A stretch of DNA of 64,000 nt, from assembly GCA_963813815.1 (NCBI GenBank), contig CAWFAD010000016.1, positions 288,001-352,000 of the forward strand, written 5' to 3'. Made by a program: the position numbers and the translations under genes. The DNA is from an uncultured bacterium. GTDB taxonomy: Bacteria > Krumholzibacteriota > Krumholzibacteriia > Krumholzibacteriales > Krumholzibacteriaceae. The notes under the pieces were generated by a model that was not told where the DNA came from, did not search any database, and saw nothing but the letters and a program-made list of their open reading frames with translations. This document shows, piece after piece, positions 1 to 64,000 of this stretch. Numbering within the stretch: the first letter of the stretch is position 1; every line of letters begins with the position of its first letter.

Positions 1-508
<508 letters not shown>

Positions 509-527
509 ACCGCTCAAAATTATTTAC

Positions 528-556
528 TTGACATGACCTGGGGCGGGTGCTAGATT
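528..556 (+). promoter_or_regulatory. sigma70-type promoter of str operon
   Basis: TTGACA (528-533), 17 nt spacer, TAGATT (551-556), upstream of rpsL. Confidence 0.7.
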
Positions 557-641
557 GCACTTTTGCATCCCACTTTCCGCCCCATCGAGTGGGTATAAGA
601 CACATAACTGATTACCATTGAAGTAATTAAGGGGTTTTGCA

Positions 642-1025
642 GTGCCGACGATCAATCAGCTTGTACGTAAATCACGCGAGGCGGTTCGCAGGAAAACGCA
701 CGCCCCGGCGCTCAAGTCGTGCCCGCAGAAGCGGGGCGTCTGTACGCGCGTCTATACCTCGACGCCGAAGAAGCCGAACTCGGCGATCCGCAAGGTCGCT
801 CGAGTGAGGCTGCAGAACGGCTTCGAGGTGACCTCCTACATTCCTGGCGAGGGGCACAACCTCCAGGAGCACTCGATCGTGCTCATCCGCGGCGGCCGTG
901 TGAAGGATCTTCCCGGCGTCCGGTACCATATCATCCGCGGCGCGCTCGATTCGGCCGGCGTCGAGGGACGAACCGTCAGCCGGTCGAAGTACGGCGTGAA
1001 GAGACCGAAGAAAACGGCCGCTTAA
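642..1025 (+). CDS. rpsL: 30S ribosomal protein S12
   Basis: [32 protein letters not shown] start. Confidence 0.99.
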
Positions 1026-1044
1026 CAAACGGGAGTAGAACGGA

Positions 1045-1515
1045 ATGCCACGCAGGCGCGAAGTCGTTAAAAGAGATGTTATTCCCGATCCCAAGTACGG
1101 CGACATGCTCCTTTCCCGGCTGGTGAGCTACATGCTCCGTCGCGGGAAACGCGGCACCGCCGAAAAGATCGTGTACGACGCGCTCGATCTCATCGAGCAG
1201 AAAACCGGCCAGAAGGGCCTCGAGGTCATGAGAAAGGCCATCGAGAACGTCAAGCCGGTGCTCGAAGTCACCTCCCGACGCGTCGGCGGCGCCACGTACC
1301 AGGTACCGATCGAGGTCCGGTCCGACCGGAGACTCGCGCTCGCCCTCAGGTGGATCATCGGGTACTCCAAGACCCGTCCCGAGCGCACGATGGCCGAGCG
1401 GCTCGCCTCCGAGCTCATGCTCGCCTACAAGCACGAGGGCCCTTCGATCAAGAAGCGCGAGGATACGCACAAGATGGCCGAGGCCAACAAGGCCTTCGCC
1501 CACTACCGGTGGTAG
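1045..1515 (+). CDS. rpsG: 30S ribosomal protein S7
   Basis: RRVGGATYQVP, HKMAEANKAFAHYRW. Confidence 0.99.
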   Translation: MPRRREVVKRDVIPDPKYGDMLLSRLVSYMLRRGKRGTAEKIVYDALDLIEQKTGQKGLEVMRKAIENVKPVLEVTSRRVGGATYQVPIEVRSDRRLALALRWIIGYSKTRPERTMAERLASELMLAYKHEGPSIKKREDTHKMAEANKAFAHYRW

Positions 1516-1747
1516 CTTGAATGTCGCCCGGCTTATCTGCAGGCCGGGTCGCATAGATCTTTTTGGATGGGTGGGGGGGTGAATCCAAATTGGAGCGCGC
1601 GGCGACGCGGGTTCCAACGAGGGTGAGGGATACAATTGATGAGTAAGCAGACTTTGCTGTACGACACCGTTCGCACGCGGCTCACCTGATTCTGCAAGCC
1701 TCCCGAGTCGGGGCATGGGACAGGTGGCCCCGGCGAGGATGAGGCTG

Positions 1748-3829
1748 ATGGCCAGAGAATTTCCTCTCGAGCAGGTCCGAAACATCGGGATAGCCGCCCA
1801 TATCGACGCGGGCAAGACTACCCTGACGGAGAGGATTCTCTTCTATACGGGCAAGGTGCACCGGATGGGAGAGGTGCATGAGGGCAGCACGGTGATGGAC
1901 TGGATGGACCAGGAACGCGAGCGTGGGATCACGATCATGTCGGCGGCGACGACCTGTTTCTGGAACGACCACAAGGTCAACATCATCGACACCCCCGGCC
2001 ACGTCGATTTCACCGTCGAGGTCGAGCGGAGCATGAGGGTGCTCGACGGTCTCGTCGCCGTCTTCTGCGGCGTCGGCGGCGTCGAGCCCCAGTCCGAGAC
2101 GGTTTGGCGTCAGGCCGACCGTTACTGCATCCCGCGGCTCGCGTTCGTCAACAAGATGGACCGGGTCGGCAGCGATTTCGACAACGTCGTTCGGATGATG
2201 CGCGAGCGGCTCGCCGCGCCGGCCGTGCCGGTCACCCTGCCGATCGGCTCGGGAGACGATCTCATGGGCATCATCGATCTCGTTGACATGCGGGCGACGT
2301 ACTACGACGAGGACAGCCTCGGGGCGGATTACCACGAGGCGGACATACCGAAGAACCTCGCGGCGGCGGCCGCGGAGGCGCGCGATTTCCTCATGCACGC
2401 CCTCGCCGACATCGACGACGGCATACTGCATCACATTCTCGACGGTTCGCAGATCCCGGTCGAGGAGATCCACGCGGCGCTCCGCAAGGGCGTCGTTTCG
2501 GCGAAGATCGTTCCCGTCTTCGCGGGCTCCGCGTTCAAGAACAAGGGGATCCAGAAGGTGCTCGACGCGATCGTCCGGTACCTTCCCGCGCCGAGCGATC
2601 TCCCGCCGGTCAAGGGGATGAATCCCTATACGGAAAAGGAAGAGGAGCGGCCGCCGCTCGACAAGGCGCCGTTCACCGCTCTCGTCTTCAAGGTGCAGAG
2701 CGACAAGTACGTGGGGCGGCTCCACTTCATCCGCGTCTACAGCGGCTCGCTCGCGCAGGGCTCGCAGATCATGAACGCCTCGAGCGAGCGCAAGGAGCGC
2801 GTGAGCCGGATGCTCCGCATGCACGCGAACAAGCGCGAGGAGATCGACGCGATCTTCACCGGGGACATCATCGCCGTCGTGGGGCTCAAGGGGGCCGTCA
2901 CGGGGGACACCCTCTGCGATCCGAAGCATCCGATCCAACTCGAGACGATGCGCTTCCCGGAGCCCGTGATCTCGGTCGCGATCGAGCCGAAGACGAAGGC
3001 GGACGTGGACAAGATGATGAACGCGCTCCAGCAGCTCAGCGTCGAGGATCCGACGTTCCGCATGAAGATAGACGGCGAAACGGGGCAGACGATCATCTCG
3101 GGGATGGGCGAGCTCCATCTCGAGATCCTCGTCGACCGGATGCTGCGGGAGTTCGACGTGGGGGCCACGGTCGGCCGCCCGCAGGTCGCCTACAAGGAAA
3201 CGATCACGACTCCGTGCCGCTCCGAGGGACGGTTCGTCCGCCAGAGCGGGGGCCGGGGTCAATTCGGCGTCGTCGTGCTCGAGATCGAACCGTCGCCCGG
3301 CGCGGGTTTCGTTTTCGAGAACCGCATCCGGGACGGCTCGGTTCCGAAGCAGTACATCCAATACGTCGAGGTCGGCGTGCGGGATTCGATGGTGAGCGGG
3401 CCGCTCGGCGGCTATCCCGTCGTGGACGTGAAGGTCTCGCTCGTCGACGGTGCCTATCACGAGGTTGACTCGAGCGACATCGCCTTCCGCGCGGCGGCGA
3501 GCATCGCCTTTACGGACGGCCTGCGCCGCTCCGCGCCCGTGCTGCTCGAGCCGGTCATGAATCTCGAGGTCGTTCTCCCCGTCGAGTACGTCGGCGAGGT
3601 CATCAACGACATCAATATGCGAAGAGGCAAGGTCGAAGGGATGTTCCACCGAGCGAACGCGCAGGTCATAACGGCGCGGGCGCCCCTCTCCGATATGTTC
3701 GGATACGCGACGAGTCTCCGGTCCCTCACCCAGGGCCGGGCGGTGTACACCATGCAGTTCTCGCATTACGACCGGGTGCCGCCGGAGATCATCATGGACA
3801 AGCTCGGCCATGTGACGGGCCTTGCGTGA
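1748..3829 (+). CDS. fusA: Elongation factor G
   Basis: [34 protein letters not shown]; start placed at ATG 1748. Confidence 0.98.
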
Positions 3830-3844
3830 AGGAGGTAGGTTCTC

Positions 3845-5053
<1,209 letters not shown>

Positions 5054-5079
5054 ACACTGGCGCGGATGGAGGTTGCCCG

Positions 5080-5388
5080 GTGGACGGACAGCGGATACGG
5101 ATTAAGCTCAAGGCGTACGAGCACTCGATGCTCGATCGCAGCGCCGAAGAGATCGTGAAGACCGCGCGGCGAACCGGTGCGGACGTGTCGGGACCGATTC
5201 CGCTTCCGACGAAACGCACCGTGTACACCGTCCTGCGGTCGCCGCACGTCAACAAGAAGTCGCGCGAACAGTTCGAGATTCGAGTCCACAAGAGACTCAT
5301 CTATCTCACGAACGTGACGACGAAAGCGGTTGACGCGCTGCAGAAACTCGATCTCCCGGCCGGGGTCGACATCGAGATCAAGGTTTGA
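5080..5388 (+). CDS. rpsJ: 30S ribosomal protein S10
   Basis: [29 protein letters not shown]. Confidence 0.99.
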
Positions 5389-5402
5389 TCGGGGAGGGAG
5401 CG

Positions 5403-6023
5403 ATGCGAGGGCTAATCGGCAAGAAGATCGGCATGACGCACCTGTTCGAGGCGGACGGAACGCAGGTTCCCGTTTCCGTCATCCAGGTGGGCCCCTGCCC
5501 CGTCGTTCAGGTGAAGTCGGTGAAGAAAGACGGGTACGGGGCGATCCAGCTCGGGTTCGACGCCGTGCGTCCGACGAAGGTGAAGCTCGCGCAGGTCGGC
5601 CACTGCAGGAAGGCGAACCTTCCCGTGTACCGGACGCTACAGGAGTTCCGCGTCGAGAACGCGGACGAGTTCGAGGCGGGACAGGTCATCGACCTCACGG
5701 TCTTCAAGGAGGTCGCGAAGGTCGACGTGACGGGCAAATCGAAGGGCCGCGGATTCACGGGGCTCCAGAAGCGCCACAACTTCCACGGCGGTCCCAAGAC
5801 GCACGGATCCAAGTCGCACAACGTGGCGGGCTCGATCGGAAGCTCGGCCTATCCGTCGCGCGTCATGAAGGGAAAGCGGATGGCGGGGCGGACGGGTTAC
5901 ACGCAGTTCACCGTCAAGAATCTCAAAGTGGTCGAGATCGATCTCGAGAACAATCTCATGATGGTGCGGGGTGCCGTTCCGGGCGCCGTCAACACGATAC
6001 TGAGAATCACGGCGTCCTCGTAG
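5403..6023 (+). CDS. rplC: 50S ribosomal protein L3
   Basis: GLIGKKIGMT, DGY.AIQLG, DVTGKSKGRGF; position in S10 operon. Confidence 0.98.
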   Translation: MRGLIGKKIGMTHLFEADGTQVPVSVIQVGPCPVVQVKSVKKDGYGAIQLGFDAVRPTKVKLAQVGHCRKANLPVYRTLQEFRVENADEFEAGQVIDLTVFKEVAKVDVTGKSKGRGFTGLQKRHNFHGGPKTHGSKSHNVAGSIGSSAYPSRVMKGKRMAGRTGYTQFTVKNLKVVEIDLENNLMMVRGAVPGAVNTILRITASS

Positions 6024-6044
6024 GCGGGATGCAGAGGTACACTC

Positions 6045-6674
6045 ATGGCGAACGCGAAACTATACGATTTCAGCGGCAACTACAAGGGCACGGTGGAGCT
6101 CCCGGCGACGCTCTTCGATCAGCCGGTCAACAAGGGCGTCCTCTATGACTCGGTGAAGCAGTACCTGGCGAACCAGCGCCGGGGCACGGCGAAGGCCAAG
6201 ACGCGCAGCGAGGTCAGCTACAGCACGAAGAAGCCCTGGCGGCAAAAGGGAACGGGCCGGGCGCGCGCCGGCATGCGGAGCTCTCCGATCTGGCGGCACG
6301 GCGGCGTCGTGTTCGGGCCGCACCCGCGCGATTACCACTACACGATCCCGCGCAAGGTGAGGCGCCGGGCGATCGCCTCGGCCCTCAGCGACAAGGGCCG
6401 CGGGGAAGGGGTCTTCGTCGTCGAGGGGATCGCGCTCGAGGCGCCGAAGACGAAGCCCTTCGCGGGCTTTCTGCGGGCGGCCGGCCTCGGCGGCAAGCGG
6501 GTGCTCTTCGTGACCGACTCGTGGAACGACACCGTGTTCCGCTCGATGCGGAACATCCCCGGCGTCGAGATGACGCTCGGCCGCAATCTGAACGCGTACG
6601 GCATCCTTCGTGCCGAGATTCTTCTCTTCACGAAGGAAGGGCTCTCCTCCCTCGAAGGGGTGTTTGCGCAGTGA
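6045..6674 (+). CDS. rplD: 50S ribosomal protein L4
   Basis: [21 protein letters not shown]. Confidence 0.98.
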
Positions 6675-6973
6675 AGGATTTGTACCAGATCATACTGAAG
6701 CCGATCATCACCGAGCGGACCAACTCGCTCAAGGAAACGACGAACTCGTTCGTCTTCGACGTTCATCCGGGCGCGAACAAGCGCGAGATCAAGCTCGCCG
6801 TCGAGAAGCTCTTCAACGTGAAGGTGAAGGACGTCCATACCTCGATCCTTCGCGGGAAACCCAAGAAGATGCTCATGAAGGGCGGACGGTTTCTCGGCAA
6901 GAGGCCCGATCGCAAGCGGGCGATCGTGAAGCTCGCCGAGGGGCAGAATATAGAGTTATTCGACCAGGTGTAG
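6671..6973 (+). CDS. rplW: 50S ribosomal protein L23
   Basis: [30 protein letters not shown] start overlapping rplD stop. Confidence 0.97.
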
Positions 6974-7052
6974 TTCGTCGCTCACCTCCCGCGCCGCGGG
7001 GGGCGTGACGCGGATGCCGCGAAAGCGGCGCTACGCAAAGAGGAACGGACCG

Positions 7053-7883
7053 ATGGGAATCAAGAAATTCAAGCCGATAACCCCGGGGCAGCGGTACAAG
7101 ACCGTCATCGATTACTCGGTGCTCACGAAGAAACCGCCCGAGAAATCGCTCCTCGAGCCGCTCCGCAAAACGGGTGGCCGGAACAACGACGGCCACATCA
7201 CGAGCCGGCACATCGGCGGCGGCCACAAGCAGATGTACCGCATCGTCGATTTCAAGCGGAACAAGATCGGCATCCCGGCGACGGTGAGCTCGCTCGAGTA
7301 CGATCCGAACCGCTCGGCGTTCATCTCGCTCCTCACGTACCGCGACGGCGAGAAGCGCTACATCATCGCGCCGCACGGGATACAGGTCGGCGACACGCTT
7401 GTCTCGGGCCCCGACGCCGATATCCACCCGGGCAACTCGCTCCCGCTCGAGAAGATCCCGACGGGGCTCTTCGTGCACAACATCGAGCTCATCGCCGGCC
7501 GCGGCGGACAGATGGCCCGGAGCGCCGGTTCCTACGCCCAGCTCATGGCGAAGGAGGGGACGCACGTCCTCCTGCGGCTGCCGAGCGGCGAGATCCGCAA
7601 GGTCCGCAAGGAATGCTACGCGACGATCGGCCAGGTCAGCAACATCGACTACGAGAACATCTCGATCGGCAAGGCCGGCCGGACGCGCTGGCTCGGCCGG
7701 AGGCCGAAGGTCAGAGGCGTCGCGATGAACCCGGTCGACCATCCGCTCGGCGGAGGCGAGGGGAAGAGCTCCGGCGGCCGCCACCCGGTGACCCCGTGGG
7801 GCAAGCCGACGAAGGGATACAAGACGCGCGATCGCAAAAAGCAATCGAGCAAGTATATCGTTCATAGGAGAAAAAAGAAGTAA
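7053..7883 (+). CDS. rplB: 50S ribosomal protein L2
   Basis: [32 protein letters not shown]. Confidence 0.99.
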
Positions 7884-7961
7884 CCGGCGGTTCCGGGGCC
7901 GCGCGGCGGCCCGGGGCGCCCCGCCGCCCTCGGGGCGCTCGAAAGACGGCATGGAGGTTCG

Positions 7962-8240
7962 ATGACACGATCGTTGAAAAAAGGCCCCTTCATCGACGAG
8001 AACCTGCTCGGCAGGATCGAACAGCTCAATGACGCGGGCGACAAGAAGGTCGTCAGGACCTGGGCGCGCCGCTCGACGATCTCACCCGAGTTCGTGGGGC
8101 ACACGCTCGCGATCCACAACGGCAACAAGTTCATCCCGGTGTTCATCACCGAGAACATGGTCGGGCACAAGCTCGGCGAGTTCGTGCCGACGCGGACCTA
8201 CCGCGGGCACCCGGGCGTAAAGAAGGCTGCGGCGACGTAA
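7962..8240 (+). CDS. rpsS: 30S ribosomal protein S19
   Basis: [17 protein letters not shown]. Confidence 0.99.
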
Positions 8241-8241
8241 T

Positions 8242-8613
8242 ATGGCGGAGGTAGCTGAAATGGAAGCACGCGCGATCGCGCGGCATGTGCGGGTTTCACC
8301 GAGAAAGGCCGGTATTATCGCCGACCTCGTTCGGGGAAAATCGGTCGAGTATGCCCTCGAGATTCTCAAGTTCTCGACGCGGACGGCGTCGACGCCGATA
8401 CTGAAAACAGTCACGTCCGCGATGCACAACCTCGCCGGCAAGATGGAGCATCCCGTCGAGCCGAAGGACATGGGGATCAAGTCGATCACGATCGGCGAAG
8501 GCCGCACGATGTACCGGATCAAGCCGCGGGCGCAGGGACGCGCTTACCGGATTCGCATACGGAGCAGCCACATCACCGTGGTTGTCGAACATACGGGCGT
8601 CATCGAAGCGTAA
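8242..8613 (+). CDS. rplV: 50S ribosomal protein L22
   Basis: RVSPRKA, PRAQGRA, SHITVVV. Confidence 0.97.
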
Positions 8614-8627
8614 CACGAGGAGGAATC

Positions 8628-9311
8628 TTGGGACAGAAAACCAATCCCATAGGGCTCCGGCTCGGCATCAACCGCCTTTGGGATTCGATGTGGTTCGCGC
8701 AGAAGAATTTCGCGAAATGGCTCGAAGAAGACGTCATGATACGCAAGTATATCAAGAAGCGCCTCGCACGAGCCGGCGTGGCGAAGATCGAGATCGAGCG
8801 GAGAGGCGACAAGGTGCGGGTGCACATACACACGGCGCGGCCGGGAATGGTGATCGGGCGGAAGGGAGCCGAGGTCGATTTCCTCAGCGAGGAGATGGCG
8901 CACCTCACCGGCAAGAACGTGCAGATCGACATCAAGGAAGTGAAGCGTCCCGAGCTCAACGCGATGCTCGTCGCCGAGCACATCGCCGGCCAGATCGAGC
9001 AGCGCGTCTCCTATCGCCGGGCGATGAAGAAGGCGATCGGCTCCGCGATGCGCATGGGAGCTTTCGGCATAAAGCTCAAGACGAGCGGCCGTCTCGGCGG
9101 GGCCGAGATGTCGCGCGTCGAGGGATACATGGACGGCCGGGTGCCGCTGCATACGCTGCGCGCCAACATCGATTTCGCGCGGGCGACAGCGTTCACGACG
9201 TACGGCACGGTCGGCGTCAAGGTGTGGATGTACCTCGGCGAGCTCTTCCCGAAGGATTTCAAGCGCCAGATCAGTGAGGCGGCGGTCGACGAGGGTTCCC
9301 GGACGCGCTGA
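8628..9311 (+). CDS. rpsC: 30S ribosomal protein S3
   Basis: [33 protein letters not shown] start. Confidence 0.99.
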
Positions 9312-9337
9312 CGCTCGAGACAAGGGGTTGATTGGCA

Positions 9338-9766
9338 ATGTTGATGCCGAAACGAACGAAGTACCGCAAGCAGCAGCGCGGACGCCGGCGCGGGATGGCG
9401 ACGCGGGGCGCGAGCATCGAGTTCGGAACGTACGCGCTCCAGACCGAGGACCCCGCATGGGTCACGAACCGCCAGATCGAGGCGGCGCGCGTCGCGATCA
9501 TGCGCCACATCAAGCGCACCGGCAAGCTCTGGATCCGGATCTTCCCGGACAAGCCCGTGACGGTGAAGCCGGCGGAGACGCGCATGGGCAAAGGCAAGGG
9601 AGCTCCGGAGTTCTGGGTGGCGGTCGTGAAACCGGGGCGGATCCTGTTCGAGCTCGAGGGAGTCGACCATGAGGAGGCCCGGCAGGCGATGCGACTCGCT
9701 TCCTCCAAGCTCCCGATGAAGACGAAGTTCGTGCGCCGGGTGGCGACGGGGAAGGTAACGGGTTAA
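9338..9766 (+). CDS. rplP: 50S ribosomal protein L16
   Basis: [27 protein letters not shown]. Confidence 0.99.
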
Positions 9767-9768
9767 CG

Positions 9769-10008
9769 ATGAAGGTAACCGAACTGAGAGACATGACCAT
9801 CGCCGAGCTCGCGTCGCGCGCGACGGAGCTCGCCGAGGAAATCGCCCGGATGCGGATGCAGCTCGCCCTGAAGAGGCTCGACAATCCGCTCAAGGTGCGC
9901 ACGACGCGTCGCGAGCTCGCCCGCGTCAGAACCATCATGAACGAGAAGCTGAGCGCCGGCGCCGCCGAGACGCCGGCCCCTGCGAACGCCGGAACGAAGA
10001 AGGCCTAG
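9769..10008 (+). CDS. rpmC: 50S ribosomal protein L29
   Basis: ELRDMT..EL, RRELARVRT; operon position. Confidence 0.95.
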   Translation: MKVTELRDMTIAELASRATELAEEIARMRMQLALKRLDNPLKVRTTRRELARVRTIMNEKLSAGAAETPAPANAGTKKA

Positions 10009-10045
10009 GGCCGCGAACTGGCACGGAGACTGACGAGGAGAAGGT

Positions 10046-10303
10046 ATGGAAACGAGAAAGCCCCGGAAAACACTGGTCGGGCGCGTCGTGAGCGACAAGA
10101 TGGCGAAGACCGTCACCGTCTCCGTCGAGCGCCGGTTCCAGCATCCGCGCTACAAGAAGATCGTGAAGCGGACCGCGACGGTCCACGCCCACGACGAGGA
10201 GCGCGGCGCCCACGTCGGCGACCTCGTGCGGGTCATGTCGGCGCGGCCGCTCTCCAAGATGAAGCGGTGGCGCGTCGTGGAAATCCTCGAGAAGGCGAAG
10301 TAG
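10046..10303 (+). CDS. rpsQ: 30S ribosomal protein S17
   Basis: GRVVSDKMAKTVTV, RPLSK.KRW. Confidence 0.98.
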   Translation: METRKPRKTLVGRVVSDKMAKTVTVSVERRFQHPRYKKIVKRTATVHAHDEERGAHVGDLVRVMSARPLSKMKRWRVVEILEKAK

Positions 10304-10312
10304 GAGTCGACG

Positions 10313-10681
10313 ATGATCAAGACGTATACGAATCTCGTTGTGGCCGACAACTCCGGCGCGAAGAGCGTGCGGTGCATCCGCGTGCTGGGCGGCACGAGGC
10401 GCCGCTACGCGCACGTGGGCGATATCATCGCGGCCAACGTCAAGATGGCGATCGCCGGCTCGGCGATCAAAAAGGGACAGGTCGTGAAATGCGTCGTCGT
10501 CCGCACGCGAAAAGAGACGCGGCGCAAGGACGGCACCTACATCCGCTTCGACCAGAACGCGGCGGTGCTCATCAATGAACAGCTCGAGCCGATCGGCACG
10601 CGCATCTTCGGGCCGGTCGCGCGGGAACTCCGGGACAAGCGATTCATGAAAATCGTCTCGCTCGCTCCCGAGGTAATCTAG
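10313..10681 (+). CDS. rplN: 50S ribosomal protein L14
   Basis: [30 protein letters not shown]. Confidence 0.99.
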
Positions 10682-10697
10682 CGAAACGGGAAGTACG

Positions 10698-11009
10698 ATG
10701 AAGATCAAAAAGAACGATCTCGTAAAGGTGATCTCGGGCGATTCGAAGGGGCTCGAGGGCAAGGTGCTCAAGGTGTTCCCCGAGAGGGACCGCGTGATCG
10801 TGGAGAAGGTCCGCCTCGTGAAGCGCCACACGCGGGTGCAGCGCGGCCAGGTCCAGCAGGGGGGCATCATCGAGAAAGAGGCGCCGATACACGCCTCCGA
10901 CGTCAAGCTCATGTGCCCGAAGTGCAACCAGCCGACGAGAACGGCCGTCTCCGTCCTCGCCGATGGCAAGCGGGCTCGGCAGTGCAAGAAGTGCAAGGAG
11001 AGATTCTAG
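10698..11009 (+). CDS. rplX: 50S ribosomal protein L24 (CxxC...CxxC-containing)
   Basis: IKKND.VKVISG, EAPIHASDV, CPKC...CKKC. Confidence 0.97.
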   Translation: MKIKKNDLVKVISGDSKGLEGKVLKVFPERDRVIVEKVRLVKRHTRVQRGQVQQGGIIEKEAPIHASDVKLMCPKCNQPTRTAVSVLADGKRARQCKKCKERF

Positions 11010-11012
11010 GCC

Positions 11013-11573
11013 ATGGCGAACACGCAGTACGTACCGAATATCAAGGGCCGGTACCTCGAGAAGGCGGTGCCGGAGATGATGAAGAAGTTCGGATACCGCA
11101 ACATCATGCAGGCGCCGCGCCTCGTGAAGATCAACGTCAACATGGGGGTCGGCGAGGCGATCACCGACGCGAAGATACTCGAAGCGGCGGTGAAGGATCT
11201 CGGCACGATCACGGGACAGCGGCCGGTGACCACCCGGTCGAAGGCCGCCATCGCCGGGTTCAAGCTCCGCGCGGGCATCCCGATCGGTTGCTTCGTGACG
11301 CTGCGGCACCAGCGCATGTTCGAGTTCTTCGATCGCCTCGTGAACGTAGCGATCCCGCGAATCCGCGACTTCCGCGGCCTTTCGCCGAAGAGCTTTGACG
11401 GGCGCGGCAACTACTCCTTCGGCGTGAAGGAACACATAATTTTCCCGGAGATCGACTACGACAAGGTTCTCAAGGTCATGGGCATGGATGTCACGATCGT
11501 GACGACGGCCAAGACGGACGAGGAAGCGCGCGAGCTTCTCGCTCTCCTCGGCATGCCGTTCCGCCAGGCCTGA
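11013..11573 (+). CDS. rplE: 50S ribosomal protein L5
   Basis: [31 protein letters not shown]. Confidence 0.99.
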
Positions 11574-11590
11574 CCGGAAAAGGAGCATCC

Positions 11591-11776
11591 GTGGCGAAGA
11601 AATGCCTGATAGCGAAAGCGAAGCGGCAGCCGAAGTTCAAGGTGCGCTCGTATCATCGCTGCAGCCGGTGCGGCCGGCCGCGCGCGTACCTTCGCAAGTT
11701 CGGCGTGTGCCGTATCTGCTTCCGCGAGCTCGCCCTCGAGGGAAAGATCCCGGGCGTCGTCAAGGCGAGCTGGTAA
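11591..11776 (+). CDS. rpsN: 30S ribosomal protein S14, short zinc-binding type
   Basis: 61 aa, RCSRCGRPR...[16 protein letters not shown]. Confidence 0.98.
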
Positions 11777-11816
11777 CGTATTCGAACGTACATCGATTCG
11801 ACGAGGTGATGGCGTA

Positions 11817-12212
11817 ATGATGACCGACCCGATGGCCGACATGCTGACGCGGATCCGGAACGGGATCAAGGAGAAGAAGGCGTACGCCGATATTCCGGCC
11901 TCGCGCTTGAAGGCGCAGGTCGCCAAGGTTCTCCTCGATCACGGCTACGTGAAGAACGTCAAGTACCTGGACGACAACAAGCAGGGCATGCTCCGCGTGT
12001 ATCTCAAGTACGACGAGGCGAAGCAGAGCGCGATCGAGGGCCTGCGTCGCGTTTCCCTCGCGAGCCGCCGCGTGTATGTCACCAAGGACCGCCTTCCGCG
12101 CGTTCAGGGAGGCTACGGCACGGCGATCATCTCGACCTCGAAGGGGATTTTGACCGATAAGGAGTGCCGCGCGATCGGCGTGGGCGGAGAAGTTCTCTGC
12201 TACGTCTGGTAG
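11817..12212 (+). CDS. rpsH: 30S ribosomal protein S8
   Basis: [27 protein letters not shown]. Confidence 0.99.
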
Positions 12213-12273
12213 CGTGACGCCCCCGCGCCGCGCGGCCGCGGCGGCGGGAAGCTCATGGAGGTTCACAGCCGTT

Positions 12274-12822
12274 ATGTCGCGAGTTGGAAAAAATCCGGTA
12301 CCGGTCCCCGCGGGAGTCACCGCCGAGATTCACGGCAGCGTGATCACCGTCAAGGGTCCGAAGGGTGAGCTCACGCGGACGCTCCATTCCGATATGGTGA
12401 TCGAGATCGCCTCGGGCTCCGTGACGGTGAAGCGCCCGAGCGATTCGAAGCTTCACAAATCCCTGCACGGTCTCACGCGGACGCTCGTCGCGAACATGGT
12501 GACGGGCGTGTCGCAGGGATACGAGAAGAAGCTCGAGATCGAGGGTGTCGAGTACCGGGCCGAGATTAAGGGTACGGCGCTCATGCTCAGCCTCGGATTC
12601 GCGTACCCGAAGCGGTACGACCCCCGACCCGGGATCACGATCACGCTCGCCGATCCGAGAAAGATCACGATCACGGGGATCGACAAGGAGAAGGTCGGCC
12701 AGACGGCCGCCGAGATCAGGCGCATGCGGCCCCCCGAGCCGTACAAGGGCAAGGGCATCAGGTACGCCGGCGAGCAGATCAAGCGGAAGGCCGGTAAGGC
12801 CGCCGTCGGCACGGGACTCTAA
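12274..12822 (+). CDS. rplF: 50S ribosomal protein L6
   Basis: MSRVGK.P, VKGPKGEL, PEPYKGKGIRY. Confidence 0.98.
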   Translation: MSRVGKNPVPVPAGVTAEIHGSVITVKGPKGELTRTLHSDMVIEIASGSVTVKRPSDSKLHKSLHGLTRTLVANMVTGVSQGYEKKLEIEGVEYRAEIKGTALMLSLGFAYPKRYDPRPGITITLADPRKITITGIDKEKVGQTAAEIRRMRPPEPYKGKGIRYAGEQIKRKAGKAAVGTGL

Positions 12823-12900
12823 CAGACGCGCCGCCCTGCGGCGGGACGAAGTTGTCCCGTCCCGCGCGGCGCCGGCAATGAACGCTGGGAGCGAGAACAG

Positions 12901-13398
12901 GTGAAACGGAACATCCATCGCGAGAAGAGGCGCGCGCGGCAGCGGCGCCACGAGCGGGTCCGGGACAAGATTCACGGAACGGCCGCGCGGCCGAGGCTCT
13001 GCGTCACGCGAAGCCTCACCCATATCTACGCGCAAGTCATCGACGACGAATCGGGCCGCACGCTCGCCTCGGCGTCGAGCCTCAAGCTCGTGTTCCCGCC
13101 CGCCGAGCAGCCGGCCGCGGCGCCGGAGCAACCCGCGGAGGCCGCGGGCGCGGGAAAAGGCGAGAAGGGCGAGAAGGGCGAGAAGGGCGAGAAGAGCGAG
13201 AAGGGCGGCAAGGGAAAGAAGCCCGCGCGCCCGATGAGTCTCAAGATGCGCCGCTCGGTCGAGGTCGGGAAGCTCATCGCCCAGACCGCGATTGCGAAGG
13301 GTATCAAGGCCGTCGCGTTCGACCGCGGCGGATATCTCTATCATGGAAGAGTCGCCGCGCTCGCGAAGGCCGCGAGGGAAGGCGGGCTCGAGTTCTAG
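12901..13398 (+). CDS. rplR: 50S ribosomal protein L18 with internal low-complexity insertion
   Basis: [40 protein letters not shown]; (GEK)n insert. Confidence 0.97.
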
Positions 13399-13448
13399 GA
13401 CGGAGGCGCCCGCTCGGGCGCCGCACATCATCCGCGGGGGTATGACCG

Positions 13449-14186
13449 GTGGATTCGACAGACGCAAAAGGACAGGAGCCGAAGCAGGCGCCGTCGCCGT
13501 CGCCGCAGGCGCACGCACCGCAGGCGCACGCGCCGCAGCCGGCGCGGGGGCCGAGAGGCCCTCAAAACGGGCGCGATTCGAGGGGCGGGCGCGATTCGAG
13601 AGGCGGACGCGACTCGCGTGGCGGACGCGACCGGCGGGATTCGAGGGATTCCCGGATGGGCGACGACGCCGGCCCCGAATTTCTCGAGCAGACGATTCAC
13701 ATCAACCGCGTGGCGAAGGTCGTCAAGGGCGGACGCCGTTTCGGGTTCAACGCCATCGTGGCCGTGGGGGACGGGATGGGCAAGGTGGGCATCGGACTCG
13801 GCAAGGCGAATGAAATCGCGGACGCGATCCGCAAGGCGACCGAGACGGCGAAGAAGGAGATGTTCCGCGTTCCGATGATCAAGGGAACGATTCCCTACCG
13901 AGTGACGGGCGTGTTCGGCGCGGCGCGCGTTCTCATGAAGCCGGCGAGCCCCGGTACCGGCGTCATCGCCGGCGGCGCGGTGCGCGCGGTCCTCGAAGTG
14001 GCCGGCGTGAAGGACATTCTCACGAAGTCGCTCGGCTCGAACAACCCGCACAACCTCGTCAAGGCGACGACGACGGGGCTCAAGAGCCTGCGCAGCGCCC
14101 GGGACTACGCAAGGAAGCGGGACATCACACTCACGAAGCTTTTCGGCGCGGCCCCCGGCAAGCCGGGCGCCGACGACGCTCGATAG
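13449..14186 (+). CDS. rpsE: 30S ribosomal protein S5 with long N-terminal extension
   Basis: [33 protein letters not shown]. Confidence 0.97.
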
Positions 14187-14198
14187 CGAGGAACGGCC

Positions 14199-14459
14199 AT
14201 GGCGACCATATTGAAGATCACGCAGACGAAGAGCATCATCAACTCGCTCAACGAGAAGCACCGCCCCGTCATGAAGTCTCTCGGCTTCCGACGCAACCAG
14301 CGGACGCTTTACCAGAAGGATACGCCCCAGATCCGCGGCATGCTCCACAAGGTGCAGCACATGGTCGTCTGGGAAGTGATCGACGAGAAGGACATCACGG
14401 TCCCCGCCAAGAAGGGATCGGGCATCACGGTTCTTGAGAAGGGAACCACAAGGAGATAA
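14199..14459 (+). CDS. rpmD: 50S ribosomal protein L30, C-terminally extended
   Basis: LKITQTKS.I, SLG.RR, DTPQIRGM..KV.HMV; between rpsE and rplO. Confidence 0.92.
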   Translation: MATILKITQTKSIINSLNEKHRPVMKSLGFRRNQRTLYQKDTPQIRGMLHKVQHMVVWEVIDEKDITVPAKKGSGITVLEKGTTRR

Positions 14460-14464
14460 TCGCG

Positions 14465-14947
14465 ATGAAGCTGAGCGATATCAAACCCCCGAAGGGCGCG
14501 GTCAAGAACCACAAGCGGGTCGGCTGCGGCCCCGGCTCGGGACACGGCAAGACGTCGACGCGCGGCCACAAGGGCCAGAAGGCCCGCTCGGGCGGCGGCA
14601 TTCCGCCCTGGTTCGAGGGTGGACAGATGCCCCTGCAGCGGCGCGTACCGAAGCGGGGATTCGTGAACATCTTCAGAGCGGAATATCAGGTCGTGAATCT
14701 GGACAGCCTGAAATCCTTCGCGAGCGGCGCGAAGATCAACCGGGGCACTCTTCTCGAGGCGGGGCTCGTGCGCAGGTCGGGCGACCCCGTCAAGATTCTC
14801 GGCCGCGGCGAGATTACGATCCCGCTCGAGGTCGAGGTCGACGCGGTGAGCCTGAGCGCGGCGGAGGCGATCCGGAAGGCCGGCGGCACGATCCGTCTGC
14901 TCTCCGGCAAGAAGGTCCCCGGGCTTGACAAGCGGGGGAAGGAGTAA
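14465..14947 (+). CDS. rplO: 50S ribosomal protein L15
   Basis: GSGHGKTSTRGHKGQKARSG, FEGGQMPL.RR.PKRGF. Confidence 0.98.
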   Translation: MKLSDIKPPKGAVKNHKRVGCGPGSGHGKTSTRGHKGQKARSGGGIPPWFEGGQMPLQRRVPKRGFVNIFRAEYQVVNLDSLKSFASGAKINRGTLLEAGLVRRSGDPVKILGRGEITIPLEVEVDAVSLSAAEAIRKAGGTIRLLSGKKVPGLDKRGKE

Positions 14948-16269
14948 TGTTCAAGAAGCTGCAGGACATCTTCGCCATCCCCGAGCTCAAGCGCCGGCTC
15001 CTCTTTACCATGGGCCTCCTCGTGGTGTACCGCATCGGCGGCCACATCACGACGCCCGGCGTGAACCCGCTCGCCCTGAGGGCGGCGTTCGAGAGCCAGC
15101 AGGGGACGATCTCTTGCCCTGTACGACCTCTTCGCGGGGGGCAACTTCTCCCGCGCGACGATCTTCGCGCTCGGCATCATGCCGTACATCAGCGCGTCGA
15201 TCATCATCCAGCTCCTTCAGGCGGTCATTCCGTACTTCGAGAAGCTCGCCAAGGAAGGCGAAGAGGGGCGGAAGAAGATCACCCAGTACACGCGCTACGG
15301 CACCGTGGCGCTCGCCGCGGTCCAGTCGTTCGGCATCGCCTTCTTCCTCGAGAGCCTCAACGTCGGCGGCGCGGCGGTCGTGCCGGATCCCGGGATTCTG
15401 GTTTCCGGCTGCTCACCGATGCTGACGATGGTCGTCGGGAACCATCTTCGTGATGTGGCTCGGCGAGCAGATCACCGAGCGGGGCATCGGCAACGGCATC
15501 TCGCTCATCATCATCATCGGCATCGTGGCCCGCTATCCGACCGATGTTCTCGACACGTGGCGCGCGCTCCGGCTCGGCACCATCAGCCCGCTCCGACTCG
15601 TGATACTCCTCGTCATCATGGTGGCCGTCACGGCGAGCGTCATCCTCATCACGCAGGGGCAGCGCCGCATCCCGGTGCAGTACGCCAAACGCATCGTCGG
15701 GCGCCGCGTCTACGGCGGGCAAGGCGCAGTACATTCCGCTCCGCGTCAACACGGCGGGCGTCATTCCGATCATCTTCGCCCAGTCGATCATGATGTTCCC
15801 GGGAACGATCGCCGCGTTCTTCCGCGAGAACGCGATCATGGCGGGCATCATGTCGATCTTTAATCCCGGGACTCGTTGATTTACATGTCTCTCTACGCGA
15901 TCATCATCATCTTCTTCACGTATTTCTACACGGCGATCGTCCTGAACCCGATCGATCTCGCCGAGAACATGCAGAAGTACGGCGGCTTCATCCCGGGCAT
16001 CCGGCCGGGGAAGCGCACGAGCGAATACATCGACCGGATTCTCACGCGGGTGACGCTTCCGGGCGCCATCTTTCTCGCGTTCATCGCGGTTCTGCCCGAC
16101 CTCATGATCCAGCGCGGCAACGTCCCGCACCGTCTACTTCGGCGGCACGAGCCTGCTCATCGTGGTCGGCGTCATGCTGGATACGCTCCAGCAGATCGAG
16201 TCGCACCTCCTCATGAGGCACTACGACGGATTCATGAAGAAGGGTCACCTGCGCGGCAGACGGTTCTAG
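14947..16269 (+). CDS. secY: Preprotein translocase SecY (several apparent single-base frameshifts, probably assembly errors)
   Basis: SecY motifs spread over several frames: [72 protein letters not shown]. Confidence 0.93.
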
Positions 16270-16282
16270 GAGGAAGGGTATC

Positions 16283-16930
16283 GTGGCGGGGCTTCGACTC
16301 ATCATTCTCGGCGCGCCGGGTTCCGGCAAGGGGACCCAGGCGTCGCGTCTCGCCGCGGAAAAGGGGCTCCGGCACCTCTCCACGGGCGACATGCTCCGCG
16401 ACGCCGTGGCGAGAAAGACCGCGATCGGGCTCCGCGCGGCCGAATACATGAAGAAGGGGCTCCTCGGCCCGGACGAGATCATATTCGCGCTCATGCGCGA
16501 GGCGCTCGCGGCGTCGGCGGGGAGCGGATGGATTCTCGACGGGTTTCCGAGAACGCTCGCGCAGGCCGAGGAGCTCGAGAAGATGCTCGTCGAGCTCGGC
16601 GAGCGGGTCGATCGCGTCATCGACATCGAGGTCGCCCCGGAGCTCATCGTGCGCCGGCTCTCGAACCGCCGCGTGTGTCCGAAGTGCAAGGCGGTCTACA
16701 ACCTCGACACGATCGTGACGAAGACGCCGGGCCGCTGCGATGCCTGCGGGGCGGAGATCGTCAAGCGCCCCGACGACGAGGAGACGACGATTCGCAAGCG
16801 TCTCGAGGTCTACAACGATCAGACGGCCCCGGTCATCGAGTACTATCGGAAGCGGGGCGGGCTCGTGACGGTCGACGGAGCGAGCGGCATAGAGGAGATT
16901 TTCGCGGAGATTCTCCGCGCGTTGAAATGA
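16283..16930 (+). CDS. adk: Adenylate kinase (zinc LID)
   Basis: GAPGSGKGTQ, STGDMLR, LDGFPRT, CPKC...CDAC. Confidence 0.98.
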   Translation: MAGLRLIILGAPGSGKGTQASRLAAEKGLRHLSTGDMLRDAVARKTAIGLRAAEYMKKGLLGPDEIIFALMREALAASAGSGWILDGFPRTLAQAEELEKMLVELGERVDRVIDIEVAPELIVRRLSNRRVCPKCKAVYNLDTIVTKTPGRCDACGAEIVKRPDDEETTIRKRLEVYNDQTAPVIEYYRKRGGLVTVDGASGIEEIFAEILRALK

Positions 16931-17670
16931 TAGCGATTCGGAGCGAGGCGGAGCTCGACGAGATCCGGGGCAGCGGCGAAATTCTTCGCGACTGTTTCGG
17001 AATGATCGCTCCGCTGCTCCGGGCGGGCGTGTCGACCGGCGCGCTCGACGAGGCGGCCGAAGAGTTCATACGGTCGCGGGGGGCCGAGCCCTCCTTCAAG
17101 GGATACCAGGGGTATCCCGCCGCCATCTGCGCCTCGGTGAACGAGCAGGTCGTTCACGGGATCCCGGGCCCCCGGGAGCTTCGCGACGGCGACATCGTCG
17201 GCGTCGACATCGGGGTGTTCCGGAACGGGTGGCACGCGGACGCGTCGCGGACGTATCCGGTCGGCGAGGTGGGCGAGACGGCGCGGCGGCTCATAGCGGT
17301 CACGCGTGAGGCGCTCGATCTCGCGATCGCCGAGGCGAAGGCGGGCAGCCGCCTCTCGGACGTCTCGCACGCGGTCGAGCGGCACGCGACGGCGAACGGA
17401 TTCAGCGTCGTGCGCTCGCTCGTCGGACACGGAATCGGGCGGCGGATGCACGAAGAGCCGCAGATTCCGAACTTCGGCTCCCCGGGGAGGGGCCCCGTGC
17501 TCGCGGCGGGAATGGTGCTCGCGATCGAGCCGATGGTGAACGAGGGGACCCACGAGGTCTTCACGCTCGCCGACAACTGGACGTTCGTGACGGCGGATGG
17601 AAAGCTGTCCGCTCATTTCGAGGATACGATCGCGGTAACGGACGGCCGTCCGATCATCATGACGCGGTAG
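16927..17670 (+). CDS. map: Methionine aminopeptidase type I
   Basis: [40 protein letters not shown] overlap with adk. Confidence 0.97.
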
Positions 17671-17738
17671 GGACCGCGCGCACGTTGGAGGCCGAGGCCG
17701 CCGCAGGGCGGCGCGGCGGGAGGGGCCGAAAGGCGTCG

Positions 17739-17957
17739 ATGTCGAAGCAGAAGGGAATCGCGGTCGAGGGAACGGTCGTCGAAGCTCTGCCGAACGCGAT
17801 GTTCCGGGTCGAGCTCGAGAACAAGCACGTCGTTCTCGCGCACGTCTCGGGGAAGATGCGGATGCACTTTATCCGCATTCTTCCGGGGGACCGGGTCGCG
17901 ATCGAGCTCAGTCCGTACGATCTCGGACGCGGCCGGATCACGTATCGGTACAAGTGA
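17739..17957 (+). CDS. infA: Translation initiation factor IF-1
   Basis: [17 protein letters not shown]...IRILPGD, SPYDL.RGRI. Confidence 0.99.
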
Positions 17958-17976
17958 CGGTAAAGGAAGAGTCGAG

Positions 17977-18090
17977 ATGAAGGTTCGAAGCTCAATCAAG
18001 AAGATATGTCCATACTGCAAGATCATCCGGCGGAAGGGAGTCCTCCGCGTGATCTGCAAGAATCCGAAGCACAAACAGCGCCAGGGCTGA
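17977..18090 (+). CDS. rpmJ: 50S ribosomal protein L36 (absent from ORF track)
   Basis: Translated by hand: [37 protein letters not shown]. Confidence 0.98.
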
Positions 18091-18127
18091 CGGGTGGGCC
18101 AGCGGCGCGCGTGAAAGGAGTGTTTCC

Positions 18128-18520
18128 GTGGCGCGTATTTCCGGTGTCGATATACCCGACAACAAGCACGTTGCGATCGCTCTGACCTATATCTTCGGGA
18201 TCGGCCGATCGACCGCCCGGCACATCTGCGACAAGGCGAAGATCTCGCACAACACGAGAACGCGGGATCTCACCGAGGAGCAGACGGTCCGGCTCAGGGA
18301 CATCATCGAAAACGATCACAAGATCGAGGGCGCCCTGCGGAGCGAAATGACGATGAATATCAAGCGGCTCATGGAGATCGGCTCGTACCGCGGCATGCGG
18401 CACAAAATGGGCCTGCCGGTCCATGGCCAGCGCACGCACACGAACGCCCGGACCCGCAAGGGTCCGCGCAACCGCCCGGGGGCGAAACGCAAAACGGCGA
18501 AGCCGGGAGCCACGGATTAG
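18128..18520 (+). CDS. rpsM: 30S ribosomal protein S13
   Basis: [36 protein letters not shown]. Confidence 0.99.
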
Positions 18521-18572
18521 TCGTCCGCGCGAGAGCGCGCGGCGAGGATAGCGCACGAACAGGAGGTTGACG

Positions 18573-18959
18573 GTGCCAGGACCTCGGGGAGCGAAAAAGA
18601 AAACGAAAAAGGTGGACGCGTTCGGCGTCGTTCATATCCAGTCCACCTTCAACAACACGATCGTGAGCATTACGGACAGGGAAGGCAAGGTCATCACGTG
18701 GTCGAGCCCCGGACGGCTCGGCTACAAGGGCTCGCGCAAGAGCACGCCGTTCGCGGCCCAGCAGGCGGCCTCGACCGCCGCCCGCGAAGCGATGGCCCTC
18801 GGCGTCAAGAAGGTCGAAGCGTGGGTGCGGGGTCCCGGCCCGGGGCGCGAGGCGGCGATTCGTTCGCTGCGCGCGACGGGTCTCGAAGTTTCGGCGATCA
18901 AGGATTGCACCCCGATGCCCCACAACGGCTGCCGCGCCAAGAAGCGCAGACGCATATAG
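18573..18959 (+). CDS. rpsK: 30S ribosomal protein S11
   Basis: [29 protein letters not shown] start 6 nt after AGGAGG. Confidence 0.98.
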
Positions 18960-19005
18960 CGACCGCCGTCGCGGCGGACCCGGTTTAGAGGAGGTATACG
19001 AGACG

Positions 19006-19635
19006 ATGGCGAGGTATCTGGAGTCCAAATGCAAGCTGTGCCGCAGGGACGGCGTGAAGCTCTTTCTCAAGGGCGACCGCTGCTATTCGGACAAGTGCGC
19101 GATCGAGAAGCGCAACTATCCGCCCGGCGAGCACGGTCACGCGCGTTTCAGCCGCCGGAGCGGTTATCGCCTGCAGCTTCGCGAGAAGCAGAAGCTCCGC
19201 CGCATGTACATCCTGCTCGAGCGGCAGTTCCGCGGCTATTATGATCGCGCGGTGAAGATGAAAGGCGTCACGGGCACGAATCTCTTGAAGCTCCTCGAGG
19301 CGCGGCTCGACAACATGGTGTTCCGCATGGGCTTCGCCCCGTCGCGGGAGACCTCCCGTCAGCTCGTGCTTCACAAGCACTTCGAGGTCAACGGCAAGCT
19401 CGTTGACCGGCCGAGCTTCCAGCTCCGGCCGGGGGATCGCGTGGCGGTGAGGGAGAAGAGCAGGAATCTGCTCGTCATCGAAGAGGCTTTGAAGAAATAC
19501 GGAAGCCGGGGGACCGTCTCCTACGTGACGGTCGACGTCACGAAGCGCGAGGGCACCTACGTCGAGGAGCCGACGCGCGAGATGATCCCGGTTCCGATCG
19601 AAGAAAACGTGATCGTGGAGCTCTACTCGAAGTAA
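19006..19635 (+). CDS. rpsD: 30S ribosomal protein S4
   Basis: CKLCRR.G.KLFLKG.RC, QLREKQK, LEARLDN, IVELYSK. Confidence 0.99.
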   Translation: MARYLESKCKLCRRDGVKLFLKGDRCYSDKCAIEKRNYPPGEHGHARFSRRSGYRLQLREKQKLRRMYILLERQFRGYYDRAVKMKGVTGTNLLKLLEARLDNMVFRMGFAPSRETSRQLVLHKHFEVNGKLVDRPSFQLRPGDRVAVREKSRNLLVIEEALKKYGSRGTVSYVTVDVTKREGTYVEEPTREMIPVPIEENVIVELYSK

Positions 19636-19721
19636 TGAGGATTCGACGCGGCGGACGAGGCGCCGGCGCCCCGCCGCTTTGGGGGAGCGCGGCGAGAGAC
19701 CGTGCAAGGAGGATTGCATAG

Positions 19722-20765
19722 ATGAAATGGCGTAACCTTCTCATGCCGAAAGAGATCGTTGCGGACGAGTCTGTGGCGACGCCGACCTTCGGGCGCTTCA
19801 GAATCGAGCCGCTCGAGCGCGGGTTCGGCAATACGATCGGCAACGCGCTCCGGCGCACGCTCCTCTCCTCGATTCAGGGCGCCGCGGTGACGGCGGTCAA
19901 GATCGGGAGCGTTCTCCATGAGTTCTCCACCGTCAAGGGCGTGAAAGAGGACGTCACCGACATCGTGCTCAACCTGAAGCAGCTCATCGGCAAGATGCAC
20001 GGCGACGATCCGAAGTTTCTCCATATCGACGTCACGAAGAAGGGCGAGATCACGGCGGCGGACATCACGGAGGATCCCGAGTTCGAGATCCTCAACAAAG
20101 ACCTCGTCATCGCCACGTGCACGGAGAAAACGCATTTCAAAATGGATATCCTCGTCGGGCACGGCCGCGGCTACGTCACCTCGGAGCTGCACAACCTCGA
20201 GGAGTTCGAGATCGGTCTCATCCCGATGGATTCGAACTTCAGCCCGGTGACGCACGCGAACTACGTCGTGAAGAATACGCGCGTCGGCCAGCGGACCGAC
20301 TACGACTCGCTCGCGCTCGAGATCACGACGAACGGCAGCATCACCCCGCAGGACGCGCTCGGCTACGCCGCGAAGATTCTCAAGGATCACATGCTCCTCT
20401 TCATCAAGTTCGAGGAGGAGCCGGTCGAGGAATCGGCCGAAGTGGTCGATCAGGACCTCGAGCGGATCAGGGAGCTCCTCGCCCGCAGCGTCGAAGAGCT
20501 CGAGCTCTCCGTTCGCTCGTCGAACTGCCTCAAGGCCGCCAACATCAAGAGCCTCGGCGAGCTCGTGCGCAAGACCGAGGGGGACATGCTCAAGTACCGG
20601 AACTTCGGCCGCAAGAGCCTCAAGGAAATCCTCGACATACTCGAGGGAATGGGGCTCGCGCTCGGCATGGACGTCGACGCGCTGCTCCGGGGCGAGAAGA
20701 AGCTCGACAAGAAGATCGAAAAGGCCGAGAAATCGGATAAAAAGGAGAAAGAGGAGAAGGAATAA
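19722..20765 (+). CDS. rpoA: RNA polymerase alpha subunit
   Basis: EPLERGFG.TIGNALRR.LLSS, RVGQRTDYD, LELSVRSSNCLK, NFGRKSL.EI. Confidence 0.99.
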   Translation: MKWRNLLMPKEIVADESVATPTFGRFRIEPLERGFGNTIGNALRRTLLSSIQGAAVTAVKIGSVLHEFSTVKGVKEDVTDIVLNLKQLIGKMHGDDPKFLHIDVTKKGEITAADITEDPEFEILNKDLVIATCTEKTHFKMDILVGHGRGYVTSELHNLEEFEIGLIPMDSNFSPVTHANYVVKNTRVGQRTDYDSLALEITTNGSITPQDALGYAAKILKDHMLLFIKFEEEPVEESAEVVDQDLERIRELLARSVEELELSVRSSNCLKAANIKSLGELVRKTEGDMLKYRNFGRKSLKEILDILEGMGLALGMDVDALLRGEKKLDKKIEKAEKSDKKEKEEKE

Positions 20766-21403
20766 TGCGGCACAGACGTTCCGGCCGGAAGCTCGGCAAA
20801 ACCGCTACACATAGAAAAGCGATGCTCGGCAACATGGTCACTTCGCTCTTCGAGCGCGAGCGCATCCAGACGACGATCCCGAAGGCCAAGGAAGCCCGGA
20901 GCCTCGCCGAGCGCCTCATCACCTTCGCGCGGCGCGGCAACGCGGCGGCGGAGGGCGGCGCCAAGGAAAAGCAGCTCGCGGCGCGCCGGCACGTGGCGCG
21001 CATCGTGCACGACAGCGATGTTCTGCGAAAGCTCTTCGACGAGATCGCCCCGCGCTACGTAGAGCGTCCGGGCGGCTACACCCGTATCGTGCGTCTCGGC
21101 AAGACGCGCGTCGGCGACGCCGCCCAGATGGCGATTCTCGAGCTCCTGAAGAAGGACGAGGAAGGCCGCAAGAAGAAGAAGAAACCGCGGAAGACCTACC
21201 GCAAGCTCGATATGCCGGCGGGCCCCGCCGCGCCGAAGAAGCCGGCGAAGGTCGCCGAGGCAGAGGCCGCCGCCGAGACGCCGGCCGCCGAGGCCCCCGC
21301 CGCGGAGCATGAGCACAAGGCTCCGAAGGCCGAGGCCCACAAGGCCCCGAAGAAGGAAAAGACGAAAGAGGCGGAGCCGAAACCGAAAAAGGGCAAGAAG
21401 TAA
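20765..21403 (+). CDS. rplQ: 50S ribosomal protein L17 with Lys/Glu/Ala-rich C-terminal tail
   Basis: MRHRRSGRKLG, TT.PKAKE, RPGGYTRI, GDAA.MA.LEL. Confidence 0.98.
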   Translation: MRHRRSGRKLGKTATHRKAMLGNMVTSLFERERIQTTIPKAKEARSLAERLITFARRGNAAAEGGAKEKQLAARRHVARIVHDSDVLRKLFDEIAPRYVERPGGYTRIVRLGKTRVGDAAQMAILELLKKDEEGRKKKKKPRKTYRKLDMPAGPAAPKKPAKVAEAEAAAETPAAEAPAAEHEHKAPKAEAHKAPKKEKTKEAEPKPKKGKK

Positions 21404-21430
21404 CGGCCCGGGCTCCGGGAGAGCGCTCTC

Positions 21431-22435
21431 GTGGTACTCGCGAACGTCATTCTCCCCGTCTTTTTCATCATCTTTCTCGGCTTTCTCCTGAGAAAATACG
21501 GAAGGGTGGACCTGCGCGCGTTCTCTCGCGCGCAGCTCTACCTTCTTTCCCCCGCGCTCGTCTTTATGTCGCTCGCGAACGCCGAGGCCGAGACGGGGCT
21601 CATTCTTCGCGTGCTCCTCTTCATCGTCTGCATGCAGGCGGTGATCCTCGCCATCGCCCTCGGGGCGGGCTTCGTCGCGCGCCGCGACCGCGCCGAGCGG
21701 CAGGCGATCGCCATCTCATCCGTTTTCGTGAACAGCGGCTTCTACGGCATCCCCGTGTGCATGCTCGCCTTCGGGGAGTGGGGCCTCGTCTACGGAACGA
21801 TCTACATGGTCGCCTCCTCCATAACGCAGTCGACGACGGGGATCTTTCTCGCGAGCGCGGGGCGGCAGGGCGCGCGGCAGGCGTTCGCGGCGATCTTCAA
21901 GGTGCCGCTCATATACGCGATCGTCGCGGCGAGGGTGCTCGTGCATTACGACGCGCTGCCGAGCGAGCCCTTCATGAAAATGATCAACATGCTCGGCCAG
22001 TCGGCCATCCCGCTCGGCCTCATACTCCTCGGGATGCAGCTCGAGCGGATCGCGCTCGAGTGGTCGATATGGCGAGGCGGCGCCGCGGCCGCGCTCGACC
22101 TCGAAGGGGAGTGAGGCGCCTGCGCCGGCCTCGTGCCCGCCGGGCGACACCGCCGCGACCGTCGGCAGGGACGTGAAGGATGGAATGGCGGGCGGCCGCG
22201 CTCCGGATCGCCGGGGGGTTCGTCGTTTCGTTCGCTCTCGTTCATCTTTTCGACTTCGGTCCCAACATGAATCAGGTGATCATTCTGCAGTCGTCGATGC
22301 CGACCGCCGTCAACATGGTGGTGTACGCCACGGAGTGGAACTGCAGACCGCGCATAGTGGCGGTCGCGATTCTCGCCTCGACGCTCGCGAGCGTCGCGAG
22401 CATACCCGATCATACTGCGGCTCATCGGAGGGTAG
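21431..22435 (+). CDS. AEC (auxin efflux carrier/malate permease) family transporter, apparently frameshifted near 22110-22180 and ~22405
   Basis: Multi-TM; NSGFYGIP, AIPLGLILLG, ILQSSMPTAVN, ASTLAS in successive frames. Confidence 0.8.
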
Positions 22436-22484
22436 GGGGCGGCGGCCGCTTTCCCGCCGTCGGTGGCCAGCCGCCGGGGACGCA

Positions 22485-23216
22485 ATGCCGGAACGCATAT
22501 TTCATTTCACGCCGGAAAACGCCGAGGGGGCGGCGCGTCTTTTTGCCGCTTGCTCGCGGCTCCGCTCCGAGGGCGCGCGCATCCGCGTCGGCGTGCTCGA
22601 GAGCAGCTTCGGGCCGGCGCGGGGTCTCGCGCTGCCGCCGCCGTCTGCGTCGCTCGGGGATCTCGAATCGCTCGGCGCATCGGACGAAGCGCTCGTTATC
22701 GTGAGCCACGCGGCGATGTCGCGCGTCGAGGAGATATCGCGGCCGGACTATCTCGCGGTTGTCGGGGGCGGTGTGCGGTTCGGGGCGTTTTCCGACGAGG
22801 TCGGGCGCGCCGGGCTTCGCTTCGCGCACGAGCCGGACGAGGCGATGCGCGAAACGACGATCGCGGGGCTCATCATGGCGGGGACGCGCTTTCCGACGGA
22901 CGAGAGGTTCGGCGATCTCCGCGAGCAGGTGCTCTCGCTCGAGCTCGCGATTCCGAAGGGGGAGGTCATCCGTACCGGCTCGCGGGCGGTGAAGGATGTG
23001 GCGGGATACAATATAGCCGGGTTCGTCATGGGCGGTGGCGGGCGTTGCGGGATGATCGCGCGGGCGACGCTCCGGCTCCTGCCGATGGCGTTCGGGGGAG
23101 CCGCCGCCGGAGGGACGCCCGCCCCGAGCGTGGCGGGCCGGCCTATCGAAGGCCCGCCGGCGCTCGCCGAGCGCGTGTACGATGTTTTCGATCCCTCGCG
23201 CATCATGCTGCCCTAG
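22485..23216 (+). CDS. FAD-binding oxidoreductase, GlcE/GlcD-like, short
   Basis: TIAG, GEVIRTGSRAVKDVAGYNI, G..G..GMI..ATLRL, FDP.RIM. Confidence 0.75.
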   Translation: MPERIFHFTPENAEGAARLFAACSRLRSEGARIRVGVLESSFGPARGLALPPPSASLGDLESLGASDEALVIVSHAAMSRVEEISRPDYLAVVGGGVRFGAFSDEVGRAGLRFAHEPDEAMRETTIAGLIMAGTRFPTDERFGDLREQVLSLELAIPKGEVIRTGSRAVKDVAGYNIAGFVMGGGGRCGMIARATLRLLPMAFGGAAAGGTPAPSVAGRPIEGPPALAERVYDVFDPSRIMLP

Positions 23217-23256
23217 CCCGGGTGCGCGATGGGGTGTGACGGCCGAAGAGGAACGC

Positions 23257-24882
23257 ATGGCAAACAATGATCTGAAAAGCAAAGAGTCGTCGAGCGACGT
23301 GACGAAGGATTTTCTGCTGTGCAACCGGTGCGGCTCGTGCCGATTCGTCTGTCCCCTCGTCCCCGTGTATCGCGAGGAGTGGGTGGGCGCGCGGGGCAAG
23401 GTCGAGCTCGCGGAAGCCTTCCTGCGCGGCGATCGGATCGGCGACCGTGAGCTCCGCAAGATTTTCGACCTCTGTCTCCACTGCATGGCGTGCGAGGAGA
23501 ACTGCCCCTCCGGCGTGCGCGCGGACGAGATCGTGATGGCGGCCCGCGCGGAGATGGCGCGCAGGGGAAAGATGTCGCGCGTGAAGCGGCTCGCGCTGCG
23601 GATCGTGGAAGGGGCGGACGGCGGCCTCTTTCGCGCCATGAGGGCGCTCGGGTTCGCCCGGAGGGCGCCGCTGCACGGCGTCGGCGGCCGAAGCCCGCTC
23701 TCGATCCTGTATCCGCTTCTCGGGTGGCCGCGAGAGAGGTTCGTGCCGCTCCCCGCCGCGAAGCCATTTCTCGGATCGGGGCCCGAACTCTATCCCGCGG
23801 GCGCCGTGGACGCGCCGCGGCTCGAGGATGAGGCCCTTCGCCGGATCGGCGCCGGCTCGCGCGTGGACCCTGCCAAGGCGGAGGATCTCGCGCGCCGCGT
23901 CCGAGCGGCGCGCGAGCGGAACCTCGCCGCGGGGAAGCGCGTGTACTTCTTCGTCGGGCACATGGTGAACAATTTCTTTCCCGAGGAGGCGCGGGCCGTC
24001 GCGCGGCTCCTCAACATTCTCGGATACGACGTCCTCGCGCCGGGCGATCAGCTCTGCTGCGGGGCGCCCGTCTACTACGCGGGAGACATCGAGGGGGCGC
24101 GCGAGGCGGCGACGCGCGTGCTCGAAAGTCTCGATGGAAAAGCGTACGACGCGATCATCACGACGTGCGCGTCGGGCGGCTACATGCTCGAGAGCGAATT
24201 TCCACGGCTCCTCGATCTCAACGAGGACGGCTACTTCGAAATTAGCTATGAGAAGGAAAGCGACACGTTCGAGCGCGGCCCGCGGCGGAGCGGAATGGGG
24301 CGAGATCTCTCTCGCGCCCGGGAGCTCTATCGGCGCCTCGTCGAGGGCAAGGTGCGCGACGTGAACGAGCTCGTGGCCGAAGCGCTCGATCTTCACGATG
24401 GCCATGGGAAGAAAATCGGAGGCGGAGAGGCCGAGGAGCTGCACGAGCCGGCCGCGAAAGAAGCAACTCCGGATTCGCCGCTCCCCGTCGTCACCTATCA
24501 TCACCCGTGCCATCTCAACCGCGGGCAGAAGGTCGACTGGCAACCCGAGGCGATCCTCGACGCGCTTCCCGGCCATCGCTACGTTCGCATGAAAGACGCG
24601 GACCGCTGCTGCGGTGGGGGTGGGGCGTTCACGTTTCTCAATGCAGCGGCCTCGGCCGAGATAGCCCGCGTCAAGATCGACGCGATCGAGGCCGTGAGCC
24701 CCGCGGTCGTCGCGACGGCGTGCCCGCTCTGCCGGATTCAGCTCATGGATATGATGAGGCGGCGGAGGGGGACGGCCGCGGTCCCCGTGAAGACGCCTCC
24801 GGAGCTCCTTCTCGAGGAGATAGACGGCCTTTTCCGGGCCGGGCAGGAGGCGTCGCGGAAGGCCGCCTCACGGGCCGGCTAG
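23257..24882 (+). CDS. (Fe-S)-binding oxidoreductase, GlcF-like (two 4Fe-4S motifs + two CCG domains)
   Basis: CNRCGSCRFVCP, CLHCMACEENCP, QLCCGAP, TYHHPCHL, RCCGGGG, TACPLC. Confidence 0.85.
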   Translation: MANNDLKSKESSSDVTKDFLLCNRCGSCRFVCPLVPVYREEWVGARGKVELAEAFLRGDRIGDRELRKIFDLCLHCMACEENCPSGVRADEIVMAARAEMARRGKMSRVKRLALRIVEGADGGLFRAMRALGFARRAPLHGVGGRSPLSILYPLLGWPRERFVPLPAAKPFLGSGPELYPAGAVDAPRLEDEALRRIGAGSRVDPAKAEDLARRVRAARERNLAAGKRVYFFVGHMVNNFFPEEARAVARLLNILGYDVLAPGDQLCCGAPVYYAGDIEGAREAATRVLESLDGKAYDAIITTCASGGYMLESEFPRLLDLNEDGYFEISYEKESDTFERGPRRSGMGRDLSRARELYRRLVEGKVRDVNELVAEALDLHDGHGKKIGGGEAEELHEPAAKEATPDSPLPVVTYHHPCHLNRGQKVDWQPEAILDALPGHRYVRMKDADRCCGGGGAFTFLNAAASAEIARVKIDAIEAVSPAVVATACPLCRIQLMDMMRRRRGTAAVPVKTPPELLLEEIDGLFRAGQEASRKAASRAG

Positions 24883-24952
24883 CGCCGGGCAATCGCTCGC
24901 GCCGCAACGGGTTGCCCGCGCGGACGCGGCCCGCCGCCGGGCCATTATGGCG

Positions 24953-24981
24953 TTGACATCGGTGTGCCGCGGCACTATTAT
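24953..24981 (+). promoter_or_regulatory. sigma70-type promoter of tRNA-Asn
   Basis: TTGACA, 17 nt spacer, TATTAT. Confidence 0.75.
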
Positions 24982-25040
24982 AGATTCTCGGCGATGCCTC
25001 CGGGCGTCGCTTGGTTTTTGAAAATTGAAAATCCTTGTGC

Positions 25041-25116
25041 TCCTCAGTAGCTCAATCGGTAGAGCATCCGGCTGTTAACCGGAGGGTTGTAGGTTCAAGT
25101 CCTACCTGAGGAGCCA
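25041..25116 (+). tRNA. tRNA-Asn (GTT)
   Basis: 76 nt cloverleaf: TCCTCAG/CTGAGGA acceptor stem, TAGCTCAATCGGTAGAGC D arm, TCCGG-CTGTTAA-CCGGA anticodon arm, GTAGG-TTCAAGT-CCTAC T arm, encoded CCA. Confidence 0.98.
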
Positions 25117-26614
25117 GTTTTTATTTCGCTCTTCCATAGGCGCATTTACCGCCATTAGTTTCTCTTCTTCCTCGATTCCATTTATCAGTATTTCAAACGG
25201 TTTCGTGAGTTCGTATTCCAGCTTCCCGTCCCGCAATATCGGGTTCCAGACGGCCATTTCCAAAAGTTGCCGCTGATGGCGCCCATCCGCCGCAAGGTAC
25301 GCTGGATAAATATTTTGCGCCACTTCCAGCAGCACGTTCGCGTCTTCCATGTATTCGAGACTTTCCTCTTCCGTTCCCGCCCGCAGCTCCTTGAGCTTTC
25401 CTTGCTCCCCTCGATACTGCTCATACTTGCTCTTCCAGAATTCCGCATCGACAACACCGGCCGTTTTATCCTCGTACAGCGTCCCGATCTTGCGCTCGAT
25501 CTCCTCGATTTCCGCTTGGAGCTTCTTTCGCTCTTTCGCCCTGTACTGCTTTTCCTCGGCCAGGAGCCCCGACATACCCTTGATGAGCCACTCAGCACGT
25601 TCCCTGGTCATTCTGAGCGCCTTCAGAGGCTCTCCGAGTAGCTCGGTCAGCCTTTCTTCCCGTATGGGCTTCTCCTGGCATTTACCGCGCGTCTTTGTGC
25701 AACGGTAGTAGACGTACTTTCCCTTCTTCTCGAAGGGCGTCAAGAATCCCCCGCAATGCCCACACCGCACGAATCCCCGGAACGTATACTCCCGCGTGTG
25801 CTTCCTCGCCCATCTTCTCGACTCTCTGACTTTCTGCGCCGTGTTGAAACACCGCCCGCGTGATGATCGCGTCATGCGTCCCCTTGTACCGCTCGCCCTT
25901 CCACACGAAATCGCCCACGTACACGGGATTCTTGAGCATGTTATCTATCTGGAAAGCGAATACCGTCTTTCCCTTCCTCGACCGCAGCCCTTTCTCCCTT
26001 GCCATCCGCGTCAGCTCGAGCAGCGACACGAAGCCCGTTGCGTAAGCATCGAAGAGCTGCCGAATGATTCCCGCCCTCGTGAAATCGATATCGATTCCCT
26101 TTGTCTGCGGATTGTTCACGTAACCGAGAGGCGCCCACGACGGGTAGAGCCCTTGCTGCGCTTTTTCGAGCATTCCCTTCCGCGTCTCCTCCGACAGCAG
26201 ATCGATGTAGCTCTTCGCGATTGCGACCTTGATGCTGTACATGAGCTTGTCGCTTTGCCGCGCATCGGCGCCGATTACTTGACCCTCTTTGACGAAATGG
26301 ACTGTGCGCCCCGTGTCCTCGATCTTCACCATGTCCCGAAAGTTGCGCGTCAGCCGGTCCGTCTTCTCGACGAGTATGTGTTCCACCTCTGGATTATGCG
26401 CCAGATAATCCAGCATCTTCTCGAATTCGCTCCGCCCGGCTGCCTTAGCGCTTTCGACTTCCTCGAATTCCCTTACGACTGATAGCCGCTGCTTCTCTGC
26501 GTAGTCTCTCAGCAATTTCCTTTGAGCAGGTATTGAGTACCCTTTCTCTGATTGTTCCTTGCTCGAAACCCGCACGTATAAAACTGCCTTGTCCATCTTC
26601 GCCTCCATCGTCAT
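25102..26614 (-). CDS. Large serine recombinase (resolvase + recombinase + zinc ribbon + coiled coil); one apparent extra base near 25848
   Basis: YVRVSSKEQ catalytic motif, KTDRLTRN, APLGY, NPVYVG, CGHCG...YYRC...C; ORFs 25682-26614 and 25102-25875 join if one T is removed from GTGTTTCAAC (minus strand). Confidence 0.9.
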
Positions 26615-27455
26615 TGTTCGCGAACCCTGCTAATACCACATTCCCTTCCACCGTTTCAATCCCCCGCGGCTCATCTATGGCGTACTCCGCGATCATTTCC
26701 TTGAGGAACCCGTTGCCGTCATAGAGCTTTCGATTAATTTCGAGGCCCCCAATTTTTTCCAGTGTATCCATGCCGATAGGGGAGACCTGCCACTTCATGT
26801 CGCCCATATCGAACCCCCGCAGCTTTATGTCTCTCGATGTCGATACTCTCCGAAGCCGCCTCGTCGCTCTTCCCCCGGATCCCTTCGTCATGTACTTTGC
26901 AAGATACCTTCCCACGTCCCGTATTTCATGTGCACGCGTGATGAACACAATGCGGCCCCCGCCCACTGCTTCCCATGCTTGGCTTATCCAATTTTGCGGG
27001 ATGAATCTATCTACGAGCGCGTGCAGATGCGGTAGCCCTGATTCGTGCAGCTCCAGAACGCAAATGTACGACGGCGCTTCATCGAACCTGCGCCTGAGGT
27101 ACACCCTGAACTTGCTCCATACGTTCCAGATGTATTCATGCGGGTTCCGGTTCTCCGGTATCGCTTGCGGATCGAGTGTCAGCGTCAGAAAGCGATCTAG
27201 TCCCTTTTCGATCGCAGCCCTTGCGATGTCATTGCATCTCTGCCATGCCCTTAGCGGTCCACACACAGGACAGCCCCACCGCTTGCAGTACAGCCGCCTG
27301 TATACGTACTTTTCTTTTCCCCCCTCTTCCGCGACCTTTCTTCTTATCGCCCTCTGCCCACATACCCTGTTACGTTTATGCTTCTTTATATCAAGTGAAG
27401 AGAGCCAAGAATCCCCGCCACCCATACCCCACACACCCTTTCTCGCCCTTCCCAA
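26445..27455 (-). CDS. Rolling-circle replication initiator (HUH endonuclease, two-tyrosine type)
   Basis: CKRWGCPVC, motif I FLTLT, motif II ELHESGLPHLHAL, motif III YLAKYMTK; start and end uncertain. Confidence 0.88.
   Translation of the reverse strand: MGRARKGVWGMGGGDSWLSSLDIKKHKRNRVCGQRAIRRKVAEEGGKEKYVYRRLYCKRWGCPVCGPLRAWQRCNDIARAAIEKGLDRFLTLTLDPQAIPENRNPHEYIWNVWSKFRVYLRRRFDEAPSYICVLELHESGLPHLHALVDRFIPQNWISQAWEAVGGGRIVFITRAHEIRDVGRYLAKYMTKGSGGRATRRLRRVSTSRDIKLRGFDMGDMKWQVSPIGMDTLEKIGGLEINRKLYDGNGFLKEMIAEYAIDEPRGIETVEGNVVLAGFANNDDGGEDGQGSFIRAGFEQGTIRERVLNTCSKEIAERLRREAAAISRKGIRGSRKR
27388..27397 (-). other. Candidate double-strand origin nick site
   Basis: Minus-strand CACTTGATAT matches the CTTG^ATA core of phiX174/pC194-type origins; lies in the rep 5' region. 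Confidence 0.5.
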
Positions 27456-27693
27456 TACGCAAACGGCCGCTCGCCCGAGCTCTCCATCAGCTCGGCCGGC
27501 GGCCTGCTCCTGAATACAGAAACAGCGTCCCTAGCATTGCCACATCTCGTTAGCCTGCTGATAGACGCTGCTAACTCGCCGCTATTCTCTTTCACCTTCC
27601 ATCCTCCCATCCTCCCCGCACCCGCAACGCAATGTGGCACAGCATCGGCAAAAGCGCAAGTACTTTATTGCTTTCCCTTAGATGCATGCCATC

Positions 27694-28140
27694 CTAACGC
27701 TTACTCCCTTTCCTCCAAACAGTGAGCCCATATACACACCAAATCGGTGATATCACTATCAAGCATTTCAGAAAGAACCAGCCAAAATCCGCCAGTTTAT
27801 CCAGCTTATCTGCGCTATTATCCGTTACCGCAAAATACGCAAATATGACAACCGATAGCAAAATGGGCCATGATATCTTCTTGATAACATGTCTTTCTAC
27901 GATGCCCGCCCAAGTAGCATCTGCTCTTATATCTTCTAATCTCTCATCGACGGGGCGAGCTTGGGCTGGAATAGGGGTGAAATCGTTAGTTTGCTCCAAA
28001 ACGCTGCTTGTAATATGCGTCCCCCCAGTTTCTAGCTCTTGTTGCAATGAGGCTTCGTCCGTGCTTGTATCTATCCTTGGCGTAATAATCTTCTTCCTTA
28101 CGCCAGACGCAATTTTGCGACGTTTTCTTGTCTCAGCCAT
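27694..28140 (-). CDS. Hypothetical protein with two C-terminal transmembrane segments
   Basis: 148 aa ORF, hydrophobic WPILLSVVIFAYFAV and FFLKCLIVISPIWCVYGL; 6 nt gap after upstream ORF. Confidence 0.6.
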   Translation of the reverse strand: MAETRKRRKIASGVRKKIITPRIDTSTDEASLQQELETGGTHITSSVLEQTNDFTPIPAQARPVDERLEDIRADATWAGIVERHVIKKISWPILLSVVIFAYFAVTDNSADKLDKLADFGWFFLKCLIVISPIWCVYGLTVWRKGSKR

Positions 28141-28146
28141 TCCGAT

Positions 28147-28836
28147 CTACCCTAAGACGAGACTCTCAATCGCCCTGTACTTTGCCCATGTTGCGTCGGA
28201 GAACCTTTGGATTTGCGTCAGCAACTCCTCGCCATTTATGACCTTTTCTGGCTTGCTCCAGTAATCGATATCGATAAAAAGGCCGACGTCCGAATACTCT
28301 TCGTCTCTCTTGAATATGCCAGCTACTTGATCTCTCTTCATCGGGCCGCTCATTGTATTAAAGTGCCCAAGCCGATCACGATAGTTCACCATACCCCCAA
28401 TGTCTTCAATCTCAGCGTCTAGTGCTCTTCTTGCGGTCTCATTCACGCCAACGTATCTTGAGAGATACAGCTCCAGCAATTTGTCAAAGCTACCTTTGTA
28501 TTCTCTGTAGAATCTTCCCCGACATCCGATTCTGTGTATCATCAACTCCTTGCCGTATCCCTCCAATTCGAACAAGAACTTAAACAGTTTCTTGCCTTTC
28601 TCCGGAAAATAGTTGGCTGTTGATGAATTGATGACCATGAAGACTGTATTCTTGAATGCAACCGTTACCCGATGCAGCTGGTCGGGATCCACGAGTGCGA
28701 TTGAATTGTCATCTATGCTCCATTCTGGCAACTCCATGAATAAGGAGATCGCCTCAGCCCAGCTGCCACGGTAATCAAGCAGCTTTGCATTTGGCTTGTA
28801 CCTTATTTCGAGTATCTGCTCGTTACGCAGTTCCAT
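28147..28836 (-). CDS. Hypothetical protein, TIGR04255-like
   Basis: 229 aa; E.ILEIRY, I.RIG.R and FIDID motifs resemble that family; AGGAG RBS. Confidence 0.6.
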   Translation of the reverse strand: MELRNEQILEIRYKPNAKLLDYRGSWAEAISLFMELPEWSIDDNSIALVDPDQLHRVTVAFKNTVFMVINSSTANYFPEKGKKLFKFLFELEGYGKELMIHRIGCRGRFYREYKGSFDKLLELYLSRYVGVNETARRALDAEIEDIGGMVNYRDRLGHFNTMSGPMKRDQVAGIFKRDEEYSDVGLFIDIDYWSKPEKVINGEELLTQIQRFSDATWAKYRAIESLVLG

Positions 28837-29056
28837 ATTTCGCTCCTATTGCCGCTACTCCTGCTTCTTGAATCATGGACAACGACTGCATGCTGTATAT
28901 CATAGCCTCTCGCAAGATTACATGTCAAGATTCTGTCCCCGCACCAAACTAGAATCATTCTCGCATCGCCCCATTTCATCGGGGTGGCGTTCTGATAGCG
29001 TTCCTAATTTCGCCCAACTTTGGGAGCCAGTCATTTCCCCTCCTCGAATCCATTCC

Positions 29057-29118
29057 GACCATTCTGGAACATCATGGAAATTTGTCTTGACATTCTTCCA
29101 TGATGATGGAAAATGGTC
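29057..29118 (+). promoter_or_regulatory. Imperfect 30-bp inverted repeat overlapping a TTGACA promoter (candidate operator)
   Basis: GACCATT..CATCATGGAA..TGTC-TT-GACA..TTCCATGATG..AATGGTC, ending 2 nt before ATG 29121. Confidence 0.6.
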
Positions 29119-29120
29119 AG

Positions 29121-30356
29121 ATGAAGCGCTCTCTCGAAACGCTCCTCGATCTCGCGCATTTCCCGCATCGGAGGATCGCATTCGTCGTGGGACCGCGGCA
29201 GGTGGGAAAGACGACCCTCGCGCAGGCCATGCTCGCGAAGCGAAAATCGAAGGATCTCTACCGCAGTTGGGACGATCTCGAGTGGCGCCGCGAATTCGCC
29301 GGCGCGCCATACGGATTCATCGATGCCTTCCGGCCGAAGGGCACGGGGGAGAGGCCGCTCGCGGTTCTGGACGAGATTCACAAGTACCCCCGATGGAAGG
29401 CGTATCTCAAGGGGCTCTGGGATACGCGCAAGGATCGAATGGATCTGTTGGTGACGGGGAGCGGACGCCTCGATGTGTATCAGCGCGGAGGCGACAGCCT
29501 TCTCGGTCGGTATCATCAGTATCGTCTGCACCCGCTATCCGTGAAGGAAATTATTGATCCCAAAGACGCGTCGCTTTCGGACAGCCCCGAAGCGGTTATG
29601 AAATCTCTTCTGAAACTCGCCGGGCCCGCTCCGGCCGAGGCGCGGAAGGCGCTCAAGGGCTTGCTGCGATGGGGAGGCTTCCCCGAGCCGTTTCTGGAGA
29701 AGAGCGAACGGCAGCATCGCCTTTGGCTGCGGGAGCGCCGCATCCTAATCGTAAAAGAAGATCTGCGCGATCTGACGCGCATTCGGATGCTCTCGCATGT
29801 GGAGGAGTTGATCGAGCTTCTTGTTCTTCGCGCGGGGGGCGTGCTTTCGTACAACGCGCTCCACGAGGATCTGCAGGTTGCCGTCGAATCGGTTCGCCAG
29901 TGGACGGACCATCTTCAGCGTCTCTACTTTCTGTTTCTGATCCGGCCGTTCGCGGGGAAGCTCGCTCGCTCCCTGCGCAAGGAGCCGAAGCTCTACCTCT
30001 GGGATTGGTCCGAGGTCATGGAAGATGGAGCCCGCTTCGAGAACCTCATCGCGAGCCACCTTCTCAAGTGGTGCCATTTTACACAGGACTTCGGATTTCC
30101 ACCGCTCGACCTTCATTACGTGCGGGACAGAGAGAAACGCGAGGTGGATTTCCTCCTGACTCTCGACCGAAAACCCTGGGCGCTTGTCGAAGCCAAGCTG
30201 TCCGACACATCGCCGGCTCCGGCCATGAGCTATTTCGCCGAACGTCTCAAGACGCCTCACAGGATTCAGGTGGTTCTGGAATGCGAGCGGCCGGGCATGG
30301 CCGGGGATGTTCATGTGATCGATGCCGCGAACTTCCTCCGCACTCTGCCTGTCTAG
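29121..30356 (+). CDS. AAA+ ATPase (AAA_14/DUF4143 type) with C-terminal PD-(D/E)xK-like domain
   Basis: Walker A GPRQVGKT, Walker B LDEIH, VTGSG, GGFPE, KLYLWD, FEN, EVDF...VEAK. Confidence 0.9.
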   Translation: MKRSLETLLDLAHFPHRRIAFVVGPRQVGKTTLAQAMLAKRKSKDLYRSWDDLEWRREFAGAPYGFIDAFRPKGTGERPLAVLDEIHKYPRWKAYLKGLWDTRKDRMDLLVTGSGRLDVYQRGGDSLLGRYHQYRLHPLSVKEIIDPKDASLSDSPEAVMKSLLKLAGPAPAEARKALKGLLRWGGFPEPFLEKSERQHRLWLRERRILIVKEDLRDLTRIRMLSHVEELIELLVLRAGGVLSYNALHEDLQVAVESVRQWTDHLQRLYFLFLIRPFAGKLARSLRKEPKLYLWDWSEVMEDGARFENLIASHLLKWCHFTQDFGFPPLDLHYVRDREKREVDFLLTLDRKPWALVEAKLSDTSPAPAMSYFAERLKTPHRIQVVLECERPGMAGDVHVIDAANFLRTLPV

Positions 30357-30390
30357 CTGCATTTCGTTGATATCCGCGCTCGTAGTTTCT

Positions 30391-30443
30391 GCATCCGGCG
30401 ATTAATCGGATGGTTGTAGGTTCAAGTTCTACCTGAGGAGCCA
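30391..30443 (+). repeat. Degenerate direct repeat of the 3' 53 nt of tRNA-Asn (att remnant)
   Basis: 48/53 identity to 25064-25116; lacks the 5' acceptor strand and D loop. Confidence 0.92.
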
Positions 30444-31099
30444 GCTTTTTGATATCCGAGCCTGTGGCACCCCCTTGGTTAACAGCCACTCTTGAAAGGC
30501 GCCTTCTCGGCGCGCCGCTATTTTCCGCACAGCTATAAGGAATTGCGCGATTGTCCGCTCGGCAGCGCGATTCTCAACGCAGGGAAGAGAGAGCCAGGAT
30601 CCTTCGCGGCGAAACGAAGTTTGTTCAATACCTGCGTACAATGCTTCAAGACTCTCTGGCTCTCCTAATGACACGGCGAGTTGGTTAACAGCTTTCTTCT
30701 TCTGGGCTCCCAGACTTGGGGAAATCAGAACATCCAGCAGCAACCTCGAAATTATATTGAAATGCAATGATTTGTATGATACGATGTACCCCATCTTGCC
30801 ATAGGGGACTGAAAACAGGATCAAAAGAGCTCACTTTCAAGCGTTAGCTTTTGGCTCGGAGGGGACACATGAAGCAACCGCGAATGCTTTGCATTGCGGC
30901 CGCGTTGTGCCTGCTCACATCAAACGCCTTTGCCTTGTCCCGAATCCGTTCAATCCGGCAACGACCATACGGTTTGATCTGCCCGTGCGGGCGCACGTGT
31001 GACAGACACCGGCCTTCGGCGAATCGAAGAAGATGATATTGCTCAGGTAGTTCATAAATCTCCAGCGTGTTTTGCTTCTCTATTCCATTAGGAGGGATC

Positions 31100-34000
31100 A
31101 TGAGAAGGAAAATGAAGAGTCTGGTGTCACTGCTGGCGTGTTGTTTCCTCATCATGGTCATCGGCTTTTCTTCCGCGTATGCCGTGTGGATTACGGACGG
31201 CGTAGCTATTGCGCCTGTTTTGGACCCGCTGCCGACGCAACCTCAGATCACCTCCGACGGATCTGGAGGATCGATCATCACATGGCAGGACTATCGCGGG
31301 GGATCCTACGACATCTACGCCCAGCGGGTGGATGCGAGCGGGGTCGTGCAATGGATGGCGAACGGGGTCGCCGTCTGCAGGGCGGGCTATGAGATGAATC
31401 CCCAGATCGTCTCCGACGGCTCCGGCGGAGCGATTATCACGTGGCAGGACTATCGCGCGGGATCCTACGACATCTACGCCCAGCGGGTGAATGCGAGCGG
31501 GGTCGTGCAATGGATGACGGACGGGATCGCTGTCTGCACGGCGGGCTATGATCAGACGTATCCCCAGATCGTCTCCGACGGCTCCGGTGGAGCGATCGTC
31601 ACGTGGTGGGACTATCGTGGCGGAAGCACCTGGGACATCTACGCCCAGCGGGTGAATGCGAGCGGAGTCGTGCAATGGATGACGGACGGGATCGCTGTCT
31701 GCACGGCGGGCTAGATCAGGCGTATCCCCAGATCGTCTCCGACGGTTCCGGCGGAGCGATCGTCACGTGGCGGGACTATCGCAGCGGGAGCACATACGAC
31801 ATCTACGCCCAGCGGGTGAATGCGAGCGGGGTCCAGTGGACCGCGAACGGCGTTGCCCTCAGCCTTTTGTACTACGGGAACCAGCAGATTCCTCAGATTG
31901 CCACTGATGGCTCGGGCGGAGCGATCGTCACGTGGCAGGACTATCGCAGTTCAACAATTATTTACATATACAGCCAGCGGGTGAACGGCAGCGGGGTTGT
32001 TTTGTGGATGGAGTATGGAGAAGATGGAGTTCCTGTCTGCACAACGCCCAGCGAGCAGATGTATCCTGATATCACCTCGAACGGTTCGGAAGGAGCGATA
32101 ATCGCGTGGTTCGACAACCGCGGATGGTATGGCGGCGCCATATACGCCCAGAGCGTGGATTCGATCGGGGCAGCGCAATGGGCGGTGGATGGGGTTGCTA
32201 TTTCCAGCGCGGCGGCGGCTATGTATGATGCGCCTAAAATTAAAATCGTTTCCGACGGCTCCGGCGGAGCGATCATCACGTGGCTGGACAATCGTGGCGG
32301 AAGCACCTACGACATCTATACCCAGCGGGTGGATGCGAGCGGGATACCCCAGTGGACGACGAACGGGGTCGCCATCTGCGCAGCCCCATACGAAAAGCTA
32401 GATCCCCAGATCACGGCGGATGGCTCGGGAGGAGCGATCATCACGTGGCAGGACTATCGCAGCGGGAGCACATACGGCATCTACGCCCAGCGGGTGGATG
32501 CGAGCGGGATACCCCAGTGGACGACGAACGGGGTCGCAGTCTGCACGGCGGCATATAATCAATATTACCCCCAGATAATCTCGGACGGCTTGGGGGGAGC
32601 GATCATCACGTGGCAGGATCCACGCGCGGGATCCTACGACATCTACGCCCAGCGGGTGGATGCGAGCGGGATACCCCAGTGGACGGCAAACGGGGTCGTT
32701 ATCTGCGCAGCTGCATACGTCCAGATAGTTCCCCAGATCACGGCGGATGACTCGGGCGGAGCGATCATTACCTGGCGGGACTATCGCAGCGGTAGCTATC
32801 CGGATATCTATGCGCAGCGGGTGGATGCGAGCGGGATACCCCAGTGGACGGCAAACGGGGTCGCCATCTGCGCAGCCACAAACAGCCAGCTAGAAGCCCA
32901 GATCACGGCGGATGGCTCGGGAGGAGCGATCATCACGTGGCAGGACCGTCGTGGCGGAAGCACCTACGACATCTACGCCCAGCGGGTGACTTGGAGCGGG
33001 GTCGTGCAGTGGATGACGGACGGGATCGCCGTCTGCATGGCGGGCTATGATCAGACGTATCCCCGGATCGTCTCCGACGGCTCCGGCGGAGCGATCGCCA
33101 CGTGGCAGGACACTCGCAGCGGTAGCTCCTACGATATCTATGCCCAGCGGGTGAATGCGAACGGAGCAGCGCTGTGGGAGGACGAGGGGGTTCCGATCTC
33201 CGCAACAAGTGATTATCAAGAAGTTCCCCGGCTCACTTCGAACGGCGCGGGGGAAGCGATCATCACATGGATGGATAGTCGTGGCGGGTATAGGGTCTAC
33301 GCCCAGCGCGCGACGGAATATGGTTTGGGCCCCATATGCAACGTGGAGCCGAGGGTGATTGATCTGCCGGAGGCCGTCCTCGTAGGCAGCTCACGGGACA
33401 CCTCATTCGTGATCACGAATGAGGGTGTGGAGCCCTTCATAGGCGGTGCGAGCGTGGTGTCCGATCAATTTTGGATCGTTTCCGGCGGCGGGAGCTTCCT
33501 CCTCTCGAACGGCCAGTCGCATGTCGTCACCGTTCGATACGAGCCGACCGCTCCAGGAACGCACAGCTGCACCATAGAGACGGGCGCCTATATCTGCAGC
33601 GACGTAACGATGACGGGAACGTCGGAACAGCTTCCCCCCGATTCCGTGATCTACGTGGATGCGGATGCGACGGGCGTGGGCGGCGGGAGCTCATGGCCCA
33701 ACGCCTTCACTGAGCTGCAGGACGCTCTGGCTCTTGCCCCGAGCTGCCCGGACGTGACGCAGATATGGGTCGCCGAGGGCACGTACCGGCCAACAACAGG
33801 CACAGACCGGACCGCCACGTTCCAGCTCCTTAACAATCTCGCGCTCTACGGCGGCTTCGCGGGTACGGAGATCGCGCGGGCCGAGCGCAACGTGCACGCG
33901 CACGTCACTACGTTGAGCGGCGATATCGGGATGCCCGGCGACGCTTCGGACAACAGCTACCACGTCGCGACGGGGAGCTTGACCGACACCACCGCCGTGC

Positions 34001-35880
34001 TCGATGGATTCACGGTGACTGGAGGAAAGGCCGACGGCGGCGATTGGGAGCAAATGGTGGGTGGGGGCCTCTACAATTTCAGGGGAAGCCCAACACTTGC
34101 GAACATCGAATTCCGCGCGAATGCAGTTCAGGGGGCTGGAGGCGGCATATACAATGAAGACGGCAACCCGAGAATGATCAACGCTATATTCAGGCAGAAC
34201 AGCGCCGCTGGAAAAGGCGGCGGCATGTGCAGCTATAACGTGTACGGTTGTCCGATCCTCACGAATGTATTGTTGATCGGCAATGCGTCAGGCGAGGCGG
34301 GTGGCGGAATTTACAGCGAAGGTTCCATGTCTCTCGTGCTCGTGAACGCGAGCTTCTTCGGAAACTCCGCTCTCGGGCCTGGCGGCGCAATGTGCAACTT
34401 CTCCGGGAGTCCAGTCATTACCAATACGATCATGTGGGGGGACAGCTCTGCATGGTGCAGCGAGGCATCTCAGAACTGTTCCGAAATCTTCAATTATCCA
34501 GGTGTAAGCCCGACGATCTCATATTCGCTGATTCAGGGGAGCGGCGGGAGCGCTGGATGGGATGCGTTGCTCGGCACGGACGGCGGCGGCAACATCGACG
34601 CCGATCCGCTCTACTACGGCGCGGAGGCGGGCGACCTTCGGCTTCTCGTGGGATCGCCCGCCATCGATGCCGGGAGCATCGTCTCGGGTCTTCCCGCGAC
34701 GGACATCGTCGGCAATCCCCGCATACAGGGCGTCACTGTCGATATGGGTGCCTACGAGGGAGGAACGGCGGCGCTCTTCAGCTATGCGCGCATGGACTCC
34801 CTCGTCGACGTTCCGGATGATCAGGGCGGTTGGCTGAGGATCCACTTCACGCGATCCTCCTACGACAACGCGCTCGAGGAGGAGTACCCGATCGAGCGGT
34901 ACGACATCCACCGGCGCGTGGATGACGTGGTGCTCCTCGCGAGCATAGCCGGCGCGGGAGAGGTCATCGCGGAAGATCTCACCGTAAAGCTGTCCGGCGG
35001 CGAGAAGATAAGCCTGGTGCCGCCTCCCTCCGATGCGGACAGCAAATATGTCAGTTACGCGGACCGGATCTATCTCGTGAATGAAGCCGACGCCGAGGCG
35101 ACCGCCCCCGCAGGCACGTGGGAGGTCATCGGAAACGTCTCCGCCGCGCAGCAGGAGCAGTACATCCGGCTCGCGCCGACACTGGCGGATTCGGCTGCGA
35201 CGATCCCATGGTCCGTGTACTACATCTCGGCGCATACGACGACGCCGAGCGTGTACTTCGATAGCCCTCCGGACAGCGGCTACTCGGTGGACAACATCGC
35301 GCCCGGGGTTCCCGAAGGTCTCATGGTTGCGTACAACACAGGGAGCGGGAACCAGCTGAGCTGGGATCCGAGCGTGGACAGCGACTTCCAGTACTTCAAG
35401 ATCTATCGCGGCACAGATACGGACTTCGTGCCTACGGCTGAGAACATGGTGGACGCGACGACCGAGACGGAGTGGAGCGATCCTGAGTACGACGGCTGGA
35501 GCGTTTACTACAAGATCGCGGCGCTCGATCATGTGGGGAACGAGAGCGCTCCGGCATCTCCCGAGTCGACGACGGGGAAGGACAATCAGCCGATCTCGGA
35601 CGCGTTCTCGCTCTATCAGAACATGCCGAACCCGTTTAACCCCAGCACGTCGATTCGCTACGATGTGCCCGCCGGTGTGGGGGCTGTGTCGCTTCGCATC
35701 TATGACGTGAGCGGCCGGCTCGTGCGGACGCTCGTAGACGGTCCGCAGGCGATGGGCCAGAAGACCGCCGTCTGGAATGGGGAAGATGATCGGGGACGCA
35801 GTGTGGTCTCAGGAGTTTATTTCTATCGGTTGGAGGCGCCGGGCTACAAGAAGACACTGAAGATGATATTGATACAATAG
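31100..35880 (+). CDS. Large secreted protein: signal peptide, 13 beta-propeller-type repeats, Ig-like domain, beta-helix, FN3-like domain, C-terminal FlgD-Ig/T9SS-like domain; 1-nt deletion at ~31713
   Basis: Repeats DGSGGAIITWQDxRxGxxDIYAQRV; SPAIDAG..DMGAYE; QNMPNPFNPST..IYDVSGRLVRTL..WNG..SGVYFYRL; GGCTAGATCAG at the break vs GGCTATGATCAG in sister repeats. Confidence 0.85.
31240..33310 (+). repeat. Intragenic tandem repeat, 13 units of ~160-170 bp
   Basis: Recurring near-identical DNA such as GACATCTACGCCCAGCGGGTG and GGAGCGATCATCACGTGG. Confidence 0.9.
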
Positions 35881-35994
35881 ACGGTGTTTCTCTCGGGTAG
35901 CTTTGGTTCTCAATAGGCCCGGCTGTCAAGTGCAAGGTGCGCTCGGCAGCCGGGCTTTTGAGCTGTGCGGCCCGCTGCGCAAGTAACCCAAAAA

Positions 35995-36111
35995 CAGAGA
36001 GAGGTTATGAAAAAGGTTGCGATCGGGGCGCCAGATTATATTTTGCGTTAACCGCGCTTAACTCCTTAGCCCTTTTTCAATTTTGACATCCGTCCGTTCC
36101 TCGATTAGAAT
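35995..36111 (+). repeat. Module junction J3: 40-nt left arm + GGCGCCAG core + right arm B containing a promoter
   Basis: CAGAGAGAGGTTATGAAAAAGGTTGCGATCGGGGCGCCAG; TTGACA(36083)-17-TAGAAT(36106). Confidence 0.85.
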
Positions 36112-36191
36112 CGTCTTTGAAGGCTCTAACTCCTTGGGGAAAAGCATCCCTGCAAGTTGGCTCGCGGCCCCCGCCGCAGCAAAGGGATCGC

Positions 36192-38432
36192 ATGATCGGC
36201 CGGACGATTTCACATTACAAGATCCTCTCGAAGCTCGGCGAGGGGGGCATGGGCGTCGTCTACAAGGCCGAAGACACCAAGCTTAGACGTACCGTAGCCC
36301 TCAAGTTCCTCCCGTCCGAGCTCACCCGCGATGCCGGCGCCAAAGCGCGGTTCGTTCAAGAGGCTCGAGCGGCAGCGGGGCTCAACCATCCCGGGATTTG
36401 CACGGTCTACGAGATTGACGAGCACGATGGCCGATCCTTCATCGCTATGGAGCTGCTGGAGGGGCAGACGCTGCGAGCCAGGCTCAATGCTGGGCCGATG
36501 CCTGCAGGAGAGGCGGTGGATATCGCCGCGCAGGTGGCGAGGGCGCTCGAAGAGGCGCATCGCAAGGGCATCGTACACCGCGATATCAAACCGGAGAATA
36601 TCATGCTCGCCTCGAGCGGCCATGTCATTATCATGGATTTCGGACTCGCCTATATGCCCGGGGTCACTCGCCTGACTCAAACGGGATCGACCATGGGCAC
36701 GGTAAACTACATGTCTCCTGAGCAGACTCGTGGTGAGGAGGTTGATGGCCGAACGGATATCTGGTCTCTCGGGGTGGTGTTGTACGAGATGCTGACGACT
36801 CAGCCCCCGTTTAGGGGGCTCTACGATCAGGCCATCATGTTCCAGATAATGAACGCGGAGCCCGCTACGCTCGCCGAGCTGCGTCCGAATCTGACGGGGC
36901 CGCTCGAAGCGATCCTGCGCCGGGCGCTCTCCAAAGACCCGGCGGATCGTCAAAAAGCGGCGGAGCTGGTCGCCGATTTGAATGCGCTAGCGGATCATGT
37001 GGGCTTCGCTTCCTCGGTCCCCGTTTCGGAAGAGGACAATGCGGGGCCGTCCATTGCGGTGCTGCCGTTTGTCAACATGAGTGCCGATCCCGAGCAGGAG
37101 TATTTCTGCGACGGCATTACGGAAGAGATTATAAATTCGCTGACGAAGGTTAAGGGCTTGCGCGTGGTTGCGCGAACCTCCGCGTTCTACTTCAAAGGAA
37201 GAACGCAGGACGTCCGCGAGATCGGAGCGAGGCTCGGAGTGGAAACGATCCTCGAGGGCAGCGTGCGCAAGTCGGGCAGCCGGGTTCGCATCACGGCGCA
37301 GTGCATCAGTGTGAGCAATGGCTATCACATTTGGTCCGAACATTACGATCGACAGTTGCAGGATATCTTCGCGGTTCAGGACGAGATAGCGCAGGCCATC
37401 ACAGAGATCCTTGAGCTAAGCCTCGTGAGACCGCGGATCGTTCCCGAGGAGAAGCGCCAGATCAAGGATTTCGAGGCTTACAATCTCTATCTCAAGGGCC
37501 GCTACCTATGGCGGGGACGAACGCTGCAGAAGATCGAGAAGAGCCTGAAGATGTTCGAGGCTTCGATCGCGAGAGATCAGTCTTCGGGCCTCGGCCATAG
37601 CGGCGTTGCGGATGTCTACAACCTCCTCGGTTGGTATGGTGTCCTCGCGCCTCGGGATTCTTTTCCGAAAGCCCTCGCGGCCGCCGAACGCGCGTTGGAA
37701 CTGGATGCCTCACTGGCGGAGGGCTGGACGTCGCGTGGATTCGCCAAGCTCTTCTACGTTTGGGATGGGCCCGGAGCGGAGAAGGACTTTCAGCGCGCCA
37801 TTGTGCTCAACCCCGGTTATTCGTTGGCGCATCATTGGTACGGGGAGTACCACCTTGTTGCGGGGAAGCTTGAGCAGGCGTTCGAGTATGCGCGCCGTGC
37901 GCTCGAGTGCGACCCGGTCAATCCAGCCCTGTATTCGTTAATGGGGTGGCTCCTTTACATCGCGCGGGACTCTGACAATTCCATCATACAGTGTTATAAA
38001 GCGCTGGAGCTGGATCCCGATCTGGCTTGGGCGAATGCGATACTCGGCTTCGGGCTCGTTCAACTGGGTCGCTCTCAGGAAGCGGTCGCTCCCTTCCGCA
38101 GAGCAGGCGAACAATTGGGGGAAGGTCTCTTCCGCGCGGCTGAAGGATACGCTCTCGCCTCCGGCGGGGATGCCTCGGGGGCTCGCACCGTTCTTGCGGA
38201 TCTGGCGCCGGGTGGCCGGTTCGGCTACGTATCTCCCGGTCTCGTGGGTGTCATCAACGCCGCTCTTGGCGACAAGGAGAGCGCATTCACATACCTTGAG
38301 AAAGCCCTCACCGAGAGGGATCTCCATCTGCTCTTCCTCGGCACAGATCCCATCTACGACAGCCTTCGGTCAGACTCGCGTTACGGCGATCTGTGCGCCC
38401 GCATCGCGAGCGCCAGCGGCGCGGTGTCCTGA
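36192..38432 (+). CDS. Hanks-type Ser/Thr kinase + TolB-like (SIAVLPF) domain + TPR repeats
   Basis: LGEGGMGVVY, VALK, HRDIKPEN, DFG, YMSPEQ; SIAVLPFVNMS..EYFCDGITEEII; TPRs. Confidence 0.93.
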   Translation: MIGRTISHYKILSKLGEGGMGVVYKAEDTKLRRTVALKFLPSELTRDAGAKARFVQEARAAAGLNHPGICTVYEIDEHDGRSFIAMELLEGQTLRARLNAGPMPAGEAVDIAAQVARALEEAHRKGIVHRDIKPENIMLASSGHVIIMDFGLAYMPGVTRLTQTGSTMGTVNYMSPEQTRGEEVDGRTDIWSLGVVLYEMLTTQPPFRGLYDQAIMFQIMNAEPATLAELRPNLTGPLEAILRRALSKDPADRQKAAELVADLNALADHVGFASSVPVSEEDNAGPSIAVLPFVNMSADPEQEYFCDGITEEIINSLTKVKGLRVVARTSAFYFKGRTQDVREIGARLGVETILEGSVRKSGSRVRITAQCISVSNGYHIWSEHYDRQLQDIFAVQDEIAQAITEILELSLVRPRIVPEEKRQIKDFEAYNLYLKGRYLWRGRTLQKIEKSLKMFEASIARDQSSGLGHSGVADVYNLLGWYGVLAPRDSFPKALAAAERALELDASLAEGWTSRGFAKLFYVWDGPGAEKDFQRAIVLNPGYSLAHHWYGEYHLVAGKLEQAFEYARRALECDPVNPALYSLMGWLLYIARDSDNSIIQCYKALELDPDLAWANAILGFGLVQLGRSQEAVAPFRRAGEQLGEGLFRAAEGYALASGGDASGARTVLADLAPGGRFGYVSPGLVGVINAALGDKESAFTYLEKALTERDLHLLFLGTDPIYDSLRSDSRYGDLCARIASASGAVS

Positions 38433-38476
38433 CTGCAGAGCACCTCCGAAGGCTAATGCGCCGAGGAACCCCAAAA

Positions 38477-38631
38477 TAGAGAGTGGTTATGAAGAGGGTT
38501 ACGTTCGGGGAGCCAGTTTTTCTGTCTGAATTCGTGGCACCCAGTTGGTTAGCACAAGCGCCCGAGAGCCGCATCCCGCGCGAGCCACCACTTCCCACAA
38601 ACCCAGTATAATTTGCGCGATGGACGGCTCG
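38477..38631 (+). repeat. Module junction J4: 40-nt left arm + GGAGCCAG core + right arm A
   Basis: TAGAGAGTGGTTATGAAGAGGGTTACGTTCGGGGAGCCAG; downstream sequence aligns with 30445-30561. Confidence 0.85.
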
Positions 38632-38815
38632 ACGGGATCTCGAGCTCGTCAAGGAAACTCTCTCAGACACAGAGGGGGGCCATGATGTCTCTTCCCATTC
38701 CCATAGGCGCGAACCTTTTCGCTTTATGCCCGAAACGCCGTGTGATACAATTAGATCATTAGGGATTTCTTGCCGTGACGAAACTGCGACAACAGCTTTC
38801 GAAAGGAGGTGATTC

Positions 38816-39421
38816 ATGAAGCAATGCGAATGTCCTCTTATTGTCTTGTGCTTCTCTGCGTTGATGCTCTTGGCCGGGCCCGGATTCGGATTTGAAATCC
38901 TGCTCGACATCGACAACGACAACGACCCGGCGACGATCAACACGTTCACCTCGGCGACGAACACCGTCGTCAAGATAGTTCTCAATCCGACAATGCCTGG
39001 TGAAACGATAGGTTTTATCGAATTCGCCCTTGGCGGCACGTGTCACTTCTGTCCGCCGGACGATCCTTCGGGCGATGTTTATTGGGGAACGGCGATCGAG
39101 CATTTCCCCGAGGAGGGGTGGGTAACGGCGCCGGGCTTCGATAGCCAGGCCTTATACGCGGTGGGAGAGCTCTGCAACGGTACTTACGGTCCGTGGGTCT
39201 TGCTGCAGTTCGAGCCGAAGAGCGGGACGATTGATCTGAATCAGCCGATGTTTCTCTGCGAGTTCGACGCGTGGTCGGTCACCTATACCGACTGCCCGCC
39301 GGCACCTCATGATCTCATGGCCCTTTATAGCGCCTATGAGTTCTGGAACAAGGTGCTGCTCGACGTTCTTATCAACACCGACGTCGGCACCTGGGGGCAG
39401 ATCAAGAGCATCTATCGCTGA
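38816..39421 (+). CDS. Secreted hypothetical protein with C-terminal TWGxIKxxYR tail
   Basis: AAGGAGGT RBS, N-terminal signal peptide, ends GTWGQIKSIYR. Confidence 0.8.
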   Translation: MKQCECPLIVLCFSALMLLAGPGFGFEILLDIDNDNDPATINTFTSATNTVVKIVLNPTMPGETIGFIEFALGGTCHFCPPDDPSGDVYWGTAIEHFPEEGWVTAPGFDSQALYAVGELCNGTYGPWVLLQFEPKSGTIDLNQPMFLCEFDAWSVTYTDCPPAPHDLMALYSAYEFWNKVLLDVLINTDVGTWGQIKSIYR

Positions 39422-39432
39422 TAAGCTCCTCC

Positions 39433-39456
39433 GAGGGCCCGCCCGCGCGGGCCCTC
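39433..39456 (+). terminator. GC-rich hairpin after the secreted-protein gene
   Basis: GAGGGCCCGC-CCGC-GCGGGCCCTC; no strong U tract. Confidence 0.4.
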
Positions 39457-39630
39457 GCCGTTAGGATTTCCCAAAGAAGCGCAGAGAGGAGTGTAATGCC
39501 CCCGGCATTTGAGCTGAGGGTGTTAACGCTCGGCGTATCAATGATGCTTCTTGGGCCCTGATCCCTGTAATCTGAGCCGTCGCCTCTCGCATTCGGGCCA
39601 GTCCTGAGCTATCCGGCGATCCTCACAATA

Positions 39631-39746
39631 CAGAGAGAGGTCATGAAGAGGGTTACGCTTGGGGAGCCGGATTATTTTTTGCGTTAACCGCCCTAACTCC
39701 CTGGCTCCTTTTCAATTTTGACATAACACCGCGTCTCGATTAGAAT
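39631..39746 (+). repeat. Module junction J5: 40-nt left arm + GGAGCCGG core + right arm B containing a promoter
   Basis: CAGAGAGAGGTCATGAAGAGGGTTACGCTTGGGGAGCCGG; TTGACA(39718)-17-TAGAAT(39741). Confidence 0.85.
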
Positions 39747-39825
39747 GGTTTTCAAGCGGTTTGGCTCTTAGAGGGACGATTTTCTGCGAGGCGGCCGGAG
39801 CGGCGCGCCATCGCGAGGCGATTGA

Positions 39826-42714
39826 ATGATCGGCCGGACGATTTCTCATTACAAGATAATAGAGAAGCTCGGCGAAGGCGGGATGGGCGTCGTCTATCGG
39901 GCCGAGGATCTCACGCTCGGCCGGACCGTGGCGCTTAAGTTCTTGCCGCCTGACTCAATTGCGCGAGAGGAAGACCGAGCCCGTCTCGTGCACGAGGCGC
40001 GGGCGGCCGCGGCGCTTCTCCATCCCAACATTTGCCCCGTCTACGAGGTCGCCGAGGCTGAGGGCCGCACGTTCATTTCGATGGCGCACATCGAGGGCCG
40101 GAGCCTCAAGGAACGCATCGCCGATGGGCCGATCCCGCTGGATGAGGCGCTTGCGATCGGCCGCCGGATAGGGGAAGCTCTCGCCGCCGCCCATACGAAA
40201 GGCATCATTCACCGCGACATCAAGCCCGCGAACATAATGCTGACCGGGGACGGCCGCCCGATGCTCATGGACTTCGGGCTCGCAAAGGTCTCTGGAGCGA
40301 CGAAGCTCACGCGTACGGGGACGACGATGGGTACGGTGGCGTACATGTCGCCGGAGCAGGTGCATGGGAAAGAGGCGGATCACCGGAGCGACATCTGGGC
40401 GCTGGGAGTGGTGCTGTACGAGCTCGTTTCGGGCAAGGCGCCGTTTGGGGGAGAGTACGAAGCCGCGCTTCTGTATTCGATCATGAATGAAGATCCCGGG
40501 CCGCTCTCGGTTGAGGGGCGCGATATTCCCGCTGGCCTCGATGGAATCATCGCCAAAGCGCTCGCGAAGGATCCGATGCGGAGGTACCAGAAGGCGGAGG
40601 AGCTTGTCGCCGACCTTGACACGCTGGCTCGAGACCGAGAGGCGTTGCCCGCGGGCAAGACCCTGCCAGCGCGGGGGCTAAAGCGCCGCTGGCGCCGCTG
40701 GCGTCCGTGGCAGCGTGGAGCGGCAATAGCTTCGATCGTGGCGCTCGCTGCGATCGCGGCAGCGCTGACGATCAGGCTTTGGCCTTCGGCTCCGGACGCC
40801 ATGGAATATTCGCTCGCCGTGATGGATTTTCGCGATCTCGCGACACCGAATGATCCGATCGTCTCCGCGGGGCTTACCGAGCTCGTGAACATGGGGCTCA
40901 TCCAGGCGGAGCTCGTGCGAATCGTTAGCTCTGACCTTTTACATGACCTGCGCCGCCGTCTCTTTGGCTCTCCGCGCGGCGCGATCGAAGATAGTCAGAC
41001 AATGGAGATTGCGCGCCAGGCCGGGGCGACGCTCTTTCTCGTAGCGACGATTGGGGAGTCCGGGGGGAACCGGGTTGTGAACTGGCGGTTGGTGGATGCC
41101 CGGAACGGTCAGAATGTAGCTGCGCGCCGGGCTGAGGGGCGCACGGACGTCGATCTCGCGGATCAAATCATAGCTCAGGTCATGCCGATGATAGCGCGCG
41201 CGTGCGGTGTCAAGGCGCCGAGTGCCGACCCGACGACAATGGAAAGCATTACGACCGGGAACCCGCGCGCCTATCAACATTACATGGCGGGTCTCCTCGC
41301 CTTCGAGGAAGGACGACCGGACGAGGCGATCACCGAGTTCAAACGGGCATTGACGCAGGATACGACATTTGCGCTGGCGCATCTCCAACTTGGGAAACTC
41401 TTTACCCGGTATCAGGATTGGGGAAATGCCGAGAAGCATAGAGAGAGGGCGTGGAGCCTGCGGTCCCGCTTGAGCACAAAGGACCAAATGCGACTTGAAG
41501 CGGCACGTCTTTCTTCTAGCAATGAACCGAGTAAACAGCGCGATGCGGCCGAGCTCCTTCGAGAGATGCGAAGACGCTGGCCGGACGACCGGATGGTGGT
41601 ACTCGAGCTGGGGGATTTGCTGATCGGATACTGGCATTTTGCGGAGGCTTTGGAGGTGTTTGAAGACGGACACCGTCTGTTTCCCGATGATGCCGGTTTG
41701 AGCGGCCGGTACGTCTCCGTACTCGGCGCCATGGGCCGATACCGGGAGGCGCTTCGCGTGGTTCGGGTCAACACGGAACGAAATCCCAACGATCCGTCGG
41801 CCTGGGATGCCGTGGGGAACGTGTATCTCGGCCTGGGGCAACCGGACAGCGCGGAGGCGGCGTTTCGCGAGGCGACGAAGATCGATCCCGAGTGGAGGCC
41901 CGAAAACTACGCCCGCTGCGCGTATTGGCGTGGAGATCTCAAGGGCGCTATCGGAATATTCGAGAAAATCCTCGCGCGGCAGGACATCAGCGCGAACAGG
42001 CGCGAAGAATTGATTACGCTGAGTACGCAGGGCTTGAACATGGCGGCGCTTTACATCGAGGCGGGGCAGTACGAAAAGGCGCGCGAAGCGCTGCGCGGAT
42101 ACATGGATTCGCAGTTCGGCCGGACGAATCAGCTGCTGCTGATGATGGGGAGCGCGCAAGAGGTGCTTGATCGGATCGAGCTCATGGATGAGGAAATCGA
42201 GCGAGCACGTTCGTACAGCTGGCGCAGGCACCGTGGCATGGCTCTCGCCATGCTCGGCGACGCCGAAGGAGCCAGAAGAGCGGTGAGCGAAGACTGCGAA
42301 TCTCTGTGGGATTGGATCTGCCGCACGTACGCTCCGCTGATGCAGGCGGAAGCCGCCCTCGCCGATGGCAACCCGCGGATGGCTTTTGACTCTCTGAACG
42401 TCATGAAAGAGATCTGTCCGGGATTCTTCGTCGCGCCCGGTGGGGATTTCTTGAGCATCCGAACGCAAACGATCCTCGCTCGCGCCTATCGGATGGATGG
42501 CCGTCTCGATGAAGCCGCCCGCGTGTACGAGGAGTGGCTCCGGAGGTGCGGCGGACACGCTCTCGGGCACTATGAGCTGGGGCAGATCTACGAGGACATG
42601 AAGCGCCCCGCGGATGCGAAGAAGGAATACGCGAAGTTCCTCGAGATGTGGTCTGAAGCTGATGAAGATTTGCCGCAACTCGTGGACGCGCGGAAGCGTC
42701 TGGCCGCCCTTTAG
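39826..42714 (+). CDS. Hanks-type Ser/Thr kinase + transmembrane helix + TolB-like domain + TPR repeats
   Basis: LGEGGMGVVY, HRDIKPAN, DFGLAK, YMSPEQ; AAIASIVALAAIAAALTI TM; SLAVMDF; TPRs. Confidence 0.93.
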   Translation: MIGRTISHYKIIEKLGEGGMGVVYRAEDLTLGRTVALKFLPPDSIAREEDRARLVHEARAAAALLHPNICPVYEVAEAEGRTFISMAHIEGRSLKERIADGPIPLDEALAIGRRIGEALAAAHTKGIIHRDIKPANIMLTGDGRPMLMDFGLAKVSGATKLTRTGTTMGTVAYMSPEQVHGKEADHRSDIWALGVVLYELVSGKAPFGGEYEAALLYSIMNEDPGPLSVEGRDIPAGLDGIIAKALAKDPMRRYQKAEELVADLDTLARDREALPAGKTLPARGLKRRWRRWRPWQRGAAIASIVALAAIAAALTIRLWPSAPDAMEYSLAVMDFRDLATPNDPIVSAGLTELVNMGLIQAELVRIVSSDLLHDLRRRLFGSPRGAIEDSQTMEIARQAGATLFLVATIGESGGNRVVNWRLVDARNGQNVAARRAEGRTDVDLADQIIAQVMPMIARACGVKAPSADPTTMESITTGNPRAYQHYMAGLLAFEEGRPDEAITEFKRALTQDTTFALAHLQLGKLFTRYQDWGNAEKHRERAWSLRSRLSTKDQMRLEAARLSSSNEPSKQRDAAELLREMRRRWPDDRMVVLELGDLLIGYWHFAEALEVFEDGHRLFPDDAGLSGRYVSVLGAMGRYREALRVVRVNTERNPNDPSAWDAVGNVYLGLGQPDSAEAAFREATKIDPEWRPENYARCAYWRGDLKGAIGIFEKILARQDISANRREELITLSTQGLNMAALYIEAGQYEKAREALRGYMDSQFGRTNQLLLMMGSAQEVLDRIELMDEEIERARSYSWRRHRGMALAMLGDAEGARRAVSEDCESLWDWICRTYAPLMQAEAALADGNPRMAFDSLNVMKEICPGFFVAPGGDFLSIRTQTILARAYRMDGRLDEAARVYEEWLRRCGGHALGHYELGQIYEDMKRPADAKKEYAKFLEMWSEADEDLPQLVDARKRLAAL

Positions 42715-42728
42715 ATTGCCTCCCAAAG

Positions 42729-42804
42729 CAGAGGGAGATAAGGCGGAGGGTTACGTCAGGGGAGCCAGATTATTTCTATCCGAGCTCGCGGCGTCCCCTT
42801 GGTT
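42729..42804 (+). repeat. Module junction J6: 40-nt left arm + GGAGCCAG core + right arm A
   Basis: CAGAGGGAGATAAGGCGGAGGGTTACGTCAGGGGAGCCAG then TATCCGAGC..CCCCTTGGTT as at 30445-30480 (27/36). Confidence 0.8.
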
Positions 42805-43038
42805 CGACCTACTGATAAATACTCAGTTTGGCTGAATCGGCGATGCCATCGGTGACAGCCGCCGATATCTGTGGACTTACTATCGTGTCGCGGCTATCAT
42901 GAAGTGCGATATAAGCATTTCCTCCTGATCAGAAACGCGTGCCGATGGGCGCTCCGAAGTTGCATCGAAGATTCCCGCCCAGTGAAATCCATCGCAAAGT
43001 CGAGAAGCTTGGATCCAATGATGACGCAAGGACAGTGA

Positions 43039-46000
43039 GTGGAAACAGGTATCCTCATAGGCTACTTCGCCCAACGAGCTGAGGCGCGCAGGGCCTTCAG
43101 GGAGCTCCAGCGAAGGGGTTTCCGCCGCGCCGCGCTCGTGAGCAAGACCGCGGGTGGAAATATCCATACGCAGGATCCTTTCCTGTGGCGCCGCGCTGTC
43201 GGAATCGCATCGGCTTTCATTCTGTTCGGAGCGCTCGCCGGAGCTGTTTCCATGAGCCTTCATTGGCCAGGGTCGATTCCGGGCGGACGTCCCCGTCGTC
43301 CTGATCCCGGGCCTTGTCGGCGGATTCGCCGGGATCCTCTTCGGCGCCGCGTGGATTCGACGATCGCGGTACGGCGTGGAACGAAGGCTGCTCGAGAATC
43401 ACGCGCGATGGCTCGTGTCCGAGGAGACCGTCCTGATTCTCCAGACGCCGATCGAAACGCTGCGTGTTCCCGTGGCGGTGCTGCGAGAAAGCGGCGAGAT
43501 CCCGCCCGCGATATTCGTCCTGCATCCGAAGCGGGAGAGTCTCGTCGGAGAAGTGGAGAGCCTCGCGAGTCCGCTCTCGGCGGCGCAGATTCAGGAGCAT
43601 GCCGAGCGCTTCGCACGGGACCAGCGGGTGGACCCGCGTCCGCCGGCGGAGCGTCGAACTGCTCAAGCGGCTCGAACAGACTCGGGCGTGGATCCATCTG
43701 GCATGCCTGGATCTGTCCGAAGCGAGTCGACTGGGACAGAGTACGCCTCCAACGGCCGAGTGGCTCCTCGACAACGAGTACATCATCGATAGCAACACCC
43801 GCGACGTTCAGCATGAACCTTCCCCGGCGCTATTACCAGGAGCTGCCGGCGCTCGCCAACGAGCCCTACCGGGGTCTGCCGCGCATCTACGGACTGGCGA
43901 GGGAACTCGTCTCCCATACGGATTTGCGCCTGGACCGGGAGAACATCCTCGCCTTTGTCGAGGCCTATCAATCCGTGCGGCGCGTTGACGATCGGCGAGC
44001 TCTGGGCCGTCCCTCAGATGCTGCGCATCGCGTTGATCGAGAGCATCTTGAGTATCGCCGAAAGAGCTCTGACGGAGCTGCGGGAGCGCGAGGTCGCGGA
44101 CTTCTGGGCGAACAGGCTCATCACCGCCAATCGGCGCGATCCCAACCAGCTCTTCTCGATCCTGGCCGAGCTGGCGGAAACGCAGCCCGCCCCGAGCCCT
44201 CATTTCGCCTCTCAGCTGGTCGATCACCTCTACGACGAGGAAGCCGCGCTCGTGCCGGTCCAGAGCTGGCTCGAGCGCACGTTCCGCAAATCCCTGAGCG
44301 AGCTCAACCTCCGCGAGCAGAACCGCCAGACGAAGGATCAGATATCGATCGGGAATGCGTTCACCAGCCTGCGACAGCTCGCCCTGCTGGATTGGAGGAA
44401 GATATTCGAGGAGCTGAGCCGGGTGGAGCGGCTGCTTCGGCTGGATCCGTCCGGCGTCTATCCCCGGATGGATTTCGATACGCGCGATCGGTATCGCCGC
44501 GCCGTTGAAGAGCTCGCCCGCAGGTCCGGCCAGACGGAAGAGCGAGTCGCCCAACGGGTCATCGAGCTGGCTGCGCGTCGCCGCCCGTGAAGCGGCGAAG
44601 GACGAACGGCGGATCCATGTCGGGACCTATCTGATCGGCGAGGGAAGGCGAGAGCTGGCGCAGCTCATCGGCTGCCGCGAGGCGCTCCGGTTCCGCGCCG
44701 TGCAATGGGTGTACCGCCATCATTCCGCGGTGTACTTTCTCTCGGACTCGGCTTTTTCACCGCGGCGTTCATCTCCCTGATCGTCCTGCTCGGCCTGGGC
44801 GGACAGACGTCCGGGATCCGGTTCTTGATGGTCCTCCTCCTGTTGGTTCCCGCCAGCCAGCTTTCGCTCGAGGTGGTGAACTACCTGGTCACCCGGTCGC
44901 TTCCGCCGCGCACCCTTCCGAAGATGGATTTCGAGAAGTCCGGCATCCCCGACGAATTTCGCACGCTGGTCGTCGTGCCCATGCTGCTCGTGGACGCGCA
45001 GGCGATCAGGGACGAGGTGGACAAGCTCGAAATCCGCTATCTGGCCAACAAGGAAGACAATCTGCTCTTCGGCCTCTTCTCGGATTATACGGATTCGAAG
45101 CAGGCTCACGGCGAAGAGGACGAGCCTTCTGCTCCAGGCGGCGATCGAAGGCATCGCAGCTCTCAATCGGCCGGTACGGCGGCGAGCGTTTCTTCCTCTT
45201 CCATCGGGAGCGAACGTGGAGCGAATCCGAACAGAAGTTCATCGGATGGGAGCGCAAACGCGGCAAGCTGGAAGAGCTCAATCGCCTGATCGATGGAACG
45301 CGGCCCGAAGATGCCGGGCGGTTGGTGTACGTCGGCGACCCGGATCATCTGTCGGATGTGCGGTTCGTCATCACGCTGGACAGCGACACGCAGCTGCCCC
45401 ACGACGACCGCCCGCAGGATGATCGAGACCCTGGCGCACCCGCTCAACCAGCCGCGCTTCGACGGCGAAGGCAATATCCTGGCCGGCTCCTATACGATCA
45501 TCCAGCCGCGCGTGAGCCCTTCCCTGCCGAGCACGAGCGCCACGCCGTTCAGCCGTCTCTTCGCGGACGCGGTCGGAATCGATCCCTATACGAAGGCCGT
45601 TTCCGACGTCAATCAGGATCTCTCCGGTGAAGGCTCCTACCACGGCAAGGGCATCTATGATGTGCGCGCCTTCAGTCGAGTGCTTTCCGGCAGGTTTCCC
45701 GAAGAGGGTTGCTGAGCCACGACTTGATCGAGGGCGCGCACGTTCGGGTGGGCCTGGCCAGCGATATCGAGCTCTATGATGAATTCCCGCAGGATTACCT
45801 GAGCTACACCGGCCGGCAGCATCGCTGGATTCGCGGTGATTGGCAGATCGCGGATTGGATCTTGCCGCGCGTTCCCCGGCCCGGAGAGGCACGGAGGTCC
45901 GAACCCGCTCTCCTGGTTCGACCGCTGGAAGATTTTCGACAACCTGCGCCGGAGCCTGATACCCGCGACCAGCCTGGCGTTGCTCATAGCCTCCTGGCTT

Positions 46001-49000
46001 GATCTCCTCCCGGATGGTATGGATCTCCACCCTGGTGGTCGCCGTGCAGCTGCTCTTCCAGCCCTTGGCGCAGCCCTTCACCTGGGCGACCACCCGCCAG
46101 GGGCTGAAGGGCTTCTCCTTCTCGAAAGTGGCGCACGACCTGCTGCGGACGATCGTCGAAGCCGCGCTGCTTCCGCACCAGGCCTGGCTGGCTCTGGACG
46201 CCATTCTGCGGGTCTGGTATCGGCGCCTCATTTCTCGCCGGAGGCTTGCTCGAGTGGACGTCCGCCCAGGTGACGCAGTGGAATGCTCCTGATCGGCTGC
46301 GAACGTTCGTGCTCCTGCTGGGCTTGGTGAGCCTTTTCAGCGGGATCGTGGGCTGGGCGGTGCAGCGCTGGATGCCGGCGAACCTTGTCGTGGCCGGCCC
46401 CTGGCTCGTGTTGTGGTTCCTATCCCCTCTGATCGGCTGGCTCTTGACCCTTCGGCCGCGCGGCGAGGCCGCAGCAATTCCTGCTCCTTGAAAAGGATAT
46501 GCGATTCCTGCGGAAGGTCGCGCGACGAACCTGGCGCTATTTCTCGGATTTTGTCGGCGATGAGACGTCGTGGCTTCCGCCCGACAACTACCAGGTCTCT
46601 CCACCAGAATCAACTGGCGATGCGCACCAGTCCGACCAATATCGGTCTCTGGATGGTCAGCGCGCTCGGCCGCGCATGATTTCGGATACCTGACGGTGGA
46701 TCAGGTCGTCGACAAGCTGACCCGCACCATGGAGACGATCGACAAGCTGGAGCGCTATGAGGGCCATCTGCTGAATTGGTACGATATTCAGACCTTGGCC
46801 CCTCTCGAGCCTCGCTACGTGTCCACCGTGGACAGCGGAAACCTGCTCGGCGCCCTCTGGACCCTGGAGCATGGCCTCGATGAGCTGATTCGGGGCCCCG
46901 TCCTGGATGCGAAGGCTTTTGAGGGCCTGCGGGACACCGGGGAGATCTTGAAGCAGACCGCCGAACGAGGAAGGCGTTTCCGGTCTCGGATACCGCGCCT
47001 CTTCGACGAGCTGATGCGCGCGTGGGAAGACCCGCCGGATCGCATCGTCGACGCGCTTCGCCTGTTGCGGCGGATGGAGAGGAGCGCGAGGGCTCTCGCC
47101 GGAGCGGCGCGCGGGTCCGCCGACAGTGAGGCGGGAGCGGCCTATTGGGCCGATCAGATGGAGAGACAGGTATCGTCCTGGCTGCGGTATCGCGGATCGT
47201 TATCTCGCCTGGATCGAAATCCTCGACGAAAAGACGGAAGAGGAGATCGCACCGCTGGGTCCGGAGGCTCTGCTCGCCATGCCGCGAGGATCTGCATCAT
47301 GCGCCTTCGCTTCTCGATCTCGCCAAGGGACACGTCGGCTGCATTCAGATCCTCCAGTCGATCCGGGAGGCGGCGCCCCCGGCCGACGGGCCTCTCTTCG
47401 AATGGATCGACCGCCTCATGGAAGCCTTCGCGCAGGTCGAAATGGCTGGCCGGTGAAATGCTGGCCTTGAGCGAACGGCTCATCCAGGATGGACGCGAGC
47501 TCTCCGAATCGATCAACATGCGCTTTCTCTATGACTCCGAACCGCAGGCTGTTCTCCATCGGCTACAACGTCTCCGAAGGACGCTCGGATAGCGCCTACT
47601 ACGATCTTCTGGCGAGCGAGGCGCGGCTCGGGAGTTTCATCGCCATCGCGCGGGGGGATGTCTCCGATCGAGCATTGGTTCTCCATGAGCCGGCCCTACG
47701 GCGCGATCGGCCGGCGCCGCGTGCTGCTCAGCTGGACCGGGACCATGTTCGAATACCTGATGCCGCTGCTTTTCCAGCGCTCCTACGGCAACTCGCTCCT
47801 CGACAAGGCGACGAAGGAAGCGGTGGCGATCCACATCGCCTACGGTCGCAAGCGTCATGTGCCGTGGGGGATCTCGGAGTCCGCCTTCGGAGATCTGGAC
47901 ATCAACAAGACCTATCAGTACAAGGCCTTCGGCGTGCCGGAGCTCGGACTGAAGCGCGGCCTGGAGGAGGATGTCGTCGTCGCGCCCTATGCCACCCTTC
48001 TGGCGGTGAACATTGCGCCGAGAGAGACCGTGCAGAATCTGAGACGACTGGCCAAGCTGGGGCTTCTGAACGAGTACGGCTATTACGAAGCGATGGACTT
48101 CAGCCGTCAGCCGAGTCGCGAGGGCGAGCGCGGGGTGATCGTGCGGGCGTATATGGCCCATCATCAGGGAATGGCTTTCCTCTCGCTCGCCAACCTCCTC
48201 CATGGCAATTCCATCCAGCGCCGTTTCCACGCCGACGCGCGCGTTCGCGCGGTTGAGCCGTTGCTCCACGAGCGCATCCCGGTCCTTTCTCCGCTGCACC
48301 ACATCTCCACGCGGGAGAGAGTGCCATCGGCGATGGACGTCGGCGAGGTCGTCGCCATCGGAGAGCAAATTCGACACACCCCACACCGCCACGCCCAAGA
48401 CCCAGCTGCTCGTGCAATGGTCGCTATCACCTGATGCTCACGAACGCCGGCGGAGGATACAGCCGGTGGGGCGACTATGAAATCACCCGCTGGAGGTCGG
48501 ATCGAACCCGGGATTCGTGGGGAACCTTCTGCTACATCCATGAAGCCGAATCCGGATCGACTTGTGGTCCAACACGTATCACCCGATCGGCGGAAAGGTC
48601 GAGGCGTATTCCGCCAACTTCGCGCTCGACCGTGCCGTGTTCCGGCGCATCGACAACGGCATTCAAACCGAAACCGAGGTCATCGTCTCGCCGGAAGATG
48701 ACGTCGAGATTCGGCGGATCACGCTGTTCAACCGATCCGTTCGCACGCGCCGCCTCGATCTCACGAGCTACGTCGAGCTCTCGCTGGCGCCGCACAACGC
48801 GGACCGGCAGCATCCGGCCTTCAACAAGCTGTTTATCCAGACCGAGGCGGTGCGCGAACATCAAGCGCTCCTCGCGTACCGCCGACCTCGCGGAGAAGAC
48901 GACCCGCCCATCTATGTCGCACACCGCTTCACGCTCGAACAAGCCGATGACGAAGCCTTGCGGTTCGAGACGGACCGGCGCCGGTTCATCGGGCGCGGGC

Positions 49001-52000
49001 GGACGCTCGCGAATCCCGATGGGGGTCTTTCAGGAGCCCGGCAACAGCCAGGGTTTCGTCCTCGACCCGATCCTCAGCCTGCGGCGGAGCGTGACCCTCG
49101 CTCCGGGCCAGCGCGTCCAGGTTTCCCTTGTTATCGCGGCCGGCGAAACACGCCAGCAGGTCTTGAGACTGATGGACAAGTACGGCGATCCCCACGCGAT
49201 CGATCGGGCGATGGATTTCGCCTGGGCCTCCGCCCAGCTCGAGCTGCGGCTGCTTCGCATCCAGCCCGACGAAGCCCGTCGCTTCCAGCAGATTGACCAG
49301 CCACCTGCTGTTTCCCAATCCCACTCCTGCGCCCTCCCGCCGAACGCATCGAGGAGAACCGCAAGGGTCAGGCCGGGCTTGTGGCCCTATGGAATCTCGG
49401 GCGACGTGCCGATCGCCCTGGTCACCATCGGCGAGGCGCGGGATATCGGCCTCGTCCGTCAGATGCTCCAGGCGCACACCTATTGGCGGAATGCACGGGT
49501 TGAAGGCCGACCTGGTGATCCTCAACGAGGAGGCCAGCGGCTATGAGCAGCCGCTGCGTGAACGACTCGAGCGCCTGATCCAGGCGCATTCGACGCATAC
49601 CGGGATCGATACAGCCGGCGGGATCTATCTTGCGCAGCGCGGATCACATCCCGGAGGAAGATCTGACGCTGCTCATGGCCGCGGCGAGTGTGGTGCTGGT
49701 GGCCGCGCGCGGCACCTTGCCCCAGCAGTTGGGCGTGCCGGCCGAGGCTCCCGAGCTGCCGGAACCCATGGCCAGGAAGCGCGCCCCCCGGGATGCCCTC
49801 GCCTCCGCTGCCCTTCCTGGAACTTGCCCTACTTCAACAGCCTGGGCGGGTTCACCCCGGATGGACGCGAGTACGCGATCTATCTCGGCCCCGACACCCA
49901 TACGCCTGCGCCCTGGGTGAACGTCATCGCCAACCCGACCTTCGGGACACTGGTCAGCGAAACGGGGTCGGGCTTCACCTGGTACGGCAACAGCCAGCGC
50001 AATCGCCTGACGGAGTGGTCGAACGATCCCGTGACGGATCCGCCTTCCGAGGCGCTGTACATCCGGGATGAGGAGACCGGTGTCTACTGGACGCCGACCG
50101 CGTCGCCGATCCGCGAGGAGACCGCCTACCGGGCGAGACACGGGGCGGGGTACACGGTGTTCGAGCATAACAGCCACGGGATCGAGCAGGAGCTCGACGG
50201 TCTTCGTTCCCGTGGACGAGAACGGGGGAGAGCCGGTCAAGCTGCAGCGGCTGCGGCTGCAGAAACGACTCGTCCGGGGCATCGCACGCTGTCGGTCACG
50301 TACTACGTGGAGTGGACGCTGGGCGAGAACCGCGAGTCCTCCCAGATGCACGTCGTGACCCAATGGGATGACGAAGTCCAGGCCCTGATCGCCCGGAATC
50401 GCTACCACCCGGAGTACGGAGACTCGGGTCGCCTTCGCGGCCATCAGCCCGCCCGCGGAGTCGTATAACGGCGACCGCACGTCCTTCCTGGGGCGCAATC
50501 GCTCGCTGGGCAACCCCGCGGCGATGGAACGGATCAGGCTTTCACGGCGGACGGGAGCGGGATTCGACCCGTGCGCCGCGCTGCAGGTCACGATCGAACT
50601 GGCGCCCGGCGAGACGATCCGAGATCACGTGCATGCTGGGCCAGGCCGAGTCGGTGGAGGAGGCGCATGCGCTGGTTCTGACCTACCGGGAAAGCCCGGC
50701 GCTCGAAGCCGCCCTCGAGCAGAACGAAAGCGTGGTGGGACGATCTGCTGGGAACGATCGAAGTGCATACTCCCGAGCTCGCGGCGGACTTCCTGATCAA
50801 CCGCTGGCTTCTGTACCAGAGCCTGAGCTGCCGGATCTGGGGACGTTCCGCCTTTTACCAGTCCGGGCGGCGCGTTCGGCTTCCGCGATCAATTGCAGGA
50901 CGTCATGGCCCTCGTCTATGCGCATCCCGAGCTGGCGCGCGAGCACATCCTGCTCGCGGCGAGCCGTCAGTTCAAGGAAGGCGATGTCCAGCACTGGTGG
51001 CATCCGCCGAACGGCGCGGGGATCCGCTCGCGGATCTCCGATGATCTCCTGTGGCTTCCCTACGTCGTCGCTCACTACATCAGGGTCACCGGCGATGCGG
51101 ACATCCTGCACGCGGAGGTTCCCTTCCTCAATGCTCCCCGCTGGAAGAGGGTCAGCACGAGATCTTCTCCACGCCGGAGGTCGCACTTGGAACGCGCCAC
51201 GCTGTTCGAGCACTGCCAGCGCGCGGTCGCGCGCGGCCTGACCTTCGGGCCCCATGGGTTGCCTCTTATGGGGACGGGGGACTGGAACGACGGGATGAAC
51301 CTCGTGGGCGCCGGAGGCAAGGGGGAGAGCGTTTGGCTGGCGTGGTTCCTGGCGGATGTGCTGCAGGGCATGGCCGAGATGTCCGAGCTGCTGGATCGGC
51401 CGGAGCTGAGCCGGACCTATCGGCAGGATAGGGAGTCGCTGATTCAGCGTGTCGAGCGAGACGGCATGGGACGGGGAATGGTATCTTCGGGCGATCTTCG
51501 ACGATGGCACGCCTCTCGGCTCCTCGGCCAACAGCGAGGCGACGATCGATTCCCTGCCCCAATCCTGGGCCTGGCTGAGCGGCGCCGCCGAGCACGGATC
51601 GCGCGGACGAAGGCCTTGGAATCGGCGTGGACGCATCTCGTGCGCGAGGATGAAGGCCTGGTGCTGCTCTTCGAACCTCCCTTCGACACGATCGGAGCCC
51701 TCCCCGGGCTACATCAGGGGATACCCGCCCGGGGTGCGGGAGAACGGAGGCCAGTACACTCACGCCGCCCTGTGGCTCGCCATGGCCATGGCGCGTCGAG
51801 GGGATGGCGAGCGGGCGGCGAAAATGCTGCGCATGCTCAACCCGATCGAGCGGGCGCGCGATCCCGAATCGGTCTGGCGCTATGGGATCGAGCCCTACGT
51901 GGTCGCCGCCGACGTGTACCGATTGCCCGGACGGATCGGCCAGGGAGGCTGGTCGTGGTATACCGGCTCGGCCGCCTGGATGTACCGGGCCTGGGTCGAA

Positions 52001-52295
52001 GAGGTCCTGGGTTTGAAGGTGCGAGGGGATCGCATGCAGCTGGACCCGGTCATCCCCGGATGGTGGGAGGGCTTTCAGCCTGCGCTATCGTCACGGTGAA
52101 GCGATCTATGAGATTCAGGTCGAGAATCCGGACAAGCGCGAGCGAGGCGTGTCGTGGGTGGAGATGGATGGTCGGCGCCTGCCGGATGGAGTGATCCCGC
52201 TGGAGAGGGGCCTCGTGAAGCATCGGATCCTCGTCCGCATGGGGGAGCCGGAGCGAGCAGCCGGCGATCCGTTGCGTCCGGCCGCTGTCGAATAG
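43039..52295 (+). CDS. Cyclic beta-1,2-glucan synthase (Cgs/NdvB/ChvB-like, with GH94-type C-terminal region), broken by dozens of frameshifts
   Basis: [117 protein letters not shown] in correct order across frames. Confidence 0.88.
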
Positions 52296-52441
52296 TACGG
52301 TGCACAAGCCGCACGCGGATCCCCGAGCGGCATGCGCTTTCATGCGCTCAACTGCTTCTCCGTGTCTGGCGGCAAATTCCTCCGGCGCTAAACCTCCCAG
52401 CGATTCGATGGCGCCGGCGTCGGGAGGCGATCGCCCTCACA

Positions 52442-53686
52442 TCAGGCGAACCGAAAGATCACCGGCAGGAGAAACGCGACGAGGGCGGCCCACACGCCAT
52501 AGACCGGCAGGTAGCTTCCCACGACGCTCCGCATCGCGGCGAATCCGACCCGCCGCCGGAGCAACGCGACGTAGGTCCAGCATATCCAGGCGAGATGCAC
52601 GATGACGACGAGATTGGCTCCGAGCACGGCTACGCGATTCGGAGTGAACCCGAAGGAGGCTATCCTGAAGAGAATCGCCGATAGGGCGATGGCATCGATC
52701 ACGAGAGTCACGACGACGAGCGCGAAGTTGATATAGTCGATGAGCTGCACGCGCGATTCCTCCGGGCGTTCCACGATCGAAAAGACTGAGATGCCGAGCA
52801 CGAGGAGCAGCAGCCCGTTGAATGTGATGAGGAAGTCGCGATCGATGAACGGGTTCTCCCCCCCGGCGAAGGCCACGACGAGATAGATGACCGCCATGAT
52901 CAGAAAGAGGGGCGAAAATATTCGCGCGAGCGCCGCGGCGATGCCGGTGCGTCGATTGAACACGGCGTCGTACAGGTAGGTCCCGGCGATCGGTACGGCG
53001 GCGGCGCCGAAGATCGCGATATTTTCGAAGTACCAATCCTCGGCTTTCTCGACGACCAGATTAAAGAGCGCAATCGTCACGCCGCTGAACGCTATTCCGC
53101 CGAGCGCCACGAGGCTCCCGAGGACCACCAATTCGCCGTTGTAACGCACGAAGCGAACCCGAGAATCCGCCTCGCGCCACGAGCGTCCCATGAACACGAG
53201 GCCCAAAAAAGCCCAGAAGACGATGGGGAGGTGGATGAGAGCCATAACCACGGAGTCGGTCAATTCGGGAAGCAGACGAACATAGGCGATCGCCGCGAGC
53301 GCGAGGCCCAGCCCGGCGACCAAGCTCCAACGGTCGCGACGCTCGATCCAGAAGTAGGTGGCGAGCGCCATGATGGCCAGCGAAGGGGCGAGGCGGGGAT
53401 AGTACCATTCCTGGCCGAGCCAGATAGCCGGGAGCCGGATGAGCGCGCCAAAGACGACGGCAATGGCGATCGCAACCACGAGCTTGCTGCGCCACGCCGT
53501 TCCGCGCCCGGACCCATGGAACTCGAGCCGAGCCCGCCAGACCCGTAGCGTCGCGGAGTCGGGCTTTTCCCGAGAGGCCTCGTCGAGCGACTCGCGAAAC
53601 GCGTCCGGATCCTGTCGATAGAAAGCTTCCAATCCTTGAGGATCATCCAGCAGCTCGAGTATGCGATCAGTTGTCGCTTTCTTCAC
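52442..53686 (-). CDS. Multi-pass membrane protein, DUF4153-like
   Basis: N-terminal P..LE..YRQDP..F, many TMs, RYNGEL, FGFTPNR.AVLG.NL; GTG start inferred. Confidence 0.7.
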   Translation of the reverse strand: MKKATTDRILELLDDPQGLEAFYRQDPDAFRESLDEASREKPDSATLRVWRARLEFHGSGRGTAWRSKLVVAIAIAVVFGALIRLPAIWLGQEWYYPRLAPSLAIMALATYFWIERRDRWSLVAGLGLALAAIAYVRLLPELTDSVVMALIHLPIVFWAFLGLVFMGRSWREADSRVRFVRYNGELVVLGSLVALGGIAFSGVTIALFNLVVEKAEDWYFENIAIFGAAAVPIAGTYLYDAVFNRRTGIAAALARIFSPLFLIMAVIYLVVAFAGGENPFIDRDFLITFNGLLLLVLGISVFSIVERPEESRVQLIDYINFALVVVTLVIDAIALSAILFRIASFGFTPNRVAVLGANLVVIVHLAWICWTYVALLRRRVGFAAMRSVVGSYLPVYGVWAALVAFLLPVIFRFA

Positions 53687-54005
53687 GGTCGAGGCCCCTC
53701 TCGGCTCAGAACGGCTTGATATGATACGCCGTGTTCCACTTTTGGAAGACGGAGAAGTATAGCTCCTTGGCCGGCAGCGAGTAAAGGACGGACCAAGTCG
53801 TGCCCTTTTGGGAAACGTCCCGCAGCATCTCGCGATCGCCGTGCGGCCAACGGGGCGGCGAACAGCATAGGCATTGCGAGAAACGACGCTTTTCTCATCA
53901 AGGCCCTTTCCGCGATGAGTCACCAATCGGGGCGAACTTTCGATAATGGATGATACGAAATAGGCGGTTCTCGAGTTCCAGCAGGAATGACCGCCATGCG
54001 GCGGG

Positions 54006-55799
54006 TCATTCTTCTCGCTGCTCGAGGCACTCCATCGCGATGGCCAGGTTTTCGCGCGCGGGTTCATTGTCGGGATTGAGCTCGAGGGCCTTTTGGAAGC
54101 AAGGCAAGGCTTCGGGGATCTTGCCCTGTCGCGCCAGCGCTGCGCCGAGATCGATGTAGACGGCGACATACCGAGGATTCATTTCCAGAGCCGCGCGCAT
54201 CTCTCGCACCGCCGCATTCATATTGCCGCCGCGCTGCAAGGCGATGGCACGCTGATAGTGCCAGCGCGCGCCGCTCGGTTCGTAGCCGGTGACGTCCATG
54301 CGAGTCATCGCCAAGAGAAGGGCTGCCGCCCCTACCGCGGCGGCGAACCGGACGAACCGGCGTGCTCGGAGCTGCGCCACCAGCCAGACCAGAAAGGCGG
54401 CCGCGAACACGAGCAGAAATGGGATCACGGGCACCCGGTAACGCGATGTGATCGCGAACGGCAGGTGGGAGAGAAACCAGACCAGCACGACGCTCGCGAT
54501 CAGAAGCACGGCATCGCGTCGCTTCTCGATGTCGACGGCTGCGGCCAAGGCGCTCCGACCCGGACGCCGTCCCCCGAGACTCACGACGAAGCCGAGCAGG
54601 CCGAGCGCCAATGCCACGGGAAAGGTCAGCGGCATCCTGCGCAGCACCCGCGAATGGGATCGATCCAGCGCGATGACCCTGTTGTCGGCAACCTCATCGG
54701 GTCCCCAGTAGAGGGCCGTCTTTCGCAGCAACAATCCGGCGATCCGGGCCGGGTCGTTCCGTATCGCCATGAGCGCGCGGCGCGCAAGGAAGTCCGATGC
54801 GTCGGCGTGGGACATGCGCCTCCCCTCGAGCTGTTCCAGGCGCAGCACGATATCCGGCCAGTCGAAGCTCGTGTCGAGGCTGCCGATTCCCGGCAGCGTG
54901 CCGCGCACCTCTCCGTCGGCGCGCTCGCCGTTGCCGATGAGCAGGTTGATTCCGCCGTTCGACGAGATCGGCACGAAATCCCCGCTGACGCGGTAGTTCC
55001 TGATGGCGACGGGGAGGATGAAGAGCCCCACGCCTGCCGCCATGACGGCCGTATCGCGGACCCAGCGCGCGCGTCCCCGTCGTCGCCGGAACCACAAGGC
55101 CGTCACCGCGCTTAAGAGCAGCGCATTCGGCCGCACCAACGACAGCGCGCCGAGCGCGAGCCCCGCCGCTAGCGCCCGTCCGGCGACGGCGCGATCGCGG
55201 TACCGCAGAAGAGCGAGCACCAGCGCGAGGATCAACACGACCGACAGCGACGGCTCGAGGAGCTCGCCCTCGAAATAGATGAAGATCCACTCGACGGCCG
55301 CGAGGGCGGCCGCGACGAGGCCCGTGGACTCGCCGAAGATCCGCCGCCCAAGCAAGTAGATGATCACGACGCCAACCAGGCCCAGCAGAAACTGCGCCAT
55401 GCGCGGAGTCGTGTAGTCGTCGCCGAGGGCGGCGTATACCGCCGCGAGGAAGAATGGATAACCCGGGGGGCGGAAGTACGGCGTCGTCGATATCTGCGGA
55501 TCCGGCTCGAATCGCGGGGGCCTCCACTGGCGCGAGGCCGCGCTGCGAGCCCAGTAGTCGTGGTATCCGGCGTCCACGAGGGGCAGCGCGAAATCAGGGG
55601 CCCGTTTGATTTCCGCGAGGTAGACGAGACGCAGGATGAAACCGAAAGAGAGGATGATGAACAGAATCGATAGGCTACGCAGGGCTGAATGCTTGCTGGC
55701 GGGTCGGGCTCGGATGGTTGCCGAGAGCGCGTCCGTTTCCGCTCTCGCCGGAGGTCCGGTCGCTCTCCGAGCCCGCTTCAGGCTCCGTTTCCGGCCCAT
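54006..55799 (-). CDS. GT-C (family 39/ArnT-like) glycosyltransferase with C-terminal TPRs
   Basis: DAGYHD.WA, FRPPGYPFFLA, VRPN, SSNGGINL.IGN, SRYRVP, C-terminal TPRs. Confidence 0.82.
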   Translation of the reverse strand: MGRKRSLKRARRATGPPARAETDALSATIRARPASKHSALRSLSILFIILSFGFILRLVYLAEIKRAPDFALPLVDAGYHDYWARSAASRQWRPPRFEPDPQISTTPYFRPPGYPFFLAAVYAALGDDYTTPRMAQFLLGLVGVVIIYLLGRRIFGESTGLVAAALAAVEWIFIYFEGELLEPSLSVVLILALVLALLRYRDRAVAGRALAAGLALGALSLVRPNALLLSAVTALWFRRRRGRARWVRDTAVMAAGVGLFILPVAIRNYRVSGDFVPISSNGGINLLIGNGERADGEVRGTLPGIGSLDTSFDWPDIVLRLEQLEGRRMSHADASDFLARRALMAIRNDPARIAGLLLRKTALYWGPDEVADNRVIALDRSHSRVLRRMPLTFPVALALGLLGFVVSLGGRRPGRSALAAAVDIEKRRDAVLLIASVVLVWFLSHLPFAITSRYRVPVIPFLLVFAAAFLVWLVAQLRARRFVRFAAAVGAAALLLAMTRMDVTGYEPSGARWHYQRAIALQRGGNMNAAVREMRAALEMNPRYVAVYIDLGAALARQGKIPEALPCFQKALELNPDNEPARENLAIAMECLEQREE

Positions 55800-56056
55800 A
55801 TGAACTCCTTCCGTTCATCGGAGCCGGATGCGTCGCGAATCGCCGCGGGCATAATTAATTGTATATGATTAATGGCTCTGCGTCAAGAGCTTATGTGGCT
55901 ACGCAGGGGCCCTGCCGACTTCAGGAAATGCTTGAATGCCAACGCAATTGGTGGTATCATATTTGTATTCCCTATATCTAATGCGGCTCGAGAGCATTCG
56001 CCGAGAAGTATGCGTTTGCGGGTGACGTGCCCCCGGGCTTTGTACAGCTCTGAGAC

Positions 56057-56908
56057 TCAGACCGCCTGTTCGATTGGCGGGAGCTCTGCTGCCTTCGGTG
56101 CCGGCGGCCGATATCCCAGAGAGCTGTGCGGACGAACCCGATTGTACTCCTTTCTCCATCGTTCCACCAGCACCTTGGCTTCCCACAACGTATAGAAGAT
56201 CTCTCTGTTCAAGAGCTCATCTCTAAGCTTGCCGTTAAACGACTCGTTGTATCCATTCTCCCAGGGACTGCCTGGCTCGATGAACAGCGTCTTGACTCCG
56301 AGCCGCTGCAGCCAGCTCCGCAACACCTTCGCCGTCATCTCAGCCCCATTATCCGATCGTATGCAGTTCGGCGTCCCTCTCTCTATGAACAGTTTCGCCA
56401 AAGTCATCAACACATCATGCGAGCTGAGCCGTCTCTCGACGCGAAGAGCCAAACACTCCCGGCTGTACTCATCGATGATCGTCAGCAACCGCAACGGCCT
56501 GCCGTCATGCGTGCGCTCGTGCACAAAATCATAGGACCAGACATGATCACGGTACTCCGGCCTCAGACGGACGCAGGAGCCGTCATTCAGCCATAACCTC
56601 CCTCGTTTCGGCTGCCGCTTCGGCACCTTCAGCCCTTCCCGCCGCCAGATGCGCTCCACCCGCTTGTGATTCACGCGCCAGCTTTCTCTCCTGAGCATCG
56701 CCGTCACCCGGCGATAGCCGTATCTGCCGTACTCTGTCGCAAGCTCGATGATCCTCTTCACGAGCAATGGCTCATCATCGGCCACCCGCGGCTCGTACCG
56801 CTGCGTCGATCGCGGTTGATTTAACACCCGGCACGCACGGTTCTCCGAGACCCCAAGTTCTCCGCACACGTGCTCGACCGCCCGGCGTCGACGTACCGGG
56901 CTCAGAAA
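56057..56908 (-). CDS. IS3 transposase OrfB (DDE), expressed as OrfAB by -1 frameshift
   Basis: [53 protein letters not shown] at end of orfA. Confidence 0.92.
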
Positions 56909-57180
56909 TTTCCCCGGTTCGCCTCTTTCAAGATCGCGATATCCAGGGATAGATCAGCCACCAGCTTCTTCAGCCTCGCGTTCTCCTTCTCGAGCTCTTT
57001 CAGATGCCTTGCCTGCTGAATGTCCAGGCCACCATATTCCTTGCGCCATCGAAAGTAGGTGTTCTCGCTCACGTTGAGCTGCCGGCATACTTCCCCTACA
57101 TTCTGGCCCTTGGAGAGAAGAACCTCGGCCTCTCGAAGTTTCGTGATGATCTGTTCCGCAGTAAACCGCTTCCTGGGCAT
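56902..57180 (-). CDS. IS3 transposase OrfA (HTH)
   Basis: [38 protein letters not shown]. Confidence 0.93.
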
Positions 57181-57392
57181 CGAAAAACCCCCTTTTCACT
57201 CGGCCAGAGTATAACTCACAGCCTTGATCCGAACTAGGGGGTCACGTCATTCTCGTTTCTGAACCGCCCCCGCTTTGCAGTCGCACAGCGGATCAGGCGA
57301 AGTTATTCTGAGGCCGTGTTCGAGCGCAAGCTTGCCGGATTGCGATTGGGATTGCCCGAAGGAGCCCGAAGAGGAGTATAATTCCGGCGGCT

Positions 57393-58328
57393 ATGAAGTT
57401 CAGGGCAAGAACGCTCGTGGTGTCGATCATGATTGCGGTCGCCGGCTCGGCGGGCGCGCGCGCCAAGTCCTTTATCGCCCCGGTTTCCGAAGATCCCGCG
57501 ACAAGAACGACCATCGTTGGCCGTGTGTACAGGCACACGGTGCGGCCGGGCGAGACGCTGCTCGATATCGCGAGAAAGTACGATATGGGGATAACGGAGC
57601 TGCAGCTGTTCTATCCCACGCTGGATCAGTGGCTGCTCGAGGAGGGGAGCGTCCTGCAGATTCCGGCATTCTGGATTCTCCCCGCGGCGAAGGGGGAAGG
57701 CATCGTCATCAATGTGCCGGAGCTGCGCCTCTACTATTTTATAGCGAAGTATGGGGCGGTCTGGACGTACCCCGTGACAGTCGGAGAAAAGGAGACGCCG
57801 ACGCCGATCGGCACGTTCCAAGTCGCGGAAAGAGCGGTCAACCCGACGTGGAGCATCCCGGAGAGGCTTCAGGGCAAGTACCGGGAAAAGAGCCTGCCGC
57901 CGGGGAAAGACAACCCGATCGGAAAACACTGGCTGGGACTTTCCCGGGAGCGTTACGGAATTCACGGGACGGACAACGCCTGGAGCGTGGGGCGCATCAT
58001 CAGCAACGGGTGCATTCGGCTCTACCCGGAGGACATGGAGATGCTGTTTCCCGAGGCGCCGAGAGGCACGCTCGTCTACATCGTGTACCAGCCGGTGAAG
58101 TTCGGCTTCAGGAAGGGCAGGATTTTCGTCGAAGTCCACGACGACATCTACGGCAGGATCAAGAACCTCGAACGGCACGCGCGGTCTCTCGCGAAGAAAA
58201 TGGGCATCGAGGATTCATTGGACTGGGAGGAGGTTCATATGGCATTACATGAAAAGAGTGGGGTTCCTGTTCCGGTGGGCGCCCTGCCGGAAGGAGGTGG
58301 GGGCGAGCGTTTGTCGCGGCACCGGTAA
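57393..58328 (+). CDS. LysM-containing L,D-transpeptidase (ErfK/YbiS/YcfS/YnhG family)
   Basis: Signal peptide, GETLLDIARKY (LysM), IVINVPELRLYY, NPTW..P, YGIHGT..SNGCIRL. Confidence 0.92.
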   Translation: MKFRARTLVVSIMIAVAGSAGARAKSFIAPVSEDPATRTTIVGRVYRHTVRPGETLLDIARKYDMGITELQLFYPTLDQWLLEEGSVLQIPAFWILPAAKGEGIVINVPELRLYYFIAKYGAVWTYPVTVGEKETPTPIGTFQVAERAVNPTWSIPERLQGKYREKSLPPGKDNPIGKHWLGLSRERYGIHGTDNAWSVGRIISNGCIRLYPEDMEMLFPEAPRGTLVYIVYQPVKFGFRKGRIFVEVHDDIYGRIKNLERHARSLAKKMGIEDSLDWEEVHMALHEKSGVPVPVGALPEGGGGERLSRHR

Positions 58329-58374
58329 ACGAGAGGGACGTCTGGGGTATCTCGATTGAAGGGAGGGACGTGTT

Positions 58375-58707
58375 ATGAAGCCACGCTTCATCGTTATCGT
58401 GGCATTTGTGCTCCTTGCGGCGCTCATGACGAGCTGCGCCACGACGGGAGACCTGAAGGAGCTTCAGGGGGAGATTGACGCAGCCAACTTGAAGGCCGAG
58501 CAGGCGCTGGCGAAAGCCGATCAGGCGACCCGCGACGCCGCGGCGGCCACGATGGCCGTTCAGGGAGCGCAGGCCGAGTGCAGCAAAGCCACGGAAGCGG
58601 CCGCGCAGGCGGCCGAAGCGGCGGCTCGCGCCGAAGCGGCGGCGAAGCTCGCCGAGGACAACGCCAAGAAGGCGGAGGCGATCCTCTTGAAGGGGATGAG
58701 GAAATAG
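58375..58707 (+). CDS. Lpp/OprI-like alanine-zipper lipoprotein
   Basis: Lipobox LMTS-C, Ala-rich coiled coil, C-terminal Lys (GMRK). Confidence 0.8.
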   Translation: MKPRFIVIVAFVLLAALMTSCATTGDLKELQGEIDAANLKAEQALAKADQATRDAAAATMAVQGAQAECSKATEAAAQAAEAAARAEAAAKLAEDNAKKAEAILLKGMRK

Positions 58708-58747
58708 GGAAACGATCGACGAGTAGGACGCCCCGCGTCATAAGAGG

Positions 58748-58783
58748 AAGAAGCGGCGCCGATTTGGCTCGGCGCCGCTTCTT
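58748..58783. terminator. Hairpin between convergent genes (probable bidirectional terminator)
   Basis: 15-bp perfect stem AAGAAGCGGCGCCGA / TCGGCGCCGCTTCTT with 6-nt loop. Confidence 0.75.
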
Positions 58784-58837
58784 GTTGCCGCGCCCCCTTT
58801 GAGCGCGCTCTCCCGCCCGCGACCTCGGCCGCGCCGG

Positions 58838-59365
58838 CTAGGGTCGTATCTCCACCGGCGTCCACGGAAGGACGAGGTCCCAGATTTCTTCGATCTCGCC
58901 GTTCGTGAGCGCGACGCAGCCGTTGGTCCAATCGAAGAGGTATTGGACATCCCCCATCCACAGCTGTTTCTTGCTCAGGCCGTGGATCATGATGTTGTTG
59001 CCGGGAGCGACGCCGAGAGAGTCGGCCCGCGTCAGGTCGTCGAGATTCGGGTACGTCAGATGGAGGGCCTTGTGATAGACGCTGTTGCCGACCTTGTAAT
59101 CGACGAAATAGAGCCCCTCGGGCGTCTTGTTATCGCCCCGCATCGCCTTTGGACCAATGGGGTCGCGGCCCAGAGCGACTCTGTAGACCGCCACTTCCCG
59201 CTCGCCCTTGAGAAGCGTCATTTTTCGCTTCGATTTCTCGATGACGATGCGATCCACCGCGTCGACGGCCGTGCTCAAAGTGTCGTTGGGCGCCGCGAGC
59301 GCGGCGAAGGAGGAGAGGAGGCCAACCGCATACACGAACAGGACGGCGGCTCTTGTCTGCACCAT
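58838..59365 (-). CDS. YafK/DpaA(LdtF)-like YkuD-domain protein
   Basis: IEKSKRKM.L, GPK..RGD.KTPEG.Y, L.YPN..D, IMIHG, WTNGCVAL. Confidence 0.85.
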   Translation of the reverse strand: MVQTRAAVLFVYAVGLLSSFAALAAPNDTLSTAVDAVDRIVIEKSKRKMTLLKGEREVAVYRVALGRDPIGPKAMRGDNKTPEGLYFVDYKVGNSVYHKALHLTYPNLDDLTRADSLGVAPGNNIMIHGLSKKQLWMGDVQYLFDWTNGCVALTNGEIEEIWDLVLPWTPVEIRP

Positions 59366-59478
59366 GTCTCGACCCATATATAGCACCGGTCAAATGTAGT
59401 GGGCTACGCACTCTTCCTTCCGCGAGTGTAGCACCGCCGCGGCTGTATCGAGAGCCAAAAGGCGATGCGCCGCATGAG

Positions 59479-60534
59479 CTATTCGAGATCGCGGCGGCGC
59501 GCAAACTCCGCCGCGAGAGCCCAGTATGGATCGACCACGGGATGTTCCAGGGTCGTTTCTGTCCCCTTGTGCATCACTGTCAGGCCTTCCTCCCTCTGAA
59601 CGACCTCGCCGCAAACCGCGCTCGGTATGCCGCCTGCTTCCAGGGCGGCCGTGAGCTCATCGGCTTCCCGTTCGTCGACAACGGCGATGAGGGTGCCTTC
59701 GCTGATGGAAGAGAACGAATCGAATTTGAAGAGCTCGGCTGTTCTTTTCACCGCAGGTTGGATCGGTATCAGATCCTGATCAATTCTGAGCCCGTACTCG
59801 CCCGCCCTCGCCATCTCGTAGAGCGCGCCCCAAATGCCGCACTCGGTCGCGTCATGCATTACGTGTACCCCGCTGAATGTCCTCGCTATCGCGCAATCAT
59901 CGAGAACGCTCATTTGTTTGAAAACTCCTGCAGCCTCCTTTTGGAAAGCTTCCCCGCCTGCTGCCACGAATTTCTCGGGGAATAGCACGGCGAGCAGCCC
60001 CGTCGTTTCTATCGCCGGCCCTTTCGTTATCACTATCTTATCTCCGATTCGCGCCTTGTAAGGGGCTCTCAGCTCCTTTTCGTCCCCGATTGCGATCGCG
60101 GTCGCTCCACCGACCATGGGATAGTTGCATCCGGTGTAGCGCGCCGTGTGACCCGTCACGACGCTGATTCCGTATTTCATCGCTTCTTCATGCACTGCGT
60201 TCCACAGCTCTTCTAGCTGGGCCTCCGTCGTCTCCGGCGGAAGATTGAGATCGATCGCGAGATATTTCGGCGTAAGCCCCGAAACGGCCACGTCGCAGAC
60301 TATGATATGAAAGCCGAACCAGGCCGCCCTCGAGAAGCCGAACGAGGGAACGATGAAAAATGGATCCGTCGACAGGGCGACGACTCTTCCGCCGATTCTG
60401 AGCACGCCAAAGTCCACGCCATGCCGCGGGCCTATGATGATGCTCTCGTCCCGCACGCCGAGGCGGGGATAGACAACGCGGTCGAAGAATTCAGGATGGA
60501 TCTTGCCGAGCTCGGGAAGTTTTTTGATGTTCAT
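59479..60534 (-). CDS. AIR synthase-related (PurM/HypE/ThiL superfamily) protein
   Basis: GVDFG, STDP, DVAVSG, TGHT, MHDATECG..GALYEMA, ISEGTLI. Confidence 0.85.
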   Translation of the reverse strand: MNIKKLPELGKIHPEFFDRVVYPRLGVRDESIIIGPRHGVDFGVLRIGGRVVALSTDPFFIVPSFGFSRAAWFGFHIIVCDVAVSGLTPKYLAIDLNLPPETTEAQLEELWNAVHEEAMKYGISVVTGHTARYTGCNYPMVGGATAIAIGDEKELRAPYKARIGDKIVITKGPAIETTGLLAVLFPEKFVAAGGEAFQKEAAGVFKQMSVLDDCAIARTFSGVHVMHDATECGIWGALYEMARAGEYGLRIDQDLIPIQPAVKRTAELFKFDSFSSISEGTLIAVVDEREADELTAALEAGGIPSAVCGEVVQREEGLTVMHKGTETTLEHPVVDPYWALAAEFARRRDLE

Positions 60535-60540
60535 GCCCGC

Positions 60541-60640
60541 TCCCTCCGCAGGTATTAACCTGATCAGGTTCGATGGGTCCCCGGATGTCCTCCAGGTTCT
60601 CAGCCCCGGGTTCGCCGGGCGAATCGAGGGGCTCCCCGAG
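60541..60640 (-). promoter_or_regulatory. TPP riboswitch
   Basis: Minus strand CTCGGGGAGC...GCTGAGA...ACCCATCGAACCTGATCAGGTTAATACCTGCGGAGGGA, the canonical TPP aptamer signature. Confidence 0.93.
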
Positions 60641-60695
60641 TAAACTCGCGATGTCGGATGGCAGGATATGCTAGACTGAATCTTTCGTCAAGGGG

Positions 60696-61661
60696 ATGGA
60701 GTCTACGGGGAAGCGTGCCGCGAAATACGTGACCCATCATGAAGGAGATACTGAAAGCTTGCCTCGGGAGCAGGTAATCATTGTCGGGGCCGGACCGGCC
60801 GGCACGGCCGCCGCGGCGCAGTGTCAGCGGCTCGGTGTCACCCCGCTTCTTCTCGACCGAACGGGGACCGCCGGCGGTCTTGCGGAGAATGCATACTGCA
60901 TCGAGAACTATCCGGGAATGCCGGAGCCCCTCGGCGGGATTCAATTCGCGGAAAATCTGAGAGCGCATCTCGCACGGTTCGATCTGACGGTCGGCAGGGT
61001 GGAGGCCATGGGGATCATGCGAAAGAGGAATGAGCTCTCGGTGAAACATGCCGGCGGCGAGCTGCTCGCGCGGTCGCTGATCCTGGCGAACGGCAGCGAG
61101 CCGTCCCGGTTGGATCTCGCGGGGGAAAATGAGCTCGACGGCGTAAAACTATTCTATGAAGTCCGCTCTTTGCTTCGCTGCCACGCGAAGCCTCGAGATG
61201 TCGTCGTCGTGGGCGGGGGGGAAGCCGCGTGCGATTATGCGCTTACACTGGCGTCGGCGGGCGCGACAGTGCATCTCGTGGTGCGCTCCGATCGTCTGAA
61301 GGCGCGCGGAGATCTGGCGAGCGCCGTGCAACGGTCGCCGGCCATACGAATTTCCCACGGAACCCGGTGCGAACGGATCGCGGCATCGCCGCTTTTCACC
61401 GTCCGGCTGCGGAACGCGAACACGGGAAGCATGGTGGAGCTGAGCCCCGACGCCCTATTAATCGCCGTCGGAAGACGCAGCGCGGCGCCGAGCCTGCTCG
61501 ACCCGCTCGGCGTTTCGGTGGCCGACTGCGTTGCCGGTTCGATACCGGGATTGTTCGTCGCAGGCGATGCACGCATCGGATCGCTCGGACAAATCGGCAT
61601 GGCGGTCGGCGACGGCATCCGCGCGGCGGCGGCAGCCGTCGACTTTCTGGAGAATTCATGA
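60696..61661 (+). CDS. Thioredoxin-reductase-like FAD/NAD(P)H oxidoreductase without CxxC
   Basis: IIVGAGPAG, IENYPG, VVVGGGEAA, GLFVAGD; start uncertain. Confidence 0.82.
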   Translation: MESTGKRAAKYVTHHEGDTESLPREQVIIVGAGPAGTAAAAQCQRLGVTPLLLDRTGTAGGLAENAYCIENYPGMPEPLGGIQFAENLRAHLARFDLTVGRVEAMGIMRKRNELSVKHAGGELLARSLILANGSEPSRLDLAGENELDGVKLFYEVRSLLRCHAKPRDVVVVGGGEAACDYALTLASAGATVHLVVRSDRLKARGDLASAVQRSPAIRISHGTRCERIAASPLFTVRLRNANTGSMVELSPDALLIAVGRRSAAPSLLDPLGVSVADCVAGSIPGLFVAGDARIGSLGQIGMAVGDGIRAAAAAVDFLENS

Positions 61662-62581
61662 CGATGCGTATCGTTGATAGCACGGGCACCGATGATCTCT
61701 CTCGCGTGTTCATCGCGGAGCTCGATGACCGTTCGCTCGTGGAATGCGCCGAATCGGTGCAACCTCCCGTCCCGCGTGAGCGCAAGTGGGTTCTCATTGT
61801 CTCCACGCTCAAGGGGTGTCCCGTCTCCTGCCCCATATGCGATGCGGGAGGGAACTACCGGGGGACGCTTACCGCCGATGAAATCCTACAACAAATCGAT
61901 TTTCTCATTCGCAGGCGCTTCCCCTCGGGTGTCGTTTCCATTCCAAAGCTAAAGATCCAGTTCGCTCGCATGGGCGATCCGGCTTTCAACGAAGCTGTGC
62001 TCGACGTTCTGCGGCGGCTCCCTTTGCTGTACGACGCTCCGGGACTGATGCCCTGCATATCGACCATCGCGCCGGCGGGACATGAACGGTTTTTCGAGTC
62101 GCTTATCTCCGCCAAGAACACGCTCTATGCGGACGGGCGATTCCAGATGCAATTTTCCATTCATACCACCTGCGAGGCGGCACGACGGAGGTTGATACCC
62201 GCACGCGTTTGGTCGTTTGCGGAGATTTCCGCCTACGGCTCGCGTTTCTTTTCGCATGGCGATCGAAAAATCACTCTCAACTTCGCGCCGGTCAGGGGCT
62301 TGCCTCTCGATCCCGGTCGGCTCGCCGACTGGTTTTCTCCCGAAATCTTCGCCGTGAAGCTGACGCCGATCAATCCCACCTATGCCGCCGCTCGTTCGGG
62401 CTTCGTCGGACTCATAGATCCGGGCGACGGGCCGGGCTGCGAGCGCGTGGCCGACCGCTTTCGGGTAGCAGGCTTCGAGACGGTCCTGAGCATCGGCGAG
62501 TTGGACGAAAACCGCATCGGTTCGAACTGCGGGATGCGCGCGAGAGCGCTCGAGGGTACGCCGCTCAAGATAGAAAGCTAG
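61658..62581 (+). CDS. Radical SAM protein, RlmN/Cfr-like
   Basis: STLKGCPVSCPICDAG, LTADEIL.QI, FARMGDP, SIH, C-terminal GSNCG; ATGA overlap with upstream gene. Confidence 0.85.
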   Translation: MTMRIVDSTGTDDLSRVFIAELDDRSLVECAESVQPPVPRERKWVLIVSTLKGCPVSCPICDAGGNYRGTLTADEILQQIDFLIRRRFPSGVVSIPKLKIQFARMGDPAFNEAVLDVLRRLPLLYDAPGLMPCISTIAPAGHERFFESLISAKNTLYADGRFQMQFSIHTTCEAARRRLIPARVWSFAEISAYGSRFFSHGDRKITLNFAPVRGLPLDPGRLADWFSPEIFAVKLTPINPTYAAARSGFVGLIDPGDGPGCERVADRFRVAGFETVLSIGELDENRIGSNCGMRARALEGTPLKIES

Positions 62582-62708
62582 CGGCGGAAAAATTCTACTT
62601 TTTCTTACGATTCCGCTGGAAGGCGCCCCGCACGGATATTATAATCCATCTGTTTGATTGTCGGCCGGCTTCGGGCTCCTGTACAACTGTAGAAACGGAA
62701 GGGAACAC

Positions 62709-63881
62709 ATGGCTTACCAACCGCTCGACTTCTTCAATCTCGACAGCCTCCTCAGCGAAGAGGAAATCATAATTCGGGACACGGTGCGCAAGTTCGTCGA
62801 CAAAGAGGTGATCCCCGTTATCGCGGAGCACTGGGAGGCGGCGACCTTCCCCATGTCGCTCGTTCCGAAGCTCGCCGAGCTCGGCGTTTTCGGCCCCTTC
62901 GTGCCGGCGAAGTACGGCGCCTCCGAGGCTTCGTACACCGTGTACGGCCTGATCTGTCAGGAGCTCGAGCGGGGCGATTCGGGCGTGAGGAGCTTCGCCT
63001 CGGTCCAGGGAAGCCTCGTCATGTATCCGATCTGGAAGTTCGGCTCGGAAGAGCAGAAGATGGAATACCTGCCGAAGCTGGCCTCGGGGAAAATGATCGG
63101 GTGTTTCGGGCTGACCGAGCCCGACGCCGGGTCGGATCCGCGCTCGATGACCACGAGGGCCCACAAGGACGGCAAACACTGGATCCTCAACGGCGCCAAG
63201 ATGTGGATCACGAACGGCACGATAGCCGATATCGCGATCGTCTGGGCGAAGGACGACGACGGGAAGATTCGCGGATTCATCGTGCACAAGGACGACAAGG
63301 GATTCTCCGCACCGGAGCAGAAGCACAAGGTGTCGCTGCGCGCCTCGGTGACCTCCGAGCTCGTTCTGGAGGACGTCCGCATCCCGGCCGACCGGGAGCT
63401 TCCCAACACGAGCGACCTCAAGAGCCCGCTCATGTGTCTCACCTCGGCCCGATACGGGATCGCGTGGGGGGCCACGGGCGTTCTTCAGGGATTGCTCGAC
63501 GAGGCGATCAACTACAGCAAGGAACGGATCATGTTCGGCAAGCCGATCGGCTCGTTCCAGCTCACGCAGCAGAAGCTCGCCGAGATCGCGACCGATCTCA
63601 CGAGCGCGCAGATGATGGCATATCGTGTCGGTCGCCTCGCGGATGAAGGCAAAATGAAGCACTATCACGTTTCGATGATCAAGAGGAACAACGTGAACGC
63701 CGCCCTCGTCGCGGCGCGCAAGGTGCGGAGCATCCTCGGAGCGAACGGGATATCCCTCGAGTACCAGGCGATCCGCCACATGTGCAACCTCGAATCGGTC
63801 CAGACGTACGAGGGGACCTTCGAGGTGCACACGCTGATACTCGGAGAGCAGCTGACCGGGATCTCGGCGTTCAAAGGCTGA
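62709..63881 (+). CDS. Acyl-CoA dehydrogenase (glutaryl-CoA dehydrogenase-like)
   Basis: ELERGDSGVRSF.SVQ.SL, CFGLTEPDAGSD, LNGAKMWITNG, LGANGI, TYEGT. Confidence 0.92.
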   Translation: MAYQPLDFFNLDSLLSEEEIIIRDTVRKFVDKEVIPVIAEHWEAATFPMSLVPKLAELGVFGPFVPAKYGASEASYTVYGLICQELERGDSGVRSFASVQGSLVMYPIWKFGSEEQKMEYLPKLASGKMIGCFGLTEPDAGSDPRSMTTRAHKDGKHWILNGAKMWITNGTIADIAIVWAKDDDGKIRGFIVHKDDKGFSAPEQKHKVSLRASVTSELVLEDVRIPADRELPNTSDLKSPLMCLTSARYGIAWGATGVLQGLLDEAINYSKERIMFGKPIGSFQLTQQKLAEIATDLTSAQMMAYRVGRLADEGKMKHYHVSMIKRNNVNAALVAARKVRSILGANGISLEYQAIRHMCNLESVQTYEGTFEVHTLILGEQLTGISAFKG

Positions 63882-64000
63882 GCGCGGCTACCGGTCGCGG
63901 CCTGATTTTGGAAGCCCGGCTGTCGAGTCCATGAAGGCTCGGCGGCCGGGCTCGACTATATCAGAGGAGTATCGACAGACAGGTCATGGCCCCGTCGCAC

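Follow-up and report, generated by a model that had tools for sequence, protein, structure and literature searches.

Integrons gather mostly single-gene cassettes, each with a recombination site at its downstream end, through one fixed entry site; their cassettes are reordered, and they fuse when a site is lost. The array described here resembles integrons in all of these features, and other stacked systems offer parallels as well. The ssrA islands of Dehalococcoides (DsiB; McMurdie et al., 2011, PMC3146451), as that report describes them, share with it the tandem arrangement at a tDNA 3' end, a reverse-strand serine recombinase of ~500-540 amino acids whose 3' end overlaps the att site, and a conserved motif ahead of the direct repeat; 15 of these islands have no integration module and were proposed there to be CIMEs. 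In the account given of CIMEs and of the tandem accretion of ICEs and IMEs (PMC5704250), integrase-less units that keep attL and attR are likewise stacked by repeated site-specific integration, and excision of the composite is possible. Composite SCC elements and ccr-less cassettes, which depend on CcrAB or CcrC, are portrayed (PMC13739063, PMC3783163) with a large serine recombinase (LSR), the 3' end of a conserved gene, internal att sites, recombinase-free units and degenerate inverted half-sites, which have counterparts here, if only putative ones for the half-sites, and Ccr is reported to recombine attP with attP. Prochlorococcus tycheposons, as presented in bioRxiv 10.1101/2020.12.28.424599, are similar in being tRNA-seeded islands with repeated integration and partial tRNA copies. 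Here we analyse a window, that is a whole stretch of 64,000 nucleotides, from an uncultured bacterium, and argue that it probably holds an array built up by tandem accretion behind the tRNA-Asn gene, at its 3' end, in which most units are gene-sized, non-autonomous cassettes mobilised in trans by LSRs that target tRNA genes.

The integration target of the array is the tRNA-Asn(GTT) gene (25041..25116, plus strand), whose discriminator and CCA are contained in the core GGAGCCAG (25110-25117, plus strand). The first module carries, on the minus strand, the large serine recombinase LSR1 (25102..26614; Resolvase, Recombinase and zinc-ribbon domains), the Rep protein of the same helper module (26445..27455; PF23343 REP_ORF2-G2P) and, as helper-module cargo, two ORFs of 148 and 229 aa without a Pfam match (27694..28836). 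It closes at a distal junction (28980..29030) with its own left arm, WLPKLGEIRNAIR on the reverse strand, and the core at 29023. From this junction to 42804 all features are read on the plus strand. The ATPase cassette gene A418 (29100..30356; AAA_14 and DUF4143) is followed by a degenerate tRNA-Asn 3' fragment with the core at 30437 (30391..30444; 54 nt, 91%), which is the downstream half-site of this cassette and is also found in G003, G009 and one metagenome contig. Arm A (30445..30585), a left end of ~140 nt common to many cassettes, contains GGTTAAC, the mirror of the tRNA anticodon region, and leads to a repeat-rich secreted or surface protein with a C-terminal FlgD-Ig domain (31067..35880; two ORFs, 31067-31714 and 31603-35880). 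Junction J3 (35991..36034), made of the P arm and the variant core GGCGCCAG, is followed by arm B (36035..36115), with the promoter-like motif TTGACA-17-TAGAAT at about 36083-36111, and by kinase 1, a Ser/Thr kinase with TPR (36117..38432). Next come J4 (38473..38516; P arm and core), which has the top-scoring of the four P arm copies, a copy of arm A (38517..38630) and a putative secreted protein of 201 aa (38816..39421) without a Pfam match, for which there are 18 homologs, one of them named Ca. Krumholzibacteria. J5 (39627..39670; P arm and core GGAGCCGG) precedes a second arm B (39671..39750), with the same promoter-like motif as the copy at 36035 (about 39718-39746), and kinase 2, again a Ser/Thr kinase with TPR (39826..42714). 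J6 (42725..42768; P arm and core) has the most diverged P arm copy, and a short copy of arm A (42769..42804) separates it from a fragmented glucan synthase (43039-52194; GH94/glucoamylase). Beyond 42804, gene M415 (52442..53684, minus strand), which is a P-bounded cassette in G003 and has no remaining junction here, and one gene past the window end are array cargo in relatives, so that an older zone with eroded junctions continues there.

The P arm is a half-site of about 36-41 nt that, together with the core, closes four modules behind tRNA-Asn. An earlier note on this DNA had placed the core at seven positions, all of which we recovered, and had described both arms (A and B) and what the modules contain as given above; its hand counts for the left arm (34/40 for J4/J5, 33/40 for J3/J4 and 30/40 for J5/J6) are exact. 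The left arm is indeed shared by J3-J6, and the core recurs at 29023, but the arm at that junction is a different one, the distal arm of the recombinase module. On the plus strand of 25041-42804, GGAGCCAG occurs six times against 0.21 expected; since one copy, at 42268, falls within kinase 2, GGAGCCAG is not by itself diagnostic of a junction. A weight matrix trained on 122 P arms from other genomes and metagenome loci finds exactly four P arms in the 2.53-Mb genome (33.9-75.7 bits; the next best site scores 1.6), all of them within the array. A tRNA-anchored array is present in this genome. The genome-wide dispersal that the same note would have expected of a REP or MITE is not seen in this genome, and we reject that identity for the repeat. 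We likewise reject a single duplication of a kinase segment, because the arm also closes non-kinase cassettes and kinases 1 and 2 are alike only in their N-terminal region. Three chromosomal paralogs of kinase 2, 74-82% identical to it in DNA, lie on contig C12; neither a P arm nor arm B was found there. Counts of 3' 8-mers in the 30 kb downstream of each tRNA and tmRNA of this genome revealed no second array, and no such repeats accompany the three kinases that lie in tandem behind tRNA-Thr on C12. Of 52 genomes of the order, 22 contain the P site (0 for a reversed-pattern control), as do 102 metagenome stretches; within the core, C6 is conserved in 99% and C5 in 95%, and position 7 is variable. 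A gapped scaffold of G023 carries 12 P sites at a distance from the tRNA-Asn of that genome.

A cassette extends from one core to the next, and its downstream end is usually a P half-site and sometimes a tRNA 3' fragment. Among 56 non-redundant P-ended intervals (median 2.3 kb), 33 hold one ORF (at least 110 aa) and 55 are without LSR homology, which is found in the remaining one; no recombinase family was detected in 60 cargo proteins scanned. Units without an integrase thus keep att sites on both sides, as in CIMEs. The earlier description of one plus-strand gene per recombinase-free interval holds for this array but does not extend to arrays in general, where 72 ORFs lie on the plus and 37 on the minus strand (some may be spurious). 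Left arms of cassettes are cassette-specific. Most of the 153 right arms, read from the junction, are mutually unrelated, with 90 singletons. Arm B carries a -35/-10 consensus, so that this promoter-like motif lies inside some cassettes.

Two LSR families, LSR1 and DUF2924-LSR2, are tied to array arms, and on sequence grounds each is a candidate cassette mover. The 3' end of the LSR1 gene passes through the core into tRNA-Asn. In this assembly the gene is split by one frame change near 25844-25851, which is possibly an assembly error: a contig of another run is without one base at 25844, and SecY is a second split gene of the assembly. G036, G034 and G115 have intact LSR1 genes whose end lies in tRNA-Asn, and the reading frame of P0010, a full-length homolog, continues past the core into a P arm (..WLPIRNPLRNVLSF); a clear P-arm tail is seen in only 1 of 184 LSR-like proteins, with a partial tail in P0013, and in G000 and G012 the LSR1 module is closed by an arm other than the P arm. 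DUF2924-LSR2 modules follow arm-A-like arms, and arm A matches the end of DUF2924-LSR2 elements, whose distal ends either coincide with contig ends or yielded no P arm. In G009 and G015 (79% and 84% complete) no PF07508 match was found despite their arrays.

It is unlikely that the array represents decay in place, in which complete recombinase-bearing islands lost their recombinase and have been immobile since, leaving P arms as fossils. This is the standard route to a CIME as set out in PMC5704250, and it would account for G012, G004 and G048, in which a decayed LSR1 gene or what remains of one sits at the tRNA, for the right arms that are recombinase 3' ends (mL091, G013b, mL149, G062b) and for a P arm that can be read as a recombinase C-terminal extension. 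However, where the P arm ends a cassette without coding for protein, 96-100% conservation is still seen at the fourfold-degenerate sites of its reading frame, a sign that selection acts on the DNA; and recombinase-free cassettes that species share, alike at both ends but differing in order, would require identical independent deletions. The broader proposal that all right arms are recombinase tails was tried and rejected: stops occur in the W frame in 69 of 157 arms, against 84 and 96 in the other frames, and 3'-end remnants with z>3 number 8 of 154, of which two are recombinase genes at the tRNA itself and one is an inverted P arm.

Units appear to be reordered between related species. Among the congeners G000, G003, G005, G009 and G015, pairs of shared cassette genes are swapped in order in 13 of 23 comparisons, with each gene keeping its orientation; the order table leaves aside G013, where the first unit carries a different gene from the ATPase cassette. 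Gene A418 is common to G003, G005, G009 and G015, at other positions. Identical order in relatives, which the earlier note had named as evidence against mobile cassettes, was not found. Cassettes homologous from end to end (90-99%) sit between unrelated flanks (identity 0.30-0.35), one and the same right arm is preceded by the tRNA in one genome but by a P arm in another, with only the core in common, and a contig of run X2 joins the tRNA end at 25118 to arm B at 36036. In the contigs of four sequencing runs, which derive from relatives (best DNA share 0.23, others small), no excision circle was seen among the 15 of 64 joints listed, nor an empty site from one population. Between G003 and G015, fourfold-site differences are 0.14-0.27 in cassette genes and 0.07-0.13 in core genes; with cassette genes diverged as much as or more than core genes, reordering may be slow or old. 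The same comparison gives no support to recent horizontal transfer of cassettes among congeners.

Reordering could also arise if the recombinase only adds units at the tRNA and RecA-type exchange between the 45-50-bp repeats of P arm and core reorders or loses them, a reading that we consider distinctly improbable. P arms are 70-95% alike among themselves, helpers are often not found, and in one 99.4%-identical cassette pair the shared stretch reaches ~10 nt upstream of the P arm, which fits homologous exchange. Repeats of 45-50 bp are, however, short for RecA, and exchange between them cannot put a cassette right behind the tRNA, where only the 8-nt core is in common, unless that cassette was the first insertion. 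In addition, P arm conservation drops sharply at -36, an edge that fits a protein binding site.

Dyad symmetry at some junctions suggests a site centre at the CC of the tRNA CCA, as for a serine recombinase. In 25 of 156 junctions, where 0.04 were expected, GGTTAAC lies at most 2 nt from the tRNA mirror position, and two G021 sites have an inverted P arm at mirror offset 10-11; most right arms show no mirror, and the offsets vary by 1-2 nt. At 28-45 bp from the site centre, the outer motifs lie beyond the 25-bp half-site given for the LI integrase (PMC3783163), which counts against a serine-recombinase explanation. Folding of 60 junctions, on both strands and with RNA as well as DNA settings, gave no hairpin (mean z between -0.25 and 0.15; z below -2 in at most 7), and Rfam matched only the tRNA. 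The junctions are therefore not attC sites, and hairpin and terminator readings are rejected with them. That a tyrosine recombinase (an integron integrase, Xer or a tRNA integrase) acts here, or that the repeat is an RNA element, a terminator or a REP or MITE, is very improbable. Tyrosine integrases leave displaced tRNA ends, which the 54-60-nt tRNA fragments resemble, and the scattered mirror offsets and the off-tRNA sites of G023 also speak for this group of readings. Against this stand the missing fold, the confinement of the arm to four copies, and the serine recombinase genes that overlap or follow the sites; the array ORFs contain no PF00589 match, and the single such match of G000 is on another contig (C11), with similar-scoring counterparts in three congeners.

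The favoured reading, cassettes moved in trans by LSRs, is in keeping with the order swaps, the confined arm and the recombinase-free intervals, and agrees in this with the earlier note. According to the model, a transient helper, either the LSR1 and Rep module (25102-29022) or a DUF2924-LSR2 prophage-like element, would supply the recombinase. Crossover would take place at the CC of GGAG-CC-A, leaving the tRNA body intact, with strict recognition of the P/tRNA side and loose recognition of the other. Single cassettes or cassette blocks would be excised as circles with a P-core-right-arm site and re-inserted at the tRNA or at an internal junction. At least some cassettes may be deletion products of larger recombinase elements, and junctions would later erode and cassettes fuse. 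The array, then, behaves like an integron, but most likely with a serine recombinase. Only tentatively would we go further and propose an integron analogue in working order, with the tRNA CCA end as entry and the P arm as one-sided tag, in which the unrelated LSR1 and DUF2924-LSR2 share a crossover and passing helpers capture and reorder host-type signalling and surface genes in living populations, beyond the stacking of decayed islands. If the favoured reading is right, the capture and shuffling of cassettes, regarded as an integron speciality, is in uncultured bacteria also the work of serine recombinases acting at the ends of tRNAs, and the array would diversify surface (FlgD-Ig) proteins, kinases, ATPases and some defence genes. 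With more than 100 natural att-site variants, one-sided recognition and relaxed directionality are directly testable, which bears on how composite islands of the SCC and ssrA kinds are excised and on recombinase tools for loading multiple payloads into a single site.

The integron-like system proposed by the earlier note survives as behaviour, in stacked and reordered units, but not as membership: there is no hairpin site and no adjacent tyrosine integrase, the platform is a tRNA gene, cargo lies in both orientations, and some cassettes contain a promoter-like motif. As in islands of the ssrA-GI/SCC type, the 3' end of the target gene is directly repeated at each boundary, and an LSR with resolvase, recombinase and zinc-ribbon domains lies at the att site. 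Compared with the ssrA islands as reported (PMC3146451), the target is tRNA-Asn with a probable crossover at CCA rather than the tmRNA T-loop, the helper is LSR and Rep rather than a six-gene module, and the units are mostly single genes, with the same cassettes changing places from one species to another. The account of CIMEs in PMC5704250 has them as decayed elements that are mobilised in cis, whereas here recombinase-free units dominate and are apparently reordered as units. For SCC, the sources (PMC13739063, PMC3783163) give rlmH as target and GA as central dinucleotide, in contrast to a tRNA and a putative CC, and composites make up 5.9% of extracted SCC elements, whereas stacks of 4-7 gene-sized units are common here. 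Tycheposons are reported to have tyrosine integrases in 910 of 937 elements, and their repeats are tRNA fragments, not an element-derived half-site (bioRxiv 10.1101/2020.12.28.424599). The architecture is thus already known from Dehalococcoides ssrA islands, CIMEs and SCC composites; what is new here is the gene-sized units, the one-sided conserved site and the comparative evidence of reordering.

The target of the array is the plus-strand tRNA-Asn(GTT) gene at 25041-25116. Direct search returned all seven core positions claimed in the earlier note (25110, 29023, 30437, 36027, 38509, 39663 and 42761), its hand-counted arm identities proved exact on recomputation, and these, together with the copy number of the P arm, the conserved left half-site of about 36 nt before the core, confirm the array observation as a whole. 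GGAGCCAG occurs six times on the plus strand of the array interval, where the genome would predict 0.21 copies, and the copy at 42268 falls within kinase 2, a Ser/Thr kinase with TPR repeats. The modules have a GC content of 0.52-0.62 against about 0.65 for the contig.

Matrix searches of the 2.53-Mb genome find the P arm four times. With a matrix built from these four copies they score 50-62 bits and the next genomic site 15; with one built from 122 arms taken from metagenome loci and other genomes they score 34-76 bits and the next site 1.6. Counted from the core start, conservation at the junctions peaks between -20 and +6 and continues more weakly to -36, where it ends; right of the core the sole conserved feature is an AT-rich stretch of about 8 nt. 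Within the core, C5 and C6 are conserved at 95% and 99%, and position 7 is A in 81%; a crossover at this CC would keep the tRNA intact through the discriminator. In 25 of 156 junctions (0.04 expected), GGTTAAC lies no more than 2 nt from the position that mirrors GTTAACC in the tRNA. In two G021 sites (L018:1534 and L050:4180) an inverted P arm serves as the right arm, which makes the site symmetric and attP-like; the offsets are 10 and 11, and a mirror centred on C5/C6 predicts 10. Folding of the junctions revealed no structure, and an Rfam search of them matched no family. The inner 25 bp agree with the large serine recombinase (LSR) half-site described in PMC3783163, a description that leaves the outer motifs unaccounted for. 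The reading of the arm as the site of a tyrosine recombinase, or as a repeat other than an att site, is very improbable.

With up to two mismatches the P-core pattern is present in 22 of the 52 genomes of the order, and its reversed control in none of them. The exact pattern was found in 102 metagenome stretches (80 with flanks) and in three viral contigs. Removal of eight duplicate loci, loci shorter than 1 kb and seven loci lacking a matrix match left 101 stretches with 156 non-redundant junctions, near-identical strains still included, of which 126 are of P type. Among 56 non-redundant P-closed intervals (median 2.3 kb), 33 hold just one ORF of 110 aa or longer and three hold none; LSR homology appears in a single one, the composite first interval of G012. 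Gene-less units of 45-110 bp between two cores (L004:6363-6412 in G012, L031:6385-6430 in G038 and L219:244-353 in G062) are too short for ordinary excision. The G023 scaffold C1 (L043-L048, L228), which has many N gaps, carries 12 P sites, all on the plus strand and scattered far from its minus-strand tRNA-Asn; this may come from the order of the scaffold or from genuine dispersal.

A 54-nt tRNA fragment closes the ATPase cassette here and in G003, G009 and one metagenome contig alike, and at least two further cassettes have such ends. Right of the core, arm A is a left end of about 140 nt that precedes many different genes; when right arms were clustered, the largest cluster held 17 of 153 and 90 were singletons. 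Both copies of arm B carry TTGACA-17-TAGAAT. A domain scan covered 60 of the 79 cargo ORFs that reach 200 aa and assigned 10 to FlgD-Ig, five to AAA_14+DUF4143, three to AbiEii, two to kinases and two to SpoIIE, with 10 lacking a family and no recombinase family among the 60. A homolog of the secreted cassette protein bears the name Ca. Krumholzibacteriota, and the host is probably a bacterium of this group. About ten internal repeats of 160-165 nt lie within 31234-33375 in the surface protein, and members of this repeat family are also present in many of the relatives' cassettes and on contig C11. The stop codon of kinase 2 lies about 10 nt ahead of the P arm, and paralogs of 74-82% identity stand on contig C12 without arms, which suggests capture of host-type genes. 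These, its closest paralogs, are three tandem Ser/Thr kinase genes (G000:C12:83500-91300, minus strand; kinase domains about 85% identical), 8 kb downstream of tRNA-Thr(CGT) and without att-like repeats. Genes past 42804 are array cargo in relatives, so an eroded zone lies beyond this point. The final 2 kb of the glucan synthase region (50311-52282) has an 87% copy at G000:C8:56208-58170, about 17 kb downstream of a tmRNA gene; the 5 kb behind this gene has a GC of 0.55 and the region is possibly a second island.

Shared cassettes stand in different orders between species: M415-TonB-A402-A418 in G003, A418-A402-TonB in G009, A402-A418-M415-TonB in G015, A402-TonB-A418 on a G005 contig that lacks the tRNA, and A418-M415 in the window's own genome, G000 (A418 is the ATPase; M415 lies at 52442-53684 on the minus strand). 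In 23 comparisons of shared gene pairs, which are non-independent as the genomes are kin, 13 were swapped and 10 had the same order, and the orientation of each gene was unchanged across swaps. Between species, the TonB cassette (2.3 kb) matches over its whole length at 91.5% and the ATPase cassette (1.4 kb) at 90%, with both flanks unrelated (0.30-0.35), and in cassette pairs at 99.4% and 97% the upstream neighbours are unrelated. One right arm stands behind the tRNA in one genome and behind a P arm in another, with the core alone in common; weighed against so short a shared stretch, exchange by RecA between the repeats is an improbable account of the swaps. A contig from run X2 joins 25118 to 36036, its short side being 52 letters at 88% likeness and possibly from a relative. 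Cargo divergence at fourfold sites is at least that of rpoA/rpsD, which counts against fast reordering, and loss of junctions by deletion has fused cassettes in G015, G005 and G009. Decay in place of units that once carried a recombinase is unlikely when set beside the swapped orders, if somewhat less so than RecA exchange.

We consider it likely that a helper recombinase moves the cassettes by circle excision and re-insertion, pairing the half-site, tRNA or P, with a partner that it recognises only loosely. Once these were brought together, the first cassette or a block would leave as a circle and then enter again, either at the tRNA or at one of the internal junctions. If a block left and re-entered via an internal site, the order would be permuted by canonical pairings only. 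Pairing of P with P is reported in PMC3783163 for A118 integrase and CcrAB. Some cassettes may originate as deletion derivatives of helper elements.

Module 1 encodes LSR1 (PF00239, PF07508, PF13408) and Rep (PF23343), both on the minus strand, and its distal arm (core 29023) differs from the P arm. The final codons of LSR1 pass through the core into tRNA-Asn, and its relatives terminate in the 3' ends of tRNA-Asn, -Glu, -Arg and -Asp genes. Its frame change near 25844-25851 may be an assembly error, because SecY in the same assembly is also split and a contig from another run is one base short at 25844. Both SecY (15179-16451; two ORFs) and the glucan synthase (43039-52194; many ORFs) are broken up, probably by indel errors in the assembly. 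The full-length homolog P0010 shares 57% identity with one part of LSR1 and 45% with the other and reads on through the core as WLPIRNPLRNVLSF, the translated P-arm variant of G034, G062 and G023; this tail, the sole clear case among 184 proteins, may reflect either a circular form or insertion behind a P arm. Some LSR1 match was found in 36 of 151 genomes: G036, G034 and G115 have intact copies ending in tRNA-Asn, G092 a partial one, and G012, G004 and G048 decayed copies or remnants. A second family, LSR2, occurs with DUF2924 in prophage-like modules behind arm-A-like arms (G037, G060, G102, G143, L177 and L138); DUF2924 is seen without LSR2 in G055 and G023 and may be an accessory or directionality factor. 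DUF2924-LSR2 modules sit at the tRNA-Asn core in L028, L035, L036, L177, L138, G102:C22 and G143:C3. From these placements, this core is used by two families of serine recombinase, both of them candidate movers of P-ended cassettes. A PF07508 search of G009 and G015, which carry arrays, found no match. The earlier proposal of accretion by a trans-acting recombinase is supported, with the enzyme class narrowed to serine recombinases. In another family, on G115:C3 (L210-L245), a different repeated left arm, reading WLP-x-S/W-DALRT, precedes the same core at +21112, +40707 and +46177 of the joined stretch; this parallel array has a P arm of its own.

Searches of literature that takes in few subscription journals turned up no paper on arrays of gene-sized cassettes built by serine recombinases at tRNA ends, nor any on this lineage. 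The array works much as an integron does, yet differs from one in three features by which integrons are recognised. It fits instead among tandem islands built by LSRs with CIME-like units. Comparable LSR-built tandem islands are the ssrA islands of Dehalococcoides (PMC3146451) and SCC composites (PMC13739063), CIME accretion (PMC5704250) resembles its CIME-like units, and tycheposon islands (bioRxiv 10.1101/2020.12.28.424599) belong to the same comparison.
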